Shown: positions 1-64,000 of the stretch, piece by piece | Layout: the number at the start of each line of letters is the position of its first letter | Position numbering within the stretch: position 1 is the first letter of the stretch | Source: Giardia intestinalis | Lineage: Eukaryota | Assembly (NCBI GenBank): GCA_000002435.2 | Contig: CM018792.1 | Strand: one strand, 5' to 3' | DNA length: 64,000 bases | The notes under the pieces: model-generated | The model's database searches: none | What the model saw: only the letters and a program-made list of their open reading frames with translations | What the model was told of the DNA's origin: nothing | Translations under genes and position numbers: made by a program

Positions 1-3000
1 TTGTGGGCCAGAGTAACCTTGTCTTGCAGTTCGTGACATAATGAGAAAATACAATGCTTCAGAAAGCGAGAGTGCAGCAGCGAGCCCGGAGATGTGTATA
101 TTTTCTCATAGACAGACACGTGGTCTAGCTTGTGGAACACACGTGCATATGATACTAGCAACTGGTTGTAGAGCTCTGTCAGACGGCGATTTAGTGGGTG
201 ATATGATGCCCTCTCGGGGTCGTATCGACGAATCGCGGAGATGGTAGCCCAGATAGCCGCGTATAGATTCTGGATTTTCTCTATAATCGCAGGGTGAACG
301 CGAAGACGAGTCCGGAGTGTATTTACCAAAGCCTGCATGTGCTCTGACTCTATCACTGCCTGAAACAAGAGGGCTGCTGCTGAGTCTAAAGTTGTATACG
401 TGTCAGATATGCGAATGTGAGGGCAATCTGGAGGGGGGCTCTGCGTGACAAAGAAGATGAGCAAACCTAGAAGAGTGCGGCTAGAAATTATCGGCAGCTT
501 GAGCGTACCTGCCTCTAAAGCCAAGGCCTTATCAGTGGAGTGTCTAGTGGCAAAGTGTATCTGCTGTATGCGAAACAGGGTGAAATAATGATGAATCTTT
601 TCGATTTTACCTATTGGAGCGTTAAAGACAACCAGCTCCGGCGCAAATGCAGCACAAAGATGGCCAATAAGCACTCTGGAAAGCGCTGGAGCAGAATAAG
701 AAGTTGGAATTAAGATTATCAACCCATGCTTAGGCCTTACCGGCTTGCTAATGAACAATTGGACCAACCATTCTACGCTCTTGTTCCCATCAGATAGAAC
801 TACAACAAGGTAGGAGAGCAAGTCGGCGTGAGTGGGCTTTGTTTTATAAACGACAGGAGCAGTCAGCAGAAGCTGATCAACTAGATATTCGAACGCAAAA
901 GAGATGAGTGTAAGAATGTCCAACGTGGAATCGAAGAAGATGGCGACTGTTTTGGATGCACACATAGGACACATCTCTTCTAACAAAGACTGCTTGGATG
1001 CATGAGAAAGTGGTTGCCCATTATCGCTGAAAAACATTCCATAGGATAACTTTTCAGATGGAGGAAAATCCTGTGACCAAAGCTGGCTGCGATAAAAAGC
1101 AGCAATGAATTTGCTGATGGATCCAGTGAGAGACTTTAAAGGACACTGCAAGAACTTAGAGAGGAGCTCGTCATCTCGGTCAGAGCTGAATACGTCAACT
1201 AGACTGAAGCTAGCGGAGTTCGTTAGCTTGCTTACCTTCATAAGAAGGTTGAGGTCCTCCTGCAAATGAGTTGGATTGAGACATATGCTTAAAAGAAAAG
1301 CTATCCACACGCCATTTGCTGAAGGTGACTGAATTGAAATAGGAAAATTACCCAGGGTCATATCATCTTTCAGTTCCATAATCAGCTCATCGGGGATTAA
1401 TCGCTCATAGACTGAGTCAGTATTGTTATGTAGCTGCATGGAATTTTCAAAATTAGCCGACTTTCCCTTATCTTGGTGCGTGGTTTTTACAGAGAAACCG
1501 GCGGTCTCTGCCCTCTTTAGCATGGCTGTCATAGATCTCCTTGACATGCTTATGTGCTTTCTTGCCTTAGTTGCTGTTTTGGCTTGTAAGCTTGGGTGCA
1601 TATTCTCACTGTCTGCATAATCATAATCAAACATAGCATCATAATCCTCGTCAGTGAGCGAAGCCACCGAACCTTCTGAACTAGTGTCATCATCTGAATT
1701 GATAGTCTTCTTATCCGTGACTTTGTATGAGTTATAGTCCCCTGGGTGCGTGTTGGCGATTGGCTCTTTTACAGGCACTGTTCCAGACCCATATACAGCT
1801 TTGTTAGAAGTACTGCTCCAAGCAGGAACGATCCCTGTCTCTGATGTGAAGCCTCCAAAGAGCTCAACGATGTTGTATTCATGCACGGCTGACTTAAGAA
1901 GTGCATGCGGCGCCAGGAAAGTTTCTGCAGAAAGCCTATTAGAGTGCTTGGAAGATCTCTCTACGTAGGCGTAGTGACCAAGCACCTTCCGGAAGAAACT
2001 CGAGCCCCGAACATATGTCAAATACTGCGTTTTCTGGGTAGAAAAGAAGGCCACCCACTCCTTCGCAAGATCTGGGGCAATGAAGACCAAGCTGCAGAGC
2101 TTGTTCCACCTTTCTATTGCAAGGCTATCTGCGGTGTTTGGCAAGAATGAGTCCATGGCCCGTCCGTTGTCTAGAAAGCCTACTGGCTTAGAAAGTGACT
2201 GATCGGTAACAATAGATGAGAAGAGCAGCATATGCTTCTGTACATTGCACTGTCCTGAAATAGATTCCAAGCATGAGATCATTCCCAGAAGCGACTTCAT
2301 ATATGCCTGCGGAACAATAGCGGATATCTTTGATAAGAGATGATGCACAATCGTGGGGAGCAACTCAGTCATGCGTCGTTCAGAGGTGTGCTTCGGAAGC
2401 AAGCGGCGATGGTGTAAGGCGGAGTGGTCCACTCCTTGTAGGTCTACGATCACGGACGTTACTAAAGAGAAGAAAAATGTATCTGTAAAGGCCACTGAAA
2501 GCGCCTCAAATCTCTCGGACAATTTCCAAAGAAGCTCGTAGACTGAGAGCAGGGTCCTGGCACGTGTTCTTATTCCTTGCTTGATAGATAGCGGTATAAT
2601 AGTAAAGTCAGTAAGCTTCTGAAGTTCTGCGTGTATGTGCTTGATGTATGCTAAGAACAGCTCGACATCAGTTAGTGTTACAGGATTCTGAGGTGCAGAG
2701 AGACCTTCGAGGTACCTATTGAACTCACTTAGGACGCCAACGATTTTATTTTTTCTCAGCAAGAATTGACTTATGCGAATGATTGGAAGATTCAAATGGA
2801 TTGCCTCATACGTAAAAATAATAGTAAGCTCTTCGATAATATAGTCATAAAGGACCGTTTGCCTGTGCCTTTGGAGCTTTTCAATTGCAGATAAGCCTAT
2901 TGCAGGAAAATTGGACTGCGGGGTCCCTTCAGAAGTTGACGTTTCCGATCCAACGTAGTACTGTAAGGTGGCTACGGGACTATGAAGTATATGGAGTCTG

Positions 3001-6000
3001 TGATTAAACTCCAAGAGATACAGCGATTCATAAGGATCTGCAAGAGATAGGTACATCCGGCGCATTCTGGGGTGGTATGCAAGGGTCGCCTGCACTGCGT
3101 CGTCGATGCTTAGCGACGCGTGAAATGGCTTGGTATCCCCAAATTCATCCGGCTGTGGCAGCGGAGAATTTACCAACGTAAGTAACGAGCGCAACAATCG
3201 TGCTAGGCTACGGTTATTATCTGTGCACGACGGGGCGAACATGTTATATAAGCATAACGGATGGTCTGCGGCGCCGGAGCAGGAGAGTGCCAGACGCAGT
3301 CGAGAGATAAACTCATCATGTTGCATACTACAATCTATGAACTCAAAGCTATATGCTCTCTTGATCTGGTCAGCAGACGCTGGGTGCTGCAAGTTCTTGG
3401 TCTCTTCAATGTGGCGGAGCGTCTCAGCCATGTACAGAACAGGAAGAAAGAGAGAACACGGGAGAACAGGTATCTTCTCCTGTCCCCTGCTGAAGAGCGT
3501 GTGACATAGAAAGCTGTGCACAGTGCTTTTACGAAACAGAAGGTAACGGGAGTACTCAATGGAAATCCTACCATTTAAAAGGTCTTGCGACATGCCAAAC
3601 CGCATCTCTAGAGCGAGGTCTGCGTACCGGAGAAGGAGTGGAAGGTTTATCTGAAACGTGTCTAAGGCCAACATTAACGAGCGCTCAATGCCAGCGGAGT
3701 CCATCTCAGTAACAAAGTGATTCATGAAGGATCTATTGCTCACTTCAGCAGGCTTTTGGCCCTTGTTTTGGAAGCCTTTATACTCCACAGCTCCTCCTTC
3801 GATATGAGCCAAATAACGATTCGCTTGGGTGCTGTACTCACTGGTAGTGATAGACTTGACAAGGTCTGCGTCTATAGCAGCATTCATAATAAGGACCTCA
3901 AGAGCGTTACTGTGTTGAAGGGTGGGAAGAAGCTGATGCTTAAATACAAGGCTACTGACCGCTATTACCGAATCAACAATAACCCTACGAACAATTGCCG
4001 CAAAGTCATCCATAATTTCGTTGATAATAGTCAAAATATCTTCGCTCTGTGTGGCTAGTACAATGTCGTTGAACTTGGTTGAGCTTCGACTCCTGTGAGA
4101 AATGCTTGTCAATTTAGATGAGAATCTTCCTAGGATACCCCGAGGTGTGATGGAATCATCTGCAGCTTCGGGAGAAATTAATGGTGCCTTGGCGTGCTGT
4201 TTAGACTCAAGCATAAGGGGGAGTAAGGAATTAGTATTACACGTACCTTCTGGTACTGCTGCAAGAATATTAGTCTTGCTTGGTCCTTGCATGCCAGGCC
4301 TGGATTGCATGTGCGCTTCGTCTGTAGCAGTAGCGCCCAGACACACCCTTTGAAATTTGCTCTTGAGTGCCTCTGAGCGAAGATTATTGGCCAGAGTATA
4401 TAGTGTTATTGCAAACCCACTATACATCCCCATGCGCAAATAACAAAAACGCCAAACATGCTCTGTGTATGCGCTAAACGTCAAGGTATAATTCAGAGTG
4501 CTGGTCTGGAGGTATTGGAGGCAGATTGCATAGCCTATCGTGCATGCAAGAATAAGCGTTCCTCTAAACTCGCCGAAAATGTCGGGTGGCAGCACAGAGT
4601 TTGATTCAGGTAGATAAAGAGTTTTCTTGCTTGTTACTGAAAAACACCTCAAAAGAGGCTCTGCAACAGAAGAGAACATGATGTTGAGGGACTTCTCCAG
4701 GTTATGGAAGTAGTTGGTCGTGAAGGAGACACTGGTAAAGCTGTCTGTTCCGCTCAAGCACGTTCCGTTCACGACATACTTTTGTATAGCCTGGTCACCA
4801 ATTGACGGGAGAATAGTAAGGCATTTCAAAATATCTAGGGAAATGGATACGGTGTCATTAAGGACCAAAATGCTGAAGTTTCTAGAGAGAAGCCACATTA
4901 GCTCCTGATCGCAGAGTAAGAAATCAAGCTCATAATAGCAGCTCACAAGTAGGCTGATGAACCGGAGCTCTTCCTCCAGAAAAACCGCAGTAAGTGTATG
5001 AGGAAGAGAAGCAATAGAACTAAGGATATCCAGCTTCCCAACGAGGAGATTACTATGCAGAACCAATAATATATCAACAGGCTCTGGAAGAAAGAAGTCT
5101 CGGATGGATGCTCTTCCTAGGTGCTTCTTCACAAGCGAAGAATCAATAGAATTCCACACACCCATGCCTGAGGATGTCTCTGTGTTGTAAAACTCATTTA
5201 TCCTCAGAAGAGAAAGATCCTTGAGCCCCAGAGATGGACTAAATCCCAAGGCCATCAGCAGGTAGGCTCTAACGATGTAGTATGTAAGCACAGAAACATC
5301 CTTAGACGTTTTATAGACACCAACGAGGTCTACGAGAAAATCCAATCTCAGCCCGGTTAGTGGAAGGGAAAACCCGTTAACCGGTTCTCGCTCGACACAG
5401 TATTTATTGACCTCCCTGAAAATGTAATAGTACGGGTCGCTTTTCGAAAGCTTGCCAGAGTAGGTCATGACTGGCTTTTCGGCCCTAAGGAATGGGCGAG
5501 AATCTGGAGTGAAGACGGACTTCTTTTTGAGAGTTCGTAGGATGCGCGGATTGGTCTGCGCAATAAAGTCGTCTTCATCAGACGAGTCTGAATAGTAAGA
5601 GCTCTTTATTGGCTTCAGAGATTTGCGTATAGACAACTCCACGTCTCCTATCTCTGCCTCAATTGCAAGGATCCCAACCAGGGTAATCAGCTGGTAGGAA
5701 TTGATGAGATATCGGTGGTATCTGGTAAAGAGAAGATGAATTGCGAAGTTCGTATACATTCCTTGATGAATGTTGAGCAAGGAGACACTGCAATCCTTGG
5801 GTTGCTTAGGCTTAGATTTAGTTGAGGTCGGAGCCATCGATCCTCGCTGCCCATCTTTTGGTATTCGCACAGTACCGTCGTGTGGAGAATAGTATAAGCC
5901 GGTGATGAAGCCCATGAAGTCCAGGGAATTGACAAGCTTGAAATTGCCCAGAAGGGCAATAAACTGGAGCATATGATGTGTGTCCTCTACATAATTGTGC

Positions 6001-9000
6001 AGATTGCTTAGCTGAAGGTAGGAGATAAGAATCTTAGGAGGATTATAGACTCGACTGAACTGATTAAATTGGGTCATGCCATTGGCTGGACCAAATCTGA
6101 GCGTAGATAGATACTCATATATTTTGATGCAGTTTCGATGCCACATTATCTCTGTGATGAGGTATGCACGGATAAGTATTATAGCTACATGGCTTGAAAG
6201 ATGTGTAACCTCACGGATATCTCTGTACTTGACCAGTAGGCGAACAATGGTGGTACTGGGGCGTTTATCTTCGAAGTCCTGGACTAGTTGATGTTGAGTG
6301 AGGTCCAAGTCATGACTCTGCTCTTGCTCCTGCTCTGATCGGTCTCTAGCTGTGCTAACGTTGTCATTCCTCAAAAAGCCTTGGGCATAGTCAGAATATG
6401 TGGCCCGAATAGCAGTATTAGCAGCTGAGGTAAGCTCGCCACGCCTTTCGAGAAGATCGGGTCTATGCTCAGATCTGTCGGTGCTTTCGAGTGTCATACT
6501 AGATGAGTCATCAGAGCTGGAATCGGAGTCGAAGAAGTCTAGCCCAGCCCTGGTGAGCATAGATGTAAGGTGGATGTCTTGGAACTTGGACATCTTGCTT
6601 AGCATGGTAAGTGCAGCGTTCTTCTTAGATTCAGCCCTCTCTCTTGGTTTCTCAGCAGCGCTGACAGCAGTAGGCAGCAGTGGCTCATGCTTCGGGCCGT
6701 CATCCACAGATAGCTCGTCAATCAGATCGCCGGTGAACTTCAGCACGTCAACGGAGTACGCCTTGTCTATGTTAAGAATCTTGTTGTATCGAAAGTCTTT
6801 TCGTGCACTTACTGGGATCCTTCGTTGTAGCTCAAATCTGTGACGAGTGAAGTAGTCTCCATTAAAGATCAAAACAGGGGCATGCCTTGAGTTAGGCGTT
6901 GAAACCTTAGAATCTCTGCTAGATACAGGCATGGAGAGGGCGCTATGGGATGGCCCATCCGGATCGATGACCGTTTTGAGACAAGTCTCCCACGAAAAGT
7001 GTAGCATTATACTTATGGTATCTGCTCTACCATTGTCGGAGTAACTGAAAGGGATAAGAAAGGGATACATGCGCTTAAATGCTTCTGCATACTCCGGAGT
7101 AAGGACGCTAAAAACAGATGTCGAAGAGAGAGTGCCAACGGAGAATGCAGACACTAACTCGGAATAGACCCGTGTAGACACGGATATAGGGACAGAACCA
7201 TGTCGAAGAAGCGCCGAGAAAAGACTATTTGCAGAGGGAACTAGCATATGTAGATTCTCTAGAAAACTGGATGGAGGATAGCCGAAAACGTTTCTTACGT
7301 CGGTATCATCAAAGTACACATTCTGCTTCATGCTGCACAAGAGCTCGAGAAGAGATATAGGGAGGAGAGGCCTTATTAGTAGTAACCCTTCGGCAAAGGA
7401 CTTGACGAGGGTACGTATTACGATAGACATGGGCGCATACTTAGTCAACTGGGGTCTGTGGTCGCTCTGAAGGGCATCTATGTTTCCTGCTATGGACTCG
7501 GCAGATAGCTTTGGAAAGCGCTTGATGCCTCTGGCTGCAAACACTCTTGCTGTTATGGGCTGGAAGACCTTCGGATAATGAAAGCGGGGGGAGACTGGCA
7601 AGAGTGCAGTAAGGGGGTCGTCTACATCATAGTGGATCGCATGGTAGTTGGCGACGCTCTTTTCCATCGAGCAGTAGGCATCTTGTATTAGGTGGTCGTA
7701 CACAAAGTTGCGATAGACCAGGCTGTGGAAGAATGTGGGCTTACTAGTCGCAGAGAACGTTGACACATATACAGACATGTCCATCAAGCGTCTTGCCGTC
7801 CTTTCTGTGCATGAGCTAGATACTTCATAGATCACCACAGAATCACGGAGGAATATGCGGCCGCAAAAGCCCCCAATGGCCTTTGAAACATCACGCTGTG
7901 AAATATCGACGTAAATGACATGCTCGAGGAGCGGAAGGCTTAGGAACTCCAATAGATTTGCGTGAGTAAGGCCTGAGATATGTAAGATATTAAATTTGCC
8001 ATTAACAGATTGTGCTGTGTATAGATTTCCTGCTCGAGAAATTTCTGGTCGAAGGAGATAGCTTTTTCTGAGTATTTGTACTTGCAAATCAGCAATGGTC
8101 TTGATAGTACTATTGCCCACGTAGAACGTTTGGAGGGACACCCTGTCGGAGCCTATCAGCGAAGCGGCAATCTGCAAAATAGTGGTTTTTCCGCTAAAGG
8201 AGTCCCCCAGAATAACAAAGGACTCTCCAGATAACATACATCCTGCGTAATAGACTGCGTACGCAGACATGTCATTGGTGATCACTAGCTGGAGAGAGTT
8301 CGACGTATCTGCGTAGCTATTCTGCATAGTTAGGAGGCTGGTGCTAACAAAGATCTCTTCCCCTACTCTATAGGGAACTTCTAATATAGGCATGTACCTT
8401 CTAATGAATGAAACCACGTACTTATCATCTTGTGAGCCAGTTTTTTCGGGCACTGAGTCTAACTGAAGATGCTTCAGCCTTCCCAAGCGCGCCCGTGATG
8501 TCGTCTTTGGCGTCCCAGCAGAAGCAAGGTTATCCCCTTCTAGTTGGTGAGGAGCAGATGAAATACGAGAACCTTTGGTAGGTAAACTTTGACACTCTAA
8601 AGATGTAAGAACCCTTGTTGAAACACGCTGAAGAGATTGCCCCGTGGATGTAGACGAAGCAACCTTCCGAAGCACTGCAGAAAAGTCAGTGCAGTCTGCG
8701 TTCAGTTCTGCTTTTTCTGGCAACAAAGAAGTGTTGTTAACAGGCCGAGAGATGTCTAGGCGTTGTGCTTGAGAATTGTTCTTGATCTTGTTGACTGATG
8801 ACGCTGACATTCCCGTGGGAATTGTCGATTGTGTTTCTTTCAATCTGCTGATTCTTAATTGGTCGGCTCTTTTGCTCAAACTTTCCATGCACTTCTTTCT
8901 ATATTGTGGCAGAGACACTTGCTCCAATTCATAGATAATCTCGGCTGTGAGCCCGAGCTTCTTTGCAATCGTCAACAAAAGCCTGTCCGACAAGTATGAC

Positions 9001-12000
9001 GTAATCGCTATAAAGCTATATGTACTGCCACCCCACATCGACTTGAAATTAGAATCAGATACTGTTTTTTCTGGCTTAGCAGCAAACTGGTCATCTGGAA
9101 CGGAAAAGGCCTCAACAGAAGCCTCTCCACGTGCCGCAGCCCCCATGTCTGACACATTAGCGTATGTCTCACAATAGTTTGGTCCTCTACTGAGAGTTGA
9201 CGAACCAGTGGAGGACCCAGTGGAATGTGCTACCTTAGGGTTCAACGATTCAGCATGCCTCTTCGCAAACAGTGCTGAGAAGGTAGGATAGGTTTCAGCA
9301 TTCGTAAAGAAATATGTTTGGCTCACATAAAGGTCCTGGAGGGACATGATTGCATTGTCGCAGAACAAATGCATCCACTTGCTCAAGCGAAAACCGTCCT
9401 TTCTATAAAAAACATGCTGCTCGAAAAATTCGGACTCCAAAGTTAGAGAAAATGTAGGTATATAGCTCAGAAGAGACGCGTATAGTCGGTAGTAGGACAA
9501 GCTATTGAAGAGCAGCCCTCCGTTGATGTATTCCATGCGGTATAATAACATAAATGCACTAAAAACAGTGCTAATAACACTATAGTGCAGGATGTCTGCA
9601 ATATGGCGGCTGTTTGATGTCAGGAGCAGGCGTGAAATGAACGACTGTGTGAATTGGGCCGATGTTTGGTTTAGCATTGTGCTGTATGCAGTTTCAAATG
9701 ACACCGATCTGTGGTTTAGATTGTGGGCACCGGGGTTGGACTGCAAGGATTCACCGCGGAGGTCTGCGAAAGAATGGGCAAGAGAAATGGGTTCGCTGAA
9801 GTAAGAAAAGTGGGACCCTAAGGCATCGTTAATGTTGAACTCTAAGGGCTTGGTAGAAGCTTCTCTCAAATCCTTCTGTTGCTTGAAGCTTATTGGGTTC
9901 TTTGCGTCGGTGTAAGATCGAATAGATAGCTCATGATACAGATTCATGGTGTCTGTAGAAAGCTCCTCCTCAGTTGACAGGGTAGGGCGATGAGAGTCAT
10001 TCCCAGTCTGCACGTCTAGAATGCCATAGTACCGGAAGAAAAGGTGTATTAGCGCCTTGATAATGCGCCAGTGGCGTAGCGTAAGAGTAAGATGTGCACC
10101 AATCTCAGTGGAGATGAACATAACAAAGTTGAACACGAGGAAATTGAAGTAGCTTATGTAGAGGCCGAGCTTCGTCCGTGTCAAGAAAGAGCTGGTGTAG
10201 ATGTGATAATCAGCGTCAAAATTGGCGTAGATATACTGCATTAGTTTATCATACGATGAGATGCTTGCCAGGGTAGGTGCTTGGATTGAAATCAAGTGAC
10301 TTATATTCAATTGTGAAAGATTGCCAAAACTCATAAAATAAAAGCCTATGTCGGAGAGGTGCAAGTTTCTGCTAAGCGAAAACTTTCTGATGCTAAGCTG
10401 GAGGATTCTTGCATCACGAGCTCGAGCTACAATGATAACATGAACGGGAGCCTTGAATGTATAAGTTTTGTTATTCTCGGAGTAAATGGTCTGCCTTGCA
10501 GCCAACATGCCAAGAATGTTTTGGTAAAGTAGGAGATCAGAGTGCTGATCCAAGACAATAGCCAGTGCATAGCGATTTGGAAAGGCAGATAATAGGTCAG
10601 CATAGAAGTGTATATCTGCAGATGAATAGGCAAGCAGAAATGTCAACGCCGAGGCCCTGGAGAGGATTGCATGGACATACTCAAAGAATTGCTGTGCCAT
10701 GCTCGTGGTTAGAATAGCAAACGGTTCCTTGGCTGCCAAAAGGTCCATCATCACTGTAGCCATATACGCCCCAAACTCAGAGAGGATGCCTGCTGATCGC
10801 TGAAGGCCGTGTAGAGACTCTAGGTACTTGGGGGAAGAAGAACGCCTTATCATATAAGCCATGGAATCCGATGTGACACGAGAGCCCGAATGTTCAAACG
10901 TGGTTGCATTAGCTGGTGACAGGCCAAACACAGAAATAAGGCACGAGATGAGTATGCTGAGTTTGTGTTGCAGATTAATAGCTGCATGCGGAGCCTCTGA
11001 TTTGACTTCTTCATGAGTTGCGCCATCACTCTGGAGGAGATCTGAGTTTATGTCATCGACTAAGCAAAACGACTCCTCGGTGGCTAAGTACATGCATGAG
11101 ACCAGGTACACAAACGTTTGGGTGCACGCTGCAGTCCTGTTTGCATCCGGTGCCAGTCTATGCTGAATAAGCATAAAATCGAGCCCCAATAGCTTTGGAA
11201 AATCGTTAGACAAGTTGCTAAGAAACACATGAAGATGATAAAACGAGTCCTGATAGAGTCCTGGCAGCGATCTGAAGAGTCGTTGAAATGGAGAAATTGT
11301 GCAGCAACTATCTCCCAAGTTTTTGTCGGCTCTAACGACTATTTGGTGCTTTAGCGACTCTACGTGTTCCATGTATACTTCTAAAACAATACTCTTGTAG
11401 GCAGAAAAGTTCTTGGTGAAGGTTGTTTGATCAACAAGAGATGCCGATGCACAGACTAACTGAGTTGTTCTGAATTCATGTGTAGATTGCAAGGTAGAAA
11501 TATAAGGAATAAAGGGAAGATACATCATGTATGCCTTTCGAAACTTTTGAGTTACTCGCTCTGCATGGGGATGTACTTGATAGATATAGTGCTCATCAAC
11601 GATATGTGGGCCTGAAGACGATCTCTGGCTGTGAGAACTAGGGCTGGATGTCATAGTCGTGGTCACGCTGCACTCCTGGGGCATTGCCCCAGCTAGCCAA
11701 ATAATCAGTCTGCAAAACGAATGGTCTATGTCACTATCGATGGGAATCCAGCCCTGAGACGAATATGATCTACTGCTGCGGCTGTAGGGATTAAATTCCA
11801 GCCTTGTTTCGGAAGAGATCGAATAACTAGAAAAATCCTCAAACCCGTACGATAGAGTTGTTGTTGCAAATGTGGTTGAGAGCATTTCCAGATGCTCCTT
11901 TGTCAAGGTATCAACTCCGTACAAAATCACTAGGTATCTCGAGATGAGTAGCTCGCGAAGACGGTTATACTGTGGTAAAAAGCTAGCATCTGTTATTGGA

Positions 12001-15000
12001 ATAAAAAGAACGTGAGAAGATAGATATCTAGCTACTAGATGCGCTAAGTAATAAACCTCTAGGGCAAAGTATCCCCTAGCCCAGTCGGTGAGAAGAAGTG
12101 CGACAGATTTGCTACGCAGAGCAGATATTAATCGTGCTGCTTTCAGCCTCATGGTGTGCGATATGTACATGGAGTCGTATTCATTGGCAGGATTAAAGTA
12201 TGACGAAGATATACTAATAAGCTGCCCCGACAACACAATGTTAACTAAGGTCTCGCTGAGTGGCGCTGTCGGCATTCTGAAGTCGGTTATGTTTGTGTCG
12301 CAATTCAAAGCTATGGAGGAGACGGGTGTAGCGTATGCCATTTTATCATCTAAATTTGCAGTGGAAACGGTGGCTTGATTGAGTTTAGACAAGGACTCAG
12401 GGGTCCTAAAAAGCTCCATAGTAAGTGCAGCGAAGTCATCGAAAGCCACATTATCATTCCCCTTTGTGTCTCGAGGCTCCGTTCCCTCAGGTGCATCGCT
12501 GTTGGATGTTAGCAGGCTGACGGACTCAGTGCGTGCTTGTAGCCGCGCCTTTGCGTTTTTGATCAGGGTCTTCTCCTCTGCTGTGTATGTGAGATCCAGC
12601 ATAGGTAAATCTACGCGGCGATTAGCTCCATTTCCAAGCAAGGTATCGGAAGCAAGGCTATAGACTAGAGCAGATGTTTGCCGATTGGTTGCAATGGAAA
12701 GACTGACTCCATGTTCCAAACCACTGAGCACAAGGCCGCGATTCCGCCCATAAAGCAAAAGGATATCCCAACAGAGTCGAGCATCGAATTGATCTGTTAG
12801 GGATGGAATCCTTTCTGGTGGCAAGATATTGCGCGCAATGACGTGCTGGACAACAGTAAGGGCCATGATATCCAGTGTTTCTTTGTGCTCGAGAAGCCGT
12901 GCATAGAGAGCCTTCAGCATAAGAATCCTGGAGCTTGTTGCCGAAAACGTAGACCCCACCTGAAACGACCCCTGTGCCCTCAACTTCCCTGTGCCCCTAA
13001 TTAAGTCATATGTCTCTTCCTCAAGAATCCGTATCATTGAGCATATTACATTCTCGTAGCAATAGATGAACGATTCGGAGCGGCCATCACAATATAAGTA
13101 GACGATACAGGAGAGCGCATAGACAATGGCTTGATATGTGCAAAACAGAAGAGCCTCGCGGTAGCGCTCGTTGAGGAAAAGTAGTGCTGCCTTGCGATAG
13201 TTATGAACTATATGCTGAGAGTGAAGGGAGCCCTCTGTGAAGAGGTAGCAATCCTTGACGCGTGCATTCGCCTTGATAATTGTTTGGTAAAAGATGTTTT
13301 CATGGCCCTTGAATATACCGAAGAAGTTACCAGTGGAATCTATGAGATTAGAGAGAAGACTATATGACAGCTGTGGGCCGTGTTTTACGTCAGTCATGTC
13401 GCGAGGAGGCTCGTCTTCAAAGCCATCTTCCACGCTGGATTCGTCCGTGTCCACAATCAATGGAGAAAAAACAGAGTTGAATAAGGCATCAGTCAGGACG
13501 CCAGTGAGTGGAACTGTAGTTAGTTGAGAATAGAGGACCGCAAACGAAAGCGGAAGACGTGCGTAGGGTGCACAGATTCTGTACTGCTGATTGGCATAAA
13601 TAGTTGTCACCACTGGATGTGAAGAGAGGTTGCGTCTGCAGCGTGAGAGTAGTTCCTCTGCGGCCAGCACATTTGTCATAAATGACTGGACCTTTGCAAG
13701 AATATCGCGAGCAAAAAGATTCATAAATTGGAAACAGTTTGGATTGGGACTCTCATCTGTATAGAATTTCGGAACAGAAAGCCGAGTCCCGCAGCGTCTT
13801 CTGTCCAGAAGATTAAGGTTGTCCAGAAATGAGATGAACGGAAGGGTGTAAACAGATTCGTGTTCATGAACGTTTTGCTGTCCCATACTATTGAGCTTCC
13901 ACACAACTTCATGCTTTGATTTTGCAAAAATACAGATATGCTTCAAACAGCTTAATATCTCAATCGTCACTTTCTTAACATCATTTGGAGAAAGCTTGAG
14001 TAGCGTGAGGTCGGCTATCCCATCATAGATTGCGTTTGTCAGGGCAATAAGCTCTGGGAGAAGCTTTCTAACATTGCCAATAGCTATGACGAAATTTCTG
14101 CAGAAGATCAGTTTGTCCTCTATTATGCGAGCCATCTTTGCAACCTTAGGTATAACTCCTTTGTCAGCCAAAATAGCTGTCACAATGAAGATACCTTCTC
14201 GCAGAGCCTTCAATAGATAGGGGTGTGTGTTAAAGAATGGTAGTGTAATGCGTGCGGGTCCATCATAGCTACGCCTCTTCCTGATAAGGGGTGCCCTGGT
14301 TCGTTGGTTGCCCAGCAAGACCTTGGATTGGACGTGCCTTTGATCCCTGGAGATTAATATTGATTTAGCGCGTGCCTGCTTAGTAGTATCGTTCGTTTCC
14401 TTAATGGGAGTTTGTGAGCTAAGTGTTGAGTTGCCCGGTTGATGCGACAATGAAGCATCATCATCTCTGGATGCAATCGATGGTTGAGGTGCAATAATGG
14501 TGAGAGCCTTGATGCGAGGTTTTAGCAACGGAAGCGTTGTCTTTCTGTTGGTGCACCCAGCTATCCTTCCGAACGGTGTCTCAAACAGATCAAAGGCGTC
14601 CTCATCTGAAGAATCGGTGCAATGCCGGTGCTGGTCTTTGAATGCCTCCGCCAAATCGCTCTTGGTCTCACTTCCTGGTGCAGTGGCGTCTTCAATCACT
14701 TCTGTGACACCAACAGTCCTTCTAGGTAAAAGAATGCCACTTTTCTGAACTACGGGGACAAGAGAATTAGAGTCAGAGATTTCTGTTTTAATAGCCTCTG
14801 CTGCATCGGCATTGTGCTCACCAAAAGTGAAGTCAAGATCTCCAAGCACACGTGCAATCTCGTCATTTAGATGCAGATTGATCGTGTAATATGTTATAAA
14901 AATATCTATATTATGCAGCCAGTAGTATATTTCTAGCAATCTATTTTCTGCAGAATAATTTAGGAGATATTGCTTATTAATCTGGCTTGCCAGCTGATGA

Positions 15001-18000
15001 TTAAATGGAGAAATGAGCTCCAGACTATCCCGGATGCTTATGGAGGAGTGATCAGAAAAGCCTTTCCAGTCTTGGCTCAAGGTAGTTGGTTCATCAAATG
15101 TACATGCATGCTCTAAGCATTGATTCAGAAAGTAGGAAGCAAAGTGGTTAGAATTGAAAAGAAGCCGAATGGTGGAGAGAAATGAAAAATGCTGGATACC
15201 GTACAGAAGAAGTGAGACGACTAATAGGCGCAGTGTGGGTATCCATGTCCTATAGTTACATTCTAAGCGACAACACTCAAAGAGTGCGGTATTTTTAAAA
15301 CTATTAATCGTTTCTAATATTTTTGCAGAGATGATATCGGGCGAGTTATCCTTCAGTTTGATCACTGTTCGCACGTCCTTTTGCTTAACATATAGCGTTT
15401 GGAAGTACTTTATTTTGACGGGAAGCTTGATTACGTTCATGTGCATAGCAACATCCCGCAGTGACTGTAGGCCAGTGTTGGAAAGCAAGGTAAGCACTGG
15501 CGCATCGCGGATAGAGTTATCTAGAATAAACTGGCTGGCACGACTGGCGTTGGATATAGCCAATCTCGAGCCAGCTGCTATTGCAGAGACAACGCTAGTG
15601 ATCACAGTCTTCGCTGGAGCTCCATGAATGCTTGAAACGTTCGGTGGCGTATCTCCAACTGAGACGTGTTGATTGAATTGGCATTTAGCGGAGCGTACAG
15701 AGCGTGCAGTATCAATTGAAAAGCTATTTGCTGAAACTTCTCCAGCGGGCAACGGCAGTCCAAGTTGTGCGGTAGATATCTCAGAGGTGGTGTCACAGGC
15801 TGCTTGATCGTGGTCTTCGTGCAAGTTTTGGGCATGCTTAAGCAGTCTATCATCAAACGTGATAATCTGAGACGACTGGGACGGAGACGGTGGTGAAGTA
15901 GATTCTTTGTAAATAGAATCCCTAACCTTAGCAGCTGTTGGAGCAACTGATGAATCGATCATGGAGCCCGCTCCTTCAAGGTTTTCTTCCTGTACAACGG
16001 AAAGCTCCTGTTTGGCAGCTCGTGCTGTAAGTATAGATGGAAGCGATGAGGTTTTCGGTTTCTCCTTAGAACGCTGCGAGATTTGGAGCGTGCTCTGCTG
16101 CTTCAGTGTATATCCTGCCGAAATTTTTTCCCCATCAAGCAAGCTAAGAATAAACTTCATCCCTCTTGTTACGAAGGTATTGCTCTGTGTGTTCTTCTCA
16201 GAAATTAATACGGTGAGGTCATCCATACCTTTGGAAAGTAACTCTTCGTGACGGGGTGTATCAATGTTGGTCGTCAAGCCCTTAGGGGCATCGGCATCGA
16301 TACCATCAGTGGTAAAAATGGATGTTTCAAGGATTACTTGGTGTCTAGGATCATAGTCTTCATTGATTAAAAACTCTGCGGTGCTAGGTTCTATGAGTCT
16401 GTGGGCTGTGCTCTGATGATACGAATATTCCGAGTTGTATTGATCATGTCTGTCATTAAGGCTAGGTGCTGCATGGGCCAACATTGAAATGTTGCTACGC
16501 TCGGCCACATGCATCTTTCGGCTGCACAAAAAGATTGTGTCTATATATGTTAGGAAAAGTGACGGATTAAAAGCCGTCACTGGCTGATGCATTATTCGTG
16601 TGTAGGAGGCAAACATATCCACAATTGAAACGAGAAGTTGACAAGGGCTTTCAACCACTGAAAGAATGTCTCGAAAGCTTGGCTCCTCGATAGCCAAGGT
16701 GATCCCGAGAATCTCGCTCCATTGGGTTATTGCACCAAATATCTTAACAGTCTCCTTAACGAGAACATGTACCTCCGTGAAGATCGCATAGAGGTCATAG
16801 TACGGCGACGTATTACCTGTCTGCTTTTGGTCTGCAGACTGCTTCATTATAAGTGTGTTACCCGAGGCATGACTCATCTTTATCGTTCCCGATCTCGAGT
16901 CCTCGTCTAATTCATATATGCACTTTACCAGGAATCGAAAGAGCGACTCCAAATCGGTAATTAGTGGGTTGCTGCATAGATAGTCGTCTGTCGGCCGAGT
17001 ATAAAGAGTGATCATATGCCTCTGAAATGAACTGTGTCGCGTTATCGCCAAATTGGTGTGGCTTTGTACAAACTTTATGAATGCATAGGCGTCCTCCCCG
17101 TTTTGAGATTTAAAGTACTGTTCGAGTCTATTCAACACAATATTGCTCGTCAGGCGTGGATATTTTTCCTTGAACTCATGCGGTCGAGCCACAGAAGATA
17201 TCAGATCAGACGTTGTGAGCCGTGTTACTTCGTTCGCAAGGCCTATGCACAGTTGGCGCAAGTAGAGAAGATATTCTACACTGAGATAAATGAAATTAGA
17301 AAACGACTGGAGTCTCCGATCGATGTTTCTTTTGCAGGTGTTAATAAGTCGCCTGAAGTTGAGGATTTTTTCTATGAACGAAAGAATAAGATAATTATGC
17401 GCATATCCCCGAAGTTGCAGTTGAGAAAGCCTCATTGAAACAAGAATGGAGACCTTGGGCAGAGTTGCTTGACACTTAACTGCCTTTTCGAAGGGGAGCT
17501 TGGCAGGATCAATCTTGTTGCTTGCAACACGCTTCAGGTAGCGTGTCTTCCTTCGCTCATACTTACTACGATCCTTAGAGATCCTAGTCCAGAGCTGGAT
17601 GTCGAAGGCATGATCAAGCATCTGCTCAAACGTAATACGGTCCTCTGGAATAAATAGTAGATCTTTCTGGAGAAGATACCGGTGCACACTTAGGTCATGA
17701 AGCGAGTCCATGTCAGCAGCAGCGTGCTGATTGGTACGCTCGACTTCCGCTGGACTATCTTCTCTAGCTCCGTCTGTATGTACGGTGATGTCTTCCTTTT
17801 TATCAGCGGACCCTTCAGAATCTGAGTCGTCGCTTTGATGAATCGTCCCCTGTGATTCAGTCTGGACACCTGCCTTTAATTTGGCACTAACACCCAGATA
17901 CTCAAAGAGGCTTTGGACGTCTGTAATAGACGCAGTACTCTCAATGTAGGACAAGAGAGGTAGAAGATCTATGAGCATCTTGATCGCCGGGATCCAGCCA

Positions 18001-21000
18001 CATATGAACTTCTGGGCATCATCTAGGCCAGTGATGACCATATCCAAGTTATCCGGAGTGTCCATGTCGAGGCAGATCCTGTTCTCAAAGAAGGAAATGG
18101 TAGCAAAGGGTGTCTGTAAAACCTCACTGATTGTCTGGCGAACATGTTCACGAACGTGCTCGATTACAGCGATGAGCTTATTTATCAGTTGCTTCTTCAT
18201 TAGGGTGGTGTCATACATAATAAAATTGATATAGAATCGCGGATTGATTGGCAAGATTTCTTTTCTAATGTAATTTAGTATTCTATTAATTACTATAGTA
18301 GCGTTATCAACAATCACGTAAAGAAGGGAAGCCTCACGGTGCCGCTTTCTTATAGAATTCTTCTCTGATGAAGGCTTCCCCAGCCGTGGGAAAGGACAGT
18401 CAGATATGTGCGGCTCTTTGCTGGAACTCTGTTGTTGGGTGGTGGTAGCTAAGGACGCCGTCTCTGACCTGTCTGAGTGCTGTTCCTGTTCGCTATCCTG
18501 TTCTTCAACAGTACCAGGAATTGGAGTGGCAGCACTTGAGGAAGACTCCTTAGTAGGGTCACAAAGACCATATGAATTTAGATACTCGCCTGTAGTGAGT
18601 TGTACACTGAAGAGGGGGTTATTAAAGGTAAGTATTTCATCATGTAATATGTTAGTCATATCTGCCTGCTCTTCAACGACTAACTTGGCAGGACTCTGAT
18701 AAAGGAAGAGGGGTGGAGTAAATATAGACTCCGGTAACGAGTTATCTGTCTCCTGGGTGCTTGCATCATCCAGTAACCTCTTGAGCTGTTCGGCATCTTC
18801 GCTTGCAGTTAGATATCGATGTCGCAGGACATTATGCAATGCAATAGTGTGCAGTTTGTTCCGTTCTAGCTCTCTTGTGATGTTCTCTGAACATAGAAAG
18901 GCAGCTGAATAAATATTAGAAAGCAACTGGTCAAACTGCCGAAAAAACTGGCGATTGTAAGATATTATTAACAAATTTGACTTAGATCCCATTGAACTGG
19001 GCGGGCATCGGTATAGTATTTCCTTCAATGACGTGATATTGTTGAAGTTTTCTTCGAGGAGCTGCGCATAGCTGAGTCGAAGCCTCTTCCGTTCCTCAAA
19101 ATAGGCTAGCTCAAAGTCCGAATAACGTGATGCTATGATATCTTCCAGGTACACCTCTCGCTGAAGACGATCCTGAAATGTCTTGGGCTTAATAATATTG
19201 AAGGAGGTTAGATCTTGTTGTATGAGCTCAAGCTCCTTATGAACCAGTTGTTTGCAGTATCGCTTAAGTGGCGGTAGCTCAGAGTAGCCTTTCACGATGC
19301 TTTTAGATAAGAAAATCAAATTGGTAGTGAGGTGGTACTCGAGATCAGTATTAAGTCGATGTAAGGAGTGCACTAAATTGGTGACGACAGTCCGGATCAT
19401 AGTAACTTGGGCAACGCAATCCACTGTGAATCCAACTACCAGATTAGCCAGCCCATTAAGATCTTCTCTGCGCTGGTAGGGCTTGAACACATCTGGCTTT
19501 CGAAAACATACGAAGTCCAGCTTAACAAGTGGCTTATGAGGCAGTTTAATAGTAGAAACATTCTGAGTCGTTATTGCTGCTTCTATGGAGCTGGTGGATC
19601 GCAATTGATTCATAGATTCTTCGGTTGCATAGGCATACTCTGCACGGCACAACTCCAAGAGGTTCTCCTGAATCATATCTAGGTCTTCAGAGAATGTACG
19701 CTGTAGAAAGAGAACGACCTGATAGTTAAATATCTCGTAGGCAAGAACTGGGTTTTCTTCCAAGCGTCTATTACTCTCTTGTATCTTGTTTAAGTTGAAG
19801 TCCCTAAAGAATAGCGCAGAAATAAGCGGGACAACATCGGTGATGAAGAGTGCAAAGAGCTTGCTGTACAAAAATGCGTACCTTAATGTGTCAGAGTACT
19901 GATCACTATCGAGAGGAAGATCATAGTAGAAATCAGCGTGCGCCGAACCAGTAGACTGCTCAAGAATGCTCTTCACAATACTCTTTTGGGCCTCCTTAAC
20001 AATAGCCACATTGGCATGCTCATCTTTCAATTGTAGGGCAGGCTTACTCTCGTCGTCGTCATCATCAGATATCACATCCAGATTGTGATAAACATGAGGT
20101 GGCTCAAGATGTATTCGCTGAGAAATGTACTTTTCGACATATATATGGGGAGATTTTAGCGTACGGCGTCTCAACATGGGAAGAATTAAGGGATCTAACA
20201 AGAAGTCAACTGTGCGAGGAAAAGCGGAGAACTCCTTTAGCAAGGATTGGGTCTCCGATGATTCACGCTTGATCACCTCATAGATCTGTCGCTTTACAGA
20301 GACGAAGTTATACCCAAGCTCTCTATACCTTAGCTCCAGTTCTGCGAACAACTCATTGTATTGTCGTAAAAGAATCCGTGACGAGGAAAACGCATCTAAT
20401 AGCCCTGCAATAGAGAGATTGATTGGTGCACAAAACCTTGATAGAAGTTGAAGAAACGTGTTTGACAGCTTTATAAACTTTGACGAATACCTGGGAAGAT
20501 CCAATAGAACAGTGTGCTGAGCTATGAATGGCCTTTTGCTGAGAGAAATTGCTGATTTGGAATAGAACGAAAAGGTGGTAGATCCACGTGCCCGTCGACT
20601 AACCATCGAGTGGAAGATCCGCCTGGTCTCACGAGAGTACAGAATAATACCATACCGTAAACAATCATTGTAGAGCGCATGCAACTCTACACTAATAGAA
20701 GTTGAGTCTGCACATGGGAGGTTTGGTGGTGTGCTATTTGCAAAATAAGAGCTGGTAGTATTGGTACCATTGTTCTGGTCTTCACCGTCTGGTAACAAAT
20801 CGCTTAATCCCTTCAAAATCAACGCAATCTTTTGAAGATCACAGGATTTGCGAGGTGCAAGCACACGCGTTTCTTCATTGACATCGTCAATTGTGCAGAG
20901 ACGCATCAGCGTATAGCTCACTGCTTGAGAATAGAAAACAGAGTAGTCAGAGATAATGCCCTCTAGCGCAGCTGGTAACACAGGACACAATAAAAGAAGT

Positions 21001-21965
21001 AGGCCATGTGCCTCTGTGCTATAAAGATCACCAGTAAGAAGAAGGGACTTCTGCTCAGTAGTGAGTTGGGACGATAGAGGGGTAGAGAGAAGTGAACGAA
21101 GGACTGCCCTATTGTCTCTAAGAAAGAGCCAAATTGTTTTTGGGTTAATCAGTAGGGAGGTCGATCGTTCAACATCTTTTTTAGCTCGTTCGAAGTCAGC
21201 TAATGATGGCGAAAGATCCAAGCTAAAGTGCTGACTCTGCACCTGAAGTTGCGATTTGACGTAGTCATTAGAAAATAAGTGAAGGTTGAAGAGGAGGCAT
21301 ACCGAATTAATAACCAAGCGCCGTATGTGTGTATGTAACGTATGCTCCAGATATGTGACCCGCTTGTCCTCGTTGACAAAGCGATCAGAGGAGGAACGGT
21401 TTCTAAGAGTTAGTAAGGTATCTGCAGTGGTAATAACAAGAAAGTTATCAATCAGGTAGCGAGCAGATTGTTCGTATGAGGAGTATATCCCATTATTATA
21501 GAGATTGTAAGAGAAGCGTGCGTCCTTATCATCCTGGAGGCTACCGTAGCAGTCTAAATGTATAAGTTGCAGATTAACCTCATGGAATGACCTGGTGCAC
21601 GCATCCCAATCTGTAGAATCTCTGCCAGTGGACAAGGCTACCAAAGCATAGTTCCTTGCAACATCTATTGCTAGGAGGCGGATGGGAACAAGGGTGAATT
21701 GATTATATTCATAAAATGCAGGATGGCCACGAAGAGCTGGATTGTCAATTGAAGATTGAACAACACGAATTGTAATAGTAGTAAGACTGAGGGTAGGTGC
21801 GCTCTCCTGGAGCTCTGCATAAGACCGAGTAATATTCTTTAATGAAAGAGATGGAGATGCAGGGGAGGTTTGTGTTGGAGACGCGCGATGAAGGGTCGAA
21901 GGCTCCCGCTGGCCTATATGCAATAACTTGCAAAAGACTATGGGAATTCGAAAGCTGACACTCAT
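1..21965 (-). CDS. Giant protein, 3'-partial (at least 7,321 codons inside the window); highly divergent dynein-heavy-chain-like AAA+ protein
   Basis: Absent from the supplied track because it has no stop codon in the window. The ATG is at 21965..21963, with an in-frame TAG 23 codons upstream (22035..22037). Every minus-strand track ORF between 248 and 21,933 lies in one of the other two registers. A manual reverse translation from 21965 to position 3 met no stop. Spot checks of plus-strand triplets starting at coordinates divisible by 3 (lines 1-300, 10021, 15001, 18001, 21001) found no TTA/CTA/TCA. The translation looks protein-like throughout, with acidic/Ser-rich patches near 20,050, 6,500, 5,580 and 1,650. 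Confidence 0.8.
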   Translation of the reverse strand, partial: MSVSFRIPIVFCKLLHIGQREPSTLHRASPTQTSPASPSLSLKNITRSYAELQESAPTLSLTTITIRVVQSSIDNPALRGHPAFYEYNQFTLVPIRLLAIDVARNYALVALSTGRDSTDWDACTRSFHEVNLQLIHLDCYGSLQDDKDARFSYNLYNNGIYSSYEQSARYLIDNFLVITTADTLLTLRNRSSSDRFVNEDKRVTYLEHTLHTHIRRLVINSVCLLFNLHLFSNDYVKSQLQVQSQHFSLDLSPSLADFERAKKDVERSTSLLINPKTIWLFLRDNRAVLRSLLSTPLSSQLTTEQKSLLLTGDLYSTEAHGLLLLLCPVLPAALEGIISDYSVFYSQAVSYTLMRLCTIDDVNEETRVLAPRKSCDLQKIALILKGLSDLLPDGEDQNNGTNTTSSYFANSTPPNLPCADSTSISVELHALYNDCLRYGIILYSRETRRIFHSMVSRRARGSTTFSFYSKSAISLSKRPFIAQHTVLLDLPRYSSKFIKLSNTFLQLLSRFCAPINLSIAGLLDAFSSSRILLRQYNELFAELELRYRELGYNFVSVKRQIYEVIKRESSETQSLLKEFSAFPRTVDFLLDPLILPMLRRRTLKSPHIYVEKYISQRIHLEPPHVYHNLDVISDDDDDESKPALQLKDEHANVAIVKEAQKSIVKSILEQSTGSAHADFYYDLPLDSDQYSDTLRYAFLYSKLFALFITDVVPLISALFFRDFNLNKIQESNRRLEENPVLAYEIFNYQVVLFLQRTFSEDLDMIQENLLELCRAEYAYATEESMNQLRSTSSIEAAITTQNVSTIKLPHKPLVKLDFVCFRKPDVFKPYQRREDLNGLANLVVGFTVDCVAQVTMIRTVVTNLVHSLHRLNTDLEYHLTTNLIFLSKSIVKGYSELPPLKRYCKQLVHKELELIQQDLTSFNIIKPKTFQDRLQREVYLEDIIASRYSDFELAYFEERKRLRLSYAQLLEENFNNITSLKEILYRCPPSSMGSKSNLLIISYNRQFFRQFDQLLSNIYSAAFLCSENITRELERNKLHTIALHNVLRHRYLTASEDAEQLKRLLDDASTQETDNSLPESIFTPPLFLYQSPAKLVVEEQADMTNILHDEILTFNNPLFSVQLTTGEYLNSYGLCDPTKESSSSAATPIPGTVEEQDSEQEQHSDRSETASLATTTQQQSSSKEPHISDCPFPRLGKPSSEKNSIRKRHREASLLYVIVDNATIVINRILNYIRKEILPINPRFYINFIMYDTTLMKKQLINKLIAVIEHVREHVRQTISEVLQTPFATISFFENRICLDMDTPDNLDMVITGLDDAQKFICGWIPAIKMLIDLLPLLSYIESTASITDVQSLFEYLGVSAKLKAGVQTESQGTIHQSDDSDSEGSADKKEDITVHTDGAREDSPAEVERTNQHAAADMDSLHDLSVHRYLLQKDLLFIPEDRITFEQMLDHAFDIQLWTRISKDRSKYERRKTRYLKRVASNKIDPAKLPFEKAVKCQATLPKVSILVSMRLSQLQLRGYAHNYLILSFIEKILNFRRLINTCKRNIDRRLQSFSNFIYLSVEYLLYLRQLCIGLANEVTRLTTSDLISSVARPHEFKEKYPRLTSNIVLNRLEQYFKSQNGEDAYAFIKFVQSHTNLAITRHSSFQRHMITLYTRPTDDYLCSNPLITDLESLFRFLVKCIYELDEDSRSGTIKMSHASGNTLIMKQSADQKQTGNTSPYYDLYAIFTEVHVLVKETVKIFGAITQWSEILGITLAIEEPSFRDILSVVESPCQLLVSIVDMFASYTRIMHQPVTAFNPSLFLTYIDTIFLCSRKMHVAERSNISMLAHAAPSLNDRHDQYNSEYSYHQSTAHRLIEPSTAEFLINEDYDPRHQVILETSIFTTDGIDADAPKGLTTNIDTPRHEELLSKGMDDLTVLISEKNTQSNTFVTRGMKFILSLLDGEKISAGYTLKQQSTLQISQRSKEKPKTSSLPSILTARAAKQELSVVQEENLEGAGSMIDSSVAPTAAKVRDSIYKESTSPPSPSQSSQIITFDDRLLKHAQNLHEDHDQAACDTTSEISTAQLGLPLPAGEVSANSFSIDTARSVRSAKCQFNQHVSVGDTPPNVSSIHGAPAKTVITSVVSAIAAGSRLAISNASRASQFILDNSIRDAPVLTLLSNTGLQSLRDVAMHMNVIKLPVKIKYFQTLYVKQKDVRTVIKLKDNSPDIISAKILETINSFKNTALFECCRLECNYRTWIPTLRLLVVSLLLYGIQHFSFLSTIRLLFNSNHFASYFLNQCLEHACTFDEPTTLSQDWKGFSDHSSISIRDSLELISPFNHQLASQINKQYLLNYSAENRLLEIYYWLHNIDIFITYYTINLHLNDEIARVLGDLDFTFGEHNADAAEAIKTEISDSNSLVPVVQKSGILLPRRTVGVTEVIEDATAPGSETKSDLAEAFKDQHRHCTDSSDEDAFDLFETPFGRIAGCTNRKTTLPLLKPRIKALTIIAPQPSIASRDDDASLSHQPGNSTLSSQTPIKETNDTTKQARAKSILISRDQRHVQSKVLLGNQRTRAPLIRKRRSYDGPARITLPFFNTHPYLLKALREGIFIVTAILADKGVIPKVAKMARIIEDKLIFCRNFVIAIGNVRKLLPELIALTNAIYDGIADLTLLKLSPNDVKKVTIEILSCLKHICIFAKSKHEVVWKLNSMGQQNVHEHESVYTLPFISFLDNLNLLDRRRCGTRLSVPKFYTDESPNPNCFQFMNLFARDILAKVQSFMTNVLAAEELLSRCRRNLSSHPVVTTIYANQQYRICAPYARLPLSFAVLYSQLTTVPLTGVLTDALFNSVFSPLIVDTDESSVEDGFEDEPPRDMTDVKHGPQLSYSLLSNLIDSTGNFFGIFKGHENIFYQTIIKANARVKDCYLFTEGSLHSQHIVHNYRKAALLFLNERYREALLFCTYQAIVYALSCIVYLYCDGRSESFIYCYENVICSMIRILEEETYDLIRGTGKLRAQGSFQVGSTFSATSSRILMLKALYARLLEHKETLDIMALTVVQHVIARNILPPERIPSLTDQFDARLCWDILLLYGRNRGLVLSGLEHGVSLSIATNRQTSALVYSLASDTLLGNGANRRVDLPMLDLTYTAEEKTLIKNAKARLQARTESVSLLTSNSDAPEGTEPRDTKGNDNVAFDDFAALTMELFRTPESLSKLNQATVSTANLDDKMAYATPVSSIALNCDTNITDFRMPTAPLSETLVNIVLSGQLISISSSYFNPANEYDSMYISHTMRLKAARLISALRSKSVALLLTDWARGYFALEVYYLAHLVARYLSSHVLFIPITDASFLPQYNRLRELLISRYLVILYGVDTLTKEHLEMLSTTFATTTLSYGFEDFSSYSISSETRLEFNPYSRSSRSYSSQGWIPIDSDIDHSFCRLIIWLAGAMPQECSVTTTMTSSPSSHSQRSSSGPHIVDEHYIYQVHPHAERVTQKFRKAYMMYLPFIPYISTLQSTHEFRTTQLVCASASLVDQTTFTKNFSAYKSIVLEVYMEHVESLKHQIVVRADKNLGDSCCTISPFQRLFRSLPGLYQDSFYHLHVFLSNLSNDFPKLLGLDFMLIQHRLAPDANRTAACTQTFVYLVSCMYLATEESFCLVDDINSDLLQSDGATHEEVKSEAPHAAINLQHKLSILISCLISVFGLSPANATTFEHSGSRVTSDSMAYMIRRSSSPKYLESLHGLQRSAGILSEFGAYMATVMMDLLAAKEPFAILTTSMAQQFFEYVHAILSRASALTFLLAYSSADIHFYADLLSAFPNRYALAIVLDQHSDLLLYQNILGMLAARQTIYSENNKTYTFKAPVHVIIVARARDARILQLSIRKFSLSRNLHLSDIGFYFMSFGNLSQLNISHLISIQAPTLASISSYDKLMQYIYANFDADYHIYTSSFLTRTKLGLYISYFNFLVFNFVMFISTEIGAHLTLTLRHWRIIKALIHLFFRYYGILDVQTGNDSHRPTLSTEEELSTDTMNLYHELSIRSYTDAKNPISFKQQKDLREASTKPLEFNINDALGSHFSYFSEPISLAHSFADLRGESLQSNPGAHNLNHRSVSFETAYSTMLNQTSAQFTQSFISRLLLTSNSRHIADILHYSVISTVFSAFMLLYRMEYINGGLLFNSLSYYRLYASLLSYIPTFSLTLESEFFEQHVFYRKDGFRLSKWMHLFCDNAIMSLQDLYVSQTYFFTNAETYPTFSALFAKRHAESLNPKVAHSTGSSTGSSTLSRGPNYCETYANVSDMGAAARGEASVEAFSVPDDQFAAKPEKTVSDSNFKSMWGGSTYSFIAITSYLSDRLLLTIAKKLGLTAEIIYELEQVSLPQYRKKCMESLSKRADQLRISRLKETQSTIPTGMSASSVNKIKNNSQAQRLDISRPVNNTSLLPEKAELNADCTDFSAVLRKVASSTSTGQSLQRVSTRVLTSLECQSLPTKGSRISSAPHQLEGDNLASAGTPKTTSRARLGRLKHLQLDSVPEKTGSQDDKYVVSFIRRYMPILEVPYRVGEEIFVSTSLLTMQNSYADTSNSLQLVITNDMSAYAVYYAGCMLSGESFVILGDSFSGKTTILQIAASLIGSDRVSLQTFYVGNSTIKTIADLQVQILRKSYLLRPEISRAGNLYTAQSVNGKFNILHISGLTHANLLEFLSLPLLEHVIYVDISQRDVSKAIGGFCGRIFLRDSVVIYEVSSSCTERTARRLMDMSVYVSTFSATSKPTFFHSLVYRNFVYDHLIQDAYCSMEKSVANYHAIHYDVDDPLTALLPVSPRFHYPKVFQPITARVFAARGIKRFPKLSAESIAGNIDALQSDHRPQLTKYAPMSIVIRTLVKSFAEGLLLIRPLLPISLLELLCSMKQNVYFDDTDVRNVFGYPPSSFLENLHMLVPSANSLFSALLRHGSVPISVSTRVYSELVSAFSVGTLSSTSVFSVLTPEYAEAFKRMYPFLIPFSYSDNGRADTISIMLHFSWETCLKTVIDPDGPSHSALSMPVSSRDSKVSTPNSRHAPVLIFNGDYFTRHRFELQRRIPVSARKDFRYNKILNIDKAYSVDVLKFTGDLIDELSVDDGPKHEPLLPTAVSAAEKPRERAESKKNAALTMLSKMSKFQDIHLTSMLTRAGLDFFDSDSSSDDSSSMTLESTDRSEHRPDLLERRGELTSAANTAIRATYSDYAQGFLRNDNVSTARDRSEQEQEQSHDLDLTQHQLVQDFEDKRPSTTIVRLLVKYRDIREVTHLSSHVAIILIRAYLITEIMWHRNCIKIYEYLSTLRFGPANGMTQFNQFSRVYNPPKILISYLQLSNLHNYVEDTHHMLQFIALLGNFKLVNSLDFMGFITGLYYSPHDGTVRIPKDGQRGSMAPTSTKSKPKQPKDCSVSLLNIHQGMYTNFAIHLLFTRYHRYLINSYQLITLVGILAIEAEIGDVELSIRKSLKPIKSSYYSDSSDEDDFIAQTNPRILRTLKKKSVFTPDSRPFLRAEKPVMTYSGKLSKSDPYYYIFREVNKYCVEREPVNGFSLPLTGLRLDFLVDLVGVYKTSKDVSVLTYYIVRAYLLMALGFSPSLGLKDLSLLRINEFYNTETSSGMGVWNSIDSSLVKKHLGRASIRDFFLPEPVDILLVLHSNLLVGKLDILSSIASLPHTLTAVFLEEELRFISLLVSCYYELDFLLCDQELMWLLSRNFSILVLNDTVSISLDILKCLTILPSIGDQAIQKYVVNGTCLSGTDSFTSVSFTTNYFHNLEKSLNIMFSSVAEPLLRCFSVTSKKTLYLPESNSVLPPDIFGEFRGTLILACTIGYAICLQYLQTSTLNYTLTFSAYTEHVWRFCYLRMGMYSGFAITLYTLANNLRSEALKSKFQRVCLGATATDEAHMQSRPGMQGPSKTNILAAVPEGTCNTNSLLPLMLESKQHAKAPLISPEAADDSITPRGILGRFSSKLTSISHRSRSSTKFNDIVLATQSEDILTIINEIMDDFAAIVRRVIVDSVIAVSSLVFKHQLLPTLQHSNALEVLIMNAAIDADLVKSITTSEYSTQANRYLAHIEGGAVEYKGFQNKGQKPAEVSNRSFMNHFVTEMDSAGIERSLMLALDTFQINLPLLLRYADLALEMRFGMSQDLLNGRISIEYSRYLLFRKSTVHSFLCHTLFSRGQEKIPVLPCSLFLPVLYMAETLRHIEETKNLQHPASADQIKRAYSFEFIDCSMQHDEFISRLRLALSCSGAADHPLCLYNMFAPSCTDNNRSLARLLRSLLTLVNSPLPQPDEFGDTKPFHASLSIDDAVQATLAYHPRMRRMYLSLADPYESLYLLEFNHRLHILHSPVATLQYYVGSETSTSEGTPQSNFPAIGLSAIEKLQRHRQTVLYDYIIEELTIIFTYEAIHLNLPIIRISQFLLRKNKIVGVLSEFNRYLEGLSAPQNPVTLTDVELFLAYIKHIHAELQKLTDFTIIPLSIKQGIRTRARTLLSVYELLWKLSERFEALSVAFTDTFFFSLVTSVIVDLQGVDHSALHHRRLLPKHTSERRMTELLPTIVHHLLSKISAIVPQAYMKSLLGMISCLESISGQCNVQKHMLLFSSIVTDQSLSKPVGFLDNGRAMDSFLPNTADSLAIERWNKLCSLVFIAPDLAKEWVAFFSTQKTQYLTYVRGSSFFRKVLGHYAYVERSSKHSNRLSAETFLAPHALLKSAVHEYNIVELFGGFTSETGIVPAWSSTSNKAVYGSGTVPVKEPIANTHPGDYNSYKVTDKKTINSDDDTSSEGSVASLTDEDYDAMFDYDYADSENMHPSLQAKTATKARKHISMSRRSMTAMLKRAETAGFSVKTTHQDKGKSANFENSMQLHNNTDSVYERLIPDELIMELKDDMTLGNFPISIQSPSANGVWIAFLLSICLNPTHLQEDLNLLMKVSKLTNSASFSLVDVFSSDRDDELLSKFLQCPLKSLTGSISKFIAAFYRSQLWSQDFPPSEKLSYGMFFSDNGQPLSHASKQSLLEEMCPMCASKTVAIFFDSTLDILTLISFAFEYLVDQLLLTAPVVYKTKPTHADLLSYLVVVLSDGNKSVEWLVQLFISKPVRPKHGLIILIPTSYSAPALSRVLIGHLCAAFAPELVVFNAPIGKIEKIHHYFTLFRIQQIHFATRHSTDKALALEAGTLKLPIISSRTLLGLLIFFVTQSPPPDCPHIRISDTYTTLDSAAALLFQAVIESEHMQALVNTLRTRLRVHPAIIEKIQNLYAAIWATISAIRRYDPERASYHPLNRRLTELYNQLLVSYARVFHKLDHVSVYEKIYTSPGSLLHSRFLKHCIFSLCHELQDKVTLAH
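8184..8288 (-). other. Dynein AAA1-type signature inside the giant ORF: LVIT (8277..8288), 23 residues, then Walker A GDSFSGKT (8184..8207)
   Basis: The careful reverse complement of 8101-8340 translates as SLLTMQNSYADTSNSLQLVITNDMSAYAVYYAGCMLSGESFVILGDSFSGKTTILQIAASLIGSDRVSLQTFYVGNSTI. As I remember it, the canonical dynein heavy chain AAA1 reads RLVITPLTDRCYxTLxxALxLxLGGAPxGPAGTGKTETxKDLAKALG. That places LVIT and GxxxxGKT exactly 23 residues apart, as here. Confidence 0.6.
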
Positions 21966-22103
21966 TAGGAAAACTTTACGCCCTGAGTGACTGAAATATA
22001 TGCTCAAACAGGATAGGGACAGGACACGAGCTGACTAGTCCAGGACGCGATGCAAAGGTCTTAAAAAAATCTCCGCTTCAGGTAGCTCGACTTGTGTACG
22101 TCC
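21966..22103. promoter_or_regulatory. 138 bp divergent intergenic region shared by the giant gene (-) and the 234 aa gene (+)
   Basis: This is the only sequence between two divergently oriented ATGs (21965 on the minus strand, 22104 on the plus strand). It contains an A-run (aaaaaaatct, about 22063-22072). Giardia-type promoters are short and lie immediately upstream of the ATG. Confidence 0.4.
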
Positions 22104-22808
22104 ATGGCGATACGCGAACTGGAGCTGTTTCTAAATCACTCTTTGACAGACGAGATTCGATCGCAGCTCATAACCAAGGTCACAGAGATGCTCACCATGC
22201 CCGAGCTCGTCCACTTCCGTTGCTCACTACAGTCAGACTATGGTATTGCTGCACCTATAGGTCTCTACGACATTCTTCGGAGGATTCCCCTGTTTGCTGA
22301 CCATGCCTTTATGACCATCGGAGAGGTCTTTAGTGGCCTTTTTGCTGTAGCAGACTCCTTTCATGAGGTCATTACAGAGATTCAACCGTCTCTCGAGCAA
22401 TACGAAGGCCATATTTTGTGGCTCCTAACAGACACTTATAGTAGCCTCATGCACCAATCCCGTAGCTTCAAAGATTTGGGGATTCCCGTGAAGCGGATTA
22501 AGATGATTCTCAAAACAGCTTATAAGTTTACCCCAGCGCTTCCCAAGACCATTCATGACTTGGATGCCGATACAATGTCCCAGGTTCCGTCCCATGATGA
22601 GCTTAACAAACTACGCGAATACGTTGACCAGCTCCCTAACGCACAAGCCCGAGCGTTAGTGTTTGGTAAACTCTTAAGAGAGATAGGGAGGCGCCCCGAG
22701 GAAATAATCCTCAATGGGAACCAATTAAATCTAGAACTCACTGACCTGCCCTCCTTCGCATTCTGGGTCCTACTGGATGCTGCACAAGCGTATGCAACTC
22801 CATCATAG
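22104..22808 (+). CDS. Hypothetical protein, 234 aa (MAIRELELFLNHSL...), with a possible C-terminal NET/ET-like helical domain
   Basis: The track ORF 22092..22808 starts at a TTG. The first ATG is at 22104. This is the longest ORF in the interval and no competing ORF of similar size overlaps it. The C-terminus SHDELNKLREYVDQLPNAQARALVFGKLLREIG...QLNLELTDLP loosely follows the BET extra-terminal pattern (LP...hydrophobic helix...EIEID-like strand). That match is tentative. Confidence 0.6.
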   Translation: MAIRELELFLNHSLTDEIRSQLITKVTEMLTMPELVHFRCSLQSDYGIAAPIGLYDILRRIPLFADHAFMTIGEVFSGLFAVADSFHEVITEIQPSLEQYEGHILWLLTDTYSSLMHQSRSFKDLGIPVKRIKMILKTAYKFTPALPKTIHDLDADTMSQVPSHDELNKLREYVDQLPNAQARALVFGKLLREIGRRPEEIILNGNQLNLELTDLPSFAFWVLLDAAQAYATPS

Positions 22809-22841
22809 CAATCGTGGCCGACCTTGTGTTTGGTGAAGGTA

Positions 22842-23009
22842 TTAGGTGGACTTAAGCTCGCTAGCTAAATGGTCACTGAATTCTCTGAGCAAAAGGGCAC
22901 GAGGTTCTGTAAATGCCGTTTTCTCTAGCTGGCTTTCAAATAAAGTTATCTCATCTATAGCCTCCTGGTGAGAAAGGCTGCGCGGGTCCTCTGAGAAGGT
23001 TATTTCCAT
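22842..23009 (-). CDS. Candidate small ORF, 55 aa (MEITFSEDPRSLSHQEAIDEITLFESQLEKTAFTEPRALLLREFSDHLASELKST)
   Basis: It falls below the 60 aa cutoff of the track. The ATG at 23009..23007 is directly preceded by ctatttttaaa, a Giardia-type AT-rich initiator context. The stop is at 22842..22844. No homology was recognised. Confidence 0.3.
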   Translation of the reverse strand: MEITFSEDPRSLSHQEAIDEITLFESQLEKTAFTEPRALLLREFSDHLASELKST

Positions 23010-23269
23010 TTTAAAAATAGATCTATTCTATCTCCTTACTTATCAATGCGTATTTGCACAGATAAAGTGTACGTATGTACGTGATTAATATCTGAATGTC
23101 CAGAGTAGATAATTACTTAACCTCGAATGTACGTTTTCACCTCATCATGAACGTGGTGCGTGGAAGAACGACACTAATACCCTTCATGACTCAGACTATT
23201 TACTAGAGGGTTCTATGCCGTTTCAGATGAGACAGCATCATTCGCTGAGCCAGGTGCTTGGATCTGTAC

Positions 23270-23484
23270 GTTTACTCTCTCCGTTTCACCGAGGTGGGGT
23301 TGCCATCTGCCACCTGAGCAATCCCCTCCATGCGAGCCACCGCCACTCTGGGTAGGCGGGTCCCTCCCGCCCTTGCACCAGCTGAGATCCAGAGTCCAGA
23401 GTCTAGAAACCAAAATCTGAGAATATGAGCTCAGATGTCAAGCGATTCCGGTGGGAGAAGAAGAAGTTTTCCACTTTCCCTCTC
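23270..23484. repeat. 3'-terminal inverted repeat of the left retroelement copy (inverted, diverged copy of the element 5' end)
   Basis: On the plus strand, 23270-23484 (gtttactctctccgtttcaccgaggtggggttgcc...ccatgcgagccaccgcc...gctgagatccagagtccagag...cagatgtcaagcg...) aligns in the same orientation with 29856-30051 (gtttactttccggttcaccggggtagggttgtc...tcatgcgagccaccgcc...cctgagatccacgtccagag...cagatgtcaacca...). By eye, roughly three quarters of positions match. Confidence 0.7.
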
Positions 23485-24790
23485 GGGAGTCTCTGTCGCT
23501 CTTCGCGGTGCCTTCCGAGGCTCTCCCATCTTCTGGCCTTTCGGGTCAGCTGTCGTCTGATATCTAGTGAGCACCCGTTGTCTCGGGCTTTTCCGTCAGC
23601 CACAGCAGTCTGGCCTCAGAAGCAGCTGACCCTGGCCATGTACTCCAGAGTCGCCTTGGTGCTGGTACTCTATCACGAAGATCGCATACGCCACGAACCT
23701 CAGGTGTCGATCCCTAGGTCCCTGAGGTGCTCCCTCGTCTTCTCGTGGAGGGTGCCGTCAGTCCCGAGTATGATCGGGAGGGTGCTCCCCGTATGCCTCT
23801 ATCTTAGAGTGGTAGTACGAGCTCATGGACGCCGGCTGGACCACTCCTATGTCGACGGCCTGGCTGGTGTCTGGAAAGAAGAGGTCCGGCTCTGGTTCTC
23901 CTTGTCATGGTCAACCCATACCTTCTGCTCGTGGATCACAGTGCACCTCTTCTTCGACATTATGTGATCAGTCATCCAACACGAGATCATGTCGACGCTC
24001 ACCCTATGCAGTGCGTCTGGCTCAGTGACGATGTGGTCTGCATCTCCTTGCATCGCACAGCACACTTGGAGGTGATGCTTTGGTCTGCCGAGACAGTCGG
24101 TCCAAGCCCGCATCTTTTCGAGAGGCGGCGGAAGGCGTCGTCCGGAAGCATCAGGAACGATCCGAAGACATGATTGATGTACGAGCCTGTGCTCACCGTT
24201 AGGTCGTCTCGCTCAGCAACCGGTTCGCGATGCTCCGTCGTCACGTCGAAGGTGTTAAATGCATCGCGCAGTTGCTTGTGATAGACGCCCGGCAGGTGGA
24301 CTCCCAGGCCGCCACTCTTCTTCGGTGCCGCCAGGAACGATCCACCTCTTCGGGTCAGAGCCGAGTATCCCTCCAAGGGCCTCTCCGACCTGCCTGTCGA
24401 AGGATTCATATTGTTCAACTGGTGAGTCCATCTCGACGAGCGGTGCGTAGCCGGCCATCGGAATGGCGTTGATCCTGGCCAGCGTCAGCTTGGCGTGGTG
24501 GGTGATCGGCGCGTCCATCACCAGCTTCAAGCTCTCTGCTGCCTTCTCTATCGCCCTGGGGGCTATGGACTGCTTCTCCTTCGAGACCGGGGCCCCCGGG
24601 AAGGAGACCTCCTGTCCTCTTTGGGTGCTCTTGCACTTGTCAATGTTGACTGTCAAACCATATCGTTTCGCCAGGGCTGTCGCCTCTGTGATTATCCCCG
24701 TCGCGTCGCTGTCGTTGGCATGGAAGCTGAGTGCGTCGTCAGTGTAGGCAATGAGTAGGGTATCTCTCCTTCGGCTCCTGGTGAGCAGGT

Positions 24791-25279
24791 TCTGTCCCCC
24801 GCAGCACAGAAGCATGCTCAGGGCCCTGAGGGACCGAGTCCAGGGGTGCAGCGTGGCGCAATTAGAGGAAGGCCTCGATGTAGTTCTCAGGATGAAGGGT
24901 ACACTCGCCTGGCCGAGGCCGTCTGCTGTTGGGGCTCTCGTTATGTCGAGCGAGGCCGCTGTGTTCCGTCAATCTGCATCTCCATGTATGCCATGCGGAC
25001 ACCACCCATGTGCGTTCAGGTGGAGTGCATCTGCTCGGTCTCTAGAAAGGCCAGTGTCTGGGTCTCCAGGGGGCTCAGCAGTATCTGTGAAACACAGCCA
25101 TGATCGTCCACTGATTGTGCTTGTCCTGTCTCATCATTGGGAAGAGGGTAGAACAAGAGTTCTTCCGCTCTCCAGACCTGGTTGACATCTGATCTTCGGG
25201 CTCTGGACGTGGATCTCAGGCGATGTATGGACAGGAGGTACCCGCTTGCCTAAGGCGGTGGCTCGCATGAGGGGATCAT
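24791..25279. repeat. Left arm of an apparently perfect 489 bp inverted repeat (partner 29912..30400)
   Basis: Position p on the left pairs with 55191-p on the right. Blocks 24841-24900, 25081-25160 and 25161-25279 were checked base by base against the reverse complement of the right arm and are identical. The track ORFs 24846..25103(+) and 30088..30345(-) have identical 85 aa translations. ORFs 24751..25185(+) and 30006..30434(-) are identical apart from their first residues. Confidence 0.9.
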
Positions 25280-25465
25280 TCCAGGAAGATGGAACCGTTA
25301 CATTATATCTACTGCTGTTCAGCTGTGATATTACATTAGAACTTGATTCTATTAATTTCGATAAAGTAACATTAGACACCGAGAAGGAAGCAATGTACAC
25401 AAAAACTGACACACATCCACAAACAGCACGAAAGCGTAGTGAAATGGTCGCTATTCACTCTAGGA

Positions 25466-26497
25466 TCATTTCGAGAGGATATCTACTATCTCTTTGTGAC
25501 CCTTCTTCTTAGCGATGTCAAGGGCAGTAGTACGGGGCGGGTAACCACAGTAGTCATAGACTGTCATCAGCTGCCTCTCCCCTAAGAGTAACTCAACACA
25601 CTCTATGTGGTCACCCCACACCGCATTCATAAGAGCTGTCCATCCTTTATCATTCTTCATGCCACTTTCTCTTCCTAACAGAAGCCTGACACACTCTGGA
25701 TGGCCATTACGTGCTGCCCACATGAGAGCAGTTTGACCGGTATTATTCTCCATGCCACTCTCTTTTTTGAGCAGCTCTACAACCCCTCTGTGCCCTTGCG
25801 CTGCCGCATACATAAGCGCTGTCCATCCACCAGCATCCTGGCCCCTCCTCATGTGAAGGTTGTTTCTGACTGCACCGATATCACCACGGTAAGCGGCGTA
25901 TATGAGTCCTGTCCACCCTGAGACACTGCTCTCATACCCCACCAGAAGCTCAACGCACCTAGGATAGTCTACCAGGGGGTCATTGGAACGGCCACTCCGT
26001 GCCGCGAATACGAGAGCGGTCCAACCGCCTACTTTCGCACCTCCTTCGTAACCCGCTAGCAGTTCTACTATTTCTGCGTATCCATGTGCCGCAGCCATCA
26101 TCAGCGCGGTTCCCCCCTTGTACATGGTCATCTCATCTATCTTGAAGCCTCCGGACGCCTTCTGTCCTTCCTGAAGGGGAGCAAGCGCCTTCACAGTACC
26201 TACATCATTTCTGTCAACAGCTCTCATGAGGGCAGTAAATCCGTTTTTGTCGGTGGGGTCGAGGAGCTCAACGATGTTCTTGTGTCCTGCCCTCGCAGCT
26301 ATGATCAGCGCTGTATCCCCCTCGCTGTTCTTCTTGTCTTTGTCTGAGAGATGCTTCTCGGCTGCCTCGAAGTCTCCGTCCGCAGCAGCGTGCATGAGAG
26401 GCGTCCAGGACAAATCCCTTGTGAACTGAGGTCCTGCATCGACATCCCCTTGACCAGAACTGCCTACTCGCGACCCTCCGCGTTCGTTGCGTGCCAT
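25466..26497 (-). CDS. Ankyrin-repeat protein (Giardia Protein 21.1 type), 343 aa
   Basis: It contains a run of ankyrin repeats with the Giardia-typical G(W/F/D)TALMxAAxxGHxxxVxLL pattern (TALIIAARAGHKNIVELL, FTALMRAV, TALMMAAAHGYAEIVELL, WTALVFAARSG, WTALMYAAAQGHRGVVELL, QTALMWAARNGHPECVRLL, WTALMNAV). The ATG is at 26497. Confidence 0.9.
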   Translation of the reverse strand: MARNERGGSRVGSSGQGDVDAGPQFTRDLSWTPLMHAAADGDFEAAEKHLSDKDKKNSEGDTALIIAARAGHKNIVELLDPTDKNGFTALMRAVDRNDVGTVKALAPLQEGQKASGGFKIDEMTMYKGGTALMMAAAHGYAEIVELLAGYEGGAKVGGWTALVFAARSGRSNDPLVDYPRCVELLVGYESSVSGWTGLIYAAYRGDIGAVRNNLHMRRGQDAGGWTALMYAAAQGHRGVVELLKKESGMENNTGQTALMWAARNGHPECVRLLLGRESGMKNDKGWTALMNAVWGDHIECVELLLGERQLMTVYDYCGYPPRTTALDIAKKKGHKEIVDILSK

Positions 26498-27469
26498 TCC
26501 TTATTTTTCTTGCCGAAGAAAGGGGCTAAAACACCTGTAATTCACACTGTAATCTACAGCTCAGTCAAATGATGTCCATACATGTATTCCTATATAACTT
26601 TGGCCCTTGCTGATTCTTTCTGTTGCATATAACTGTATGTAGTGTTATGCGTCCATGCCCGGCCTCTGCTCCTTCGTGCTGCGGCTAGCTGGGATCTTGT
26701 GAAGTACTAGGCTAGAGCCATTAACAGCGTGGAACACTGGTGGGCTTTCATCTCACCCGCAAAGTGCAGTGCGCTATGCTCTGTCTGTGAGCACTCATGC
26801 TTGACTACCCGAATGGGCTGCGTGATGTAGACTACTCTGAGACTGTAACCAAGGATTCGTGCTCAGTGCTAATTCATCTGCCGCTGTCGTTGGACCTCGT
26901 GGCAGCCATGATCTCAGATGCCTTGTGCTTACATCTGTAAGTCTTCTATGGTTGAAGAAAGTGTCTGTACGAACAGCGGGGGGCTCTCCCATGGGTTGCA
27001 GCTATGCCCATTGCAGGACCTTCAGGTCTCCTTGGACGTAGCCTGCCCAAGCTCAGTGGACTGCTGTGCAGAGAGTGTAGTCGCTCTTCGCCTGTTACGC
27101 TTTCTCCTGAAGAAGGCACGTTGCGGGAGCACTTCAAGCCCTACACTAGTGGAAAGCGCCATCGGCAGAACGCAGTCCACTGAATTCTCACGAAAGAAGC
27201 CGCTTCCACAGGATGCCCGTGGAGAGCGGCGCAGACGGCCCCCGCTCTATCTACACATGCAAGCTGGCCCCTTCGGCACACACGTTCTGCACCTTGTACG
27301 AGGCAGAGGGGTCCTGATGGGATAAAGTACCGACGCGTGTTACGGTGTGAGTGGGACGAATGACGAAGAACCAAAAAACGGTCTTACACATGCTAACAGC
27401 GTTGAACAGTGTACACTGTGGTCTCTATAGACCCACAAAGCCATCACAAAAAACGAGGAAACGACCCTG

Positions 27470-27904
27470 ATGAGCCAGGACGAGGGCAAAGCGGCAGAAG
27501 AATCCTTTGGCCGCTGGTTTTCTGCTGCACAGCGCGGAGATTGCGCCTATCTAAAACAGCATATAGCGACCATGCGGCGAGCCGTGGACTCCCGAGGAAT
27601 GACTGCGCTGATGCATGCAGCGGATGCAGGTCACGCATCGTATGTCCAAGCACTGGTTAGTGAAGCGTGCGAAATCAGCTCTGAGGGGTTCAAGGCTCTT
27701 AGGTACGCAATCCGCGCGTCCTCGATTGATGCTGCAGGAGTCTTGCTTCCGTATGAGGGCTCTGTTGAGACCTCTTCCGGTCTTTCTCCACTCCTTATGT
27801 TATTGAAGCGCAAGCAGGACACCATTGCACATATGTGCTTTGAGCATATGGATTCGTCTAAAGATCTGGCTCAAGGGAAGGATGGGGAGTTAGAAAGATA
27901 TTAA
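27470..27904 (+). CDS. Short ankyrin-repeat ORF, 144 aa; possibly the 5' part of the next ORF
   Basis: The ATG is at 27470. Ankyrin motifs are present (GMTALMHAADAGHASYVQALV). The stop TAA at 27902..27904 overlaps the ATG of the following ankyrin ORF (TAATG). Confidence 0.6.
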   Translation: MSQDEGKAAEESFGRWFSAAQRGDCAYLKQHIATMRRAVDSRGMTALMHAADAGHASYVQALVSEACEISSEGFKALRYAIRASSIDAAGVLLPYEGSVETSSGLSPLLMLLKRKQDTIAHMCFEHMDSSKDLAQGKDGELERY

Positions 27905-29148
27905 TGTTTGCTACTGAGCTGAACGACTACGGGCTCCTGCAGGATGCCATCCGTCGCTGTCATAAGCTGCCTGCGGGCGATATAGCTGAAGTACTTTCTC
28001 TCGAAACAGCTACCGGCCCAACCTTTTGCATAACGTACCTCATGGGTGTGCTTGACGGATTCGCACACCGGGATGACTCAAGGCGCCAACACGCTTCTCC
28101 CACACTGATCACAACGACTCCAGATGTTGTAAAGGGTGGCCCCAAAGTAGATGAGAACGGCAACACTCTCTTGATGAGGGCAGTCATGACCTTCAACTAT
28201 AAGAAGATGCCCGACTATTCTTCTATCCTGTGCAGAAGCGTGAACAGGGAGGGGAAGACTGCGCTCATGATCGCGGCAGAAATAGGCAATGAGTCCGCTG
28301 CGGCAATACTCAGGAAATACGAGGCGAAGATCCAAGATCCTGCTGGAATGACGGCCCTGATGTTCGCCGTGAACAAGGGAAATTTAAAGCTCGTCCAGAC
28401 GCTGTTAAAGTATGAGGTTGGTCTGAAGGACGTTGCAGGCCGGACGGCGCTGATGCATGCAGTACTATCAAACAAGCAGCCTATTATTCAGGAACTTATC
28501 AAGTGTGAGACTAGCAACCAAGACTTTCAGGGCAAAACAGCCCTTATCTATGCCGTAGAGCAGAACCTTTATCAAGCCTGCAAGGCGCCCATTCCTTATG
28601 AAGCGGGCTTGGTGGACCATAGGGGTCTGCGTGCAATAGATTATGCCAAGCTCTTCGACAATATGGAGCTGATAGATCTTTTAGAGGACTCAGAAGGAAT
28701 TTCACGAAACTCTCTTCAGCAGATCCTGCTTCGTCACGGGTGGCTAGCGCCACGCATATCCAGGCCCAGCCCCAGTCGTAGTAGCCCTAAGCCGGCTCTC
28801 TCTGGTTCCACTGTGAGCAAGCCCACTACTTCAACACAAGATAAGCAGCACACTACTGTAGATGTGAATAAAGAAGGCTCACTGCCTGAAGACGCGAAGG
28901 TATTTTCCACCGATCTTATCTCTGCTGTCCACGCCAGTAGGTACTATGACATCGGTGTTCTAGCCCCACATCTTGCCAACATGAGAGATCACCACAACCT
29001 CACGGCACTCCACTACGCTATCTACCAGAATAAACGAGTGGCAGTACGCATCTTGCTTCCTCACGAATACGAATCCCTTAATGGGTTTACTATTCCACCA
29101 GAGACGCGACCAGAGATAGTTGAGATGATAAACCTCTATAGGAAGTGA
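27904..29148 (+). CDS. Ankyrin-repeat protein (Protein 21.1 type), 414 aa
   Basis: Repeats are present (NTLLMRAV, KTALMIAAEIGNESAAAIL, MTALMFAVNKGNLKLVQTLL, RTALMHAVLSNKQPIIQELI, KTALIYAVEQN, LTALHYAIYQNKRVAVRILL). A Ser/Pro-rich linker (RPSPSRSSPKPALSGSTVSKPTTST) separates the repeat blocks. Confidence 0.85.
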   Translation: MFATELNDYGLLQDAIRRCHKLPAGDIAEVLSLETATGPTFCITYLMGVLDGFAHRDDSRRQHASPTLITTTPDVVKGGPKVDENGNTLLMRAVMTFNYKKMPDYSSILCRSVNREGKTALMIAAEIGNESAAAILRKYEAKIQDPAGMTALMFAVNKGNLKLVQTLLKYEVGLKDVAGRTALMHAVLSNKQPIIQELIKCETSNQDFQGKTALIYAVEQNLYQACKAPIPYEAGLVDHRGLRAIDYAKLFDNMELIDLLEDSEGISRNSLQQILLRHGWLAPRISRPSPSRSSPKPALSGSTVSKPTTSTQDKQHTTVDVNKEGSLPEDAKVFSTDLISAVHASRYYDIGVLAPHLANMRDHHNLTALHYAIYQNKRVAVRILLPHEYESLNGFTIPPETRPEIVEMINLYRK

Positions 29149-29208
29149 AGCTCTCATATAAGTACCCATTCAATCTGTATAGGCAGGCCTGTGAGGTATC
29201 TATGGAAC

Positions 29209-29855
29209 TCATTTCTTTTTACCGCCACGTGAGTTGTTCTTGAAGAAGATTATGTCCCCATCTTCAACAACGTAGTTCTTCCCTTCGGTGCGGACCTTCC
29301 CGGCTGCCTTGGCCTCTGCTTCGGACCCTAACCTCTTGAGATCCTTATAAGTGTAAACCTCTGCACATATAAAATAGTCGCGGAAGTCGCTGTGGATAAC
29401 CGCGCCTGCGTCCGGTGCCTTGGTGTATTTTCTGACCGTCCAGCATCTAACTTCGTCTGCACCACATGTGAAGAAATGACAGAGGTTCAATGCCTTATAT
29501 CCCGTCTTGATGATCTTATCGAGAGCCAACTCCACAACGGAACCGTCAGGGAGCTTGTATTTTGAGGGGAGCTCTCTGAGGTAAGCATTTCTAGCCTCTG
29601 CAGAGCCTAGCTCCAAAAGTGTCGCCTCTAGCTTGGCGCTGTACGGCACTATATGCGCAGTCTCGTTTTTGGCCGTTATCCGTTCCTGTATCTTAGTAAG
29701 GAACTTATTCTTCTTCTTACTATAATCTGCCTCACTCATGTTCAAAAGGTAGACCACAGGCTTGCAACTAAGCAACTGCAGCTCGTTGAGAATCTCCACC
29801 TCACGGGACGACCAGCCCTGGGCAAAGAGGTCCTTCTTTTCCTTGAGTAGTCCCT
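29209..29855 (-). pseudogene. 5'-truncated OLA1/YchF (Obg-like ATPase) fragment: C-terminal ~215 codons only, no G domain
   Basis: The translation ...SCKPVVYLLNMSEADYSKKKNKFLTKIQE...LNLCHFFTCGADEVRCWTVRKYTKAPDAGAVIHSDFRDYFICAEVYTYKDL...[32 protein letters not shown] follows human OLA1 as I remember it (...[29 protein letters not shown]...[41 protein letters not shown]...[25 protein letters not shown]...KKK). The N-terminal P-loop G domain (about 170 aa) is absent. Homology stops at the retroelement terminus at 29856. The first in-frame ATG is only at 29739. Confidence 0.75.
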
Positions 29856-30051
29856 CTATTTTTAGGTTTACTTTCCGGTTCACCGGGGTAGGGTTGTCAC
29901 CTGCTGCTTGGATGATCCCCTCATGCGAGCCACCGCCTTAGGCAAGCGGGTACCTCCTGTCCATACATCGCCTGAGATCCACGTCCAGAGCCCGAAGATC
30001 AGATGTCAACCAGGTCTGGAGAGCGGAAGAACTCTTGTTCTACCCTCTTCC
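29856..30051. repeat. 5'-terminal repeat of the right retroelement copy (inverted relative to the element 3' end)
   Basis: See 23270..23484. The outermost 7 nt, GTTTACT, are the exact reverse complement of the AGTAAAC at the 3' terminus of the left copy. Confidence 0.7.
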
Positions 30052-30400
30052 CAATGATGAGACAGGACAAGCACAATCAGTGGACGATCATGGCTGTGTT
30101 TCACAGATACTGCTGAGCCCCCTGGAGACCCAGACACTGGCCTTTCTAGAGACCGAGCAGATGCACTCCACCTGAACGCACATGGGTGGTGTCCGCATGG
30201 CATACATGGAGATGCAGATTGACGGAACACAGCGGCCTCGCTCGACATAACGAGAGCCCCAACAGCAGACGGCCTCGGCCAGGCGAGTGTACCCTTCATC
30301 CTGAGAACTACATCGAGGCCTTCCTCTAATTGCGCCACGCTGCACCCCTGGACTCGGTCCCTCAGGGCCCTGAGCATGCTTCTGTGCTGCGGGGGACAGA
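29912..30400. repeat. Right arm of the 489 bp inverted repeat (partner 24791..25279)
   Basis: See the left arm. There are mismatches immediately outside both ends: 24790 T against the complement of 30401 (C), and 25280 T against the complement of 29911 (C). Confidence 0.9.
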
Positions 30401-31127
30401 GCCTGCTCACCAGGAACTGAAGGAGATACTCCACTCAGTGTCTATATTGACGACAGTGACGCGATGGGGACAGTCACAGAGGCGACAGGCCTGGCGAAGC
30501 AACATGGCTTGACGGTCAGCACTGGGTGTAGGAGCACTGAGGGGCAGGAGGCCTCCTTCCTGGCCGGTCTCAAGGATCCCCCAAGACAACCGAAGGCCGA
30601 AGCCAGTGATGGCACCAATCACTCGCCAAGCTGGCCGGGATGGACCCACACGTGACCCATGTGAATCCCTCGACAGGCAAGTCGGGATCCTTGGGGTGCT
30701 TGGCTGGCAGAGGCGGACTGATCCTGCCTGCACCGAAGAGTGGTGGCGGCTCGCATGAGAAATCACTCAGATAACAGATGAGAGTAAATCAGGGGACTTT
30801 GTTGAAAAAGAAACGGCGACTCGAACTTCACCCACCACGAAGGAAGACCAAGGATAGGCGCCACCGGTAGACCAGAGAGTCTACAAGAAGGCCTGAATTC
30901 AAGGTAGATCGATGTGTACACCCAGACAGAGCATATCCTCATGGAGCAGCCGAGGAGCGCCCAGATTCTGAATGTGTCACTAAAGAGGACTCTCTCGTCA
31001 TGTTATTCGCAACCAACCCTCATCTTTGGATGACCAGGACTTAAATGAAAGCTTACCCGTGAGATCCTTGAATGCACTTGCGGGCAGGCCCCAGCAACAC
31101 ATCTACATGAGCTACATACGGTGACGC

Positions 31128-31142
31128 GTTTACTACCTAAGT
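31128..31142 (-). promoter_or_regulatory. VSP-type extended polyadenylation signal ACTTAGGTAGTAAAC
   Basis: On the minus strand, 4 nt after the TAG stop, the sequence reads ACTTAGGTAGTAAAC. This matches the conserved VSP 3' motif ACTYAGRTAGTRAAY, which contains the Giardia AGTPuAAPy signal. Confidence 0.8.
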
Positions 31143-31146
31143 ACAT

Positions 31147-33000
31147 CTACGCCTTGCCCCTGCAGATGAACCACCAGCAGAGGAATCCGACGAGGCCTCC
31201 TACAACAACAATCACAGCGACGGAGATCCCCGCGATGGCCCCCGTGGAAAGGCCACTCCTGTTGGTGCTGTCTCCTCCAGTATCTCCGCCGGTGCCATCG
31301 TCAGCCTTTTGTTGCGTTACGTAACAGGTGACAGGGCCATTGCCACCAGCTGGCGGGGCACAGCTTATGCAGTTTTCTACACCAGTTATTGCATTAGAGC
31401 TAGCCTTATCACTATCCGTGCATTTGAAGCATTTATCACCGGCACCTTTGTAATACCCTGCTAAGCAATCTGTGCAGGTTTCCTTACTACCCGCACACTT
31501 CACACATCCTTCAGTACACGCCGGACATTTTCCTCCAGCTGGGCTTTGTCCATTGGCACACGTTTGGCATTGTCCCTTATTCTGTGCAGCCGTACACACA
31601 GAGCTACCAGGAAGCTTCTGTGTGTTGTAGCATCCGCCCGATAACAGAGCGTAGTTTGCCCCACACTCAGTGCATTTCCCGCCACTTGCCTTACATCCGG
31701 AGGCATCTCTCGCTGTTGCAGGTATGGATGTGCAGACGCCGTCGACTGGGGCGTACCCCTCCTCGCACTGATCGCAGTACTTCGAGCCTCCGACGTTCAG
31801 TGAGCAGCCGTCGGCCTTGCAGTGGGCCATAAAGTCTCCCGTGCACTCCTTTATACAGGTACCCTTAGCATTCGTCTCATCACGCTTCAACACGTATCCC
31901 GGATAGCAGGCCGTGCACGACGTTTCTGCGTTAGTACTACAGCTTGCGCACGATTCGTGGCACAGATTACAAACGTTAGCGTCAGTGCGAGTTCCCGCGG
32001 GACAGGCATCTAAGCACGCGTCTCCCAAGGGGCTCAGCTTCTTTTCTGATCCGCAAGCTTCGCAGACGTTGTCCTTACTGCACTTTTCGCAATGCTCCAT
32101 GGGACACACAAAGCAGCCTGTTCCGGCTTCATTGGGTTTTTTAGTACCCTCGCAGGTAAGACACTTAACGGAATCTCCAGTCTTTGAGCACGTCTTGCAG
32201 TCGGCCACACCGCCCTCACTGACACTACCGCAGAGATGGCACTTTTTGTCCTCTGCTATTGGGAAGTGTGTGTTACCACATCCGTTTTCGTCAACACACG
32301 TGCCTGTCCCGTCGCTATTGGCCCCTTCTTTGAAGTATTGCTTACCAGTATCCTTGCAGGAGGTGCATTTATCCTCACCGTTGCCGGTGCACGTTCTACA
32401 ATCTGCATGGCACTGCTGACAGCTTGTAGTGCCATAGTATCCGTCCACACAGCTTTTACATGTGGCCGTCTGTTCTGCACTGCTTTGTCCGGGAGTTTTC
32501 GGGGCGTCGCACGTCGCACAGTTCTGAACCCCCTTATTATGATCCACACCGGCCGTGTTGTTGCATGCAATACAGGACTCCTTCGTTTTATCAGCGTCAG
32601 ATGCAGGATTCTTGAAGTACCCGTCGTGGCAAGCTATGCATATTCCATCCTTATCAGCCGTGGCAGTTCTATCGTTGCACACAAGGAGCCCGATATCGCT
32701 TCCCATCTCGTAGCACCCTCCCCTGTGCAGGAAGAAGCCGGCTTTACAAGATGTACATGTGCCATCATTCTTTGTTGTACATGCTCCTTCAGCATCCTCG
32801 CCTGTAGTTATGCACTTTCCATTGACAAGATGCTCTGCTGCTGTCGAGCACTGGGAGCAGAAGTTTGAGCCCCCAATCCAGACGTCGCACTTTCCTGTTG
32901 CGCACTGTCCTGTTTGCGGGTCACTGCTAGCCTCTGTGCATGTCGTTGCTGCCCATACCACTTGCAGGATGGCGATTCCGAAGATGATTTTCTCGAACAT
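31147..33000 (-). CDS. Variant-specific surface protein (VSP), 617 aa, complete
   Basis: The C-terminus is ...[33 protein letters not shown], the invariant VSP TM domain plus CRGKA tail. The ectodomain is Cys-rich with many CXXC motifs and GGCY motifs (HRGGCYEMG, LLSGGCYNTQ). The signal peptide is MFEKIIFGIAILQVVWA. The track start at 33021 is a GTG. The first ATG is at 33000. Confidence 0.95.
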   Translation of the reverse strand: MFEKIIFGIAILQVVWAATTCTEASSDPQTGQCATGKCDVWIGGSNFCSQCSTAAEHLVNGKCITTGEDAEGACTTKNDGTCTSCKAGFFLHRGGCYEMGSDIGLLVCNDRTATADKDGICIACHDGYFKNPASDADKTKESCIACNNTAGVDHNKGVQNCATCDAPKTPGQSSAEQTATCKSCVDGYYGTTSCQQCHADCRTCTGNGEDKCTSCKDTGKQYFKEGANSDGTGTCVDENGCGNTHFPIAEDKKCHLCGSVSEGGVADCKTCSKTGDSVKCLTCEGTKKPNEAGTGCFVCPMEHCEKCSKDNVCEACGSEKKLSPLGDACLDACPAGTRTDANVCNLCHESCASCSTNAETSCTACYPGYVLKRDETNAKGTCIKECTGDFMAHCKADGCSLNVGGSKYCDQCEEGYAPVDGVCTSIPATARDASGCKASGGKCTECGANYALLSGGCYNTQKLPGSSVCTAAQNKGQCQTCANGQSPAGGKCPACTEGCVKCAGSKETCTDCLAGYYKGAGDKCFKCTDSDKASSNAITGVENCISCAPPAGGNGPVTCYVTQQKADDGTGGDTGGDSTNRSGLSTGAIAGISVAVIVVVGGLVGFLCWWFICRGKA

Positions 33001-33943
33001 TGCCGGCAGCCCATAGAGCACGCAACACCAGGCGACGCTGCCACGTGGTAAGTGAGGATAATGTGCACCCTACGAGGATGCCCCGGTGTAGCGGATCTCT
33101 GGTGTCCTAGTGGCTTCTCCTATGTGTGGCGTCTCTAGGGACCAAGGAGAGAATGTGCATTATGGCATCTCAAGAGCGGCCCCTCGCACATCACCGGTAC
33201 CTATGACAGTAATCATCACTACGTGGATAGGTCCACTCAAGTAATGAATGCACCCACTGCTATGAAACTGGACCGATGCTCCTCACAAGAGCTGCCTGGA
33301 TAAAGGAGAGAGCCACCGACAAGCCTCAGCTGTGCTCTGTCCAGGACCACCACACAGGGGCGAGAAGTCGGCTGGCCGTCACTTTTTAGCAATGACACCA
33401 ACCACTGCCTCTGCTTGGTCCTCCTGGGATGCCTAGAGCGCTCACACATGGATTCTTGTGTGTCCTCCACGGCTATCTGGGCATAGTCGCCACGGTCTCT
33501 CGTAGTTCTGTTCCCTACTGTTACAGGCCACATGCTAGCCGCCTACACAGTACTAGAGCAGCTGTAGACAAGACCGAGGCGGATCGATGAACCAGTGTGT
33601 CTGGCTTCCCCTCTGGCTGTATCTTCTATTCAGTTCAACACTCTCAGATAGCATCCTTTACATAACAGATTTTGTTAAGTACATGGATCCATTCTTAACC
33701 TTCCACTGTTACTACGGACGACCGAGCTGTTTGGCTGGCGTATGCCTCTGTAGACGGTGTTATTCTAAACTATACAATTTACAGGGGTAGGCAGAGAGTA
33801 TGAGGACTGAAGAGAAGGGAACTCAGATAGAGTCCTAGCTCAGCGGGATAGTGTCATCGTGGTCACGTTATCAATGAGTGGCAGGCTTGCACATATAGAA
33901 ACCCTTTGGTACATATTGTGCTACGCTTTATGAAAAACGCTAA

Positions 33944-36322
33944 ATGCTCGGCCTTTTACCACTGGCTCTCCTTGCTTCTATTTGCAAAAGTTCAAGAGAT
34001 GCGTATTACAACAAGTTCGGCGTGGGATGTGAGGGCAAGCAGGAGAATTGCGCCCAGGATAGGTGCTTTTCCATAGGGTCATGGACGTCATGCACCCAAT
34101 GTATCCCTGGGTATGTTCCAATAGATGGAAAATGCCAGAATTACTCCGGAGCTAGCTCCCCTCCATGTACTCCAGATGATCCCAACTCACCGACTCGCTG
34201 CATCAGATGCACATCAACAGAAAATGTCTTTCTCTTTTATGGCAGCTGCTATACAATTACAACAGCACAGAACAGAAATCTGGGCAATTTCTTGTGCTCT
34301 GAAGCATCGAATGGTGTGTGCACTAAATGCTTTGAAAGTAAGCTTGAAAGATATGTCTTTACCAATCCAGACACAAGTGCAGCTGAGAAGTGCATCCTGT
34401 GCTCCGATACGGTCGGGTTCAATGGGTACAAAGGCGCCTCTGGGTGCCTAGACTGCCTTCCTCCCATCACTGATAAAATAGGCATCGCTCTGTGTGTTAA
34501 GTGTCACTATACTACCGAGGATAGACATTTTTATCCGATTGACTATCAATGCCAAGCCAAAGGGCCTCACAATTGCGTCAATGGTTACTGCACGTCATGC
34601 TACAAGACACATTTGTTCTATGAGTATGGATGTTATAGTCGGCACAGTTCGACTGGATTTGCCATATGCGCGGGGGCGAATCAGTACGAGCTAGATAATG
34701 TTACTATCTGCAAAGAGTGCGCAAATGCATCATACGCACCCAGGAACGGAGCATGCATTCTTATCAAGGAAAATCCATCTATTGAAGAGATCGCTTTTAA
34801 GTGCACAAAGGATCCAACTAAAGGACTATGCACGGCCTGCTCTAGCTCCGCGCCATCTTTCCTCTTCTACGGCGGCTGCTATGACGAGGACGCCCGTATT
34901 AGCTCAAAACTCTGTTCAAGAATTGGATCAAATGCCTGTGAACAATGGAATAGTGCTTTCAAATGGATCTTCTCTAAGAATGGCGATAACAATAAAAATG
35001 GATATCTGTGTGGCGATATTGCAAACGGTGGCATCTCTGGCTGTGCTACGTGTAACTATGCCAGCGGTGCTGTCACTTGCACGCGGTGCTCGGCAGGGTG
35101 CCTAGGAGTGGACGGGAAGTCCTGCAGTGAAGGCTGCAGCGGAGACACTCGGGGAGTGTGCACGAAGGTAACAGAGGGGAGCGAGTCAACTGAAGTGTCG
35201 TGTCGATGCGTCTGCAGGCCGACGTTCTACAACAGCTCCGGAACGTGTACACCATGTACGGACTCGTGCGCTGTCTGCAAGGATGGCACACTAACCGGCT
35301 GTCAGCAGTGCAGCCCCGGCAAGATCCTGAGCTTCTCGATCGTCTCTAGCGAGAGTGCAGACTGTGTCGATCAGTGTTCTGTTGGTAGTGAGTGTGCAGA
35401 GTGCGGCATCACCATCGACGGCAGCAGGTACTGCACGCGCTGCAAGGACGCAAGCACGTATCCGTTCAATGGCGTGTGTATTCCAAACACACAAAGAGAC
35501 GCGTACTGTACCAGCACGGCAAATGGTGCTTGCACTGCCTGCTCAGAAGCGGCCTTCCTGATGAACGGGGGCTGCTACACAACGGAGCACTATCCAGGAA
35601 GCACTATCTGTGATAAGCAGTCAAACGGAAAGTGTGAGAAGACCAAGGAGGGGTACGGGATATCGGCCGATGGAAAGCTGCTGGAGTGCGATCCGACATG
35701 TCTGGCGTGCACTGCCCCTGGCCCCGGCCGCTGCACCAGGTGCCCCTTTGGAAAGCTCCTGAAGAAGGTCTCGGGTGCCGCCACCGGGAGCTGCGTCGGC
35801 CTTAATGCCTGTGTAGACGGGTACTATGCAGACGGAGACGCGTGCCTGCCCTGCGCCACTCCGGGGTGCAAGACCTGCGGACATGCCTCTTTCTGCACAG
35901 AGTGCGCGGGGGAGCTCTTCGTGAGCCTGGACGGGCGGTCGTGCCTGGAGGAGTGCACCGGGGACAAGGTGGTGGGAGAGGTGTCCAGCGGCGTGCAGAG
36001 GTGCTGGTGTGAGCGGGGCTTCCTACCGGCACTGGACAGATCCGGGTGTGTGCTCCCAACCGAGTGTCCCCCTGACATGTCGTGGTGTGCTGCCTGCGAT
36101 ACGTCGGGTAAGTGTCTCTCGTGTGCCGCCTCGAATCATAACATCCAGACAGATCAGCGGACGTGTGCAGAGGGGTGCGGCGCCAGGGCCTCATCGAACC
36201 AGGGGCTGTGCATGTGCGAGCTTGACGCGGTCCTCAGAAGGGCATCTGTGTTTCGACCAAGGAGCTGGCCAAGAAGAGAACGGCGGCGATCGCAGGAGGG
36301 ACGGTGGCCGGGGTCATTGTGA
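33944..36322 (+). CDS. High-cysteine membrane protein (HCMP, VSP-like ectodomain), 792 aa as read; the reading frame breaks before the TM anchor
   Basis: A signal peptide [14 protein letters not shown] is present. CXXC/CXC-rich repeats with GGCY/GSCY motifs run throughout ([31 protein letters not shown]). The last ~30 residues ([28 protein letters not shown]) look like out-of-frame read-through. Confidence 0.85.
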
Positions 36323-36426
36323 TTGGGAGCCTGGTTGGCTTCCTTTGCTGGTGGTTTCTCTACCGGGGCAAGCGAATTGGTGCCTCTTTGAGTACTGTGG
36401 GACTCGTTCAATCCAAGTCTATGTAA
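36226..36426 (+). other. Out-of-frame (-1) TM anchor and cytoplasmic tail belonging to the HCMP locus
   Basis: The frame starting at 36241 reads [61 protein letters not shown], with its stop at 36424..36426. [11 protein letters not shown] closely mirrors the TM segment [11 protein letters not shown] of the neighbouring VSP. This frame has a TGA at 36223..36225, so the break lies between about 36,226 and 36,244. Confidence 0.75.
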
Positions 36427-37526
36427 CGCTCCCAAGAACTTGTTGATATACGTGTCTATGATAGGGCTATGCCCATATTGTGCTGAGCACCATTCTCGGT
36501 GTCCTTCTACAGTGAACAACTTGATCTGCGTCCACGCTGTCTTGCTGCGGCACCCCTGGGCATATTCTAGCTAACGGGGCAGAAAAGCGAAGTCTACTCA
36601 CATTATTCGCCTTGCATCTGCAAATCCGTGTGAGATCAGCGAGAAGCGGCTTCAGATACCCTTAGGTACCCTGCTTGCTAGTTGCCATCCCGAGGCACGT
36701 GATCACATCAGATACCGTTGTGAGCTTATCCCTCACACAAGTAATCATTAGCTTGGAGATGCAACCTGGTCCACCTGTACAGGGCCTTTTCCCCTGTGTA
36801 GACGTTACCAGGACAGAACAAGATGCACGAAGAACTCGTTGGCACCTGCTCTGCGCAAGTCTAGCAGCCGACATTATCTGACTTTGGATGGGCTTCTGTA
36901 ATTCTTCCTTTTAGGCATGGACTTGCTTCTGCACCAATGGCATGTGGAATATCCTAGTCTCTCAACTTAAGCACCTTTAGGAAGCAAACGCTATTTAGTA
37001 TTCAAAGGTACATCAGCTTCCCGGGTTGCCGTCGATGTCTAAGGCTATCTCTCTAGGAACTACTGTCAGCCTTGCATGCACTCATTCTAGTGCCCCATTA
37101 ATATAAGAGCTGCATTTCTTAGTCACAAGCATCAACAGCTAGTGAAGAGGTTCAATACTTCGAGAAGGTATTTCCTGGGGATCCATTCTATACTTGCAGT
37201 AATTAAAGCTCCTGCTGCAACCCTACTATTAGTTATCTGTTTTATTGGCTAAACTACACCTTTGCTACTGAACCTAGTGTGTTTCTAGGCATCACCAATG
37301 CTTGCATAGTCAACAGAAAATTGCGCTAAATCATTGGTACGGATGTACTTGTTACTATTTAATGTGCAATCCTTTCGTCTTTGTCTGCAGATAACCCGCT
37401 AATATTGAAGGAACAACAGAATTAAGACATATCTATGAGAAGCGCTGGAGAATATCCAGGCTTCAGATCCAGCAGTTCAGCTTACGCTAGGCTACTCACT
37501 CTATCATCAGTGATGAGATCACTTTG

Positions 37527-39686
37527 ATGAAACAGAGTAAACAATTTTATCACAAGGTTTGGGCAGAAAAGATTTGTACACACATTCCTCTTACTATGAA
37601 TCTCGCTGAAAAACTGAAATTAGACTATGAAATAAGGCTTCGGGAGGCACCTAGCAATAAGCTGTGGAGCCAGTATGCTCGTTGGGAGGCTTCTCAAGGC
37701 CGAGTAAGAGCTGCATGCGTCATTTGTGAAAGATACTTAGACTCTACCGCCGATCCATCTGAGGATATGTGGCTTCTCTATGCAGAACTGTCTCCTTCAC
37801 GCTCCATGAAGCTGGACATTTTTACCCGTGCTATCCAGCAACAGCCCCTTTCCACAAGATTACATCGCTCCATGCTACAGTGCTTCCTATCGCACGATGG
37901 AGCACCACTTTTGTCTATAGCAGACATAGAGCATTTAGTTAAGAACTGGATGAACAGGGTACTCGAGCATGGTTCTCCTAGCCATTTAGAGGCCCTGTTT
38001 AAGACTCTAGTTGATAGTCTAGAGCAACTAATTTGCTATAGCTCTATTCAGCAATGTGAGGAGCTTGCGCTTTTGCTTCTGCATGCTTATGCTTCTATTC
38101 CTGGAGCCAGAGACCCTCTGTGCTTTGTCTTTAATGCTCTTCAGCAGCTTATCGAACAATCTGGGTTTAATCGAAGAAAGCTGTTTATTAGTGCGCTCAA
38201 GATCTTCACGCTAATCTTTCCAACTCTGTCTTCCTTCAGCGAACAATATTTAGCTTTACATCGTCTTTATTTGCTGTACGAATTCATGCAGCCGCGCCTT
38301 CATTCTCTTTTCTTTGCTGAAACGCTGGTCTCTAGCCCTGTTAATAATACGAGTGAGTCACCCTTTAAATCAATCTATGCACTTCTATTTGCTGCTCGGA
38401 CTAACCTGGAGACAGCTCCTTCGCTGGGTGTTACCGAACTCTGCCTATTATTGGCATATGACTCTCTTCTAACACTACAAGTAGATGATAGAATTTTTCA
38501 ATCTGGTTGTTGTTCAATCTTTAATATTGTGAGCCCGGTGCAACTGTTTGGTGAATCCTGGTTTGACAGACTCAGTGTTATCCAGCTCATTATTGAATCT
38601 GAGCTGTTTGTGCTTAGAAAAACTACAATCACAGAAGTGCTGAAAAATTTAGTACTATCGATGGGCAGCCATTCTTATCAGTCTAATAGCTTATCTGATG
38701 AGCAACTTGTTCAGCTTTACTCTTCAATCCAGCATCTCCTTCAGCGCTTCCCCTCTGAACCTGAAGCATTTAAAAGTGTAGAGTACTTGTTGAGCGTTTG
38801 CCTACCCACCATTCTGTCCAGGTTCGACCAACTTTTCGGATTAGTAGAAGGCCTTCTGCAGATGCTACTTACATCTCCCAGGTGTGCACGGTTTACTGAC
38901 AGGATACTCTCAATTATAGAAGAAGTGGATCCTATGCTTTTTGATCCGTGTACAATCAGGTTGGTGTTGAGGGCAATGGCGTCAAGAACGTTGATCACCG
39001 AAAATCTATCTGGCACAACGCTAGCTCGTATAGTATCCTGCAGTATTATTAATGGTGAGATAACGATGGCTATAGATGTCCTGCTATTAGCTCGGAACAA
39101 ACAGCCATGCTTTGAATTGTTCCAAAATATTATTAGAATCATATTTGATAATACAGAAGCTAAAGGCATGTTCAGCACAACAATTAGGTGCCTAAGTGAA
39201 ATAACATCCATTTTATTAAGTGACGTAGAGTTTCGTAATGATATTATAAACTTCTCGTCAAATACAACCTTAGATTTGAATTACATATCTGTCAAAGATT
39301 TCCTAGATTGCTCAGCTATTGTATTGTTGCTTTTTCTTGCATGCATGACGCAGCAATTAGCAGAAAACCACATATTCGATGGTGCAATCTTTGAAGATAT
39401 CATTGGGAGCGTGCTTAAGCAGGTTGAGATTGTGCACATAGGCGTTAAGATGGGCGATATTATCCTAGTGGATCAGTACGCGAAGCTCAGCAGCTTGATT
39501 GGTACAGTGTTTGAGTACTATGAGCTGATTACCGGTGCAGAAGCAATATCGGGGAGAGTCGCGCTCGAGTGTGTAGTGAGTGTAAAGGACAAGGACCAGA
39601 GTAGATCTCTTCTTTTATATGAGGTTGTCCCGATTGACCGCTCCGATGGAGATGGGCTCCTCAAGCTGTTGGACAGAGTGGAGTAA
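37527..39686 (+). CDS. Hypothetical protein, 719 aa, helical; N-terminal HAT (half-a-TPR)-like repeats
   Basis: The track ORF starts at a TTG (37524). The ATG is at 37527. The N-terminus KLWSQYARWEASQGRVRAACVICERYLDS...DMWLLYAELSP...DIFTRAIQQQP follows the HAT pattern W..Y..fE...G....A..i.ER.L seen in RNA-processing factors. The rest is Leu-rich and helical. The function is not assigned. Confidence 0.7.
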   Translation: MKQSKQFYHKVWAEKICTHIPLTMNLAEKLKLDYEIRLREAPSNKLWSQYARWEASQGRVRAACVICERYLDSTADPSEDMWLLYAELSPSRSMKLDIFTRAIQQQPLSTRLHRSMLQCFLSHDGAPLLSIADIEHLVKNWMNRVLEHGSPSHLEALFKTLVDSLEQLICYSSIQQCEELALLLLHAYASIPGARDPLCFVFNALQQLIEQSGFNRRKLFISALKIFTLIFPTLSSFSEQYLALHRLYLLYEFMQPRLHSLFFAETLVSSPVNNTSESPFKSIYALLFAARTNLETAPSLGVTELCLLLAYDSLLTLQVDDRIFQSGCCSIFNIVSPVQLFGESWFDRLSVIQLIIESELFVLRKTTITEVLKNLVLSMGSHSYQSNSLSDEQLVQLYSSIQHLLQRFPSEPEAFKSVEYLLSVCLPTILSRFDQLFGLVEGLLQMLLTSPRCARFTDRILSIIEEVDPMLFDPCTIRLVLRAMASRTLITENLSGTTLARIVSCSIINGEITMAIDVLLLARNKQPCFELFQNIIRIIFDNTEAKGMFSTTIRCLSEITSILLSDVEFRNDIINFSSNTTLDLNYISVKDFLDCSAIVLLLFLACMTQQLAENHIFDGAIFEDIIGSVLKQVEIVHIGVKMGDIILVDQYAKLSSLIGTVFEYYELITGAEAISGRVALECVVSVKDKDQSRSLLLYEVVPIDRSDGDGLLKLLDRVE

Positions 39687-39697
39687 GGCACAATGCA

Positions 39698-41602
39698 CTA
39701 TGGTAGGGCAACGGTGAGGTCGTAGGAGCTTCCACTAATAGTAGTGGGTGAAAGAAACGTGGCTCTGTAAATAATCAGTCCGCACACATTGCTTGGCTCT
39801 TCACTAGTGACAGTTACAGGGGCTTCGGGACGCACATCGTCGGGGCTTGCCTTTCCAGTAGGTACCTCAGAGGCGAAGGTTTCATCAGTTTCATGCTCAG
39901 TCTCTCTGAAGGAAGTGATGGCGGGCATAAGAAATAAGTCATCGTCGTCGTCATTAGGAGGATGCTGACATTCATCTTCGGTTGATGTTGGAGGAATCTT
40001 GTGTAAAACATCTGTGCAGGTAGGCATATCCTCATCAAGTGAAGGAGCATCTGGAGTATCACATAGTCCAGACGAATGGACACACTGACGGTAGGTGTGC
40101 ACAACCTCAGAAGGTGCATCGTCATATAACTCGGGCATGGAGACACGATCGATATTGGAGAGTGGTCGTGGGAGACTACAAAGCTCACCTTGGATCTTCT
40201 TTAGAATTGCGTGTATTCCACCATCGGTGCTGGCTTTGCTCTTTCTCGGAAGTGCCCCGGGCGCCGGAGGTTTGGCGTTCCTTGGCATAGAAGACCCGTC
40301 TGTCGGGGCGTGATATTTGGTAAAGAGCGAGCCACTGCCACTACGCTGTGATGGAGCGGAGCGAGTTGAATAAACCTCGTATTGATCGGTCTCTTCCCTG
40401 TGCTGGACAGGGACTACCACAATCTCCTTTCCCTGATGGAGATACTCGTCGGCTACCTTTCTAAACTCTGTAATACGCTGTCCTTCTTTGATTAATAGCT
40501 GCCTTATCTCGTCACTTGACACAGGCATGTCAGGCGCCCCAAATGCTGTCTCCAGAAATTGTGAGAGCATTTCAGGAAGAGAACTGAAGTCCATAGGCTT
40601 CAGAGTCGGTATTGGTAATCCCAAGAGTAAAAATAGGGAAACATCTGCAGAGGTAAATATCCCCGTTTGGTCCGATCTTTGCTCTTTCGGGGCAGAATCA
40701 TCAACATTTGAGGTTATCCAAACACCGTACTCCACTGACCTTTTATAAAAGGCGGCCACGGCATCGCTTACAGTGTCAATACCCACAAATTCACCTTTGT
40801 CAGGGTCATCGAAAAATCCAATGAGGAGCATCAGTTTAATAACAACCTCCTCTGTGAAGATGTTTTCTGTTAAAAGACGTGCATACCATGATTCTGTGCA
40901 GTTTTGACTAATTGCTTCAGCTGAAAACAGAGGAAGATTCAGGGGCAGCTTGCATTGAGCTCTTGTTCTCTCTAAGGCAAAAGTTACTCTTGATGTCAAC
41001 GATCTAATGCTGAGAACGAGTTCTGCAATACGTTTTCTTGAGCTAGTACTCGCTTTTGTGTGGTTCTCATTTAGCATCATCAAGAAGCTGCGAATAGCTG
41101 CTTGCCTTTGGTGGGTAAGATCTACATATTCTTTTTTAAGACCAAGAATAACTCGCAAGCGGCACCCATAGATCTTTTGCGCGGCAGTGTCTCCTTTTAG
41201 TACATTCCATGCATACCGCCGCTCGCCCTCAGACAGATATAAGGCCTCCCATATTCGAGAAATCGTTGCCTTCTCGTCTCCACTGCGTATTTTTAGCCGT
41301 CCAGATGCTCCTGGTGAAGTGGTAGGGGTTCCAGCACTTGAGGGCAAAGAGTCCCTCAAGCTTAGGCTTGGCTTCCGTATATCTACGGACTTGCTCTCTG
41401 AAATACTGTGTCCTAGTGAGCGCTGCGTCAGGGGTGATTGGCGCTGATAGATACTCCTTTCCACAAGGAGATTTTTTCTGCGATAGGGCGTGGCATCCGA
41501 GTGCCTTCTAGATGTTGCAGCAGAAGCTGTCGAGGCGGAGACCCCTAGACTGGCGTCCGAGGATGCAGTCAGCAGACGCCCTGAAAAGGCCGAGGGCTCC
41601 AT
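39698..41602 (-). CDS. Hypothetical protein, 634 aa (Ser/Thr-rich N-terminus, acidic DDDDD patch near the C-terminus)
   Basis: This is a long ORF with its ATG at 41602 (ttaagactATGgag). No family was recognised. Confidence 0.7.
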   Translation of the reverse strand: MEPSAFSGRLLTASSDASLGVSASTASAATSRRHSDATPYRRKNLLVERSIYQRQSPLTQRSLGHSISESKSVDIRKPSLSLRDSLPSSAGTPTTSPGASGRLKIRSGDEKATISRIWEALYLSEGERRYAWNVLKGDTAAQKIYGCRLRVILGLKKEYVDLTHQRQAAIRSFLMMLNENHTKASTSSRKRIAELVLSIRSLTSRVTFALERTRAQCKLPLNLPLFSAEAISQNCTESWYARLLTENIFTEEVVIKLMLLIGFFDDPDKGEFVGIDTVSDAVAAFYKRSVEYGVWITSNVDDSAPKEQRSDQTGIFTSADVSLFLLLGLPIPTLKPMDFSSLPEMLSQFLETAFGAPDMPVSSDEIRQLLIKEGQRITEFRKVADEYLHQGKEIVVVPVQHREETDQYEVYSTRSAPSQRSGSGSLFTKYHAPTDGSSMPRNAKPPAPGALPRKSKASTDGGIHAILKKIQGELCSLPRPLSNIDRVSMPELYDDAPSEVVHTYRQCVHSSGLCDTPDAPSLDEDMPTCTDVLHKIPPTSTEDECQHPPNDDDDDLFLMPAITSFRETEHETDETFASEVPTGKASPDDVRPEAPVTVTSEEPSNVCGLIIYRATFLSPTTISGSSYDLTVALP

Positions 41603-41618
41603 AGTCTTAAATTTTTAC
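41603..41618. promoter_or_regulatory. 16 bp AT-rich spacer (agtcttaaatttttac) between two divergent ATGs
   Basis: This is the only sequence between ATG 41602 (-) and ATG 41619 (+). Any initiator elements for both genes must lie here or inside the neighbouring coding sequence. Confidence 0.4.
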
Positions 41619-42029
41619 ATGAAAGGTGGGACCATTGCGCAGCGCCGGGATGCCATGATGAGAGCGCATATTCTATCAAAGGTAAGGCAGCGGACAGATG
41701 CAGAAATCAACAGCACATTTTATACACCAGAAGAAATTGCTTCCCACGCAAGCATGGACGACGCGTGGATGTCCTACAGAGGGAAGGTATATGACATTAC
41801 ACACTACGTTCGTTATCACCCAGGAGGGCTACAATGTATGCAGGAATACATGGGAAAGGACATGACCCACGCGGCAGACTCCGTCCACAAATGGGTAAAT
41901 GTGGCAACAATGCTACGTCCCTTGGCGATCGGAACAGTAAAAACACACGTTGACAATTCTAATGCCTTTTCTTGCCTACCAACAATTGCTGAAGTAGCAG
42001 AAGAAGAAAATAATAAGGATGCTTCTTAG
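41619..42029 (+). CDS. Cytochrome b5-like haem-binding protein, 136 aa
   Basis: ...EEIASHASMDDAWMSYRGKVYDITHYVRYHPGGLQCMQEYMGKDMTHAADSVH... carries the b5 core (D.W....G.VYD.T.....HPGG) and a second His downstream. The track ORF begins at 41490 with a non-ATG codon inside the upstream gene. The first ATG, at 41619 (MKGGTIAQRR...), gives a b5-sized protein. Confidence 0.85.
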   Translation: MKGGTIAQRRDAMMRAHILSKVRQRTDAEINSTFYTPEEIASHASMDDAWMSYRGKVYDITHYVRYHPGGLQCMQEYMGKDMTHAADSVHKWVNVATMLRPLAIGTVKTHVDNSNAFSCLPTIAEVAEEENNKDAS

Positions 42030-42133
42030 ACCAATTCACTAGATCAGCAGTGACATCCTCCCCTCCATAGATTGATTGATATCTTTTGAATCTGTGAATT
42101 GCTGCGTATTCAAATTTTGGCAACCAAAAGATA

Positions 42134-42568
42134 ATGCCGCCGTTTAAGCGCCAGCCCGTGAAGCTTGAGGACCTACTTGCTCCACGGGGTCTTCAAACAG
42201 CGATCAAAGAGATCTGCCAGTGCGTGGACGAGGCGCGAGCAGATAGAGAGTCTGGGGTGACGTTAGCTCGACGCATAGCAGGTCAGTTTGTCAGGTGGAA
42301 TAGGGAAGTCTTTGGACCCATTCCGCCGATCCGCACACTCCGACGAATTAATGCAATGGTGAAAGCCCAAGTCATTGCAAATTACTCTTCGTCTGCATTC
42401 GAGAGGATGGTGGGAGTTACTGGCTCTGAAGAAGATTTTGACAACCTAATCCACCAGACATCGAGGCAGAGGCCGCACACATCTGCTATTAAAGTTCTTC
42501 AAAAAGATGACTCATTGGACTCACAGAGGGACACCTTGAGAATCAGCGATAGCGATGACATCCACTAA
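42134..42568 (+). CDS. Hypothetical protein, 144 aa
   Basis: The ATG at 42134 is preceded by aaaagataATG. The ORF is clean and no family was recognised. Confidence 0.6.
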   Translation: MPPFKRQPVKLEDLLAPRGLQTAIKEICQCVDEARADRESGVTLARRIAGQFVRWNREVFGPIPPIRTLRRINAMVKAQVIANYSSSAFERMVGVTGSEEDFDNLIHQTSRQRPHTSAIKVLQKDDSLDSQRDTLRISDSDDIH

Positions 42569-42804
42569 AGACGTTTGTCAGTAGAGCCATTTGCGCATTT
42601 ATCTGCTAATGCTGGATGCTTCAGTAAATTTACTGTAACTCCCCCGTTCTGCGCCGTGGGGCACGCCTCTCCCGCTTTCGCCGCTGCAACTCCGCATACT
42701 CCTCCTCGGAGAGAATGATCACAAACTCCTGGCCTCTCTGCTGAGATGGCTGCGTAGGGGGCATTCAAATCTCAACCTTTTATAGTTTACATACACCTCA
42801 ACCC

Positions 42805-45800
42805 TCAATCAAAGATTTCTAGAAGAGACGGGGCCATGCTCTTGTCTGGGCGATCGCGGAACCATTCTGTCATCTGCTGTTTGACGCTCGTGAGCTTTTC
42901 ACGAATTGTGCTCGGGATGTTCCCGCCTGCCTCCTCGTACTCTCTCAGCCGGTCCTCCAGGGACTTAACGTATGCGGCATCGCGCCCGTCGCCCTGGCCA
43001 TTCTTAAGCGCATCATCCTTGCGGAGCAGCTCCGCTTGGAGGCGGTCCATCTGCTCGAGCATGGCCTTGAACTCAACTTCCTTGGCATCAGGTGGCAGGC
43101 TATTGAAGTCAAGGCACTGCTTAAGGCGCATACACTCAGCTTTGAGAATGGCGTAGAGGGAGGGATCCACCTCATCCAAGTCCCGCAGATACGCCTTTGC
43201 AGTTTGCTCTGGGGATAGCGCTGCGCACAGGCCCATAATGGTTTGCTCACTATCTTTCAGGCTCGCCTCCATCGACCTGACCTCTCCCGTCTGGGACATG
43301 CTTTGCTCGCGCATGCCAGTCATCTCGTTCTCGTTGTAGAAGCGTGCATCCTTAAGAGACATTAGCTCCTTGTCTTTGGCAGTGTTGGCTCGCTCAAGAG
43401 CTTCATTAGATTTGTTGAGCTGGGAGATTATTGCCAGTAGCTCCTGGATCTGCATATCTTTGTCCAAAACGTCCTCCAGCGCTCCTTCGTCGGCTCGTGA
43501 CCTGTAGTGATGCAATAGCTTGAGCCTTTCCAGTTCTTTCTTGGCTACTTCGAAATCCTTCTTCAGTGCTGCCAGCTCGGCCGGATCTGCGCCAGCTCCA
43601 TCGCCAGAAACGCCCTCGCCAGGCGCATTAATCGTTTCGTCACGAGACATGCTCTTGATTGTTGCCAACAGCTTCTCGCACTCCTTCTCTTTGCTCTCCA
43701 TCGTGCTCTGAAGGTCCTTGACCTGCTTGCTTGTGGAAGTGTTGGCCTTCTCTAGGCTGCTAATGGTGTCATTTGCTCGCTCCAAGGCAGCGCGAAGGTT
43801 GGCAATTTCGTTTGCGGCATCGGTGGACATGACAGGCTGCATGGGCGGAGACATCGGGCCTACAACCGACCGCATTGGCGATTTGGCAGCCAACTTCGGT
43901 GAAAGGCTCATGCAGAGAGATGAAACGGTTCTTTCCTGATAGATAAGCGCGTCATTCAGCTCATCGATCTCGCGGTCCTTTGCCATGTTGGCCTCTCTCA
44001 GGGCCGCCATTGCCTGGGATTGCTGGGCTAGCGTCTCCGTGAGGGTCTTTATCTCTGCATCCTTATCGTTCATGCTGTGATATCTAGCATATGCGGCCTC
44101 CACCGACGCCAGACGCCTTTGTGCTTCTGCTAGGCTTGCCCGAAGTTGCTGCAATTCTGCATCCTTGCGCTCCAGCTCCTCCGAGACATTCTTTCCTGCA
44201 TTTCCAGCTGCCCTAAGAGCGTTGCTCACGCTTTCTGCATCGCGCACCCTACTCATAAGATTGTCGATTTCCTCCTTGAGTTTTCTGTTCTGCTCCAGGA
44301 GCTCGAGTTGCGTCCCCAGAGCAGTGCTATCGCGAGCCGCATCGGAGACTACGCTAGGAGACCTTGTGCGCAGATCCTCCTCTAGTTGACGAATCTTCTC
44401 CTCTCTGCTCTTCAATTGAGATTGCAGGTCGTCAGCATCTGCTAATTGACCCTTGAGCGTTTCCACTTCTTTTTCCTTTTCTACTAATTTGTCTGTGAGG
44501 GAATCGACAGTATCTCGCAAGACCTGTAGGTTGTACTCATGTGCGGTGTCGACGTTATCGTGCTGGTTATTTCGAAGCCTGTGTAGCTCGTCCTTTGCGC
44601 TGGCAAGGTCCGACCTAATGTTATTTAACTCCTCTTGCTTTCTGAGCAGCTCGTTCTCCTTCTCTGCATAGCTAGACTCGAAGATCCTCATCCTGGCCTG
44701 AGCTTCTTCAAGGAGAGGTCTGATAGTCGCAACCTCCTTCTCCTTGAGATCCAGGCGCTCGCGCAAGCGTGCAATTTCATCGGCATCAGACATCGAGCGA
44801 AGCTTGCTGAGCTCTTCCTGGTCACCGGCAGCATCAGCCTTAGTCTTCAGGAGCTTGTCAAGAGCTTCGCCGTGATACTGACGAAGTTCATCAATCGCAC
44901 GCTCAAGGTTACTGATATCCACGTACGACGCGCCACCGACAAATTGGGCACACAGTTCGTTCTCCATGACCCTGATCTTCTGGGCCGCCTCGTTTGTCAG
45001 CGTAGTAAGATTATCAATGGTGCTCTGCGCATTAGAAATCTTGTATTCCAGCTCCTGAATGCGAGCGTTCTTCTCCATAATCTCCCGCTTAAGCTCTTCG
45101 ATCTCCCGGTCTCGCTCCTCCAAGAGCTGCTCGAGCTCCTTGAGCCTTCTCTCTAACTCACGTGCGTCAATGAGATCCTTTTCTGAGGCAGTAAGCTGCT
45201 CACGGAGTGCCATCAGCTCACGCTCAACTTCCTCTGGGATCAAAGGCCTTGCCTCAAGAGTCTTGATCCGCTGCTGCGCCTCTTTAAGCATAGTAAAGAC
45301 CGCCGGGTCGACGTTTGGTCGTGCATTCAACTGTTCCGTAAGATCCTCAATCTCTCTGTTGAGCTTGTCGCACAGATTCCTGCTATTCTGCATTACCTCC
45401 TCCACATACTTACGGGCCTCGGACTCTCCCGTTCGGGCTTGGTCGACTCCCTTCATAAGCGCCTGAACCTGGGCTTCTAGCTCCTCCCGAGCCTTTGTGA
45501 GCTCTTCTAGGCACTCCTTCTGCTGCTGCGAGGCCATTTCTGAGATCCGATGCTCATCTTCCATGCAGATGATGGACGTGCGAAGCTTAGTAAATGAGTC
45601 TTCCTGGACACGAATGGCATCCAGAAGCCTGTCGATGGTAAGGTCCTTTTCGAGAAGCTCTTTATCGCGCTTCTCAGCCGTGTCCGTGAGCTCCTTGAAG
45701 TCACGCATGAGGTCGCTGTGGGCCTGCTCCCCGGTAGCCTGGAGCTCCTGAAGAGTCTGAAGCTCACGATTGAGCTCGTCAATCTTAATGTCCTTCTCTG

Positions 45801-47832
45801 TCAATTGCTGGCGGTAAGGATCGAGCTCAGAATTGTGGATATGTGTGCTCTTCAAGTCAGTATACTCCTTCTCGAGTCGCTTGATGCGATAGCGGGCTTC
45901 ATCCAGTTGAGGGGAGAGCGTGTTTATCTGCATGATCTTGTCCTCTATCTCAGCCTCCTTCATTCTCAGCTGCTTGCTAAGATCTTCGTACTCGTCCTGA
46001 AGGTTGCTTAGTTGCTCGCGAAGCTGCTCCTTGCCTTGCTGTTCCTGCAAAAGTTTCTGCTCTAGATCGCGTAGCTTACCGTCGCTAGCTTTGAGCTTCG
46101 AGGTGAGAGCGTTGAGATCTTCCTCCTTCTGCGTATTGTCTGCGTTGAGTGTACGGATCCTCTCCTCGAGGTTAGCACCGGCGGCAGCAGTCGTCTCATT
46201 CGAAAGCGTGGCATAAAAATTCTCAAAGTAGCGGATGCGCGCGTTGGCATCCACAGCAGCTGACTTAGCCCGGTCAAGCTCCTCATTGAGAAACATAATC
46301 TGGCTCATGTTCTCGCGAATTCTGTCCTCTTTTTCTTTCAGCTCCCAGTTATTTTTGTTAACGAGGTCGTCAATCTCTCTTGTCTTTTCATTGACCTGCT
46401 CCTGAAGTTGCTTGATTCTCTCTCGGCTGGCATCATCAACGGCTGCACCAGCTGCCCGCTCCTGGGACGCTACAAGGTGCTCCAGATAGCGGAGCCGGGC
46501 CTTCTCATCCTCGCCGGTCGGCCTCCTGTCCAGCTCCTCCGACAGCTGCCTGACCTTCTCAGCCTTGTCTGAGAGTTGGCGCTGCATGTCCCGGAGCCTT
46601 TCCTGATAGTCCGATTCACTCTTGGTCAGCTCAGCTATCCGACCGAGAAGTTCCTTGCGTGCCCGTTCAAAGTCTTCGTTATTCTCGCTAGCAGGTGACT
46701 CTGCAATAAGTCGCTCAATCAACTTGATTCGCTCCTTGGCCTCACGGAGCTCCTCGCTTGTATCTATGGGCCCTGCGGCCGATCTCTTAAAGACAGCATT
46801 GTCGCCGCCCTCCTTTTCCAACTGTCGCTGGAGCTCATCAATTGTGTTGGCAAGGTCAGCAATTTTGCGCCGCAACGCTGGTCGCTCGACCTCCGTGCAT
46901 GTCTGCACCTGCTCACGCAACTTCTTGATCTCTGCATTGAGCGCATCGATTTCAGGCTGATATTTTTCATCGCCCGAGAGCTTCCCGCTTCCTAGACTAT
47001 CGCGAAGCTTATTAATTGTGCGCTCCTTCACGGCAAGAATCTTTATCATGCGACTCAGCGCGGAAGTCTTGTCATTTAGAGACTTTTTAAGTTCGATTAC
47101 CTCATCGTCTGCGGCCTGCCCCGCATCCTGGAGCTTGTTCACCTCCCCACTAAGGCTCGTGGCTGTCAAGCGAAGCCCGTCAAGTCCAGCCATCGCACTC
47201 TCCTTAGCGCTGATGAGGTTTGTAACAGAGTCATGACGAGAGGCTACAGATTTAATAAGGTTGTCGTTAACTGTCTGGATGCTTTTCAGCTTCTCGCGCA
47301 TCTCCTCCGGGCTCAGGGTACTGATGTCGGCGTCAGAGTGAACACGATTGCTCTGCGAAAGCAGGCTGTCTGCTTCAAGGAGCTTTGCGCCCTGAATCTG
47401 TGCACGTGCAACCAGATCTCGCATGTTTTCCTCGTGGAGAAGACGCAAATTCTCGATGCTCTCTTTAAGATGCGCGATCTCGGCGTCCTTTTCTCTTACC
47501 GTTGCAGTTAGTGTTTCGGCCGCAACCAACTCTGTGTCCATGGACCGGTCGCAGTACGGACAACGGTTACCCTTGCCCACGCCTTTCCTCTGTGCTGCGT
47601 TGCGCAAGGTAGGCGATGCTGGACAAAGCTCATCGGGGTCAATTCCCTGCTCTGATATCTTCTGCTTAAAAATCCTGCAGCTAGAGTCCGTCTCAGTGTA
47701 CAAATCACGGAGCGCTTTGCACTGCTCCTTGGTGTCTTTGAGCTCGTTGCAGACGCGTAGAAGCTTTTCGCGGAGCTCCGGGGCTGCAAGCTTATCGATT
47801 CCGACTAGGTAATCGTCCATGCCTCCGGACAT
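42805..47832 (-). CDS. Large coiled-coil protein, 1,675 aa
   Basis: The sequence is almost entirely heptad-like and rich in E/K/L/Q/R (myosin-tail/SMC-like). The ATG at 47832 is preceded by tttttaaaaacaaaaATG. A single CPYC lies near the N-terminus. The many plus-strand ORFs across it are antisense artefacts of the biased composition. Confidence 0.9.
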   Translation of the reverse strand: MSGGMDDYLVGIDKLAAPELREKLLRVCNELKDTKEQCKALRDLYTETDSSCRIFKQKISEQGIDPDELCPASPTLRNAAQRKGVGKGNRCPYCDRSMDTELVAAETLTATVREKDAEIAHLKESIENLRLLHEENMRDLVARAQIQGAKLLEADSLLSQSNRVHSDADISTLSPEEMREKLKSIQTVNDNLIKSVASRHDSVTNLISAKESAMAGLDGLRLTATSLSGEVNKLQDAGQAADDEVIELKKSLNDKTSALSRMIKILAVKERTINKLRDSLGSGKLSGDEKYQPEIDALNAEIKKLREQVQTCTEVERPALRRKIADLANTIDELQRQLEKEGGDNAVFKRSAAGPIDTSEELREAKERIKLIERLIAESPASENNEDFERARKELLGRIAELTKSESDYQERLRDMQRQLSDKAEKVRQLSEELDRRPTGEDEKARLRYLEHLVASQERAAGAAVDDASRERIKQLQEQVNEKTREIDDLVNKNNWELKEKEDRIRENMSQIMFLNEELDRAKSAAVDANARIRYFENFYATLSNETTAAAGANLEERIRTLNADNTQKEEDLNALTSKLKASDGKLRDLEQKLLQEQQGKEQLREQLSNLQDEYEDLSKQLRMKEAEIEDKIMQINTLSPQLDEARYRIKRLEKEYTDLKSTHIHNSELDPYRQQLTEKDIKIDELNRELQTLQELQATGEQAHSDLMRDFKELTDTAEKRDKELLEKDLTIDRLLDAIRVQEDSFTKLRTSIICMEDEHRISEMASQQQKECLEELTKAREELEAQVQALMKGVDQARTGESEARKYVEEVMQNSRNLCDKLNREIEDLTEQLNARPNVDPAVFTMLKEAQQRIKTLEARPLIPEEVERELMALREQLTASEKDLIDARELERRLKELEQLLEERDREIEELKREIMEKNARIQELEYKISNAQSTIDNLTTLTNEAAQKIRVMENELCAQFVGGASYVDISNLERAIDELRQYHGEALDKLLKTKADAAGDQEELSKLRSMSDADEIARLRERLDLKEKEVATIRPLLEEAQARMRIFESSYAEKENELLRKQEELNNIRSDLASAKDELHRLRNNQHDNVDTAHEYNLQVLRDTVDSLTDKLVEKEKEVETLKGQLADADDLQSQLKSREEKIRQLEEDLRTRSPSVVSDAARDSTALGTQLELLEQNRKLKEEIDNLMSRVRDAESVSNALRAAGNAGKNVSEELERKDAELQQLRASLAEAQRRLASVEAAYARYHSMNDKDAEIKTLTETLAQQSQAMAALREANMAKDREIDELNDALIYQERTVSSLCMSLSPKLAAKSPMRSVVGPMSPPMQPVMSTDAANEIANLRAALERANDTISSLEKANTSTSKQVKDLQSTMESKEKECEKLLATIKSMSRDETINAPGEGVSGDGAGADPAELAALKKDFEVAKKELERLKLLHHYRSRADEGALEDVLDKDMQIQELLAIISQLNKSNEALERANTAKDKELMSLKDARFYNENEMTGMREQSMSQTGEVRSMEASLKDSEQTIMGLCAALSPEQTAKAYLRDLDEVDPSLYAILKAECMRLKQCLDFNSLPPDAKEVEFKAMLEQMDRLQAELLRKDDALKNGQGDGRDAAYVKSLEDRLREYEEAGGNIPSTIREKLTSVKQQMTEWFRDRPDKSMAPSLLEIFD

Positions 47833-47988
47833 TTTTGTTTTTAAAAAAAGGCGGTATTTGGATTAAAAAACCGAAAAACGGACCAAATTCTGGGCTCAAA
47901 AATTTGAAAAGTTCCCAAAATTTGCGGACGAGCCCAAAGCCAGCACATAAAGTGTACAGGAAAGTAAGTTTACCTTTGCTTGCTGCCG
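47833..47988 (-). promoter_or_regulatory. 156 bp AT-rich spacer upstream of the coiled-coil gene with three CAAAT(T)-type motifs
   Basis: On the plus strand the motifs are CCAAATTC (47883-47890), TCAAAAATTTG (47896-47906) and CCAAAATTTG (47915-47924). A T/A run lies directly before the ATG. Confidence 0.3.
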
Positions 47989-49005
47989 TCACTTGCCCAT
48001 GTTGGCCATGAGCCTCTTGTAGATGTCCTGCTGCTTACGCGCCTCGAGGGCAATTTGGGCGTCGCACTTCTTTAGATCGTTCTCGAACTCCTGTACCTTG
48101 TCGTTCTGGCCGGCGGCCTTTGCAATGTCAAGGCCCATGTCTATATATTTCCTGGCCTCCGCGCTGCGGCCAGCCCCCATCGCACCGCGCCCCACTCTCT
48201 GGCAGAGCTTGAGACGCAGCTCGACGTTCTTCGACGCCCTCTCTTCCTTCTCTTCGAGAATCTTCATGCCTTCGCGTGCGTGGGAGCAGCAATCAGCATA
48301 GTCCTTCATGCGCAGATTGCAGAGTGCCCAATTCCCAAAGAGGGTTGCACGGAGGACACACCTCTCCTCCTCCACCTCTGGAGTGCTGTCAATGAAGTAC
48401 TCCAGGAGCTGCGTGCCCTTGTCGTACTTGGCAGCTGCCTTTTTGTACTTTCCGCTCTTGAAAAGAGCATTCCCTGCCTCCTGACGAACCTTTGCAGCAG
48501 CAAGCTTCTCCTCGTTGGTATGAGGATACTCGTGGTCCTTTTCGACCACATCCAAAAGCTCTATTTCAAACTGTAGAGTAGCGTCTGCAGGAATAGATCC
48601 GGAACCCTTGCTCCCGTAGGCATAATCCGAAGCGATGGTGAAGAGAGATTTTTCTCCAACCCGCATACCACACACGCCCTCGTCCCAGCCGCGTATAACA
48701 GACATATTTCCTATGTCGAAGTTGAAGGGCTGGCCTCGTGTAACAGACGAGTCGAAAACGGTCCCGTTCAGCAACTTACCGGTGTAGTGGACATATACGG
48801 TAGCGTCTGATTGCGGGCAGACCTCTGCGTCTTCTGGGCCCGCGACAAGTACCTGCTTCAGGATTGCACCATTTCCCTTGACGTCGATGGTCTCAGGGCT
48901 CTCCTTGAACTTGTTATATATCTCCCGCTCCTCATCGCTGCAAAAGGTCGGCATAAAGACCTCGGTCACTTCTCCAGCCGGCTCTGGGGCACTGTTATCG
49001 AACAT
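47989..49005 (-). CDS. FKBP-type peptidyl-prolyl cis-trans isomerase with C-terminal TPR domain, 338 aa
   Basis: The FKBP core VYVHYTGKLLNGTVFDSSVTRGQPFNFDIGNMSVIRGWDEGVCGMRVGEKSLFTIASDYAYGSKGSGSIPADATLQFEIELLD parallels FKBP12 (VVHYTGMLEDGKKFDSS...[39 protein letters not shown]...IPPHATLVFDVELL). TPR-like helices follow (AGNALFKSGKYKKAAAKYDKG...). Confidence 0.9.
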   Translation of the reverse strand: MFDNSAPEPAGEVTEVFMPTFCSDEEREIYNKFKESPETIDVKGNGAILKQVLVAGPEDAEVCPQSDATVYVHYTGKLLNGTVFDSSVTRGQPFNFDIGNMSVIRGWDEGVCGMRVGEKSLFTIASDYAYGSKGSGSIPADATLQFEIELLDVVEKDHEYPHTNEEKLAAAKVRQEAGNALFKSGKYKKAAAKYDKGTQLLEYFIDSTPEVEEERCVLRATLFGNWALCNLRMKDYADCCSHAREGMKILEEKEERASKNVELRLKLCQRVGRGAMGAGRSAEARKYIDMGLDIAKAAGQNDKVQEFENDLKKCDAQIALEARKQQDIYKRLMANMGK

Positions 49006-49068
49006 TTACTTTTTTGGAGAGGATCAATTTGATTCAATTCCACTGAATCAATTAATCACTGAATTACT

Positions 49069-51633
49069 TTACCGAAGTTTAGCCAGGATCCTCCGCACGG
49101 TCTCTGTTCGAGCATATGCCTCGCACTTCCTGCCCTTCTTGTCTGTGAGGTTGCGCTCCAGCGGAGCCAGAATCCGGATGCACTCTATGTGACCAGACTG
49201 GACAGCTATCATTAGAGCCGTTATTCCATCTTTTTCCCGTTTCTGTCTGATCTGCCTCTTGTCTTTAGAGAGGATTTGCACTATTTCTGGCTTGTTTTTC
49301 AACGCTGCACTCATTAATGCGGTCCAGCCCCCGGGCTTGTGGACGTCTCCTTCTTTTGAAAGCAAGATAGACACACACTCCTTGTGGCCCTCTTGTGCTG
49401 CTGACATCAGGGCTGTAAAGCCATCCTTTCTTTGTATTCGTGCCTCAAGCGGTGCTAGGACTTTGCATATGTCTGCGTATCCAGACAAGGCTGCCATTAT
49501 AAGTGCAGTGGATCCCTTGCCATCCTGACACCCCATCCCTATCCTTTGCTCTGCTAGAACCCTTACGCAGCTCAGAGATCTACTTAACGCTGCAATCATG
49601 AGGCATGTCCTGTTGTCTATGGAGCCTCCGATAAGCTTGCTCTCAGCTTCACGTTGTGACATGCAGAGGATGGAGAGGGCTGCCGCAGAGTCGTTGCTTG
49701 CCGCAATCATGGAAGCAGTCATTCCGTCGGCGTTACGGATACCTTCTTCCAGCTCCACTAGCTTTCTGCAGCCGTCCGCATCATTGCTGTATGCTGCTAG
49801 CATGAGTGCAGTAGCTCCGTTGTGCCATGAGTCCTCTTCACTTTCAGCTGCGATAGTTTTTCTGGCCTGGCTGTGCTTCAGCAGATCGATGACCTCATAC
49901 TGTTTATGTTCTACGGCACACATTAATGGTGTGTAGCCCATATTTAGGGTAAGATGTCCCTCGTAGTCAATAAGGAGTTTGGCTGCTTCTGTGTGCCCAT
50001 TTGTTATCGCAGACATCAGAGCAGACCAGCCCTTATCAGTCACGAGTCCTGCCTCCTTCTCTTTGCGTAGGAGCTCTACACACTTAGAGTGCCCATATTG
50101 CGCAGCGAACATGAGCGCGGTCTGCCCTTTGGGGTCTCGAAGGCCGCACTCCTTCGTTGTGATCAAAAGCTTAACTGCAGATACTAATCCCAAAGCCGCG
50201 GCTCTATGGAGAGCGGTGTATCCTGAGCTGTCTCTCATCCCCGCTTCATACTGAATTAGACTGTTGGCTATGTGGAGTTGGTGGAATTCGCACGCAAGCA
50301 TTAAAGCCGTGGTCCCATTTTTAGGATTGCTTAGATCATCGAGTTGGATTACTGATTTAGCCTCATACTTCATCAGAACATCAGCAGCAGAACTGTGTCC
50401 ACGCACGGTTGCTTCCATGAGTGCAGTGAAGCCGTCACGCTTCTTAAGCTTTGCTTCGTGTGGTGCTAGCAGCTTACATGCTTCTGTCTGACCATTGCGA
50501 GCGGCGAGGATCAGGGCTGTGGCACCATTCAATGAGTCTCCAGTAATCATCCTCATGCCGAACTCGTGGGGAATAAGGATCTTCAGAACCTCTATATTGC
50601 CGAGAACGGCGGCCGCCATGAGTGCAGTGGCCCCGTCGTAGTTAGTCAAGCGCTTCTGTTTGTCCACCAACGCACGGACGTACTCCACATTGTTCATATT
50701 GGCAGATAGTATGAGCTGCGTTGATCCTAAGGCGTTTCTGAACACTCTTTCGTTCTCTCTGGAGCCCGATTTAACCATGAAACCAAATATAAACGGATGA
50801 GCCAGGACCTCATCTAGGTACGGCCGTGAGTTATTGCAAGGATTAGTGAGCCACGTGAGCACGCGTACAAGGTCTTTAGAATACGCGTTTTCCTTTATAA
50901 TACTCTTTAACATGTATGCAGTGTCATACTCTCCTTTGACAGCCTTGCACTTAGAACCTGCAAAGCATAGCTCGCAACATAAGCGACCGACATTGTAGGC
51001 AAGCATTTTGAGCGGAGACACGTTTAGGCGTGCACGGTCTTCTCCGCTGTGTCGACTGTGTAACACTTCTGGACAGAGGTATGCCATAGTAAATGCCGAA
51101 TGTCGTTGAGCAGCAAGCTTGACTGCGAAGGCTGAATAGTCCACTAATGCACGCCCCTTGCTGCTTAGTCTAATGCAGAGAGGGTCCAACCCAGTTGATG
51201 GTAGGTTGCTTGCTAGTGCGTCTGTGAAGTCGGTTTTGCGGTTCGTTGAATATACGTAAAGAATAGCGTTAATTAGCTCAACCAATATTGTTATGATCAC
51301 CTCCTCTTCCAGATTCACTTGGAGAAAACATAGCTCCTCACTGTATTCATAGAGAGATTGCCCTGCTCCCCTAGATATAAGAAATATACACTCTTGTTCG
51401 TCATCTACAAATGCCTCCAGTAAGGGTGTTATGCTTTCATGATCTAAGCGGTGGGCTTGCCTCGCCAAATCCCGAATGAGAGCATACCGCCCACGGCCAA
51501 CATCTGCCTCGCTGACGATTCGACACGTGGCAGACAGATCAAGATTTCTATCTCTTACCAAGTAGCTTATCCCATAAATATCACTGTTCAGATATCTTAC
51601 AGCTTCATATGCGGGGGGCAAGTAGAGTGTCAT
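49069..51633 (-). CDS. NEK-family kinase-like protein with a long ankyrin-repeat tail, 854 aa; the kinase domain is predicted to be catalytically dead
   Basis: An N-terminal kinase fold of about 285 aa is present (...YLCPEVL..., ...EVLAHPFI). It lacks a GxGxxG loop, a VAIK lysine, HRD and DFG (DYS sits in the corresponding place). The C-terminal ~560 aa are GxTALMxAA ankyrin repeats, as in the expanded Giardia NEK family. Confidence 0.85.
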   Translation of the reverse strand: MTLYLPPAYEAVRYLNSDIYGISYLVRDRNLDLSATCRIVSEADVGRGRYALIRDLARQAHRLDHESITPLLEAFVDDEQECIFLISRGAGQSLYEYSEELCFLQVNLEEEVIITILVELINAILYVYSTNRKTDFTDALASNLPSTGLDPLCIRLSSKGRALVDYSAFAVKLAAQRHSAFTMAYLCPEVLHSRHSGEDRARLNVSPLKMLAYNVGRLCCELCFAGSKCKAVKGEYDTAYMLKSIIKENAYSKDLVRVLTWLTNPCNNSRPYLDEVLAHPFIFGFMVKSGSRENERVFRNALGSTQLILSANMNNVEYVRALVDKQKRLTNYDGATALMAAAVLGNIEVLKILIPHEFGMRMITGDSLNGATALILAARNGQTEACKLLAPHEAKLKKRDGFTALMEATVRGHSSAADVLMKYEAKSVIQLDDLSNPKNGTTALMLACEFHQLHIANSLIQYEAGMRDSSGYTALHRAAALGLVSAVKLLITTKECGLRDPKGQTALMFAAQYGHSKCVELLRKEKEAGLVTDKGWSALMSAITNGHTEAAKLLIDYEGHLTLNMGYTPLMCAVEHKQYEVIDLLKHSQARKTIAAESEEDSWHNGATALMLAAYSNDADGCRKLVELEEGIRNADGMTASMIAASNDSAAALSILCMSQREAESKLIGGSIDNRTCLMIAALSRSLSCVRVLAEQRIGMGCQDGKGSTALIMAALSGYADICKVLAPLEARIQRKDGFTALMSAAQEGHKECVSILLSKEGDVHKPGGWTALMSAALKNKPEIVQILSKDKRQIRQKREKDGITALMIAVQSGHIECIRILAPLERNLTDKKGRKCEAYARTETVRRILAKLR

Positions 51634-51694
51634 AGATGCAGCCGACCCCGAGTTTTTCGGAACTGATAGAAGTGCCAGTGGCGAGAGTTTACAG

Positions 51695-54600
51695 CTAGTG
51701 ATCGCTCTTTTCGGCTGTTAGGTCTATATCTTCCAGTTCGAGGGCTTTATTGACAACAGTGAGACCTGCTTCAGCAGCATGCGCGGCGTACAGATCAGCG
51801 GCCAAGTAATTTTCGGGGTCTATGCCTTCATTGCACATATCCTTAATAATACTAACTATTCTTGCTTTCTCTCCTCTGACCCCGTGGAACTCAGCCAACA
51901 GCCCCATGATATCCCCTGGCTTAACATAGCAGTTCTCCATTTTCCGCACTGCAGTCAGAAGCTTTGAGGAATTTGTTGTGAGCGTTTCAGAACTATCATG
52001 CGCTTGGGACGTGTCTCGGGCAAAGTCACACAGCTGTAAAAATGCATGTATTAACTTTCCATTCTGCTCATATGCTTGGAGGGTCTTCTTGAGAGAGGCT
52101 ACTTTGGCTGCCCTGGCTGTTGCAACCTTTTCGCTCTCTTTACTAGAAGCGTTTTGCTCAACGTAGTCGATTGCTACCTTTTGTCTATTCATGGCCTCGA
52201 TGATCGCCTGCTTAGCCTTTACATAATCATGGTATTCTGAGATTTCTTCCGCGGCACAGTTAGCAAAGAACTTCGCGATATTCTCTAGAGAGTTTGCTTT
52301 CTCATAAAAACTTATAATCGCCTTCATGTAGGTTGGATTGGACCGCCAGTCTAGTGTCTGAAGAAAATTTGACGCAGCAATATAGACCTGCTTTTGTCGC
52401 GCCATGTTTGCAAACTTAATCACCTTCATCGGATCACCTTGCTTTATCAGTGAATTTATGGCTAGCGTGTGATTTTGAGCGAGAATGAACTTTTTGACAG
52501 CTGATTGATAAAGGCCCGCTTTGTGCAGGAGCTTCCCAAGCGTCTCAGTGACTCTGACCGCCTCTTCATCGTGTTCTATACTAGCGGGTGTGAGAATGTC
52601 TGCTATCCGCTCTGAGATTTGGATCTTGCCATCTAGTATGGCCTGTAGCGCATCTTGGTATGCAGAAGCCTTTGCCAAAGCAATAACGGCTGTGCGAATA
52701 AAGCTGTTATAGTCGTTCAGCGAATAGTCTTCCGGAGACACGTCCAAGAGCGCCCTACCGGCACGCAGCAGTAAGTCTGAACTGATCCCTTGAAGTACAT
52801 CACCTGTGCCCTGAGTCGTGGTGCTCTGTTCTTGGAGAACCACGTCATCATCTAGCTCACGATCAAGAGACTTTGAGGGCTCGGATAATATATCAGCTAA
52901 AAGATTAGAGAGTTCTTTCATGCGGTTACTTTTAATGCAGAGCTCCAGGCTTTGAGCTCCAAGCCCCGCAGATTTGTATAGAACCAGCGCGTGTTCTATA
53001 GTCGCCTGGAGCTCATCACAAAAGTCCTCCGAGACGTTGTCTCTTCCTTTTTCGCTAATGGTGATCAGTCCACTCTTGTACTTATTAGAAAAGTAAGTTG
53101 CAGCCACTAGGCTGAGTCTCTGACTCTGTGAGGTAGTACCTATGTTGTAAATAAGCTCATCATCCTCACACTTGAGTGCACAGGCCAAGGCGTGTGTGAA
53201 TGCGCTACACCGCTTGTAAAGTCTAGCTGCCTCTAGCCACAAGGTCTGCTGATCAAGCTCGTCCTTCATTTTGCCAGGTATATCCGACTTCACATCTCTA
53301 CTTTTGGCCTCGGATTCTATCATGCGTGCGGCCACGTATAGAAACTGAGGATCGGTCCCCTTCTTAGCTAGAGTCAGGCATGCAGCAACCCCCTTTTTCT
53401 TATACTCGTCGTTGAGGAATTGAACGCTCTCATTTTGCTGCAAAAGCTGTTGTGGATTTGCGTTTAGGCTGTCTATCTCCCCCTGCGCGGCCACAGGTGC
53501 CTTGTAGACTTCTGAGTAACAAATCTTTGAGCTCTCGAGGTCGTTGAGGTGGATCAATCTATTAGCAAGAGATAAGATAGATGACTTTTTAGCCAGAGAC
53601 GTCAATCCTCCGGTCTGTTGCAGAGAACTATGCGCCCCGTCGCTCATCAGATACCTTATTGATAGCCCTATGTCATTCATCACCCCAGATAACAGAAGAG
53701 GTTTCCCTTGCAATCTATCTAAACCCTGGGCAGAGGCCCCAAGAGCAATGCTTAGCAGGGCCAAAAGCAACTCATCCTGCGGAGCAAGTTTGGTTTTCAA
53801 CTGATCCTGGCCTGTGTCAGCTGCATCCGAACGCTTGCGATTTGTAACTAGGCGCATCAGAAGGGACAATATGGGAGACTTGAGGTGCGTCGTGCATGTC
53901 TTTAGAAGATCAACATAGCCATTCTGGATGCACAGTGTCGCTAAGGAGCGCCAAACGTGAAGGTTCTCACTAACCAATACGTGGGAATACGCCTCTGCAA
54001 GCTGACCGTTACTACTGCAAATGGTGAATTTGTTAAGTGCATACGTCGCAGTGCACGATTGCTGAAAGCCAGTTTTCTTACTGCTTCCCAGAGCTGTTAA
54101 GTTCTTGATTGTTAAACGGTCAGAATTAATGGAGACAAAGTTAGAAGTGCGTGGTTTTTCCGACTTTCCACTACGCTCAGAAAAAACGAAAGCTGGAGAT
54201 AAAAGGGTCAACATGGTCGAGGACAATGGTTGCATAAGTGTCTCTAACTTTGAATTGACATAGGGAGCAAAGACACCTTGTATTGAAAGGAAGATTTTGT
54301 CGTTAAAGTCAAGCCAGCTCCCTTTAATGCGGTCATTCATGGAAATAGTGGTCTCAGCAAGTGATTGGACTAGCAATGGGACCTTAGCCCGCTGCTCAGA
54401 GGAGATGTATATGCTTTGGAGTAGAGAGATCTGGTCCTCATATTTCTCTTGCTGAAAGACAAGATCGGCATTTCTTTGGGATCCTTTCTCTTTAGAGTCC
54501 AACCAGCTGAGATAAGCGGAGAGATTCTTGGAGCTTAGCGCCCGCTTTGTGAAAGTGCCTGTTTTTAGTGCGAAAAGCATGCTCGAGCCGACAAAGAGGA

Positions 54601-57484
54601 GATTCAGGGAGGTCGATAGCACTAGCTCGAGACCAATATTTCCAAAGCAATCAGGTATGGCATTAGTGACGGTGTACGGTGCCATGTCAAAGATGCGCGA
54701 CTTGAGGACAGCAGAGCCTCCATCGGATCCAGTCGTAGGCCGGCTCCCAACCTTCTCAGTGGGCTGTGAAGGCGTAGCTGTCAACCCCGCACTTATCATC
54801 TCCCCAAGTATCTTTGTGTCTATTGACAATGCAACTACGTATGGCAGCAAACATGGAAGGCCTGTGACCACATTGTACCCCTTAAACACTACAGTGAATA
54901 GCACGTGGTGAGCGTTATCTAGAGTGATCGTCGCATTACATGACTGCACACAGATAGTGTCCAGGGGAATGAGAGTAGGCAAGGTTGTATACACTGAGAT
55001 AACGTTTTGTTCTTTCCTCTCCTGCTTTATGCGATCATGTAGCTGTTGGTTAATTTGCATCGTGTTCTCCACTAGCAGTAAATCCTTGATCTTTTCCTCC
55101 CTGGTCTGACGCTGGGGACTCTCTTCTGCCTCTACCGCAGGTGAACCGGTATCAGGAGTAGATAGATGGATATCATCCAGGTCTTCTTCTTCTAGGTAGG
55201 CACAGTATATGTTTGTATTAAACATCAACTGCCCTATATCCGTTATCTTCACTACTGAATTAAAGGTCTTACAATCGGTGTAGAAAAGAGATAAATTGTT
55301 ATTGATCATAAAAAGGTGCTGGTTAACGAGAGTCATGCGTGCAATACGTTCGACAGTGGCTCCGTGAGTTGGGTCATCACTAAGGACCAGTGATCCTGCC
55401 TTGCTCCCCGTAATACTATACTTGACTATCTCAACCTTGAGATAATCCGACTCCAGATCCGCACGAGAGTTTTGGGAAGCAAGGATGTACCTCCCATAAA
55501 GAACACAGTCGGCGACATAGGTGTATCGCTCATCCAGTTTAAAGGACCCCGCCAGGTGAGGCACCTTTCCAATGGCAACCTCAAAAACGGTAAACACGTT
55601 ATCCCCAAAAGCCAAGACAAATCCAGATAAATTGTCTGAAGAAACTGATGTAAGAGGATTTGTCAGAATAGAAATCTTTTTAATAGGATGCTTTATTTCC
55701 AGAGTATGCTCTTGCAAGAGATTGGCGTTTGTGTTGACACTGACCTTAATTATTCTAGCTCCTATTAAGACTGCGCTGATGAAGCTGTTCCTGCTGTCAG
55801 TGAACTTTTGATCCAAAAACTTCATGTGTGTCAAACCCTCTCCGGTTAAATCCTGAGCCATGATGGCGCTGTTAGTGTTATTGGCATAGGCTACCTGCAT
55901 ATCCTTCGGTTCAAAAGAGAATAGCAATAGAGAGACGAACTTACCTCTGGACGAGATAATTTCTGCACTAAACGAATCAATGGTTGCGTCATCCACACCC
56001 TCTGGAGTGGAAGCTGTTTCTGGGGAGAATCCAGGCGGCAAGTTGATCGGCTTGCCACCCTCGTCGTGAAAGATAGGAAGCATCTTGTTAGAGACGACGT
56101 TCCTATTAGTAATGGAGTAGTTTGTTATCATGGTCTGTGAGAAGCTATTGTCCCCTACAACGATCTGACTCATGTAGATATTCGCATAGCTGCATCTAGG
56201 GTTTTCTGCGTGAAGGAAGTGTTGCTCAGTTACGATAAACTCATCGCTTCCAGGGCGTATTCTAGGACCAGAACTTGGACCATTAGAATCCTGTACCCTT
56301 GCAAATCTCATATCGTTGGCATGAAGATAATGATCAGAGGCAGCAAGAATATGCATCCCTTCATTACCGTTAGAGTCACAAGAGCCTGTGCTGCGGTGGC
56401 AAGATACAACTGCATAGCCATTCTTGCCCCGCAAGGGTATCAGTATGCCATAGTCCCTGATCACTGCCAATCCACCGTTGACGCCGACAAAGTTTTCAAT
56501 GTGATCCTCCAGGTCAATGTATGCAACTTCCTGAGTCAGCAAACTGAGGACACGGAGCTGGCCATCGGAGGGGGCCATATATGCAATCTTAGTGGCGGGA
56601 AGCTGAACAATCCCATTCTCTCTTTTATACTCTATCTTATATTTTGCTAGAATATCTTTATATGCGCCGACAGCAAGGGTTTTGAAGCCAAACAGAAACA
56701 TATCGCCAGATGTAGAAATAGCACAGCAGGTGTCGCTACAGCTCCAGTAATATAACTTATAGAGTAGGGCATGTCCAGCTGACAGATTCACCGTCCCTAT
56801 ATGTCGAATAACTCCGTTGTCTGTAAGGACTGCTACATCCCCCTTAGACCACATAACAATGAACTCACATAACCCGACTCCAGCGTAGTTGGAAACATCA
56901 ATGGGGTGATCGCTGTGCTCCTGGTCAATACTATATATTATATTGTCAGTGCAACACGTGCGTTCAACAATATCAACTACATGACCTGATTTTCTAGTTT
57001 TTGTAATAGACTCGAAGGAGTAGGTGTCTGTCGAGAACTTGTAGAGGATAACTTGGCCGGAGACATCACAGGTGACCAATATTCGACCGTGTGAAAGCCA
57101 TTTGATGAGACAAAGCTCCTCCTGGTGAAGTTCCGTCTTATAGCTGGGGTCAGAATCAGTCGGAAACCAGATAGAAAATGAGGCATCTTTAAATCCGACA
57201 ACCACTAAATTCTCTACAAAGGGATGGCAAGCAAGTGCAGTAATAGGAACCTGAACTTGTCCTTCATCTGTGGTAATCACTTTCCTAAGAATATCCACTG
57301 GAAGCTGATTTGCCATAGATGTCTTGGAAGCCAGAACAAGTGCATTGTTATCGTTAGGGTATAGGACTGCCAAAGAGCCGTCTGACAGCAAAGCAAAGAC
57401 GGTCTGAGAACTTACTTGAGTATAAAGTTGGACAACACAGAGTGTTGGATCTTCAAGAATGACATCAATTGTAATTTGAATCAT
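51695..57484 (-). CDS. IFT140: Intraflagellar transport protein IFT140-like (IFT-A), 1,929 aa: N-terminal beta-propeller(s) plus C-terminal TPR/alpha-solenoid
   Basis: The C-terminal block AQNHTLAINSLIKQGDPMKVIKFANMARQKQVYIAASNFLQTLDWRSNPTYMKAIISFYEKANSLENIAKFFANCAAEEISEYHDYVKAKQAI aligns with human IFT140 as I remember it ([94 protein letters not shown]). The N-terminal third has WD-like strand patterns. Confidence 0.7.
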   Translation of the reverse strand: MIQITIDVILEDPTLCVVQLYTQVSSQTVFALLSDGSLAVLYPNDNNALVLASKTSMANQLPVDILRKVITTDEGQVQVPITALACHPFVENLVVVGFKDASFSIWFPTDSDPSYKTELHQEELCLIKWLSHGRILVTCDVSGQVILYKFSTDTYSFESITKTRKSGHVVDIVERTCCTDNIIYSIDQEHSDHPIDVSNYAGVGLCEFIVMWSKGDVAVLTDNGVIRHIGTVNLSAGHALLYKLYYWSCSDTCCAISTSGDMFLFGFKTLAVGAYKDILAKYKIEYKRENGIVQLPATKIAYMAPSDGQLRVLSLLTQEVAYIDLEDHIENFVGVNGGLAVIRDYGILIPLRGKNGYAVVSCHRSTGSCDSNGNEGMHILAASDHYLHANDMRFARVQDSNGPSSGPRIRPGSDEFIVTEQHFLHAENPRCSYANIYMSQIVVGDNSFSQTMITNYSITNRNVVSNKMLPIFHDEGGKPINLPPGFSPETASTPEGVDDATIDSFSAEIISSRGKFVSLLLFSFEPKDMQVAYANNTNSAIMAQDLTGEGLTHMKFLDQKFTDSRNSFISAVLIGARIIKVSVNTNANLLQEHTLEIKHPIKKISILTNPLTSVSSDNLSGFVLAFGDNVFTVFEVAIGKVPHLAGSFKLDERYTYVADCVLYGRYILASQNSRADLESDYLKVEIVKYSITGSKAGSLVLSDDPTHGATVERIARMTLVNQHLFMINNNLSLFYTDCKTFNSVVKITDIGQLMFNTNIYCAYLEEEDLDDIHLSTPDTGSPAVEAEESPQRQTREEKIKDLLLVENTMQINQQLHDRIKQERKEQNVISVYTTLPTLIPLDTICVQSCNATITLDNAHHVLFTVVFKGYNVVTGLPCLLPYVVALSIDTKILGEMISAGLTATPSQPTEKVGSRPTTGSDGGSAVLKSRIFDMAPYTVTNAIPDCFGNIGLELVLSTSLNLLFVGSSMLFALKTGTFTKRALSSKNLSAYLSWLDSKEKGSQRNADLVFQQEKYEDQISLLQSIYISSEQRAKVPLLVQSLAETTISMNDRIKGSWLDFNDKIFLSIQGVFAPYVNSKLETLMQPLSSTMLTLLSPAFVFSERSGKSEKPRTSNFVSINSDRLTIKNLTALGSSKKTGFQQSCTATYALNKFTICSSNGQLAEAYSHVLVSENLHVWRSLATLCIQNGYVDLLKTCTTHLKSPILSLLMRLVTNRKRSDAADTGQDQLKTKLAPQDELLLALLSIALGASAQGLDRLQGKPLLLSGVMNDIGLSIRYLMSDGAHSSLQQTGGLTSLAKKSSILSLANRLIHLNDLESSKICYSEVYKAPVAAQGEIDSLNANPQQLLQQNESVQFLNDEYKKKGVAACLTLAKKGTDPQFLYVAARMIESEAKSRDVKSDIPGKMKDELDQQTLWLEAARLYKRCSAFTHALACALKCEDDELIYNIGTTSQSQRLSLVAATYFSNKYKSGLITISEKGRDNVSEDFCDELQATIEHALVLYKSAGLGAQSLELCIKSNRMKELSNLLADILSEPSKSLDRELDDDVVLQEQSTTTQGTGDVLQGISSDLLLRAGRALLDVSPEDYSLNDYNSFIRTAVIALAKASAYQDALQAILDGKIQISERIADILTPASIEHDEEAVRVTETLGKLLHKAGLYQSAVKKFILAQNHTLAINSLIKQGDPMKVIKFANMARQKQVYIAASNFLQTLDWRSNPTYMKAIISFYEKANSLENIAKFFANCAAEEISEYHDYVKAKQAIIEAMNRQKVAIDYVEQNASSKESEKVATARAAKVASLKKTLQAYEQNGKLIHAFLQLCDFARDTSQAHDSSETLTTNSSKLLTAVRKMENCYVKPGDIMGLLAEFHGVRGEKARIVSIIKDMCNEGIDPENYLAADLYAAHAAEAGLTVVNKALELEDIDLTAEKSDH

Positions 57485-57987
57485 TGGTCGAGATGGTCTA
57501 TGATGTTTTTAATTTCTACAATTTGACAATGCAATTGGAGTCCTTGTAGCTATTTAGTGACTTTAGTGACAAATACTGAGGCTTTATGACAAGATAGAGG
57601 CCGCCAAAATCGTCAAGCATAAGCCTACCTCAACACTCTCAGTTGCTACATTGAATTCCCCATGGAAAATTGATAGGTTATAGCCATATCACCTTATCTG
57701 CTACTATAATAGTTGATGTATACTCAAATTTTTGCTAGATTAAAAGTACCGGGCTATTGATAACAACCTTCGCAATTGGTTAAGCTGATTTATTTACAAA
57801 GAATTCCTGATTTCCTCATTTCAACAGCCTTTAGTAAATTTGCGTGCTTTGCGATACCAGAGCAATTACTCCCAGATTACTCATTGTCATGGACTGCATG
57901 TCTGGGTTTGCGGCTTTAAATGCACAGTTTGAATGGATAAACTTAAAGGACAACTTATGCCTTTGAATTAATTTGGTGGAGATACCT

Positions 57988-60900
57988 ATGCTCCCAGTGC
58001 TCCGGCTGTATCTCAAGACGGCCAGGGCCCATCTTTATCTCTACATCTGCATGATTGTCATGCCGGTCGTTGTGATGGCCGCTGTCGCCCTCTTCTTCTC
58101 GTTCGAGGATAGACTGCAAAGCCCTAGCAGCGGCCTAGGCGAAGGGACTCTCCCGCGCCTCCCGTTGTGCAGGGACCTGCCTGGTTGCACGAGCCAGACC
58201 GTGTACCTTGCATTCTCCCCCGACACGATCGAAGCGCGCCGGGTCGTTGACAGACTCGCCCAACAGAACGGATTAGAGTCGGAGCGGATTGTTGCTGTAA
58301 AGGACCGCGCAACAATGCAGAGGCTTGTGGCCGGGAAGAATCTCGGCCCGAGCTTTGTCGATGACGTGATTGCGGCCAACCTGGGAGAGACGGTGCGGAG
58401 GCACCTCCTAGGCGCCGATGGCTCCCTCGCTTCGATCCTCACCCCGCGGGGGGTCCTTGCAGACAGGGGCGTCGTTGCAGAGATGCTTGACACAGCGTAT
58501 GGGCTTGATGACAGAACCCTGGATGCGTTCGATGACGAGTGGGCCGCGAGCATGGGACCGGCCGACAGCGTCTTCCTCGCGCTCGACCTAAACATCTCAA
58601 ACCGGGAAGCGTCAGACATCCCGCAGGCCGTCCAGTACTCGCTCTGGTACAGCCAGGAGATGATGACCTGGTACGCTGTCAAACACCCTAGTCCACGGAC
58701 AAGGTCCTCAACGCCTAACTCGTACGCCATGTCGTATGTGTGGAGCCCGGTGTCCTTCAGCATTTTCGAGGCGATTCACAACGCCCTGACGGGGACCTTT
58801 ATTGGCAAAACCATTTCGTACAGCCTGGGAGAGTATCCGTCGCAAGGCTCTACCACCACCCTTGCCGGGATGCAGGCGTACATGATTCTCCAGCTTTCTA
58901 TCTTCCTCGAGTGCATCCTGACCCTCATCTTCGCAGCGCATTTCCGCGGGCCCTTTCAGACCACGCTCCGCCGATTGGGTGTCTCGGAGTTCTGCATGTA
59001 CGGGCTCACGTTCGGCACACTTTTGATCGCCAACCTCTTGGCATACGGACTTCTCTTCGGTGCTGGCTCGCTCTTCAAGCTGTTCCCCTTCTCGAACTAC
59101 ACCCCTTCTCTTAACGCCCTTGTCAGCATCACCTTCGCCCTCATCACCACCGCCTCCGTGCTGCTCCTGCACATGTTCTTCTACAACACGTCGGTGGCAA
59201 TTGCCTTTGGGACGGTGGCCCTGATTCTGCTCGTGGCGTTCCCCTTCCTGATCCTCCTCGAGCAACCAGACTACCCCACGATCTGGACACAATTTGCTAT
59301 TCCAACCTGGCTGACAAAGGTCTTCTACGTCCTGTTTCCCCCCTTGGGGCTCGTCGCCATCTGCGACATGATGATAACGTTGAGACCGGAGCGTATGTCG
59401 ACTCTCCTTGTTGGACAGAGCGCCAGCATGTACGGCCTTGAGCTCCTGTTTAATGACATAGATGGATATCATTCAAAGCACTTTTCGTGTCTAGGTACAA
59501 TGGTTGCTAGTATATCTGAGTGTACTTTTCAGCTTCCTTACCTTGGATCTCTTGTCGTCATGTCCCTGATCCAGAGCACCCTAGCTCTTCCGCTGCTAAC
59601 TCTGGTTCTCCTCTTCTGCAAGCACGAGCCGGGCTCGCAAGGACTTCCCCTCGGCTTCCTCTGTAGCCGCAAGTTCTACCGTACAAGGTGCCCCAAGGAC
59701 AATCCAGAGTTCCCCTTTCTGTCTGTCTCAGGGCTTCGGAAGACATACCGTAAGGCAAAGAGATGCACGGTCGTCAAGGAGGAGGCGCTGTGCGGGCTGG
59801 ACTTGCACCTTGAGCAGGGAGAGGTCACGGGCCTCGTCGCGACAAGCGGCGGGGGAAAGTCCACAGCCCTGGGGATCATGGCTGGCGAACTGGCGCCCTC
59901 CGGCGGGCAGTGCGCAGGGCTCGGGCACGATCTCCTCTGTCCGTACACCGCACGGTCCCTGCGGGGGTTCATCTCGCTCTGTCCCCAGGAGTGGAACAAC
60001 CTCTGGATCAACCTCACCGTTAGGGAGAACGTTCTTCTGTGCGCAGAGATCCGGGCCAGGGTCACGGGCCGCCTCGGCGAGCTCCAGCACAGAAGCGGGT
60101 CTCTCGACGGATACGTCGACGAACTCCTGAAGCGCCTCGGGTTGCACGACCACGCGCACAAGCAGGCGTCTGCCCTGTCTGGGGGGATGCTTCGTCGCCT
60201 GGCCCTTGCAAACGCAACGGCGGGAGGTCCGCGGCTGATACTTCTCGACGAGATTACGGTGGGCGTGGATCCGATCCTGAAGCGCCAGATCTGGGCGTAC
60301 GTTCGCGCACTGGTCACAGAGGGCGCCGCAGCAGTCCTGTCCTCCCACGACGCCAACGAGATAGCAGAGCTAGCCACTCGCGTTGTCGTGCTCAAGGCCG
60401 GTCGGACGCAGGCCGATGCCCCTGTCGTGCAACTCCTTGAGGAGCATGGAGACTACGTGGTTTCAGTGACATCGGAAAGCCGCGACGCCATTTCACGAGT
60501 AGCGCTGCTGCTCTCGACGGAGCTAGGGACTCTGCTCGGAGTTGGCGCTAAAGAGCTAAGTGTTACAATGGACCCACGGCGCGCCAGCATATCCATCCCT
60601 GCAACACTAGTCCCAGATGCACATACTCTGACGAGTCTGATACAGCACTGCCGCGCCTTCGAGAAACGAGAGGGCGTCCAGGTTGCCGTCTCACGGGCCC
60701 GGCTGGAGGATGTCTTTGAGCACCTGCTGGATGGCGAAGACGACGCGCAGCCGGAGCCTCTGCGCTCAGTAACTCTGGACGAGGACAGAAAGCCCTCCGT
60801 GACGCGCCACCTGCTGCTCCTCTTCCTCTCCCTGGACCTTCAAGAGCACTGCAGAAGCTTTGTTTCCATACTTGCTGCACTGACCGCCCTGTTTGTGCTA

Positions 60901-63900
60901 ATTTGGATGGGGGTCCATTATACTCTTACTAGCGTCAAAAGTGCTATTGAGTTGGTAGAGGCAGCGCAACTTACTGAGTGGTCTCTGTCGTGCCTTGCTG
61001 ACTGCATCAACGCCAATCCCGGTGCAGACCCTTTGTTGACAGACGCCAATGTCACAACTGAAAACGTAAGCGAGTTTTTGAAGGCCAACCCAGGAATCGA
61101 TGCCCTTCAGGTCATGGAGCGCTGCCTGGTGAAGCGTCCTCGGCGACTCTTCGAGCCAATGCTTCAGTATCCAGACGGATTCTCCGCTTGTCTTAGCTAC
61201 ATGAATCACTTGGGCCTTGACACATATCGCTACGATTACTTGACCGTTGGAGATCGTCAGACAGGATCCCTGGGAACCAACGAGACGCAGTTCAATTGGT
61301 ACTACATTGGCGTAGTAGGTGACGCCTCGAAGGTCGAGACCTCAGACAGCGTATCATTGAGTCTGTCTTTGGACGACCCCCTTATAGCAAGCTCTCCAAC
61401 GGGAGGGCTTGACTATTATGTCGCAAACGAACCCCAGCAGATCTCTTTCTCTCCCCAGAACTTTGGGGATGTGTGGAGGAGGGGCGTGGAGGCAGGCCTC
61501 AGACACCCCTTGGACTCCGATGACCTGTTCTCGCTTGTGGCCCCCCGCATGACTGTACCTCAGTATCTTCGCAGTGACACATCTCCGCCCCCGAAGGATA
61601 CAGAGAATCGCACACTTCTGCTTGAGGAGACAATTCTTCGCCAACCCACGGCAAGTGACTTCTTCGAGGGGATTACGTCCACAATTGGCAGCACATTTAC
61701 CAAGCCAGACTGCTTCGATTCACAGCCGGCTGTACAAGCACGTGTGGTTCGCAGGGTGTTCAGAAGCATCCCTGCGGTTATCTTTCAACCAGGCCAGCAC
61801 GAGGCAGGCAGTGCGTTGCTTCTTAAGATGTATGCTATGCTTCCTCCTCTCGGGCCACAAGGCAAGGCCTATCGTGATTGGGTCATTACCTTTACTCCAT
61901 CGAAAGAGCGGGTCGATACGCCAGCATCTACCTCGAAATATTTCATCCCCACTTTATTTCAATATCTGTACAAATATGCTAACGGTGCCATTGATATCAC
62001 GAAAACCGATCGTGTCAGGTTCACATTCACGACGATTGGGGCGGATGCGATGGCCAAGATGACCGGCGCTCTCTTCCGTCAGCACCTCATAGAGTCTCTT
62101 CGGGACACGCTCGGCGTAGAGGAGGCGTGGCGCCAAGGGACAGAATTCACCTATGACGGGTCCGTGATGAGTATCCCTAGACGATATCTGAACAGAGATC
62201 TCATATTCGAAACTCCGGGGGCAGCTCTGCAATCGATGGAGATAATGAGTGACTACTACTTAGTGTTCCTCTTGTTGCTAGGAAGCGTTATTGTAGCTGG
62301 CCGCGCTGCCCGGGAGTTTCAGCAGCGCACCGTGACCCTTCTTCACCTCCACGGGGCCTCTGAAATGCGCGTTGTCATGGTTCTTATCCTGTACTTCAGC
62401 ATCTGGACCATCATCCCCACAATACTGATTGCAGCGGCCTTGACAGCACTCTTTAAGGACGCCTTCTTCATCCACGGTCCTGCAGTGGCCGCTGTCGCAT
62501 ATACCTGCCTGGGAATGATAGCTCTTTCCAGCGTGTTCAATGCAGTCCTAGTGGCCGTGCTCCTTCGCTCTCAGCAGAACGCCATGCTGACCGTGGTTCT
62601 CCAGATCCTCATCGCTGTCTTTGTCTCCGGCTCTCTCAGGGCCGAGGGAGCAGTGGCCGCCGTCCTGGGCCTTCTGGCTCCTGGTGTGGGGTACATGCCC
62701 GTGCTGCGAAACGCCATAGGACTTAGCCGCATTAGCTGGGGATCCCTTGCCCTCTCGTTTCTGATATCGCTGCTAGAGGTCTTTGCCTCGCTTGGCGTGC
62801 TGCTGCTCAGGAAGATTCGGGTCCGCCAGAGGATCAAAGACAGGACCCCTGACGGATCAGATTCAGAGGAGTCTGGACTGCTGAGCGGGCTGTCAGAAAC
62901 AACTTCCATGACCAGCCTCAATTTGGAGAGGAAGGATGCACCTCCCAGACACCCTGACAACCACCTCAGCGTGCAGGGGATCTCGCACAGCTATCGCAAG
63001 GGCGCCCACGCGCTCGACAACGCCTCGTTTTCGGTGCCGGCGGGGAGCATCTTCGCCCTGCTCGGCGCCAACGGGGCCGGGAAGTCTACGATGATGCACG
63101 CCCTGACCGGAGTCCTGAGGCCGACTGCTGGAAGCGCTCTCTGCGTGCGTAACGAGGCCGACAGCAGATGGGTTGACCTCTTCCGGCGGGTCCACCACAG
63201 CCGGTACATCACAGTTGTTCCCCAGCACGACCTTTACTGGCCGCAGCTCACGGTCCGCGACCACGTGAAGATCATCCGAGGGCTCACGCCCAGGGCACTT
63301 CGGCCAAACATCAAGTCGACGGACCACGTGCTCCGCCTGGTGGGGCTGGCCGAGCACGCCGACAAGAGGGCCAGTGCGCTCTCGGGCGGGATGCGGCGGC
63401 GCCTCACGCTCGCGATGGTCCTAGTCTCGTCTCCCTCGCTCATTTGCCTCGACGAGGCGACGACGGGCTTCTCGGGGCGCCTGAGGAAGCGGGTCTGGGA
63501 CGCCATTCTTGCCAGCAAGGGCGCCAACAAGACGCTCATCGTCACGAGCCACGACATGGCCGAGGTGGAGGCCCTGGCAGACACATGCTGCGTCCTCCGG
63601 AAGGGCCGGGTCATCGCCAGCGGGTCTGTCGATGATCTCTGTGCACAGAGTCGCGTGGCCTACACGCTCACTGTCGCGTGCGGATCATTGAAGGCATTCG
63701 ACACCTACCTTGCTGGCCCCCACAAGTGCGCCTGTGAATTCTCTGGTGGGCTGCTTGCAGACGCCGAAGTCAACAGCGTTGCACGGCTAGTCAAGTACAG
63801 GATCCCTCAAGGTGTGGACCTCGAGACGGCCATCTCCTCTCTGTCCTCGGTCGGGTGCCTAACGCACGCCTGGGCACTGACGCATGCACGCCTGGAAGAG

Positions 63901-63927
63901 GCGTTCATTGATTTAGTAGAACTCTAA
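57988..63927 (+). CDS. Full-length ABC transporter, ABCA-like (TMD-NBD-TMD-NBD), about 1,979 aa
   Basis: NBD1 has Walker A ATSGGGKST, signature LSGGMLRRLALA, Walker B RLILLDEITVGVDP and H-loop SSHD. NBD2 has Walker A GANGAGKST, signature LSGGMRRRLTLA, Walker B LICLDEATTGFS and H-loop TSHD. Hydrophobic multi-helix blocks precede each NBD, and a large loop follows the first helix of each half. The track start at 57973 is a TTG. The first ATG is at 57988. Confidence 0.9.
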   Translation: MLPVLRLYLKTARAHLYLYICMIVMPVVVMAAVALFFSFEDRLQSPSSGLGEGTLPRLPLCRDLPGCTSQTVYLAFSPDTIEARRVVDRLAQQNGLESERIVAVKDRATMQRLVAGKNLGPSFVDDVIAANLGETVRRHLLGADGSLASILTPRGVLADRGVVAEMLDTAYGLDDRTLDAFDDEWAASMGPADSVFLALDLNISNREASDIPQAVQYSLWYSQEMMTWYAVKHPSPRTRSSTPNSYAMSYVWSPVSFSIFEAIHNALTGTFIGKTISYSLGEYPSQGSTTTLAGMQAYMILQLSIFLECILTLIFAAHFRGPFQTTLRRLGVSEFCMYGLTFGTLLIANLLAYGLLFGAGSLFKLFPFSNYTPSLNALVSITFALITTASVLLLHMFFYNTSVAIAFGTVALILLVAFPFLILLEQPDYPTIWTQFAIPTWLTKVFYVLFPPLGLVAICDMMITLRPERMSTLLVGQSASMYGLELLFNDIDGYHSKHFSCLGTMVASISECTFQLPYLGSLVVMSLIQSTLALPLLTLVLLFCKHEPGSQGLPLGFLCSRKFYRTRCPKDNPEFPFLSVSGLRKTYRKAKRCTVVKEEALCGLDLHLEQGEVTGLVATSGGGKSTALGIMAGELAPSGGQCAGLGHDLLCPYTARSLRGFISLCPQEWNNLWINLTVRENVLLCAEIRARVTGRLGELQHRSGSLDGYVDELLKRLGLHDHAHKQASALSGGMLRRLALANATAGGPRLILLDEITVGVDPILKRQIWAYVRALVTEGAAAVLSSHDANEIAELATRVVVLKAGRTQADAPVVQLLEEHGDYVVSVTSESRDAISRVALLLSTELGTLLGVGAKELSVTMDPRRASISIPATLVPDAHTLTSLIQHCRAFEKREGVQVAVSRARLEDVFEHLLDGEDDAQPEPLRSVTLDEDRKPSVTRHLLLLFLSLDLQEHCRSFVSILAALTALFVLIWMGVHYTLTSVKSAIELVEAAQLTEWSLSCLADCINANPGADPLLTDANVTTENVSEFLKANPGIDALQVMERCLVKRPRRLFEPMLQYPDGFSACLSYMNHLGLDTYRYDYLTVGDRQTGSLGTNETQFNWYYIGVVGDASKVETSDSVSLSLSLDDPLIASSPTGGLDYYVANEPQQISFSPQNFGDVWRRGVEAGLRHPLDSDDLFSLVAPRMTVPQYLRSDTSPPPKDTENRTLLLEETILRQPTASDFFEGITSTIGSTFTKPDCFDSQPAVQARVVRRVFRSIPAVIFQPGQHEAGSALLLKMYAMLPPLGPQGKAYRDWVITFTPSKERVDTPASTSKYFIPTLFQYLYKYANGAIDITKTDRVRFTFTTIGADAMAKMTGALFRQHLIESLRDTLGVEEAWRQGTEFTYDGSVMSIPRRYLNRDLIFETPGAALQSMEIMSDYYLVFLLLLGSVIVAGRAAREFQQRTVTLLHLHGASEMRVVMVLILYFSIWTIIPTILIAAALTALFKDAFFIHGPAVAAVAYTCLGMIALSSVFNAVLVAVLLRSQQNAMLTVVLQILIAVFVSGSLRAEGAVAAVLGLLAPGVGYMPVLRNAIGLSRISWGSLALSFLISLLEVFASLGVLLLRKIRVRQRIKDRTPDGSDSEESGLLSGLSETTSMTSLNLERKDAPPRHPDNHLSVQGISHSYRKGAHALDNASFSVPAGSIFALLGANGAGKSTMMHALTGVLRPTAGSALCVRNEADSRWVDLFRRVHHSRYITVVPQHDLYWPQLTVRDHVKIIRGLTPRALRPNIKSTDHVLRLVGLAEHADKRASALSGGMRRRLTLAMVLVSSPSLICLDEATTGFSGRLRKRVWDAILASKGANKTLIVTSHDMAEVEALADTCCVLRKGRVIASGSVDDLCAQSRVAYTLTVACGSLKAFDTYLAGPHKCACEFSGGLLADAEVNSVARLVKYRIPQGVDLETAISSLSSVGCLTHAWALTHARLEEAFIDLVEL

Positions 63928-64000
63928 AGAGGCGAGTGCTTGACGTAACTAAAGCTTGACTATGAAAGGTACAAAAATGAAAATCAATATGCAGGTCACA

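Follow-up and report, generated by a model that had tools for sequence, protein, structure and literature searches.

A window-edge reading frame in Giardia belongs to an annotated 7,838-residue protein with a single P-loop motif and a giant paralogue

Does the left third of a 64,000-nucleotide stretch of Giardia DNA (the window) encode one giant protein, when the list of open reading frames (ORFs) supplied with it contains no such gene? The original prediction was that an uninterrupted minus-strand ORF of ~22 kb starts at an ATG at position 21965 and leaves the window at its left edge. We translated the reverse complement of positions 1-21965 and found that this frame runs from the ATG to position 3 for 7,321 codons with no stop, and that the five remaining frames contain 296-560 stops apiece. 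The same holds on the plus strand, where any TTA, CTA or TCA whose first base lies at a multiple of 3 from 3 to 21,963 would interrupt the frame; none was found. At this base composition, 7,321 stop-free codons would arise by chance with a probability of ~1e-165. The closest in-frame stop 5' of the ATG is located at 22035-22037, 23 codons upstream; therefore, any 5' extension of the frame is limited to 23 codons.

The ORF list for 1-22100 gives only short ORFs of at most 147 aa within the giant frame, and the minus-strand ORFs in the list end at 3574, 5959, 10633, 13927, 15946 and 21933, exactly as had been reported. The omission had been attributed to a caller that keeps complete ORFs only, and the description of the tool indeed excludes ORFs running off either end. 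The stop codon, which was expected beyond the left edge, lies 517 codons (1.55 kb) further left in the full-length annotated gene. Consequently, the giant ORF is absent from the track because its stop is outside the window and edge-crossing ORFs are not listed. The 'missing ORF' reflects an artefact of the track, and nothing is biologically missing. Tracks restricted to complete ORFs hide genes that cross a window edge, which here amounts to one third of the window.

Using residues 2322-7321 of the translated frame as the query, a protein search identified a 7,838-aa record (P0001), 'hypothetical protein GL50803_0035487 [Giardia duodenalis]', whose older identifier is GL50803_35487. In addition to the protein match (Table 1), the DNA of an independent assembly (locus L002) is identical at all 21,965 bases. 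GL50803_0035487 is a single exon of 23,517 nt with 7,838 codons plus a stop, and the window holds its 5' 93% (21,963 nt), in line with the prediction of one very long minus-strand gene. The identical 7,838-aa product was also found in independent assemblies on six contigs, one of which is present in at least 20 samples. The 100% identity of both protein and DNA to GL50803_0035487 indicates that the gene was already annotated and that only the window-bound track lacks it. The giant frame is a genuine, already annotated gene of Giardia duodenalis assemblage A, WB, and at the level of the gene we consider this statement virtually certain. That it is one of the largest genes, as had been proposed, is plausible; the largest other complete ORF in the window is at most 1,984 aa long. 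Our search of the Giardia literature on the largest gene or protein returned nothing usable, and the main texts searched do not mention GL50803_35487, GLP15_2708 or GL50803_137689.

Table 1 Features of the giant gene and its neighbour, in window coordinates (aa, residue numbers of the giant protein).
Feature	Position	Strand	Basis or remark
CDS, codons 1-7321 of GL50803_0035487	3..21965	-	No stop; 100% identity to P0001 residues 1-7321
ATG start, the annotated start	21963..21965	-	P0001 begins at the same Met; M1 does not vary across the five aligned sequences (orthologues and paralogue)
Block most conserved with the paralogue, aa 2929-2982	13020..13181	-	54% identity; sliding identity, P0001 vs P0005
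Second most conserved paralogue block, aa 882-966	19068..19322	-	45% identity; sliding identity, P0001 vs P0005
Predicted alpha/beta P-loop NTPase domain, aa 4512-4900	7266..8432	-	AAA+-like or ABC-like
Walker A P-loop GDSFSGKT, aa 4587-4594	8184..8207	-	Same aligned position in four orthologues and the paralogue
Stretch aligning with ABC NBDs, Walker A to Q-loop, aa 4579-4656	7998..8231	-	hmmsearch, PDB search
Predicted strand KFNILHISGL, aa 4657-4666	7968..7997	-	AAA+-type Walker B position, no Asp-Glu; AF2 strand E146-155
Invariant Tyr-Glu at the end of strand VVIYE, aa 4713-4714	7824..7829	-	Candidate degenerate ABC-type Walker B
TYSGKLS motif, aa 5501-5507	5445..5465	-	Invariant in orthologues and paralogue
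Divergent neighbour, ~234 aa, no Pfam domain	22092..22808	+	Kept beside the giant gene at all orthologous loci

Full-length orthologues of 7,850, 7,808 and 7,866 aa (84, 70 and 68% identity) are present in assemblage E (GLP15_2708), assemblage B (GL50581_234 and ESU44786.1) and one further lineage, the last coming from SRA assemblies only. All orthologous loci have common flanks, with a divergent 234-aa gene upstream and a VSP-like gene, an LRR gene and Mpp10 downstream. The three orthologues keep the full frame despite a dS of 0.6 to >1.6, and the Nei-Gojobori dN/dS values against them are 0.13, 0.11 and 0.07. When the comparison with assemblage E was divided into eight 1,000-codon slices, dN/dS was 0.10-0.18 in each of them. 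These ratios show purifying selection along the entire gene length, so that no part of the gene resembles a spacer or a fused pseudogene.

The gene is transcribed, judging from gene-level values, and yields a few peptides. In the supplement of PMC8866875, GL50803_35487 is listed with a length of 7839 and a gene-level RNA-seq signal of log2 ~7.1-8.4, similar to that of neighbouring genes. The supplement of an anti-actin pull-down study records 4 spectral counts for it in one replicate, and it is not among the proteins that the authors counted as interactors there (PMC8552679).

The fifth match of the protein search (P0005) is a 7,616-aa protein with ~25% identity, from a cluster of proteins of 7,616-7,678 aa. 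We considered whether P0005 might be the orthologue from a distant Giardia species and ruled this out. Its cluster includes ESU45201.1 from assemblage B, its flanking genes are assemblage B genes, and the assemblage B genome also holds the true orthologue; P0005 is therefore a paralogue. BLASTP aligned the two proteins in nine collinear HSPs spanning aa 486-7172 with 20-30% identity, and their global alignment gave ~28% identity with ~15% of the residues in indels. Conservation is spread over the full length and peaks at 40-54% in short blocks. The paralogue is in the same size class, its one Walker A motif occupies the corresponding relative position, and it shares the invariant TYSGKLS, but it is located at a different locus with other neighbours, carries Gln in the Q-loop-like position and reads EGID instead of the SGLT of the orthologues. 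The giant gene thus has one ancient, collinear paralogue of similar size within its own genome.

The gene order at the paralogue locus is NIF, an 88-aa gene, two hypothetical genes, the giant gene and a 162-aa gene. A supplementary table arranged in chromosomal order lists a matching series for WB, namely GL50803_14905, 9219, 14906, 23694, 137689 and 5593 (RPL11), and from this synteny, rather than from sequence, we infer that the WB paralogue is GL50803_137689. According to published supplements, GL50803_137689 is expressed at log2 ~8.5-9.7 and was also detected by mass spectrometry in the anti-actin pull-down study (PMC8552679). Both giant proteins were detected in the actin pull-down, but no partner can be assigned from so weak a signal. 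That two proteins of identical architecture are co-expressed suggests, purely by inference, that they could form a heteromeric pair.

The 7,838-aa protein is rich in Leu (12.5%) and Ser (10.8%), and ~25 polar, indel-prone linkers separate its conserved blocks. Across the 7,838 aa, the Kyte-Doolittle mean of 19-residue windows never exceeded 2.0, and no internal repeat was found, with no detectable repetition of the P-loop module either. By these measures, the protein is predicted to be soluble and non-repetitive. Relatives outside Giardia were not detected by Pfam, PDB, HMMER and metagenome searches. Pfam with E thresholds up to 1-10 gave no family for the whole protein and one sub-threshold P-loop match; profile searches of four ~1,150-aa tiles against all PDB sequences gave nothing significant, with no match below E 0.06; and the metagenome scan gave no match. 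All sequences recovered by an exhaustive HMMER profile search with aa 4401-5550, which covered 1.8 billion representatives, were from Giardia, yet P0005, itself a member of the query alignment, was missing from the result, indicating that the library is incomplete and that this negative carries less weight than it might seem. In the first AF2 model, aa 5461-5520 around TYSGKLS was the sole part above pLDDT 50.

A single [GA]xxxxGK[ST] motif per protein is present in all five proteins, and its FSGKTT is unchanged between paralogues whose identity elsewhere is only ~28%. The predicted domain around it has an alpha/beta core modelled by AF2 at pLDDT 63-82. For the class of this domain, we used a profile of 80 ABC nucleotide-binding domains (NBDs) and a set of 120 real dynein AAA1 fragments. 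The ABC HMM that we built matched the P-loop site in all five proteins by hmmsearch (E 2.6e-5 to 0.011), and the dynein AAA1 HMM, with filters off, matched none of the five. In hhalign, aa 4480-4800 aligned with the ABC NBD profile with a probability of 96.5% and P 7e-10 over only 37 columns around Walker A, while the alignment with dynein AAA1 (P 0.011) was weaker than the dynein-versus-ABC control (P 9.5e-6). The PDB-wide profile search agrees in direction, as 27 of its 28 weak matches (E 0.1-3) were ABC domains and none was AAA+, with ABCG5 and BceA aligning at aa 4579-4656 (E 0.1-0.2).

Walker A is preceded by a 'GE' strand as in ABC domains (SGESFVILGDSFSGKTT), and 'ILR/QK', 'ISQ', 'VVIYE' and a His at +40, +96, +120 and +154 from the Walker A Lys fall within the ranges of the ABC set. 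The Tyr-Glu of VVIYE is invariant in all five proteins and lies 120 residues past the Walker A Lys, compared with 97-129 in the 80 ABC NBDs. At these positions, however, the ABC-defining residues themselves are not conserved: Tyr replaces the Walker B Asp, the Q-loop position is R/K in the orthologues, and the His at +154 is absent from the paralogue. Of the ABC signature LSGGQ, only 'ISQ' is seen at the expected offset of +96, a conserved SGG was found nowhere in the protein, and a conserved hhhhD[DE] Walker B was likewise found nowhere. Because of these two absences, we rejected a split head of the SMC/Rad50 type, in which the Walker B or the signature would lie far away. PF00005 (ABC_tran) did not match above its gathering score, compared with 177 bits for the true ABC transporter in the window. 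The paralogue counterpart of KFNILHISGL is KILIIHIEGI, so that the predicted strand 3 is followed by HIS or HIE. As modelled, the fold of the P-loop domain appears not to be ABC-like, and the sequence and fold evidence on its class contradict each other. An AAA+-like topology comes close to an even chance in our judgement, an ABC-like domain is a possibility that we hold more tentatively, and a domain of some other class is rather unlikely.

Three other readings of the locus have to be weighed against these results. The long frame could be a product of chance or artefact, such as a chimeric assembly or several genes fused into one, and this would agree with the lack of domain matches in the frame and with its lower GC than that of the neighbouring genes. 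Neither a chance frame nor a chimera, however, is compatible with the probability given above, with the identical 7,838-aa product across independent assemblies, with the full frame kept in three other lineages at such high dS, with a dN/dS that is uniformly low in every slice, or with a paralogue that retains the same collinear architecture. We regard this reading as refuted for practical purposes, its remaining probability being negligible. The P-loop could instead be a degenerate ABC-type NBD in a giant soluble protein, which would act as an ABC/SMC-type, ATP-dependent dimerisation clamp with ATP sandwiched between this domain and its counterpart in the paralogue or in a second copy. The protein is like the ABC NBDs (ABC_tran) in its extended Walker A region, 'sGE-hhhh-G-xx-sGKTT-hL', and in its compatible downstream motif spacing, and it is unlike them in its signature, Walker B, Q-loop and H-loop as well as in the lack of a Pfam match and of a membrane domain. 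Since only the Walker A feature of the family is present, the giant protein is not an ABC family member. We consider the clamp reading unlikely. The orthologue is named 'ABC transporter ATP-binding protein' in GS_B, apparently automatically, which agrees with the ABC reading and is no test of it. The transporter function implied by this name can be ruled out with certainty, since the 7,838 aa contain no membrane segment.

The giant protein and its paralogue could also be extremely diverged AAA+ mechanoenzymes of the dynein/midasin branch, in which the P-loop would correspond to an AAA1-like module, with a degenerate AAA ring formed by the 3,245 residues past the Walker A Lys. As Giardia is reported to be without cytoplasmic dynein-1 (PMC5100056), the giant protein might then stand in for it. 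In contrast to dynein heavy chains and midasin, which have four to six P-loops, the giant protein has one and lacks a Walker B; it is also almost twice as long and shows no similarity to them by Pfam, HMM or profile-profile comparison. The dynein families (DHC_N2, AAA_6/PF12774, AAA_7-9 and Dynein_C) gave no Pfam match at E thresholds up to 1-10. The longest Pro/Gly-free stretch past the P-loop is 67 aa and such stretches are 19-22% charged; by this crude test, no long charged helix like the dynein stalk was seen downstream of the P-loop. Because the dynein-defining features are either absent or undecided, the giant protein is not a dynein family member. We judge the mechanoenzyme reading improbable. 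Its more specific form, a Giardia-specific, dynein/midasin-related AAA+ pair that acts jointly on the cytoskeleton and partly replaces cytoplasmic dynein-1, is less probable still. The best overall explanation, which we hold to be very likely, is a real, annotated gene, whose product we take only tentatively to be a giant nucleotide-binding scaffold.

How such a scaffold might work can be sketched with low confidence. The protein would be a lineage-specific, giant and mostly helical scaffold, built around one P-loop domain that binds nucleotide and sits ~60% of the way along the chain; the term 'helical scaffold' is based on the Leu/Ser composition and on low-confidence secondary structure. 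The invariant Walker A Lys and Thr, together with the lack of a catalytic Asp-Glu, would imply that a nucleotide is bound and hydrolysed slowly or not at all. ATP or GTP would then serve as a slow switch or as a structural nucleotide rather than drive a fast or processive motor, and the nucleotide state would gate which conformation the giant protein adopts, or its assembly. The uniform constraint over ~7,800 residues, with no repeats and no membrane anchor, would fit a multi-domain scaffold. Possibly paired with its paralogue, the protein may act on cytoskeletal or other large cellular structures. We consider this nucleotide-switch sketch more likely wrong than right, and we offer it as a tentative guide.

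GL50803_35487 has been publicly annotated since the WB genome. The paralogue relation, the selection profile over the full length and the contradictory classification of the P-loop are undescribed as far as the searchable literature shows, and we regard them as modest additions. In a parasite genome of 12 Mb that counts as 'minimal', ~47 kb is devoted to two paralogues of ~7,600-7,800 aa that are expressed and strongly constrained; both have no detectable relatives and only one recognisable motif, and neither is the subject of a published study. Once their function is worked out, it could bring to light a component of cell architecture specific to the Giardia lineage, as well as a target specific to the parasite.

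Directly upstream of the giant gene, a 234-aa minus-strand gene is found in each of the loci L002-L006. On the basis of the gene order in the supplement of PMC8866875, its counterpart in the window (Table 1) is probably GL50803_15120. Further neighbours in the window bear the signature of Giardia and include two genes with a variant-specific surface protein (VSP) domain, IFT140, an FKBP, several ankyrin 'protein 21.1'/NEK-type proteins and one ABC transporter. The GC of the giant gene is below that of the genes adjacent to it.

The giant gene of the window, GL50803_0035487, is not the only one of its kind in Giardia: an assemblage B contig outside the window carries another giant gene (L001:10001-32851), which is collinear with it and, at ~28% identity, is its paralogue. 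This paralogue is 7,616 aa long in P0005 and 7,678 aa in ESU45201.1. By gene order, GL50803_137689 should be the WB copy; its expression has been seen, and it was detected by MS in the same study as the giant protein.

The orthologue P0004 lies on a contig (L006, Logan SRR17450160) with a GC content of just 38% and a dS of ~3 against WB, and its protein identity to WB places it at the same distance as assemblage B. The P0004 lineage is clearly distinct from assemblage B.

Two short motifs of the giant protein are conserved (see the table). The region holding TYSGKLS (aa 5461-5520) was the sole part with pLDDT above 50 in the first AF2 model. TYSGKLS resembles a degenerate P-loop, with GKLS in place of the GK[ST] of a P-loop. 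Some 290 residues past the Walker A motif sits the block QN..(h)(h)DD....N..G. It is the closest approach to an acidic Walker-B-like motif, but of the four columns preceding it just two are hydrophobic.

The giant gene also differs from its surroundings in base composition, with GC of 0.43-0.47 (window 1-22000) as compared with mostly 0.48-0.59 in the remainder (22001-64000), and this deficit is also present in the orthologous loci and the paralogue. Across the gene, the GC skew of the + strand is steadily positive (+0.06 to +0.14), so that the coding strand is C-rich.

Features of the giant protein and of neighbouring genes (window coordinates unless a locus is named)
Feature	Coordinates	Strand	Remarks
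TYSGKLS motif	5445-5465	-	aa 5501-5507; unchanged across orthologues and paralogue
QN..(h)(h)DD....N..G block	7295-7330	-	aa 4879-4890; kept between paralogues
186-aa ORF	24255-24815	-	weak reverse-transcriptase match, PF00078, E 1.5e-5, under gathering score
224-aa ORF	29209-29883	-	YchF/OLA1-type GTPase C-terminal domain only, PF06071, E 1e-35
Complete VSP gene	31147-33021	-	
VSP-domain high-cysteine protein	33944-36322	+	
720-aa ORF	37524-39686	+	no Pfam domain above threshold
634-aa ORF	39698-41602	-	no Pfam domain above threshold
1,675-aa ORF	42805-47832	-	no Pfam domain above threshold
VSP-like gene	L002:24926-26338		just beyond the window, directly downstream of the giant-gene stop

Besides the variant-specific surface protein (VSP)-like gene seen in the independent assembly (L002), the complete VSP gene and the VSP-domain high-cysteine gene form a head-to-head pair ~9-12 kb away from the giant gene. 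No G-domain or P-loop for the YchF/OLA1-type ORF was found in any minus-strand frame upstream up to 31146, and this ORF may represent a gene that has been truncated or split. The 186-aa ORF probably corresponds to GL50803_10122, an annotated retroelement remnant, and the 1,675-, 720- and 634-aa ORFs are Giardia 'hypothetical proteins' of the typical kind.

What the first reader, a model, noticed from the sequence alone, without database searches (positions are those of the whole stretch)
23270..25281. RT-encoding retroelement relic bounded by ~200 bp inverted terminal repeats whose tips are the poly(A) signal and its complement
The left copy encodes RT (YTDD at 24735..24746) and an endonuclease-like tail on the minus strand, like a non-LTR element. 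However, its 3' ~215 bp (23270-23484) are an inverted, diverged copy of the element 5' region (25140-25281, equivalent to 29856-30051 in the right copy). The outermost bases are GTTTACT at the 5' tip (seen intact at 29856) and AGTAAAC at the 3' tip. The element therefore ends in the Giardia AGTPuAAPy signal and begins with its reverse complement. Non-LTR retrotransposons are not expected to carry terminal inverted repeats. Possible explanations are a twin-priming or template-switch product that was later copied at the DNA level, or a structural feature of this family.
Basis: seen in the sequence. Interest (0 to 1): 0.6.

Follow-up and report, generated by a model that had tools for sequence, protein, structure and literature searches.

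The report
Dead Giardia retrotransposon with inverted ends
This is a decayed copy of a Giardia non-LTR retrotransposon (most likely the 'dead' GilD / Genie 2 family); its roughly 190-215 bp inverted end repeats are real and occur in every related copy I could examine, a trait that, as far as I recall, was already published in 2002, so the finding is correct but not new.

Summary
Window 23270-23484 is a significant inverted copy (about 75% identity, BLAST E 2.5e-16) of the element's 5' end (25141-25284, and 29866-30050 in the second copy). The outer tips are GTTTACT and AGTAAAC. One correction: the intact 5' tip is at 29866, not 29856.

The element is a frameshifted, stop-riddled non-LTR retrotransposon. 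It has RT from domain 2 onward, a CCHC remnant and a restriction-like endonuclease remnant, in a Giardia VSP/ankyrin region.

Three full-length copies of about 4.35 kb carry the same inverted 5' arm, 93-96% identical to their own 3' arm where both are present. So the terminal inverted repeat belongs to the family, not to this locus.

The window copies belong to a deletion-derivative subfamily seen at five or more loci in two genomes. In it, the inverted arm is fused by a 4-nt microhomology to RT domain 2.

The family is probably GilD/Genie 2. Its inverted repeats were, to my memory, reported by Burke et al. 2002; the paper could not be opened.

The origin of the repeat is inferred, not shown. 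I favour a twin-priming-like inverted copy of the 3' end that primes second-strand synthesis. Interest is low to moderate.

The parts
23270..23484 (-). 3' terminal arm of the left copy. It is the outer part of the 3' UTR. The tip AGTAAAC (Giardia AGTRAAY motif) is at 23270-23276, read on the minus strand.
   Evidence: blastn to the 5' arm of the right copy, E 2.5e-16. Alignments A1, A3 and A4. The same end ...GGTGAAACGGAGAGTAAAC is followed by unrelated flanks in L002, L007 and L008 (L001: a diverged ...AGAGTAAC).
23485..25140 (-). Degenerate body of the left copy. RT from domain 2 (IPKDETG at ~25144) through YTDD (24735-24746) and the thumb (PKKSGGLG ~24330). CCHC remnant ~24000-24070. Restriction-like endonuclease remnant (PD..D) ~23840-23895. 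ORF end ~23586, then the inner 3' UTR.
   Evidence: Three-frame translation. tblastn of P0001, P0009 and P0010 shows homology split over three frames with in-frame stops, starting at P0010 residue 537. Pfam RVT_1. 82-85% nt identity to P15 copies.
25141..25284 (-). 5' inverted arm of the left copy. The outer ~41 nt of the tip are missing or replaced by 81 bp of AT-rich sequence.
   Evidence: Inverted match to 23321-23401. 99% identical to 29907-30050 of the right copy. Flank comparison with L007 (A4).
24765..25284 (.). Left half of a 520-nt tract that is 99% identical (inverted) to 29907-30426. The rest of the two copies is only ~80% alike. Probably recent gene conversion between the two inverted paralogs. 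The tract spans the arm/RT junction.
   Evidence: the repeat finder I1 against I2, I4 and I5. blastn. The same pattern is seen in the syntenic P15 locus, where L007d and L007f are 98.4% alike in RT but 74% in the arms.
29866..30050 (+). 5' inverted arm of the right copy, with the intact tip GTTTACT (29866-29872).
   Evidence: blastn to the 3' arms of the left copy, L002 and L007. Alignments A2 and A4.
30047..30757 (+). Degenerate RT body of the right copy (domain 2 to the thumb). It is joined to the arm at a CCTC microhomology (~30045-30051). It ends in a ~1.5 kb internal deletion at the short homology AGAGTGGYGGYGGC.
   Evidence: tblastn. Junction alignment. A7.
30737..30815 (+). Remnant of the right copy's 3' arm (core ...AGAGTGGTGGCGGCTCGCATGAGAAATCACTCAGATAACAGATG...). 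The tip is degenerate and its end is uncertain.
   Evidence: the repeat finder I8. Alignment A7 with the 3' arms of the left copy, L007 and L002.

Best explanation
The feature is a dead copy of a Giardia non-LTR retrotransposon family whose members carry a terminal inverted repeat as a regular part of their structure.

Structure of the family (shown). A full-length element is about 4.35 kb. It consists of:
- a ~190-nt 5' arm that is the reverse complement of the last ~190 nt of the 3' UTR;
- about 40 nt of unique leader;
- one ORF with N-terminal C2H2 zinc fingers, RT, a CCHC motif and a restriction-like endonuclease;
- a ~300-nt 3' UTR ending exactly at ...GGAGAGTAAAC, with no poly(A) tail.

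The window copies (shown). Both belong to an old deletion-derivative subfamily. In it, an inverted copy of the 3'-terminal ~190-215 nt is fused through a 4-nt microhomology (CCTC) directly to RT domain 2 (IPKDETG). The first ~536 codons are missing. The copies have since decayed: frameshifts, stops, a further microhomology deletion in the right copy, and a 520-nt gene-conversion tract between the two copies.

Family name (inferred). By elimination and context this is GilD (Arkhipova & Morrison 2001), also called Genie 2 (Burke et al. 2002).

Mechanism (inferred, not shown). I think the inverted arm is made by a twin-priming-like step during target-primed reverse transcription. The second (top-strand) nick also primes on the 3' end of the element RNA and makes a short antisense cDNA. 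That cDNA anneals to the 3' end of the long first-strand cDNA, either through the arm already present in the RNA or through microhomology. It then primes second-strand synthesis.

This would explain three things:
- the outer tip of the 5' arm is always the exact complement of the 3' tip;
- arm length and inner junction differ between lineages (192 nt in full-length copies; ~190-215 nt plus a truncated body in the derivative; at least 487 nt in L008);
- the two arms of the recently active lineage are nearly identical.
For: - The ITR is real and significant.
- It is an RT-bearing relic. Pfam RVT_1 matches. A profile of the family hits L1 ORF2p and R2 RTs in the PDB. RT homology lies in three frames with stops.
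- Giardia context: a VSP ending in CRGKA and ankyrin ORFs. The relatives with a source name (7 of the 14 protein hits) are all Giardia proteins; the other hits come from unnamed metagenome/Logan assemblies.
- Full-length P15 copies carry the arms. L007: 6193-6384 against 10335-10527, 93%. L009: 5' arm 4793-5008 with an intact GTTTACTCTCCG tip. L131: 7221-7377 against 11372-11556, 96% over the shared core.
- The derivative junction is identical in both window copies, L001, L007:1-687 and L009:4370-4785, each with different flanks.
- The derivative arm follows 3'-UTR sequence for ~20 nt beyond the canonical arm boundary. It then meets RT at CCTC.
- L008 has another head-to-head inverted join.
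- The 5' and 3' arms of full-length copies show only one fixed side-specific difference in ~155 nt. The derivative 5' arm is 23-28% (37% for the basal L009d) from every full-length arm and from the derivative 3' arms.
- GilD is described as dead, next to VSP genes and broken by microhomology-mediated deletions (PMC2861651). This matches the context and the two deletions seen here.
- If both arms are transcribed together they can form a panhandle of ~185 bp.
Against: - I could not open either primary paper. I also had no GilD or Genie 2 consensus sequence. The family name, and the statement that the inverted repeats are already published, rest on elimination and on my memory of the Burke et al. 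2002 abstract ('all copies contain inverted repeats up to 172 bp').
- The mechanism is inferred from end structures only. No target-site duplications could be scored, because several tips are eroded.
- Derivative copies cluster by side: their 5' arms group together at 79-86% but are only ~72% like their own 3' arm. So they spread without arm homogenisation. This argues against obligatory regeneration of the whole arm at each cycle.
- The ~20-nt extension of the derivative arm is also explained by an ancestor with a longer ITR that suffered an ordinary microhomology deletion.
- The near-identity of the full-length arms rests on three copies from one genome. Gene conversion could produce it.
Confidence: 0.85

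Rival explanations
1. The inverted 5' segment is a one-off accident (twin priming or template switch) in the ancestor of this lineage only. It was then spread by DNA-level duplication, and the family as such has no terminal inverted repeat.
For: All truncated copies share one junction, which fits a single founder event. Their 5' arms cluster with each other rather than with their own 3' arms. The two window copies exchange sequence by gene conversion.
Against: Three full-length copies with a different inner boundary (GAAGAAG|CCCAGACG) also carry the inverted arm. The truncated copies have unrelated flanks right up to their tips, so they are not segmental duplicates.
Confidence: 0.06
2. The inverted repeat is a passive structural relic. 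An ancient inverted duplication of the 3' UTR became the 5' UTR and is inherited through a full-length transcript. It is kept similar by intra-element gene conversion or by selection for an RNA panhandle. The window's subfamily arose by an ordinary microhomology-mediated internal deletion. No special priming role is involved.
For: GilD is reported to be prone to microhomology-mediated deletions. One such deletion is seen in the right copy. Derivative copies kept side-specific arms while dispersing with precise ends, as expected if the whole arm is in the RNA. A predicted 185-bp panhandle could be under selection. Gene conversion is evidently active between copies.
Against: This needs an ancestor with an arm at least ~20 nt longer than the present one. 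Only one fixed 5'/3' difference in ~155 nt of the active lineage is very tight for selection alone. L008 shows a further inverted head-to-head join of a different length.
Confidence: 0.4
3. The structure is two independent insertions that happen to lie head to head: a ~200-bp severely 5'-truncated copy next to a 2-kb 5'-truncated copy.
For: 5' truncation is common in non-LTR elements. Nested or adjacent copies exist in these loci, for example L009 4370-4785 next to 4793 onward.
Against: The same abutting arrangement, with no spacer and the same junction, occurs at five or more loci. Full-length copies have the arm at a fixed position 40 nt upstream of the ORF.
Confidence: 0.02
4. It is not a non-LTR element at all. 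It is a TIR-bearing DNA transposon, or a DIRS-like or Penelope-like retroelement, classes in which inverted terminal repeats are expected.
For: It has terminal inverted repeats of ~190 bp with defined tips.
Against: No transposase, tyrosine recombinase or GIY-YIG domain was found in the ORF. Pfam finds only C2H2 fingers and RVT_1. The RT profile hits L1 ORF2p and R2 best. The C-terminal tail aligns, weakly, on the R2 CCHC/RHD/KPD..D motifs. No terminal target-site duplications were seen.
Confidence: 0.02

Closest known systems
GilD (Arkhipova & Morrison 2001, PNAS 98:14497), also called Genie 2 (Burke, Malik, Rich & Eickbush 2002, Mol Biol Evol 19:619), the 'dead' non-LTR family of Giardia lamblia
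   Same: Giardia host. No intact ORF in this genome. Dispersed rather than telomeric or tandem. Lies next to VSP genes and is broken by microhomology-mediated deletions (PMC2861651). Single ORF with RT plus a C-terminal CCHC and restriction-like endonuclease. From my memory of the Burke et al. abstract, all Genie 2 copies carry inverted repeats of up to 172 bp.
   Different: Nothing demonstrably different. I could not align to the published consensus. The arms measured here are somewhat longer (185-215 nt) than the remembered '172 bp'. The P15 genome holds longer (4.35 kb), much less decayed copies, which postdate the 2001-2002 descriptions.
Twin priming 5' inversions of human LINE-1 (Ostertag & Kazazian 2001)
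   Same: The 5' segment is inverted relative to the 3' segment. The two are joined at microhomology and made in one integration event using both nicked target strands as primers.
   Different: In L1 the inverted piece comes from an internal region adjacent to the direct piece, so there is no duplication and no terminal inverted repeat. Here the inverted piece is always the 3' terminus itself, so the 3' end is present twice, and the arrangement is heritable in full-length copies.
R2 and other restriction-like-endonuclease non-LTR elements
   Same: N-terminal zinc fingers, central RT, C-terminal CCHC plus PD-(D/E)XK-type nuclease. A defined 3' end with no poly(A) tail in the genomic copies examined.
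   Different: R2 is site-specific in rDNA and has no terminal inverted repeat. Its 5' and 3' RNA ends are bound as different structures.
DIRS elements and Penelope-like elements (retroelements with inverted terminal repeats or inverted pseudo-LTRs)
   Same: RT-encoding elements bounded by inverted repeats.
   Different: These use a tyrosine recombinase (DIRS) or a GIY-YIG nuclease (PLE). Neither was detected here, and the RT is of the non-LTR type.
LTR-retrotransposon terminal repeat regeneration by strand transfer
   Same: If the novel reading is right, terminal repeats would be identical at insertion because one end is templated from the other through a short shared region.
   Different: The repeats here are inverted, not direct. 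There is no tRNA primer or integrase, and the similarity is conceptual only.

Membership tests
Non-LTR retrotransposon with restriction-like endonuclease (R2/Genie-type) | Reverse transcriptase of the non-LTR type | tested here: met
   Pfam RVT_1 in the stitched window translation (below cut-off, 23.7 bits) and above cut-off in relatives P0001 and P0010. The family profile hits L1 ORF2p (E 1.5e-7) and R2 (E 2e-5) RTs. YTDD is at 24735-24746.
Non-LTR retrotransposon with restriction-like endonuclease (R2/Genie-type) | C-terminal CCHC motif followed by a PD-(D/E)XK restriction-like endonuclease | tested here: inconclusive
   The intact relative P0001 has CVLCGAKMDTNHIVNC ... RHD ... KPDIFLPD ... 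VDIGVV. phmmer aligns this to R2Bm 8gh6 residues 938-1032 on exactly those motifs, but with E 0.56. The AlphaFold model was too poor to use (pLDDT 39). The window copy keeps only degenerate remnants.
Non-LTR retrotransposon with restriction-like endonuclease (R2/Genie-type) | N-terminal zinc-finger DNA-binding region | tested here: met
   Met for full-length P15 relatives: zf-C2H2 hits in P0010, and three CxxC...HxxxH motifs in L002. This region is absent from the window copies, whose homology starts at residue 537.
Non-LTR retrotransposon with restriction-like endonuclease (R2/Genie-type) | No long terminal direct repeats; defined 3' end | tested here: met
   No direct terminal repeats. Five copies have a defined 3' end followed by unrelated flanks and no A-tail: four end at ...GAGAGTAAAC and L001 at a diverged ...AGAGTAAC.
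GilD / Genie 2 of Giardia | Sequence identity to the published consensus | not testable with these tools
The public collections offered do not include named Giardia repeats.
GilD / Genie 2 of Giardia | Dead: no copy with an intact ORF in the host genome | tested here: met
   Both window copies have multiple frameshifts and stops and large deletions. This could be tested only for this window, not genome-wide. No ORF of the family from a non-P15 assemblage-A genome appeared in the protein searches.
GilD / Genie 2 of Giardia | Dispersed next to VSP genes, not in telomeric head-to-tail arrays; microhomology-mediated deletions | tested here: met
   VSP ORF 31147-33021 lies ~330 nt beyond the right copy's degenerate 3'-arm remnant (~30815). 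VSP genes also neighbour L001 and L131. No tandem arrangement is present. Deletions occur at CCTC and at AGAGTGGYGG. The description of GilD comes from PMC2861651.
GilD / Genie 2 of Giardia | [quoted passage not shown] 2002) | tested here: met
   Arms are present in every copy whose ends were on the contig: both window copies, L001, L007 (two copies), L009 (two copies), L131, and partly L008. The literature statement itself is from memory.
TIR DNA transposon | Transposase gene and target-site duplications flanking the TIRs | tested here: not met
   Only zinc fingers and RT were found in the ORF. The flanks of the five 3' ends and four 5' ends show no duplication.
DIRS-like / Penelope-like retroelements | Tyrosine recombinase (DIRS) or GIY-YIG endonuclease (PLE) | tested here: not met
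   No such Pfam domain in P0001 or P0010, which together cover most of the ORF.

The most novel reading that the evidence does not exclude
The inverted arm is not a fossil. It is the working solution of this family to second-strand priming. The top-strand nick primes a short antisense cDNA on the RNA's 3' end. This cDNA anneals to the 3' end of the first-strand cDNA through a short shared region. The L008 junction hints that the transcript may start ~44 nt from the inner edge of the arm. The annealed cDNA then primes the second strand, so the outer 5' arm is re-made from the 3' arm at each retrotransposition. That would be an LTR-like strand-transfer logic in a non-LTR element. It would account for the near-identity of the two arms in the recently active P15 lineage and for the variable inner junctions (192 nt, ~190-215 nt, at least 487 nt).
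Probability: 0.2. Interest if true: 0.65.

Novelty: already known. Interest (0 to 1): 0.3.

Why it matters
For annotation, this is an ordinary result: two decayed copies of a known dead Giardia retrotransposon in a VSP/ankyrin region.

The family does have one odd trait, a terminal inverted repeat in a non-LTR element, which remains mechanistically unexplained. How second-strand synthesis is primed during target-primed reverse transcription is still an open question.

The P15 genome holds young, nearly intact full-length copies whose two arms are 93-96% identical. An element that may use an inverted copy of its own 3' end for second-strand priming would therefore be a tractable natural test case. 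The comparison made here sharpens that question but does not answer it. It contributes the family-wide presence of the arm, three different inner junctions, and concerted arms in the active lineage.

Tried and rejected
- Primary papers. Arkhipova & Morrison 2001 (PMC64710), Burke et al. 2002 (PMID 11961096 and its DOI) and Ullu 2005 (PMC1151983) are not held. Six full-text searches found no accessible statement about Genie 2 / GilD inverted repeats. Only PMC2861651 gave a useful description of GilD.
- Metagenome scan. The 16-mer arm core CATGCGAGCYACCGCC returned 120 or more single chance hits, none related to the element. The pattern was too short for that collection, so the scan was wasted.
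- Metagenome and Logan contigs L003-L006 and the assemblage-B contig L010 contain internal parts of related elements, but none reaches an element end. They say nothing about the arms.
- AlphaFold model of P0001 from an 11-sequence alignment: pLDDT 39, unusable, so no fold search was run.
- Rfam: no family matches in 22500-31500.
- Exact-sequence look-up of the neighbouring ankyrin ORF, to name the source isolate: not on record.
- Test for a mosaic 5' arm in L001 (outer part like its own 3' arm, inner part like other 5' arms). The signal was weak (Mann-Whitney p 0.03 to 0.0003, depending on the comparator). Most 'own-arm' sites are shared with other derivative arms, so I read it as founder-state retention and not as per-copy regeneration.
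- Orthology of L001 and L002 with the window copies: rejected, because the flanks do not match. L007 is syntenic on the ankyrin-gene side only.
- Target-site duplications: none could be scored, because the tips are eroded in L007 (5'), L131 (both ends) and the window's left copy (5').
Full report
**1. What is in the window**

The region lies in Giardia-type DNA.
- ORF 31147-33021 (-) is a cysteine-rich VSP ending in ...CRGKA.
- ORFs 25466-26497 (-) and 27904-29148 (+) are ankyrin-repeat proteins.
- Every homologue of the element's RT that carries a source name is a Giardia protein.

Two copies of one retroelement lie in opposite orientation.
- The left copy is 23270-25284, coding strand minus.
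- The right copy is 29866 to about 30815, coding strand plus.
- No further copy or fragment occurs elsewhere in the 64 kb.

**2.

Window 23270-23484 is an inverted copy of the element's 5' end.
- The repeat finder reports the core arms 23340-23391/25210-25261 and 23324-23344/25254-25274.
- blastn gives 23267-23401 against 29863-29990 at 74.8% over 135 nt, E 2.5e-16. It gives 23321-23401 against 25201-25276 (inverted) at E 8e-10.
- Alignments A1 and A3 show the match running from the tip inward. It is interrupted only by a GAATCTGA-type microsatellite that differs in length between arms.

The tips are as described.
- The left copy ends ...GGTGAAACGGAGAGAGTAAAC at 23270.
- The right copy starts GTTTACTTTCCGGTTCACC at 29866.
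- The left copy's own 5' arm is 25141-25284 and has lost the outer ~41 nt. In their place are 81 bp of AT-rich sequence.
- AGTAAAC fits the Giardia AGTRAAY polyadenylation motif. That consensus is from my own knowledge.

**3. It is a dead, 5'-deleted non-LTR element**

- The minus strand of the left copy encodes RT from domain 2 (IPKDETG, at about 25144), then YTDD (24735-24746) and the thumb (PKKSGGLG).
- This is followed by a degenerate CCHC region (about 24000-24070) and a degenerate ...PDLFFPD...VDIGVV region (about 23840-23895).
- The reading frame shifts among all three frames and contains several stops.
- Homology to the longest relative, P0010, begins only at residue 537. The zinc-finger N-terminus and RT domains 0-1 are absent.
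- Pfam finds RVT_1. A profile of the family hits L1 ORF2p and R2 RTs in the PDB.
- The C-terminal tail of an intact relative aligns to the R2Bm CCHC/RHD/KPD..D nuclease region, but not significantly (E 0.56). A structure prediction was too poor to help.
- The right copy is not simply truncated. Its RT thumb runs, through the short homology AGAGTGGYGGYGGC, straight into the core of a 3' arm at 30737-30757. This is a deletion of about 1.5 kb. A degenerate 3'-arm remnant follows to about 30815.

**4.

Two protein searches and the contig look-ups retrieved related loci from Giardia isolate P15 (assemblage E) and some metagenomes.

Three P15 loci hold full-length copies of about 4.35 kb.
- L007 6195-10543: the 5' arm (6193-6384) and the 3' arm (10335-10527) are 93% identical.
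- L009 from 4793: the 5' arm has an intact GTTTACTCTCCGTTTCACC tip.
- L131 7221-11556: the two arms are 96% identical over the shared core.
- In these copies the arm is the 5' UTR. It ends at ...GGGAGAAGAAG, and the ORF's first ATG follows about 40 nt later.

Five copies have a defined 3' end followed by unrelated flanks and no A-tail: four end at ...GAGAGTAAAC, and L001 at a diverged ...AGAGTAAC.

The terminal inverted repeat is therefore a property of the family. It is not an accident of this locus.

**5. The window copies belong to a deletion-derivative subfamily**

The arm is fused to RT at the same point in all of the following copies, and each has different flanking DNA:
- both window copies;
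- L001 (5215-7333);
- L007:1-687 (minus strand);
- L009:4370-4785.

Details of the fusion:
- It corresponds to L002 position ~1440-1458, at the IPKDETG codons.
- The derivative's arm does not stop at the canonical boundary. For about 20 more nucleotides it follows the reverse complement of the 3' UTR (AACTCTTGTTCTACCCTC against AAATTTTCATTCTACCTCC), not the 5' leader (CCCAGACGAGG).
- It then meets RT at a shared CCTC.

Two origins fit. The derivative's arm may have been made afresh from the 3' end and joined to a truncated cDNA by microhomology. Alternatively, it may descend from an ancestor with a longer repeat that suffered a microhomology deletion. I cannot separate these.

L008 shows a third head-to-head arrangement. 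The reverse complement of L002 positions 2500-2986 abuts the inner ~44 nt of a 5' arm followed by a complete body.

**6. How the arms evolve**

- Among full-length copies, 5' and 3' arms are intermixed at 85-96% identity. There is only one fixed side-specific difference in ~155 nt.
- The derivative 5' arms form their own group (79-86% to each other; L009d is basal at 63-69%). They are 23-28% (37% for the basal L009d) from every full-length arm and from the derivative 3' arms, including their own.
- The derivative exists in both the window's genome and P15, so the repeat is old.
- The arms of the lineage that stayed active must therefore have been kept alike, or been re-made. The arms of dead copies drifted apart.
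- The derivative copies spread without arm homogenisation. This argues against obligatory full regeneration at every cycle.
- A test for a mosaic arm in L001 gave only a weak signal, which I attribute to retained founder states.

**7. Local history**

- A 520-nt tract (24765-25284 / 29907-30426) is 99% identical between the two inverted window copies. The rest is about 80% alike. This looks like recent gene conversion. Because the tract spans the arm/RT junction, one copy may have acquired its junction from the other.
- The ankyrin gene next to the left copy is syntenic with L007 4938-6194 (86.5% identity). In L007 a full-length copy follows at the corresponding place. An inverted derivative copy lies on the other side.
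- In P15 as well, the two copies are 98.4% alike in RT but only 74% in the arms.
- The 3' flanks are not shared, so orthology is only partial.

**8. Mechanism (inference)**

All joins have one form: an inverted segment followed by a body that starts at a variable 5' position.
- Where the outer end can be read, the inverted segment begins at the exact 3' tip. In L008 that end lies off the contig.
- The inverted segment has variable inner length: 192 nt, ~190-215 nt, or at least 487 nt.

This is the signature of a twin-priming-like event in which the second target nick primes on the RNA's 3' end rather than internally. The short antisense cDNA then anneals to the end of the first cDNA and primes the second strand.

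If the RNA already carries the arm, annealing is extensive. The predicted panhandle is 185 bp with a free-energy gain of -258 kcal/mol. The structure would then perpetuate itself.

The main rival is passive inheritance of an ancient inverted UTR, kept uniform by gene conversion or by selection for the panhandle, plus ordinary microhomology deletions. I give that about 0.4. Nothing here shows RNA ends, priming or activity.

**9. Comparison with what is known**

Giardia is reported to have three non-LTR families. GilM and GilT are telomeric and tandem. GilD is dead, sits beside VSP genes and is broken by microhomology-mediated deletions (PMC2861651; PMC7000408; PMC5537684).

Context, decay and the two microhomology deletions fit GilD, also called Genie 2. 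From memory, the abstract of Burke et al. 2002 states that all Genie 2 copies contain inverted repeats of up to 172 bp. I could not open that paper or Arkhipova & Morrison 2001 and had no consensus to align. The name and the prior-publication claim are therefore well-founded inferences, not tests.

It is not a DNA transposon, DIRS or Penelope-like element. No transposase, recombinase or GIY-YIG domain was found, and the RT is of the non-LTR type.

**10. Verdict**

- Novelty: already known.
- What this second look adds: family-wide presence of the arm including 4.35-kb P15 copies, the derivative subfamily and its junction, the concerted arms of the active lineage, and the conversion tract.
- Interest is about 0.3. 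The unexcluded novel reading (inverted arm as second-strand primer, re-made at each cycle) has a probability of about 0.2.

Noticed in passing
window 29209-29883 (-): This ORF is only the C-terminal half of a YchF/OLA1-type GTPase (Pfam YchF-GTPase_C). tblastn with E. coli YchF matches residues 178-362 only. Homology stops ~37 nt from the 5' tip of the right retroelement copy, and the N-terminal G domain is nowhere in the 64 kb. It is probably a gene fragment cut by the insertion or by a rearrangement.
   Followed up: partly
window 24765-25284 and 29907-30426: A 520-nt tract is 99% identical between the two inverted copies, which lie 4.6 kb apart and are otherwise ~80% alike. This is probably recent gene conversion. 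The syntenic P15 locus (L007) shows the same behaviour: 98.4% in RT against 74% in the arms.
   Followed up: partly
window 30690-30760: The right copy has a ~1.5 kb internal deletion where the RT thumb sequence GCACCGAAGAGTGGTGGCGGC merges into the 3'-arm core AGAGTGGCGGTGGCTCGCATG. A 10-13 nt short homology lies at the breakpoint.
   Followed up: yes
window 25285-25365: 81 bp of AT-rich sequence sit between the truncated 5' arm of the left copy and the point (25366) where homology to the P15 ankyrin-gene flank ends. P15 has the element's arm directly at that point. The origin of the 81 bp is unexplained.
   Followed up: partly
arms of all copies, e.g. window 23400-23430; L002 3180-3230; L009 4960-4990: A GAATCTGA / AAATCTGA microsatellite inside the arms varies in repeat number between copies and between the two arms of one copy. 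Most derivative 5' arms have lost it.
   Followed up: no
L007, L009, L131, L008 (Giardia P15 contigs): P15 carries many copies of this family with long ORF fragments (up to 775 aa annotated; at least 13 annotated proteins on distinct contigs) that are 90-98% alike. In assemblage E the 'dead' family looks much younger than in the window's genome.
   Followed up: partly
L007 1940-4685 and L005/L006/L010: More divergent relatives of the same RT exist (about 65-70% nt identity): one in P15, one in an assemblage-B contig and some in human-gut metagenome contigs. Their ends were not on the contigs.
   Followed up: no
window 31153-31196 and 36329-36372: A short 82% match between two places, probably the conserved 3' ends of two VSP genes. 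The GC-rich blocks at 35000-36000 and 58000-64000 were not examined.
   Followed up: no

What the first reader, a model, noticed from the sequence alone, without database searches (positions are those of the whole stretch)
24791..30400. Apparently perfect 489 bp inverted repeat bracketing a 4.6 kb gene cassette, with identity falling abruptly to about 80% outside it
Region 24791-25279 is the exact reverse complement of 29912-30400 (pairing rule p + q = 55191). This was verified base by base over about 260 bp and through identical translations of antisense ORFs elsewhere. The two arms are the 5' parts of two head-to-head retroelement relics. Immediately outside the arms, on the RT side, the same two copies are still homologous but match at only about four in five positions. 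Compare acctgctcaccaggagccgaaggagagataccctactcattgcctacactgacgac with gcctgctcaccaggaactgaaggagatactccactcagtgtctatattgacgac. Old, diverged copies carrying a sharply bounded identical tract are the signature of recent gene conversion or inverted segmental duplication. Such arms can also flip the 4,632 bp spacer (two or three ankyrin genes plus the OLA1 fragment) by homologous recombination. The alternative is an assembly artefact.
Basis: seen in the sequence. Interest (0 to 1): 0.65.

Follow-up and report, generated by a model that had tools for sequence, protein, structure and literature searches.

The report
Gene-converted inverted repeat of dead retroelements
Two head-to-head relics of a dead Giardia retrotransposon form a real, perfect 489-bp inverted repeat around a 4.6-kb block of duplicated gene fragments; comparison with other isolates shows an old repeat kept identical by gene conversion, and its middle lies the other way round in a related isolate. 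This is an ordinary, well-understood kind of genome instability.

Summary
In detail: 24791-25279 is the exact reverse complement of 29912-30400 (489/489). Outside it, identity falls to about 75-80% with indels.

The window is Giardia intestinalis WB-C6, on the 2.76-Mb chromosome. The arms are the RT-encoding 5' parts of two inverted, degenerate non-LTR retroelement relics. They bracket an ankyrin gene, a frameshifted ankyrin pseudogene and the 3' half of a YchF/OLA1 gene.

The same inverted-repeat-plus-cassette unit, with identical inner junctions, exists in isolates P15 (assemblage E) and DH (AII), so the repeat is old. P15's 2-kb arms are only 89% identical but carry their own perfect patches of 208, 197 and 111 bp. 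The WB arms are identical to each other yet 84-95% identical to either P15 arm. Relative to its DH orthologue, the WB left copy carries a roughly 160-bp foreign patch that matches the WB right copy. This is patchy gene conversion.

A DH contig joins the orthologous left flank (98.7% identical) to the opposite end of the spacer, so the spacer is inverted between WB and DH.

An assembly artefact and a recent duplication are both unlikely. The cluster was already listed in 2010 as a WB-specific insertion. Modest interest.

The parts
22104..22808 (+). GL50803_15120, a conserved hypothetical gene that serves as the left unique anchor of the locus
   Evidence: exact match to KAE8303498.1 / XP_001708402.1, with orthologues in P15, DH and GS.
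22813..23270 (.). Unique flank F between gene 15120 and the left relic
   Evidence: 98.7% identical to DH contig L008 1-460. Positions 22811-23032 are 83% identical to the P15 syntenic site in L011.
23267..25284 (-). Left retroelement relic U_L: 2.0 kb, degenerate, non-LTR RT/endonuclease type, probably GilD/Genie 2
   Evidence: colinear with both P15 arms. All three frames are broken. There is tblastn homology to the P15 RT ORFs.
23271..23401 (.). Outer terminal inverted repeat of U_L, beginning TTTACTCTCTCCGTTTCACC
   Evidence: 75-78% identical to 29863-29990 (direct) and to 25276-25201 (inverted). The same termini occur in the P15 copies.
24255..24815 (-). 186-aa RT relic ORF carrying the YTDD motif; annotated in 2007 as 'Reverse transcriptase/endonuclease, putative' (XP_001708398.1, probably GL50803_10122)
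   Evidence: Pfam RVT_1 scores E=1.5e-5 (25.2 bits, below the gathering cutoff of 29.6).
24740..24900 (.). WB-specific converted patch in the left relic. It is identical to the right copy over 24791-24900 and about 27-28% diverged from the orthologous DH copy
24791..25279 (.). Left perfect arm
   Evidence: It encodes degenerate RT residues corresponding to about aa 297-393 of the P15 422-aa RT ORF.
25280..29911 (.). 4632-bp spacer (the cassette). It is inverted relative to flank F in DH contig L008
25466..26497 (-). Ankyrin-repeat gene, 343 aa (KAE8303500.1 / XP_001708396.1; 'Protein 21.1', probably GL50803_102813)
27470..29148 (+). Frameshifted ankyrin pseudogene (ORFs of 144 and 414 aa; GL50803_115200). 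It is a 92-96% identical paralogue of the intact 562-aa gene KAE8305285.1 on the 4.02-Mb chromosome
29209..29867 (-). 3' fragment of a YchF/OLA1 GTPase gene (residues 185-406 of 406). The P-loop half is missing
   Evidence: Homology to the intact locus stops at 29867, which is the terminus of the right relic.
29867..30751 (+). Right retroelement relic U_R, with a complete inner terminal repeat at 29867-29990. Its outer part (30401-30751) is truncated, riddled with deletions and of a divergent lineage
   Evidence: The outer part is 84% identical to a relic next to gene 12074 in DH, and 62-82% identical per 100-column window to the other copies.
29912..30400 (.). Right perfect arm
31147..33000 (-). 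VSP AS8 (KAE8303502.1), the right-hand neighbour. Its 3' end faces the right relic

Best explanation
The arms are the RT-encoding 5' portions of two inverted copies of a dead non-LTR retrotransposon, most probably the GilD/Genie 2 family. They flank a partial segmental duplicate of the ankyrin-OLA1 locus found on another chromosome, in a variable region of Giardia WB chromosome 4 next to a VSP gene.

The inverted-repeat structure is old and predates the split of assemblages A and E. The two copies recombine with each other. Short, non-reciprocal gene-conversion patches repeatedly overwrite one arm with the other, which gives the perfect 489-bp tract. Its outer 110-160 bp was copied from the right copy into the left copy in the WB lineage. 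Its inner roughly 360 bp was already homogenised before WB and DH diverged.

Reciprocal exchange inside the identical tract flips the 4.6-kb spacer, so WB and DH carry opposite orientations.

Shown: the identity pattern, the shared architecture, the patch, and the opposite linkage in DH. Inferred: the molecular route (double-strand-break repair with or without crossover), the donor direction, and the neutrality of the inversion. The breakpoints lie in relics and no gene or promoter is cut.
For: 1. Identity: 489/489, then about 75% with indels.

2. Old shared architecture: P15 contig L003 has the same unit, with 2.0-kb arms at 5345-7354 and 11999-14014 and the same inner junctions. The terminal repeat is truncated next to the ankyrin gene and complete next to the OLA1 fragment.

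3. Concerted evolution: WB_L/WB_R identity is 1.00, against 0.84-0.95 for either WB arm versus either P15 arm. The P15 arms are 0.889 identical overall, with perfect runs of 208, 197 and 111 bp at positions different from the WB tract.

4. The patch: WB_L versus the orthologous DH copy shows 3.3% difference over the inner arm, 27-28% over about 24740-24900 and 6.4% over the outer part, against 1.3% in the unique flank. Over 24791-24900 the patch equals WB_R.

5. Inversion: DH contig L008 runs flank F (98.7% identical to the WB flank), then the outer part of U orthologous to WB_L, then the arm, then the OLA1 end of the spacer.

6. Assembly: PacBio read N50 12.7 kb at 200x, with no misassemblies seen. 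The 2007 accession order XP_001708393 (VSP), 8394 (ank414), 8396 (ank343), 8398 (RT), 8402 (15120) equals the window order.

7. Gene conversion is documented in Giardia AI (PMC12669663).
Against: The inversion rests on a single 454-era DH contig. DH has two diverged copies of the cassette (97.3% identical), and their arms share a 236-bp identical stretch, so a chimeric join cannot be excluded.

The direction of conversion could not be polarised with P15. Of 37 patch sites, 17 agree with WB and 16 with DH.

Which orientation is ancestral is also unresolved. At informative sites the WB_L outer part matches P15_L at 64 and P15_R at 106, a mosaic result.

A conversion tract reaching the very edge of homology on the inner side is unusual for simple repair by synthesis-dependent strand annealing (SDSA).

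Read-level support for perfect identity in WB was not checked. Quiver or Illumina correction could have erased a very few real differences.
Confidence: 0.78

Rival explanations
1. A single reciprocal crossover (the inversion itself) at about 24790/30401 created the sharp boundary. On this reading the left copy is a hybrid of one relic's outer part and the other relic's inner part, and the inner parts were already identical. No separate WB-specific conversion event is needed.
For: The spacer orientation differs between WB and DH. The boundary lies where the WB_L outer part becomes orthologous to the DH copy attached to the same flank. Crossovers need identical sequence, and the DH arms already share a perfect 236-bp run.
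Against: The model still requires earlier homogenisation of cols 85-590, including the 24791-24900 segment, which is 27% different from both DH arms. Gene conversion is therefore needed anyway. The diverged patch in WB_L extends about 50 bp beyond the end of identity, which fits a conversion tract plus later decay better than a clean crossover point.
Confidence: 0.12
2. Assembly or polishing artefact: the two arms are really one sequence, or are slightly different, and were duplicated or homogenised by the assembler.
For: Perfect identity over 489 bp that ends where unique mapping becomes possible is what over-polishing could produce. No reads were examined here.
Against: The inverted-repeat architecture is present in independent assemblies of P15 (two contigs) and DH. 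The WB reads have N50 12.7 kb at 200x, which spans the whole 5.6-kb structure, and BridgeMapper found no misassembly. The 2007 Sanger assembly has the same gene order. All four junction types are seen in other isolates.
Confidence: 0.04
3. A recent inverted segmental duplication of about 520 bp created the second arm de novo.
For: The identity is perfect, and the inner edge coincides with the end of homology.
Against: The new arm would have had to land in register with an older homologous relic. Both arms and both inner junctions exist in P15 and DH, so the duplication predates the A/E split, and it could not still be perfect without conversion.
Confidence: 0.03
4. The outer part of the right relic (from about 30291 or 30401 outward) comes from a different relic copy, brought in by ectopic recombination or rearrangement with another locus. 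On this reading the boundary marks a junction between relic subfamilies, not merely the end of a conversion tract between two old partners.
For: The WB_R outer part is an outlier (62-82% identical per 100-column window) to WB_L, P15_L and P15_R, which are 83-95% identical to one another. Its best match (84%) is a relic next to gene 12074 in DH, about 215 kb away on the same chromosome. The unit sits at different loci in WB and P15, and relic remnants are present at both loci.
Against: 84% identity is far below WB-DH orthology (about 99%), so that copy is not the donor. The same pattern arises if WB_R simply preserves the unconverted sequence of the original partner while P15's partner was overwritten.
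Confidence: 0.25

Closest known systems
GilD (Arkhipova & Morrison 2001), also called Genie 2 (Burke et al. 2002): the dead non-LTR retrotransposon family of Giardia
   Same: The copies are degenerate RT/endonuclease relics riddled with frameshifts and deletions. They lie in a variable region next to a VSP gene, and PMC2861651 states that GilD lies next to VSP genes and is disrupted by deletions. They have terminal inverted repeats of about 125-135 bp. I recall from the abstract of Burke et al. that all Genie 2 copies have inverted repeats of up to 172 bp, but I could not verify this here. The left ORF was annotated as 'Reverse transcriptase/endonuclease, putative'.
   Different: No GilD/Genie 2 reference sequence was available, so family assignment is by elimination and by description. 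A pair of copies forming a large inverted repeat around captured host gene fragments is not something I could find described.
Concerted evolution and flip-flop inversion of large inverted repeats (for example chloroplast inverted repeats, the yeast 2-micron FRT arms, human Y-chromosome palindromes, and inversions mediated by transposable-element pairs)
   Same: Arms within one genome are more alike than orthologous arms between genomes. Conversion tracts are sharply bounded. The spacer is found in both orientations among relatives, with breakpoints inside the arms.
   Different: No dedicated recombinase and no selected function is evident. The tracts are short and patchy (100-500 bp) within 2-kb arms that are otherwise 75-89% identical. 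The arms are transposon relics, so homogenisation looks like a by-product of general homologous repair.
Synteny-break modules catalogued in the P15 genome paper (Jerlström-Hultqvist et al. 2010, PMC3091692)
   Same: Additional file 9 lists this very cluster as 'Insertion of gene cluster in WB' (GL50803_40591, 115200, 102813, 10122, 10125). It lists the P15 unit as 'Insertion of a gene segment in P15' (GLP15_1987-1989). [quoted passage not shown]
   Different: In the passages I read, that paper does not link the two entries as one unit at two loci. It does not describe the inverted repeat, the conversion tracts or the inversion relative to DH.

Membership tests
GilD / Genie 2 dead non-LTR retrotransposon | Encodes a reverse transcriptase of the non-LTR type | tested here: met
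   Pfam RVT_1 scores E=1.5e-5 on the 186-aa ORF, although 25.2 bits is below the gathering cutoff of 29.6. tblastn to the P15 422-aa RVT_1 ORF and the 182-aa thumb ORF gives 45-69% identity. The 2007 annotation is 'Reverse transcriptase/endonuclease'.
GilD / Genie 2 dead non-LTR retrotransposon | All copies are degenerate, with frameshifts, stops and internal deletions | tested here: met
   All three frames of WB_L, P15_L and P15_R are broken. WB_R has 133 gap columns relative to WB_L over about 450 columns.
GilD / Genie 2 dead non-LTR retrotransposon | Interstitial location in gene-poor or variable regions next to VSP genes (as stated in PMC2861651) | tested here: met
   VSP AS8 lies about 400 bp beyond the right relic, followed by a high-cysteine protein gene.
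GilD / Genie 2 dead non-LTR retrotransposon | Copies carry inverted repeats of up to 172 bp (recalled from the abstract of Burke et al. 2002; not verified) | tested here: met
   Terminal inverted repeats of about 125-135 bp at 75-80% identity occur on WB_L, P15_L and P15_R. A related, more intact P15 element has 82-bp inverted repeats at 97.6%. The defining statement itself rests on my memory.
GilD / Genie 2 dead non-LTR retrotransposon | Nucleotide similarity to the published GilD / Genie 2 consensus | not testable with these tools
   No reference sequence was reachable. The PNAS paper is not held, and the protein search returned only unnamed relics.
Gene conversion / concerted evolution between repeat arms | Paralogous arms within a genome are more similar than orthologous arms between genomes | tested here: met
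   The WB arms are 100% identical to each other, against 84-95% to the P15 arms and 96.7% or 72% (by segment) to the DH arms.
Gene conversion / concerted evolution between repeat arms | Sharply bounded identical tracts are embedded in diverged but colinear homology, at different positions in different lineages | tested here: met
   The perfect runs are 489 bp in WB; 208, 197 and 111 bp in P15; and 236 bp in DH.
Gene conversion / concerted evolution between repeat arms | Donor and recipient can be identified | tested here: inconclusive
   The patch at 24740-24900 in WB_L matches WB_R and not the DH orthologue. However, P15 does not polarise which state is derived: 17 sites agree with WB and 16 with DH.
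Inverted-repeat-mediated inversion (flip-flop) | The spacer is found in the opposite orientation relative to a unique flank in a related genome, with breakpoints inside the arms | tested here: met
   DH contig L008. The evidence is a single contig.
Inverted-repeat-mediated inversion (flip-flop) | Both orientations coexist within one strain or population | not testable with these tools
   This needs long reads or PCR.
Composite / mobile unit bounded by inverted element copies | The same unit, with the same termini, is found at different loci | tested here: met
   In WB the unit lies between gene 15120 and the VSP. In P15 it lies between the 12074 orthologue and an EF2-like gene, and a further partial copy sits on another contig.
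Composite / mobile unit bounded by inverted element copies | Clean empty sites and target-site duplications | tested here: not met
   The P15 'empty' site retains a 300-bp relic remnant. The DH site next to gene 12074 holds another diverged relic. No clean empty site was found, and no target-site duplication could be assessed.

The most novel reading that the evidence does not exclude
The whole 8.6-kb unit is a relocatable module. It consists of an inverted pair of relics with defined TTTACTCT... termini, enclosing ankyrin genes and an OLA1 fragment. It sits between gene 15120 and a VSP in WB and DH, but about 215 kb away on the same chromosome in P15, and P15 holds at least three OLA1-fragment copies. 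If a supposedly dead retrotransposon family, or its more intact P15 relatives, still moves or copies host gene fragments as composite units, it would be an active driver of Giardia synteny breaks rather than passive debris.
Probability: 0.1. Interest if true: 0.6.

Novelty: new member of a known kind. Interest (0 to 1): 0.3.

Why it matters
This is a clean natural example of mitotic-type homologous recombination, both gene conversion and inversion, acting on dispersed repeats in Giardia. Whether Giardia has sex or recombines at all has long been debated. The WB lineage (sub-assemblage AI) is now argued to be asexual, with gene conversion as its only form of exchange (PMC12669663).

The locus offers a simple PCR or long-read assay for inversion and conversion rates. 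It also links two separately catalogued WB/P15 'insertions' as one unit that lies at different loci. Practically, it warns that short-read data cannot determine the orientation of this 4.6-kb block. Beyond that, it is an ordinary structural polymorphism with no evident effect on any intact gene.

Tried and rejected
1. Rfam scan of 22000-32000 at E<=0.1: no hit, so the conserved terminal repeat is not a known RNA.

2. Two exact-pattern scans of JGI metagenome contigs with arm and terminal-repeat motifs: no hits.

3. Fetching the WB chromosome itself or the intact WB ankyrin-OLA1 locus: WB proteins are 'not on record' in the contig index.

4. Polarising the ancestral orientation from P15 arm similarity: mosaic and inconclusive, 64 versus 106 informative sites.

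5. Polarising the 24740-24900 patch with P15: 17 versus 16 sites, inconclusive.

6. Naming the family through protein search: only unnamed relics and the old 'RT/endonuclease' annotation were returned. The GilD paper is not held, and a text search for 'Genie 2' found nothing.

7. The apparent absence of genes in window 1-22000 looked odd. It is one giant minus-strand ORF that runs off the window, so the ORF listing does not list it.

8. A switch controlling VSP expression was considered and rejected. The VSP's 3' end faces the repeat, and no promoter or intact gene is cut by the inversion breakpoints.

9. Purifying selection on the arms was considered and rejected. It cannot make paralogues identical while orthologues differ by 3-27%.

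Full report
OBSERVATION. Window 24791-25279 is the exact reverse complement of 29912-30400, matching at 489 of 489 positions. The repeat finder extends the pair to 24765-25284 / 29907-30426 (520 nt, 99%) with 4622 nt between the arms. It is the only repeat of 80 nt or more in the 64-kb window. On the inner side, homology ends at 25284 / 29907. On the outer side it continues to about 24308 / 30750, but at only about 75% identity and with many deletions in the right copy: 242 of 321 aligned positions match and there are 133 gap columns. A perfect 489-bp run has probability about 4e-48 at 80% background identity and about 1e-5 at 97.7%.

SOURCE AND GENE CONTENT. Exact protein matches place the window on the 2,761,001-bp chromosome of Giardia intestinalis WB clone C6. 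Reading left to right, the locus contains the following.
- GL50803_15120 at 22104-22808.
- A 460-bp unique flank, here called F.
- A 2.0-kb degenerate retroelement relic on the minus strand (23267-25284). It includes the 186-aa ORF once annotated 'Reverse transcriptase/endonuclease, putative' (XP_001708398.1).
- A 343-aa ankyrin gene at 25466-26497 on the minus strand.
- An ankyrin gene split by a frameshift into ORFs of 144 and 414 aa (27470-29148, GL50803_115200).
- The C-terminal 222 residues (185-406) of a YchF/OLA1 GTPase, lacking the P-loop half (29209-29867, minus strand).
- A second relic on the plus strand (29867-30751).
- VSP AS8 at 31147-33000 on the minus strand.

The frameshifted ankyrin gene is 92-96% identical to an intact 562-aa paralogue on the 4.02-Mb chromosome. 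In other Giardia lineages that ankyrin gene lies next to an intact 406-aa YchF gene. The spacer is therefore a partial segmental duplicate of that locus.

WHAT THE ARMS ARE. A more intact relative sits on P15 contig ACVC01000119. It is a 4.2-kb element with ORFs of 369, 422 (RVT_1) and 182 aa and 82-bp terminal inverted repeats. By tblastn, the arms encode degenerate residues corresponding to about aa 297-393 of its RT. Window 24713-24185 is 65-69% identical to its 182-aa ORF.

Each 2-kb relic has a defined terminus, TTTACTCT(C)TCCGTTTCACC..., and terminal inverted repeats of about 125-135 bp. The right copy's inner repeat is complete and abuts the point where OLA1 homology ends (29867). The left copy's inner repeat is truncated by about 45 bp.

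The relics are dead and deletion-ridden and lie next to a VSP gene, which matches what PMC2861651 says of GilD. My recollection that Genie 2 copies all have inverted repeats of up to 172 bp fits as well. I could not obtain a reference sequence, so the family name is an inference.

THE REPEAT IS OLD. P15 (assemblage E) contig ACVC01000118 carries the same unit: 2.0-kb inverted arms (L003 5345-7354 and 11999-14014), the same spacer and the same two inner junctions. DH (assemblage AII) has the cassette on two contigs. A recent inverted duplication cannot explain a structure shared across assemblages.

GENE CONVERSION. In a four-way and then a six-way alignment, the WB arms are identical to each other but 84-95% identical to either P15 arm. 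The P15 arms are 88.9% identical overall, yet contain perfect runs of 208, 197 and 111 bp at positions different from the WB tract. The two DH arms are 97.7% identical, with a perfect 236-bp run.

The DH copy attached to the same unique flank is the orthologue of the WB left copy (the flank is 98.7% identical). Against it, the WB left copy differs as follows:
- 3.3% over the inner arm;
- 27-28% over about 24740-24900;
- 6.4% over the outer part.

Over 24791-24900 this divergent patch is identical to the WB right copy. It is continuous with the right copy's divergent outer part. Paralogues that are more alike than orthologues, lineage-specific perfect patches and a mapped foreign patch together are the standard signature of repeated short-tract gene conversion. 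Only the outer 110-160 bp of the identical tract is demonstrably WB-specific. The inner roughly 360 bp was already near-identical before WB and DH split. Non-reciprocal conversion is independently reported as the mode of exchange in Giardia sub-assemblage AI (PMC12669663).

INVERSION. DH contig AHGT01000142 (L008) reads in this order: flank F; the outer 1.5 kb of the relic orthologous to the WB left copy; the arm; a complete inner terminal repeat; then the OLA1 fragment, the ankyrin-525 gene and the ankyrin-347 gene. In WB the same flank and outer relic lead into the ankyrin-343 end. Relative to the unique flank, the 4.6-kb spacer is therefore inverted between WB and DH, with the switch inside the arm. 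This is what reciprocal recombination between inverted repeats predicts.

The caveat is that this is one 454-era contig. DH holds two 97.3%-identical versions of the cassette, so a chimeric join through the 236-bp identical stretch cannot be excluded. I could not decide which orientation is ancestral.

ASSEMBLY ARTEFACT. This is unlikely. The WB assembly used PacBio reads with N50 12.7 kb at 200x and reported no misassemblies. The accession order of the 2007 Sanger annotation (VSP 8393, ank414 8394, ank343 8396, RT 8398, 15120 8402) equals the window order. The architecture recurs in P15 and DH. I did not see reads, so I cannot rule out that polishing removed one or two real differences.

WIDER CONTEXT. 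The flanks of the unit differ completely between WB and P15. At the P15 site syntenic with the WB locus, there is only a 300-bp remnant of the relic's 3' end between the 15120 orthologue and the VSP. Conversely, the P15 unit lies next to the 12074 orthologue. In DH that site holds a different, diverged relic, which is the best match (84%) to the odd outer part of the WB right copy.

Additional file 9 of the P15 genome paper already lists 'Insertion of gene cluster in WB' (GL50803_40591, 115200, 102813, 10122, 10125; CH991814 194996-205690). It also lists 'Insertion of a gene segment in P15' (GLP15_1987-1989, opposite CH991814 419986). The text notes that GTP-binding-protein and RT genes cluster at P15 synteny breaks. 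P15 has at least three OLA1 fragments.

The unit thus belongs to a small dispersed family of relic-plus-gene-fragment modules. Because relic remnants sit at both loci in both lineages, I favour ectopic recombination or differential loss over true transposition. This is unresolved.

VERDICT. Mechanistically it is an ordinary case of homologous recombination between transposon relics in a known hypervariable Giardia region. The gene cluster was already catalogued as a WB/P15 structural difference. It is a new member of a known kind, of modest interest.

Noticed in passing
window 3-22034, minus strand: One stop-free reading frame of 7344 codons that runs off the left end of the window. This is why ORF listing shows no ORF of 200 aa or more in the first 22 kb. 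The P15 syntenic contig has a 7850-aa gene in the same place (L011 1-9863).
   Followed up: partly
window 27470-29148: The ankyrin gene is split by a frameshift at 27904 into ORFs of 144 and 414 aa. The same split is present in two independent short-read assemblies (SRR2642193, SRR445166; 99.7-99.8% identical to the window), so it is a real pseudogene and not a sequencing error. DH and other isolates have intact versions of 525-559 aa.
   Followed up: partly
L020 (P15 contig ACVC01000119) 12713-16891: A 4.2-kb, much more intact retroelement: ORFs of 369 aa with zinc-finger-like motifs, 422 aa (RVT_1) and 182 aa, bounded by 82-bp inverted repeats at 97.6% identity. It is inserted into a second P15 copy of the ankyrin/OLA1 cassette and is about 67% identical at the nucleotide level to the WB relic. 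It may be a recently active relative of the 'dead' family.
   Followed up: partly
L008 and L009 (DH contigs AHGT01000142 and AHGT01000167): DH carries two versions of the whole cassette that differ by 2.7%, far above the DH allelic heterozygosity I recall. They may be two paralogous loci or two deeply diverged haplotypes, and only one of them could be tied to a unique flank.
   Followed up: partly
L014-L019 (Logan contigs from WB-like runs), ends of contigs: Six independent short-read contigs that carry GL50803_12074 all stop exactly 122 bp after its stop codon. This indicates that a repeat begins there in AI genomes. In DH that position is followed by a diverged relic copy.
   Followed up: partly
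window 23267-25284 versus L008 461-2447: Even the orthologous outer part of the left relic is mosaic between WB and DH. Identity in 100-bp windows ranges from 84% to 100%, against 98.7% in the adjacent unique flank. This suggests further conversion patches from other relic copies.
   Followed up: no
window 57973-63927: A 1984-aa ORF on the plus strand in a stretch of 57-62% G+C, overlapped by several antisense ORFs of 200-250 aa. I did not examine it.
   Followed up: no
window 30752-31121: About 370 bp between the truncated end of the right relic and the VSP 3' flank has no match in any fetched locus (P15, DH or others). Its origin is unknown.
   Followed up: partly

Follow-up and report, generated by a model that had tools for sequence, protein, structure and literature searches.

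A C-terminal OLA1 fragment joined to a dead retroelement in Giardia intestinalis is very probably a partial duplicate with little or no function

Fragments of host genes at retrotransposon junctions are known from mammals, where L1-associated deletions and transductions occur and microhomology is found at the 5′ junction. In Giardia, GilD/Genie 2 is reportedly a dead family of non-LTR retrotransposons, and terminal inverted repeats are said to be a feature of Genie 2. Dead, degenerate and internally deleted reverse-transcriptase copies of GilD have been described beside VSP genes (PMC2861651). In the WB genome 6.9% of the sequence is duplicated with an enrichment in multigene families, and reverse-transcriptase remnants are located near VSP genes (PMC7000408).

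We analysed a 64-kb stretch of WB DNA (the window) which contains a cassette of ~8.7 kb with the order element, OLA1 C-terminal half, ankyrin gene, ankyrin gene and inverted element (Table 1). The locus resembles the L1-type junction fragments in that a host gene is cut at the end of an element and in the short microhomology, the co-duplication and the relaxed constraint. Unlike in these, the Giardia fragment is bounded by two inverted copies of an element with terminal inverted repeats, and target-site duplications were not seen around the cassette. With GilD/Genie 2 the two element arms have in common the degenerate reverse-transcriptase remnants, the lack of an intact open reading frame, the internal deletions and the VSP neighbours, and they also carry terminal inverted repeats, the feature ascribed to Genie 2. 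The arms are probably GilD/Genie 2-like, an assignment made by description. Judging from sequence comparisons, the OLA1 piece is very probably a partial duplicate of the OLA1 gene of Giardia itself, with no function or almost none.

The OLA1-derived fragment and its junction with the element tip

The open reading frame 29209–29883 on the minus strand has 224 codons with GTG as the first possible start and corresponds to the C-terminal half of OLA1/YchF only (residues ~190–395). Similarity to OLA1 up to the C-terminus, as claimed in the first-pass annotation, is borne out by the Pfam profile YchF-GTPase_C (PF06071; E 1.2e-35, profile positions 1–84 of 84), by phmmer against solved OLA1 structures, which aligns fragment residues 8–224 to residues 191–395 of 5ee0 (E 1.6e-58), and by a tblastn search with human OLA1, whose sole match in the window is at 29850–29212 and covers residues 193–395. 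In terms of the intact 406-aa Giardia protein the fragment extends from L189 to K406 and retains the C-terminal TGS-like domain in full and the helical insert in part. The G domain (P-loop GxxGxPNVGKS; Pfam MMR_HSR1, PF01926) is found neither in the fragment nor anywhere else in the window. The latter had been noticed before and holds for searches with human OLA1 as well as with the N-terminal 187 residues of Giardia's own OLA1, which were compared with the window as protein and as DNA and gave a best chance match with E 1.2.

In contrast to the intact gene, which has a G domain, a promoter and a start codon, the fragment is devoid of codons 1–187, promoter and start codon, and the DNA upstream of it is the terminal repeat of the element. 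No in-frame ATG precedes Met49 in the WB fragment. The ATG of Met49, which had been correctly positioned at 29739, is its only conventional start, with a predicted product of 176 aa. By exact look-up the fragment was not found among the WB reference proteins on record.

It had been proposed that the OLA1 similarity is cut off exactly at the element terminus, at 29855/29856. The coincidence with the terminus is correct, whereas the position has to be shifted by ~10 nt: OLA1 sequence ends at 29865/29866 and the element tip GTTTAC occupies 29866–29871. The element tip itself is confirmed, and GTTTAC is present again at the other element ends. On the coding strand the fragment junction reads ...CCGGTGAACCGGAAAGTAAAC followed by CTAAAAATAGAGGGACTACTC, and the intact gene reads ...CCAATATAC followed by CTAAAAATAGAGGGACTACTC at the same place. 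After the complete element tip ...GTAAAC the fragment continues with CTAAAAATAGAG, and at the position of the tip the parent reads ...ATATAC. The sequence ...GGTGAAACGGAGAGAGTAAAC is the terminus of a repeated element that recurs at 23267 and at further loci, which places the junction at 29865/29866 with a microhomology of 2 nt (AC). Of the peptide VNRKVNLKI, which had been attributed to the element as a whole, VNRKVN is indeed element sequence but LKI is already OLA1, since the parent reads ...PIYLKIEGLL. We also considered whether the OLA1 homology extends upstream into 'GIIQAAGDNPTPV' and rejected this, because the terminal repeat that encodes this peptide also stands at unrelated element ends.

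Between assemblage A (WB) and assemblage E (contigs L001, L004 and L006), the terminal repeat together with the first ~41 OLA1 codons (29740–29990) has diverged by 3–4%. Almost no synonymous changes are found in these ~41 codons, and the synonymous sites downstream are ~25% diverged. The strong conservation of ~190 nt at the junction possibly reflects a constraint at the DNA or RNA level or a recent conversion.

Table 1. Coordinates of the cassette features in the window
Feature	Position	Strand	Basis or remark
Left arm, ~2-kb inverted copy of the same dead element	23267–25284	−	
Intact 343-aa ankyrin-repeat gene KAE8303500.1	25466–26497	−	Inside the cassette
Segment copied from the parent OLA1 locus	26495–29865	.	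Alignment to the parent locus
Ankyrin-repeat (ARP-1) pseudogene copy	27470–29148	+	Frameshift, giving ORFs of 144 and 414 aa
OLA1/YchF-derived fragment	29209–29865	−	Last 218 codons and stop; homology and comparison with the intact parent
Stop codon of the OLA1 fragment	29209–29211	−	
First in-frame ATG	29737–29739	−	Met49 of the 224-codon ORF
Right arm, partial dead non-LTR retroelement copy	29866–30576	+	5′ end toward the OLA1 fragment
Junction microhomology	29866–29867	−	AC common to element tip (...GTAAAC) and parent (...ATATAC)
Out-of-frame ATG with 14-codon ORF	29880–29924	−	Within the element terminal repeat

Retroelement arms, parent locus and cassette copies

The description of the cassette as flanked by an inverted repeat could be substantiated: the arms 24765–25284 and 29907–30426 are 520 nt long and 99% complementary. 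As element copies they are 99% identical over 520 nt and ~90% identical over 700 nt. The ends of the element are formed by a terminal inverted repeat of ~130 nt starting GTTTACTCTC. In the right arm this repeat is complete (29866–29990, starting GTTTAC), and remnants of the reverse transcriptase lie at 30104–30562 with weak similarity continuing to ~30750. The left arm has its outer tip GTTTACTCTC at 23267, an outer repeat at 23267–23401, an inner repeat at 25201–25276 without its last ~45 nt, the C-terminal half of the reverse transcriptase at 25087–24185 and a remnant of the downstream open reading frame at 24154–23586. A 186-aa open reading frame of this arm is recognized by the RVT_1 profile (E 1.5e-5). 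Comparison of the arm with a reverse-transcriptase open reading frame from P15 by tblastn yields a match of 1e-53 that is broken over several frames, and a second match of the arms to the P15 element reading frames has 1e-26. Thus, the arms are homologous to reverse transcriptase, contain no intact open reading frame and have internal deletions.

A reverse-transcriptase-bearing relative of 4.2 kb with terminal inverted repeats of ~85 nt is found in P15. Its identity to the arms is only ~67% at the DNA level and ~62% at the protein level in the reverse-transcriptase region. The P15 element is located at the same site of the cassette in L001 (12713–16895) and L004 (12134–16316), and the two inserts are 98% identical. 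It has reverse-transcriptase open reading frames of 422 and 618 aa and is missing from L006 and from WB. Compared with the dead arms, to which it is related, this element may be younger and possibly autonomous.

The intact OLA1 of Giardia has 406 aa with the P-loop GIVGLPNVGKS and both the MMR_HSR1 and the YchF-GTPase_C domain. In WB it is recorded as 'GTP dependent nucleic acid binding protein' (KAE8305284.1, XP_001708009.1, UniProt A8BBM0), and orthologues exist in DH (ESU36180.1), P15 (EFO62172.1), GS (EET02224.1) and G. muris (81% identity), so that every sequenced lineage of Giardia has the intact gene. The cluster of intact Giardia OLA1 proteins comprises 25 members including WB, P15, GS and DH, which are 90–95% identical to the fragment. 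The genome search thus yielded an intact WB paralogue on a different contig. This contig is 4.02 Mb long and the window genes are on a contig of 2.76 Mb; the intact gene therefore resides on another chromosome than the window. We located it via synteny, as the 562-aa ankyrin paralogue of DH adjoins the 406-aa OLA1 gene.

The fragment is homologous to the last 218 codons of the intact gene, and the 3′ spacer and the ankyrin neighbour are the same at both loci. Window positions 26353–29870 are colinear with the DH parent locus (95.7% identity), and positions 26495–29865 with the P15 parent locus (90.3% identity). The copied segment of 3.4 kb takes in the 3′ half of OLA1 and the ankyrin gene, with a spacer of 60 nt between them, as well as ~1 kb of intergenic DNA. 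The match to the parent locus stops inside OLA1 at codon ~187/188, and the translation of the intact DH gene runs ...DVQPIYLKIEGLLKEKK... across this breakpoint. Between the WB fragment and the WB-type parent there are 29 differences in 651 nucleotides and 9 in 217 amino acids. Together, the intact paralogue and the colinear parent locus support the earlier proposal of a rearrangement or partial duplication instead of a simple insertion into an intact gene.

The two parts of the ankyrin pseudogene are 92% and 96% identical to KAE8305285.1 (562 aa) of the parent locus, and in the P15 cassettes the copied ankyrin gene is truncated to 222–243 aa. The other ankyrin gene of the cassette, KAE8303500.1, was not copied from the P15 parent-locus ankyrin gene at the same position, with which it shares only ~35% amino acid identity.

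At the parent OLA1 locus of DH and P15 a relic of the same element lies between the ankyrin genes and the NTF2 gene (L008 6144–7280, L011 15316–15670), and its GTTTAC tip points toward the ankyrin/OLA1 side. This relic may be relevant to the first formation of the cassette. On the Logan contig SRR3568099_646 (L010) the ankyrin part at 4093–5228 is 99.9% identical to the window cassette, against only 96% for the true WB parent ankyrin protein. Reads of parent and cassette have probably been merged into a chimera on this contig, and only its OLA1 part was used in the comparisons, leaving the ankyrin part out.

Further copies of the cassette are present in P15 (three copies, on L001, L004 and L006) and on two DH contigs, one of them L009, and other assemblage-A assemblies contain it as well. 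Without exception the copies show the identical junction of OLA1 and element tip and the same truncation of ~45 nt at the inner end of the other arm. Homology between the copies ends at the outer element tips, and the flanks outside differ. Since the junction is identical in WB, DH and P15, it arose before assemblages A and E diverged. The shared junction, the end of homology at the outer tips and the differing flanks show that the cassette was duplicated as a unit. Some of the copies are annotated, namely EFO63811.1, EFO63828.1 and EFO64760.1 in P15 ('GTP-binding protein') and ESU34809.1 and ESU34734.1 in DH ('GTP-binding protein, partial'). These have the same junction and cassette as the window and are ~89–97% identical to the window open reading frame at the amino acid level, but differ from WB in copy number and flanks, and in L001 and L004 by the additional 4.2-kb element inside the cassette. 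In L001 and L006 a 2-nt deletion brings an ATG of the terminal repeat in frame, which results in the annotated 'GTP-binding protein' of 236/237 aa.

The cassette thus contains a copied 3.4-kb piece of the parent locus whose OLA1 end is joined via the 2-nt microhomology to the element terminus, and it is closed by a second element copy in inverted orientation. The junction would have been made when a retroelement insertion was joined at its 5′ end, or else by microhomology-mediated end joining. From one outer element tip to the other, the cassette then appears to have spread as one block.

The non-coding DNA of the cassette (26498–27469 and other parts) differs by ~7% between WB and P15. For the single-copy genes at 37983–57560 the difference at synonymous sites is ~40–46% (dS 0.56–0.72). 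This would mean either that third codon positions here change much faster than non-coding DNA or that the coalescence of the cassette lineages is more recent than that of the genomes.

It is improbable in our view that the whole ~8.7-kb unit is a composite mobile unit. In such a case, the antisense outer tip, which resembles the 5′ end of the element because of the terminal inverted repeats, could give rise to a read-through RNA from one tip to the 3′ end of the other arm. A reverse transcriptase acting in trans could copy this RNA and carry pieces of host genes around the genome. In a related and equally improbable scenario, the RNAi pathway of Giardia might be fed by transcripts that run through the 99%-identical arms or antisense to the OLA1 half, and the intact OLA1 might be modulated in this way.

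Relaxed constraint and gene conversion

The fragments of WB and P15 have a dN/dS of 0.15–0.23 with 6, 11 and 31 differences at the first, second and third codon position, respectively (p = 2e-5). The single-copy genes of the window have dN/dS values of 0.02–0.19. This strong third-position bias could be understood if the fragment were a functional, neofunctionalised paralogue of OLA1 which consists only of the C-terminal part, has 176–236 aa with the helical and TGS-like domains and is under selection. Such a paralogue would also fit with the open frame, as the 217 codons are free of stops and frameshifts in all ~8 fragment copies, which show one in-frame codon deletion and one lost stop, and with the in-frame ATG that L001 and L006 of P15 have gained.

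However, the dN/dS of 0.16 between WB and P15 was rejected as evidence of function after a site-pattern analysis with the parent genes. Changes found only in the fragments are 34 nonsynonymous and 16 synonymous (omega 0.59, one-sided p = 0.06 against neutrality), whereas those found only in the parents are 1 nonsynonymous and 21 synonymous (omega 0.013), and the two sets of counts are significantly different (Fisher's exact test, p = 3e-7). Constraint at the protein level thus has fallen ~40-fold, and the purifying selection typical of the OLA1/YchF family is not seen in the fragment. On the WB branch alone omega is ~0.3, a value from only 7 nonsynonymous and 7 synonymous changes, and among the P15 fragment paralogues it amounts to 0.65–0.8. 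The fragment-specific changes are mostly nonsynonymous and affect invariant positions, for example W61R and S112L in assemblage A and FFT to FST, G to R and H to P in the P15 copies. In WB seven replacements (S16G, P19S, W61R, R65K, N68T, S112L and V184A) fall at sites that do not vary among the intact genes of assemblages A, B and E. Radical changes are also seen in the conserved FFTxGxDEVR motif of the P15 copies.

The low dN/dS is explained by synonymous differences of the parents that were imported into the fragments. At 14 sites, 13 of them synonymous and most of them in codons 144–205, assemblages A and E have fixed differences which parent and fragments have in common within each lineage and which therefore point to gene conversion from the parent. 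Other copies of assemblage A have reverted to parental residues in a patchy manner, and this also has to be ascribed to conversion. Where one of the parent lineages has changed, at codons 54–74 (A) and at codons 1–24 and 126–130 (P15), the fragments retain the ancestral state, and the duplication is therefore old. From these site patterns the purifying-selection signal between the fragments is attributable to gene conversion by the parent. Intermittent conversion from the intact gene would patch the fragment, keep its frame open and mimic purifying selection.

Three further points speak against a functional paralogue: the start codon differs between WB and P15, the co-duplicated ankyrin neighbour is plainly a pseudogene, and an exact look-up did not find the fragment among the WB reference proteins. 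The fragment-branch omega, which is somewhat below 1, is more in its favour. On balance we regard a functional paralogue as unlikely. For the preferred reading, a partial duplicate with little or no function, the open frame, the omega of 0.59 instead of 1 and the ~190 conserved nucleotides at the junction may leave some room for a residual function.

Following this reading, the WB open reading frame should be annotated as an OLA1 pseudogene fragment, and the 'GTP-binding protein' entries of P15 and DH are the same relic. The fragment should be neither regarded as an additional GTPase nor used to argue that OLA1 is missing or split in Giardia. The locus would be a clean and dated example of dead retroelement copies that bound and spread segmental duplications in VSP-rich variable regions. 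It would also exemplify how conversion from a selected parent lends a pseudogene apparent purifying selection (dN/dS 0.16).

Split-gene and insertion readings, and neighbouring genes

Trans-spliced split genes are known in Giardia for Hsp90 and for dynein heavy chains. One could therefore think of OLA1 as a split gene as well, whose halves are joined by trans-splicing. The clean position of the break would be in line with this, as would the initial observation that, among the matches listed, the only Giardia proteins were C-terminal halves (EFO63811.1, EFO64760.1). However, an uninterrupted 406-aa open reading frame for OLA1 exists in WB, DH, P15, GS and G. muris, and the fragment is accordingly not the sole OLA1 locus. 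Upstream of the fragment no branch-point/3′ splice motif (CTRACACACAG) is found, the nearest matches being elsewhere and at chance frequency, and the break is preceded by the terminal repeat, which stands at element ends unrelated to OLA1 as well. Trans-splicing as well as a cis-intron were rejected on the grounds of the missing splice motif and the intact gene, and a split OLA1 is hardly conceivable. A loss or splitting of OLA1 in Giardia was likewise rejected, as the intact protein is present though it was not among the matches listed initially. A full-length query, unlike the fragment or an N-terminal-half query from diplomonads, lists the cluster of intact Giardia OLA1 proteins.

On three metagenome/SRA contigs (L002, L003 and L005) we found full-length OLA1 genes with in-frame TAA/TAG at conserved positions. 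The fragment is 58–63% identical to the C-terminal-half proteins predicted on these contigs. They are probably from diplomonads of the Hexamitinae that read TAA/TAG as glutamine, and gene callers split their OLA1 into halves, which mimics the Giardia fragment.

An insertion of the element into the sole intact OLA1 with the N-terminal half beyond it, or an assembly artefact at the junction, would agree with the exact coincidence of the break with the element terminus but has next to no likelihood, as the N-terminal half is found neither beyond either arm in the window nor within 8–10 kb upstream in the three P15 copies nor on the 7.1-kb DH contig L009, so that the missing 5′ half is not adjacent in five independent cassette copies, and as independent assemblies (WB, DH, three P15 contigs and ENA assemblies) all show the identical junction. 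An inversion between the arms, by which the N-terminal half would have been moved outside the left arm, was rejected as well, since nothing OLA1-like is located there.

The cassette is part of a variable region, in which duplications of this kind are common, with a VSP gene (31147–33021, minus strand, CRGKA tail), a gene for a high-cysteine protein (33944–36322, plus strand) and several ankyrin-repeat genes near the cassette. Eight open reading frames of the window match proteins of WB (ATCC 50803) exactly (KAE83035xx / XP_0017083xx). A scan of the window with Rfam gave no matches. The first 22 kb of the window could be taken for gene-poor, which we rejected because one giant open reading frame leaves the window edge. 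This uninterrupted frame (1–21965, minus strand) starts with an ATG at 21965, comprises at least 7,321 codons and continues beyond the left window edge.

Follow-up and report, generated by a model that had tools for sequence, protein, structure and literature searches.

[quoted passage not shown] Group 4 of that classification comprises the WB members 114930, 112828, 114089, 114617 and 114042 (Davids et al., 2006; PMC1762436), and the HCMPs were renamed CRMP in a 2022 preprint (Rodriguez-Walker et al., 2022; doi 10.1101/2022.03.07.483299). The preprint also considers the 'High cysteine proteins' (HCPs), which its authors regard mostly as probable pseudogenes, and the secretory Cys-rich proteins (SCRPs), a class that has a signal peptide and no TM domain and into which a decision tree placed GL50803_115202, the gene studied here. 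In Table 3 of the same preprint, the TM domain and tail of GL50803_115202 are reported to lie in another frame and the gene is called a probable pseudogene. The split frame of this gene has thus already been published, and it is probably a case of ordinary gene decay in a fast-turning multigene family; because the preprint contains the same observation, the initial annotation, which had been made from the letters of the DNA, is an independent rediscovery. What we add beyond the preprint is the exact lesion, its polarity as given by an intact syntenic orthologue in the isolate DH, and the absence of recoding signals.

The window (the whole 64,000-nucleotide stretch of DNA that we analysed) comes from chromosome 4 of Giardia intestinalis WB-C6, and six of its ORFs match WB proteins exactly. 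On its plus strand, the 792-aa ORF at 33944..36322 matches XP_001708391.1, KAE8303503.1 and UniProt A8BAG1 exactly, and its database name is 'High cysteine protein', under the identifiers GL50803_115202 and GL50803_00115202. A 2020 supplement has an entry for GL50803_115202 of 792 aa on chr4, and the supplement of the 2022 preprint places GL50803_00115202 on NC_051859.1 (doi 10.1101/2022.03.07.483299). The adjacent VSP gene occupies 31147..33021 on the minus strand and ends in CRGKA. The features of the locus are collected in Table 1, including a candidate for AGTRAA, the usual polyadenylation motif in Giardia (PMC1762436; doi 10.1101/2022.03.07.483299).

Table 1. Features of GL50803_115202 and of its displaced anchor, in window coordinates.
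Feature	Coordinates	Strand	Basis
GL50803_115202 ORF: Group-4-type HCMP ectodomain, then out-of-frame tail	33944..36322	+	exact protein match; PF03302 E = 1e-33
Signal-peptide-like hydrophobic N-terminus, 15 aa (boundary approximate)	33944..33988	+	Kyte-Doolittle 12-residue maximum 2.34, residues 2-13
TGA in the anchor (-1) frame, 5' limit for the frame break	36223..36225	+	frame reading
Lesion site, one C lost from the ancestral Thr codon A-C-G	36236..36237	+	DH DNA alignments; Thr in relatives
Out-of-frame read-through, 28 codons plus TGA at 36320-36322	36236..36322	+	ORF translation
Ancestral frame resumes, 15 aa, juxtamembrane end of the ectodomain (-1 frame)	36238..36282	+	family consensus T[KR][GD]xC[VA][SP].[KR][ED].A[KR]K[RK]
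Transmembrane segment, 26 aa (-1 frame)	36283..36360	+	Kyte-Doolittle; PF03302 match; identical in DH orthologue
Cytoplasmic tail, 21 aa plus TAA (-1 frame)	36361..36426	+	identical in DH syntenic orthologue and DH paralogue P0044
AGTGAA, candidate polyadenylation motif	36511..36516	+	sole downstream AGTRAA match, 3' of the anchor-frame stop

The native residues of the 792-aa ORF stop at ...CMCELDAVL (residue 764), and the remaining 28 amino acids include 10 Arg and had no counterpart among the aligned family members, in agreement with the initial annotation, which had described the end of this ORF as Arg-rich and unlike an HCMP. The -1 frame encodes, from 36226 to a stop at 36424-36426, a 66-aa peptide that has the properties of the missing anchor. 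On its own, this peptide matched positions 365-396 of the 397 positions of Pfam PF03302 (Giardia VSP) with E = 7e-10 (38.7 bits, against a gathering-score cut-off of 31.4), and its last 48 residues (A19-M66) are identical to the C terminus of the 823-aa DH orthologue described below. Both results uphold the claim that the -1 frame holds the protein's own anchor, and the resemblance that had been seen between its core and the TM segment of the neighbouring VSP is borne out by the LVGFLCWWF common to the two. Putting back the missing C produced an ORF of 827 aa (the estimate had been about 826) that fits the family consensus and scored 142.6 bits against PF03302, versus 116.9 bits for the annotated ORF. 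The Kyte-Doolittle 19-residue maximum was 2.28 in the repaired protein and at most 1.2 in the annotated ORF after the signal peptide; a hydrophobic segment of TM grade is present only in the repaired protein and is absent from the annotated product. The deletion throws the last 63 codons of GL50803_115202 out of frame.

We placed the lesion by comparison with the isolate DH. The relevant contig, AHGT01000010.1 (locus L014), was found through the DH orthologue of the neighbouring 719-aa gene, and it is 96.3% identical to positions 32561-51602 of the window over 19 kb. At the syntenic position, with the 719-aa gene on one side and the VSP on the other, this contig carries an intact gene of 823 aa that has one base more at the site of the break. 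DNA alignments of the window to this orthologue and to a paralogue from DH (locus L001) contained, over the entire 3' region, a single gap of 1 nt: opposite GTCCTCA-GAAGG in the window, the two DH genes have GT[TC]CTCACGAA[GA]G, and opposite CTCA-GAAG they have CTCACGAAG. The gap lies at 36236/36237, inside the interval between the TGA at 36223-36225 and about 36244 to which the break had been confined beforehand. With it, the main claim of the initial annotation, that an HCMP ectodomain has been cut off from its own TM anchor by a single-nucleotide break, holds in the DNA alignments as well.

The relatives give the ancestral state. Thr occupies the lesion codon in nine of the nine aligned relatives, and in the DH orthologue, in one DH paralogue and in eight other members of the family the stretch ...AVL-T-[KR]... 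is followed by the anchor in frame. Spelled out for the family members of 823-834 aa, the consensus ...C[MV]CE.DAVLT[KR]G.C... leads directly into ...AAIAGGT.AGV...GFLCWWF[LI][YC]R.KR...KS[MVI]. Among the relatives aligned, the peptide GICVSTK of the restored frame is particular to GL50803_115202. The WB paralogues P0045 and P0001 were compared at the protein level only, and the P15 locus L015 (P0008) was dropped as an outgroup for polarity because its downstream region is not syntenic. Since the syntenic orthologue in DH is intact, the change appears to be young and confined to the WB lineage. What has been observed directly is that a base was deleted, in which lineage it was lost, that the DH orthologue is intact, that the TM segment has gone from the product, and that the assemblies agree (as considered below). 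Judged by its sequence, the locus would be a young unitary-lesion pseudogene, that is, a gene with a disabling mutation relative to an intact syntenic outgroup.

Set against the definition of an HCMP, the annotated product has the length, Cys content and motif count of the family (792 aa; 11.7% Cys; 24 CxxC and 4 CxC, along with 2 GGCY) and is not a type-I membrane protein, a TM segment appearing only once the base is restored. A tail other than CRGKA is likewise found only in the repaired or ancestral reading, the annotated product having no tail, and the locus is not a VSP in either frame, neither of which ends in CRGKA. By descent, GL50803_115202 is a Group 4 HCMP, in that its closest homologues are Group 4 members with which it aligns collinearly over its full length. 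It resembles them in having a signal peptide, in the TM segment and YRGKRIG...SKSM tail that its -1 frame encodes, and in its motifs (24 CxxC, 4 CxC and 2 GGCY, versus 23-24, 3 and 2-3 in Group 4). Among the intact relatives, the closest are WB P0045 (827 aa) and DH P0044 (828 aa), for which windows of 50 residues gave 74-100% identity with the repaired protein; the range across P0045, P0001 and DH P0044 is 71-100%. P0001 (804 aa, 87% identity) itself ends early, at ...GFLCW, and shares a 90% cluster with GL50803_115202 and P0045. Because the 1-nt deletion leaves a product with neither TM segment nor tail, which is no longer of type I, the gene is annotated as an HCP rather than as an HCMP. 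As such it is one of three HCPs with a signal peptide but no TM domain, and it does not differ in kind from the HCP/SCRP class.

Two further comparisons bear on the history of the gene. The VSP pseudogene pVSP GL50803_0050472 (doi 10.1101/2022.03.07.483299) likewise has its TM segment and tail out of the frame of the ectodomain as the result of an indel. VSP pseudogenes of that kind, however, are plainly old, each with a number of indels and stops, whereas GL50803_115202 has one lesion, no internal stop, an almost unchanged anchor and a tail that is not the VSP CRGKA; with one lesion, no stop and a near-intact anchor, it is much younger than the split-frame VSP pseudogenes. The ectodomain has a more complex past. 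Taken in steps of 50 codons, the gene is between 58% and 99% identical in nucleotides to the DH orthologue, within flanks that are 96% identical, and GL50803_115202 is a mosaic of paralogue-derived segments produced by gene conversion.

Taking these results together, we hold the deletion of one C from the Thr ACG codon at 36236/36237 in the WB-C6 genome to be genuine, and we lean toward the view that GL50803_115202 was disabled recently and is, in functional terms, a young pseudogene of its family. The annotated frame encodes a signal peptide, a Cys-rich ectodomain of 764 native residues and an Arg-rich tail of 28 junk residues. With a product that has neither TM segment nor cytoplasmic tail, the locus has lost the ability to give rise to a type-I membrane protein. 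It is still transcribed at a low level; in this model, any protein made from it would be soluble or secreted, and the anchor would not be restored by recoding.

The strongest competitor accepts the deletion and holds that what remains still functions, encoding a Cys-rich protein of the HCP/SCRP kind that is secreted without an anchor and is possibly useful at the host interface; we regard this as possible and as a good deal short of probable. The signal-peptide-like N terminus and the 764-residue ectodomain are intact and uninterrupted by any internal stop, and a transcript is present (logCPM ~7.5) that increases mildly on host-cell contact (logFC of +0.37 and +0.58). In a 2017 secretome study (PMC5739509), GL50803_115202, then annotated as 'VSP', is listed among the WB-specific secreted proteins and also among the entries with a signal peptide. 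Since that study required two peptides per protein (PMC5739509), some of the protein may indeed be made and released. The secretome peptides may, however, be common to paralogues (the 74-100% identity per 50-residue window to WB P0045 is an example), and the S13 table of the 2022 re-analysis of public proteomes contains no peptides for this protein although 14 of the 16 SCRPs have some. The transcripts, too, are mainly from the wrong strand: the sense TPM of GL50803_115202 is 11-20, and the antisense TPM is 42-69.

Selection might have been expected to distinguish a maintained secreted protein from a disabled gene. Against the DH genes, dN/dS was 0.25-0.29, similar to the values for intact paralogues and in favour of a gene still in use; the two intact DH genes gave 0.23, and all pairs fell within 0.23-0.29. 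With dN/dS about that of the intact DH pair, no relaxed constraint is detectable in GL50803_115202, but because the gene is a mosaic the ratio says nothing about constraint since the deletion. The 28-aa Arg-rich tail, which is without a family counterpart, also speaks against a protein shaped for secretion, as do the intact syntenic orthologue in DH and the nearly unchanged state of the anchor that is no longer translated. Because the orthologue is intact and the anchor nearly unchanged, the change is probably recent, limited to the strain and too young for selection to show. We therefore find it doubtful that the single-base deletion in WB turned a membrane-anchored HCMP into a genuinely released Cys-rich ectodomain. 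The change would have cost the gene its function and would not be an adaptation to secretion, and our best estimate favours a recently disabled gene over a maintained secreted derivative.

A recently disabled gene presupposes that the missing base is truly missing. The initial annotation had allowed for a sequencing or assembly indel, in which case the true gene would be one intact HCMP of 827 aa; the chance of this seems to us slight. It is true that one added base yields a protein in perfect accord with the family consensus, and that PacBio assemblies are prone to indels, cases of which the authors of the 2020 assembly met themselves. That WB assembly was a de novo PacBio assembly with Quiver polishing, and because its authors noticed homopolymer frameshifts, they corrected 85 indels from 100x Illumina reads. 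This correction did not remove the break, and the C that is missing would stand alone between an A and a G, outside any homopolymer. Moreover, the 2007 Sanger assembly and the 2020 PacBio assembly of WB agree on the same 792-aa product down to the junk tail: XP_001708391.1 (a EukProt copy of the old annotation, with the RefSeq version still at.1) equals KAE8303503.1 of the 2020 assembly, unlike the neighbouring VSP, which changed version between the old annotation and the 2020 assembly. Independent authors have also seen the same split in RefSeq 2.1.

Short reads were consulted through Logan contigs. Those that carry the 719-aa gene come from more than 20 runs and match the window at 100% identity, and they end at 36315 or 36518 without crossing the site, because the TM-coding segment there is repetitive; to that extent they leave room for an error. 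A protein search with the last 120 aa, tail included, returned no Logan or ENA fragment with the tail (two short unrelated fragments were the only hits), and a metagenome scan for either allele of the lesion site gave zero matches. On balance, the agreement of the two assemblies and the Illumina correction tell against an indel of technical origin, and sequencing error is an unlikely cause of the frame break.

It is also conceivable, if very improbable, that the reference records a majority allele and that an intact allele persists in some of the four genome copies of this tetraploid organism, from which anchored protein is still made. The 2020 Illumina correction altered an indel only where at least 50% of the reads supported the change, so that a minority allele would go unreported. 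Nevertheless, a second allele was absent from the data examined, the metagenome scan having been empty for both alleles. WB is also reported to have very low allelic heterozygosity, which counts against such an allele.

Finally, the initial annotation had suggested that the anchor may be restored by occasional frameshifting. We can give hardly any credence to this, whether it is to occur by programmed -1 ribosomal frameshifting or by transcriptional slippage, with both a secreted and a membrane form as the result. Relative to the ORF, the anchor lies in the -1 frame, which stays open between 36226 and 36426. Giardia ribosomes are capable of -1 frameshifting on the RNA of Giardia lamblia virus, and the gag-pol shift of that virus takes place in the same host organism and in the same direction as would be needed at GL50803_115202. 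The viral shift requires a slippery heptamer and a downstream structure, and the site in GL50803_115202 has neither. No X_XXY_YYZ heptamer occurs in the 0 frame within 36150-36322, and a relaxed re-pairing rule still yielded none within 36226-36300. The 100 nt downstream have a minimum free energy of -28.9 kcal/mol versus a shuffle mean of -31.2 (z = +0.77, for pseudoknot-free folds) and are thus no more stably folded than shuffled sequence. Transcriptional slippage was rejected because there is no homopolymer near the site (no run of at least five identical bases within 36150-36430). Nor is the split-frame arrangement conserved in relatives: in the orthologue, as in all paralogues, ectodomain and anchor share one frame. 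The sequence thus offers no slippery site, homopolymer or downstream structure by which occasional frameshifting might restore the anchor.

For annotation, these results mean that GL50803_115202 is better read as a frameshifted Group-4 HCMP than as a member of an independent 'High cysteine protein' class. Before a proteomic or transcriptomic match is assigned to this gene, one should make sure that close paralogues, P0045 and P0001 among them, do not share it. In practice little follows from these results, and current understanding of these families is unchanged. Within them, GL50803_115202 is a clean and datable case of turnover among the Cys-rich surface families of Giardia, with an orthologue that is intact in a sister sub-assemblage. 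If the truncated product is truly secreted, the locus would also show, as a natural case specific to the strain, how anchorless Cys-rich proteins (HCP/SCRP and tenascin-like) originate from membrane-bound members.

Compared in segments of 50 codons with its syntenic orthologue in DH (L014:15178-17649, on contig AHGT01000010.1), the segment 33944-36426 containing GL50803_115202 varied in nucleotide identity from 58% to 99%, while the DNA flanking it was 96% identical to the same contig. The blocks of low identity, at codons ~251-400, instead matched a DH paralogue from a non-syntenic locus, with 92-97% identity. GL50803_115202 is, on these alignments, a mosaic, and the pattern points to gene conversion between family members.

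The end of the gene that encodes the transmembrane (TM) segment and tail is a repeat boundary that disrupts assemblies: more than 20 sequencing runs supplied Logan short-read contigs here, and every contig started exactly at 36315 or 36518. With respect to expression, published data place antisense transcription over 33944-36322 at 42–69 TPM versus 11–20 TPM for sense, so that the antisense signal of GL50803_115202 is three to four times the sense level (S9 table of Rodriguez-Walker et al., 2022, doi 10.1101/2022.03.07.483299).

The arrangement of a VSP gene head to head with a Group-4 HCMP gene was found not only in WB but also in DH, where it is syntenic (L014), and in P15, where it is non-syntenic (locus L015). 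The divergent pair may have been duplicated as one unit.

Coordinates of genes near GL50803_115202
Feature	Coordinates	Strand	Remark
VSP	31147-33021	-	head to head with the Group-4 HCMP at 33944-36426 (+)
GL50803_14126	39698-41602	-	634-aa ORF
Cytochrome-b5 gene	about 41490-42029	+	divergent from GL50803_14126

Elsewhere in the window, GL50803_14126 and the cytochrome-b5 gene overlap at their starts by ~113 nt. In the gene calls of Logan contigs, the GL50803_14126 protein was either 588 aa or 549 aa, and these shorter versions raise the possibility that the annotated start codon lies too far upstream. At the left end, the minus strand carries 7,344 codons without a stop, running from ~22034 past the window edge (1-22034), which looks like a giant Giardia gene truncated by that edge. 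Occupation of this interval by the giant frame explains why the ORF listing of the window contained no ORF of at least 250 aa before 25466. The stretch 1-22034 is lower in GC (about 0.45) and has a positive GC skew, both consistent with such a gene.

Other family members outside the window also had abnormal C termini. The WB paralogue P0001 (XP_001704473.1, HCMP Group 4, 804 aa), on the 4,018,654-bp chromosome contig, ends in ...GSLVGFLCW, so that, compared with its relatives, ~24 residues are missing: the last part of the TM segment and all of the cytoplasmic tail. This truncation is a second C-terminal lesion in the same WB subfamily, differing from that of GL50803_115202. P0012, a 589-aa WB 'High cysteine protein', shares with two further relatives, P0046 and P0050 (DH and ENA assemblies), an aberrant C terminus (...CWCERGFYSHGPRV.R.NPPPRSCVKTGT.QA.ST.VTGSPSSPQSV) that resembles out-of-frame reading. 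Because this end occurs in WB as well as in DH/ENA copies, a P0012-type frameshift would be common to sub-assemblages AI and AII, and would therefore predate the frameshift in GL50803_115202.
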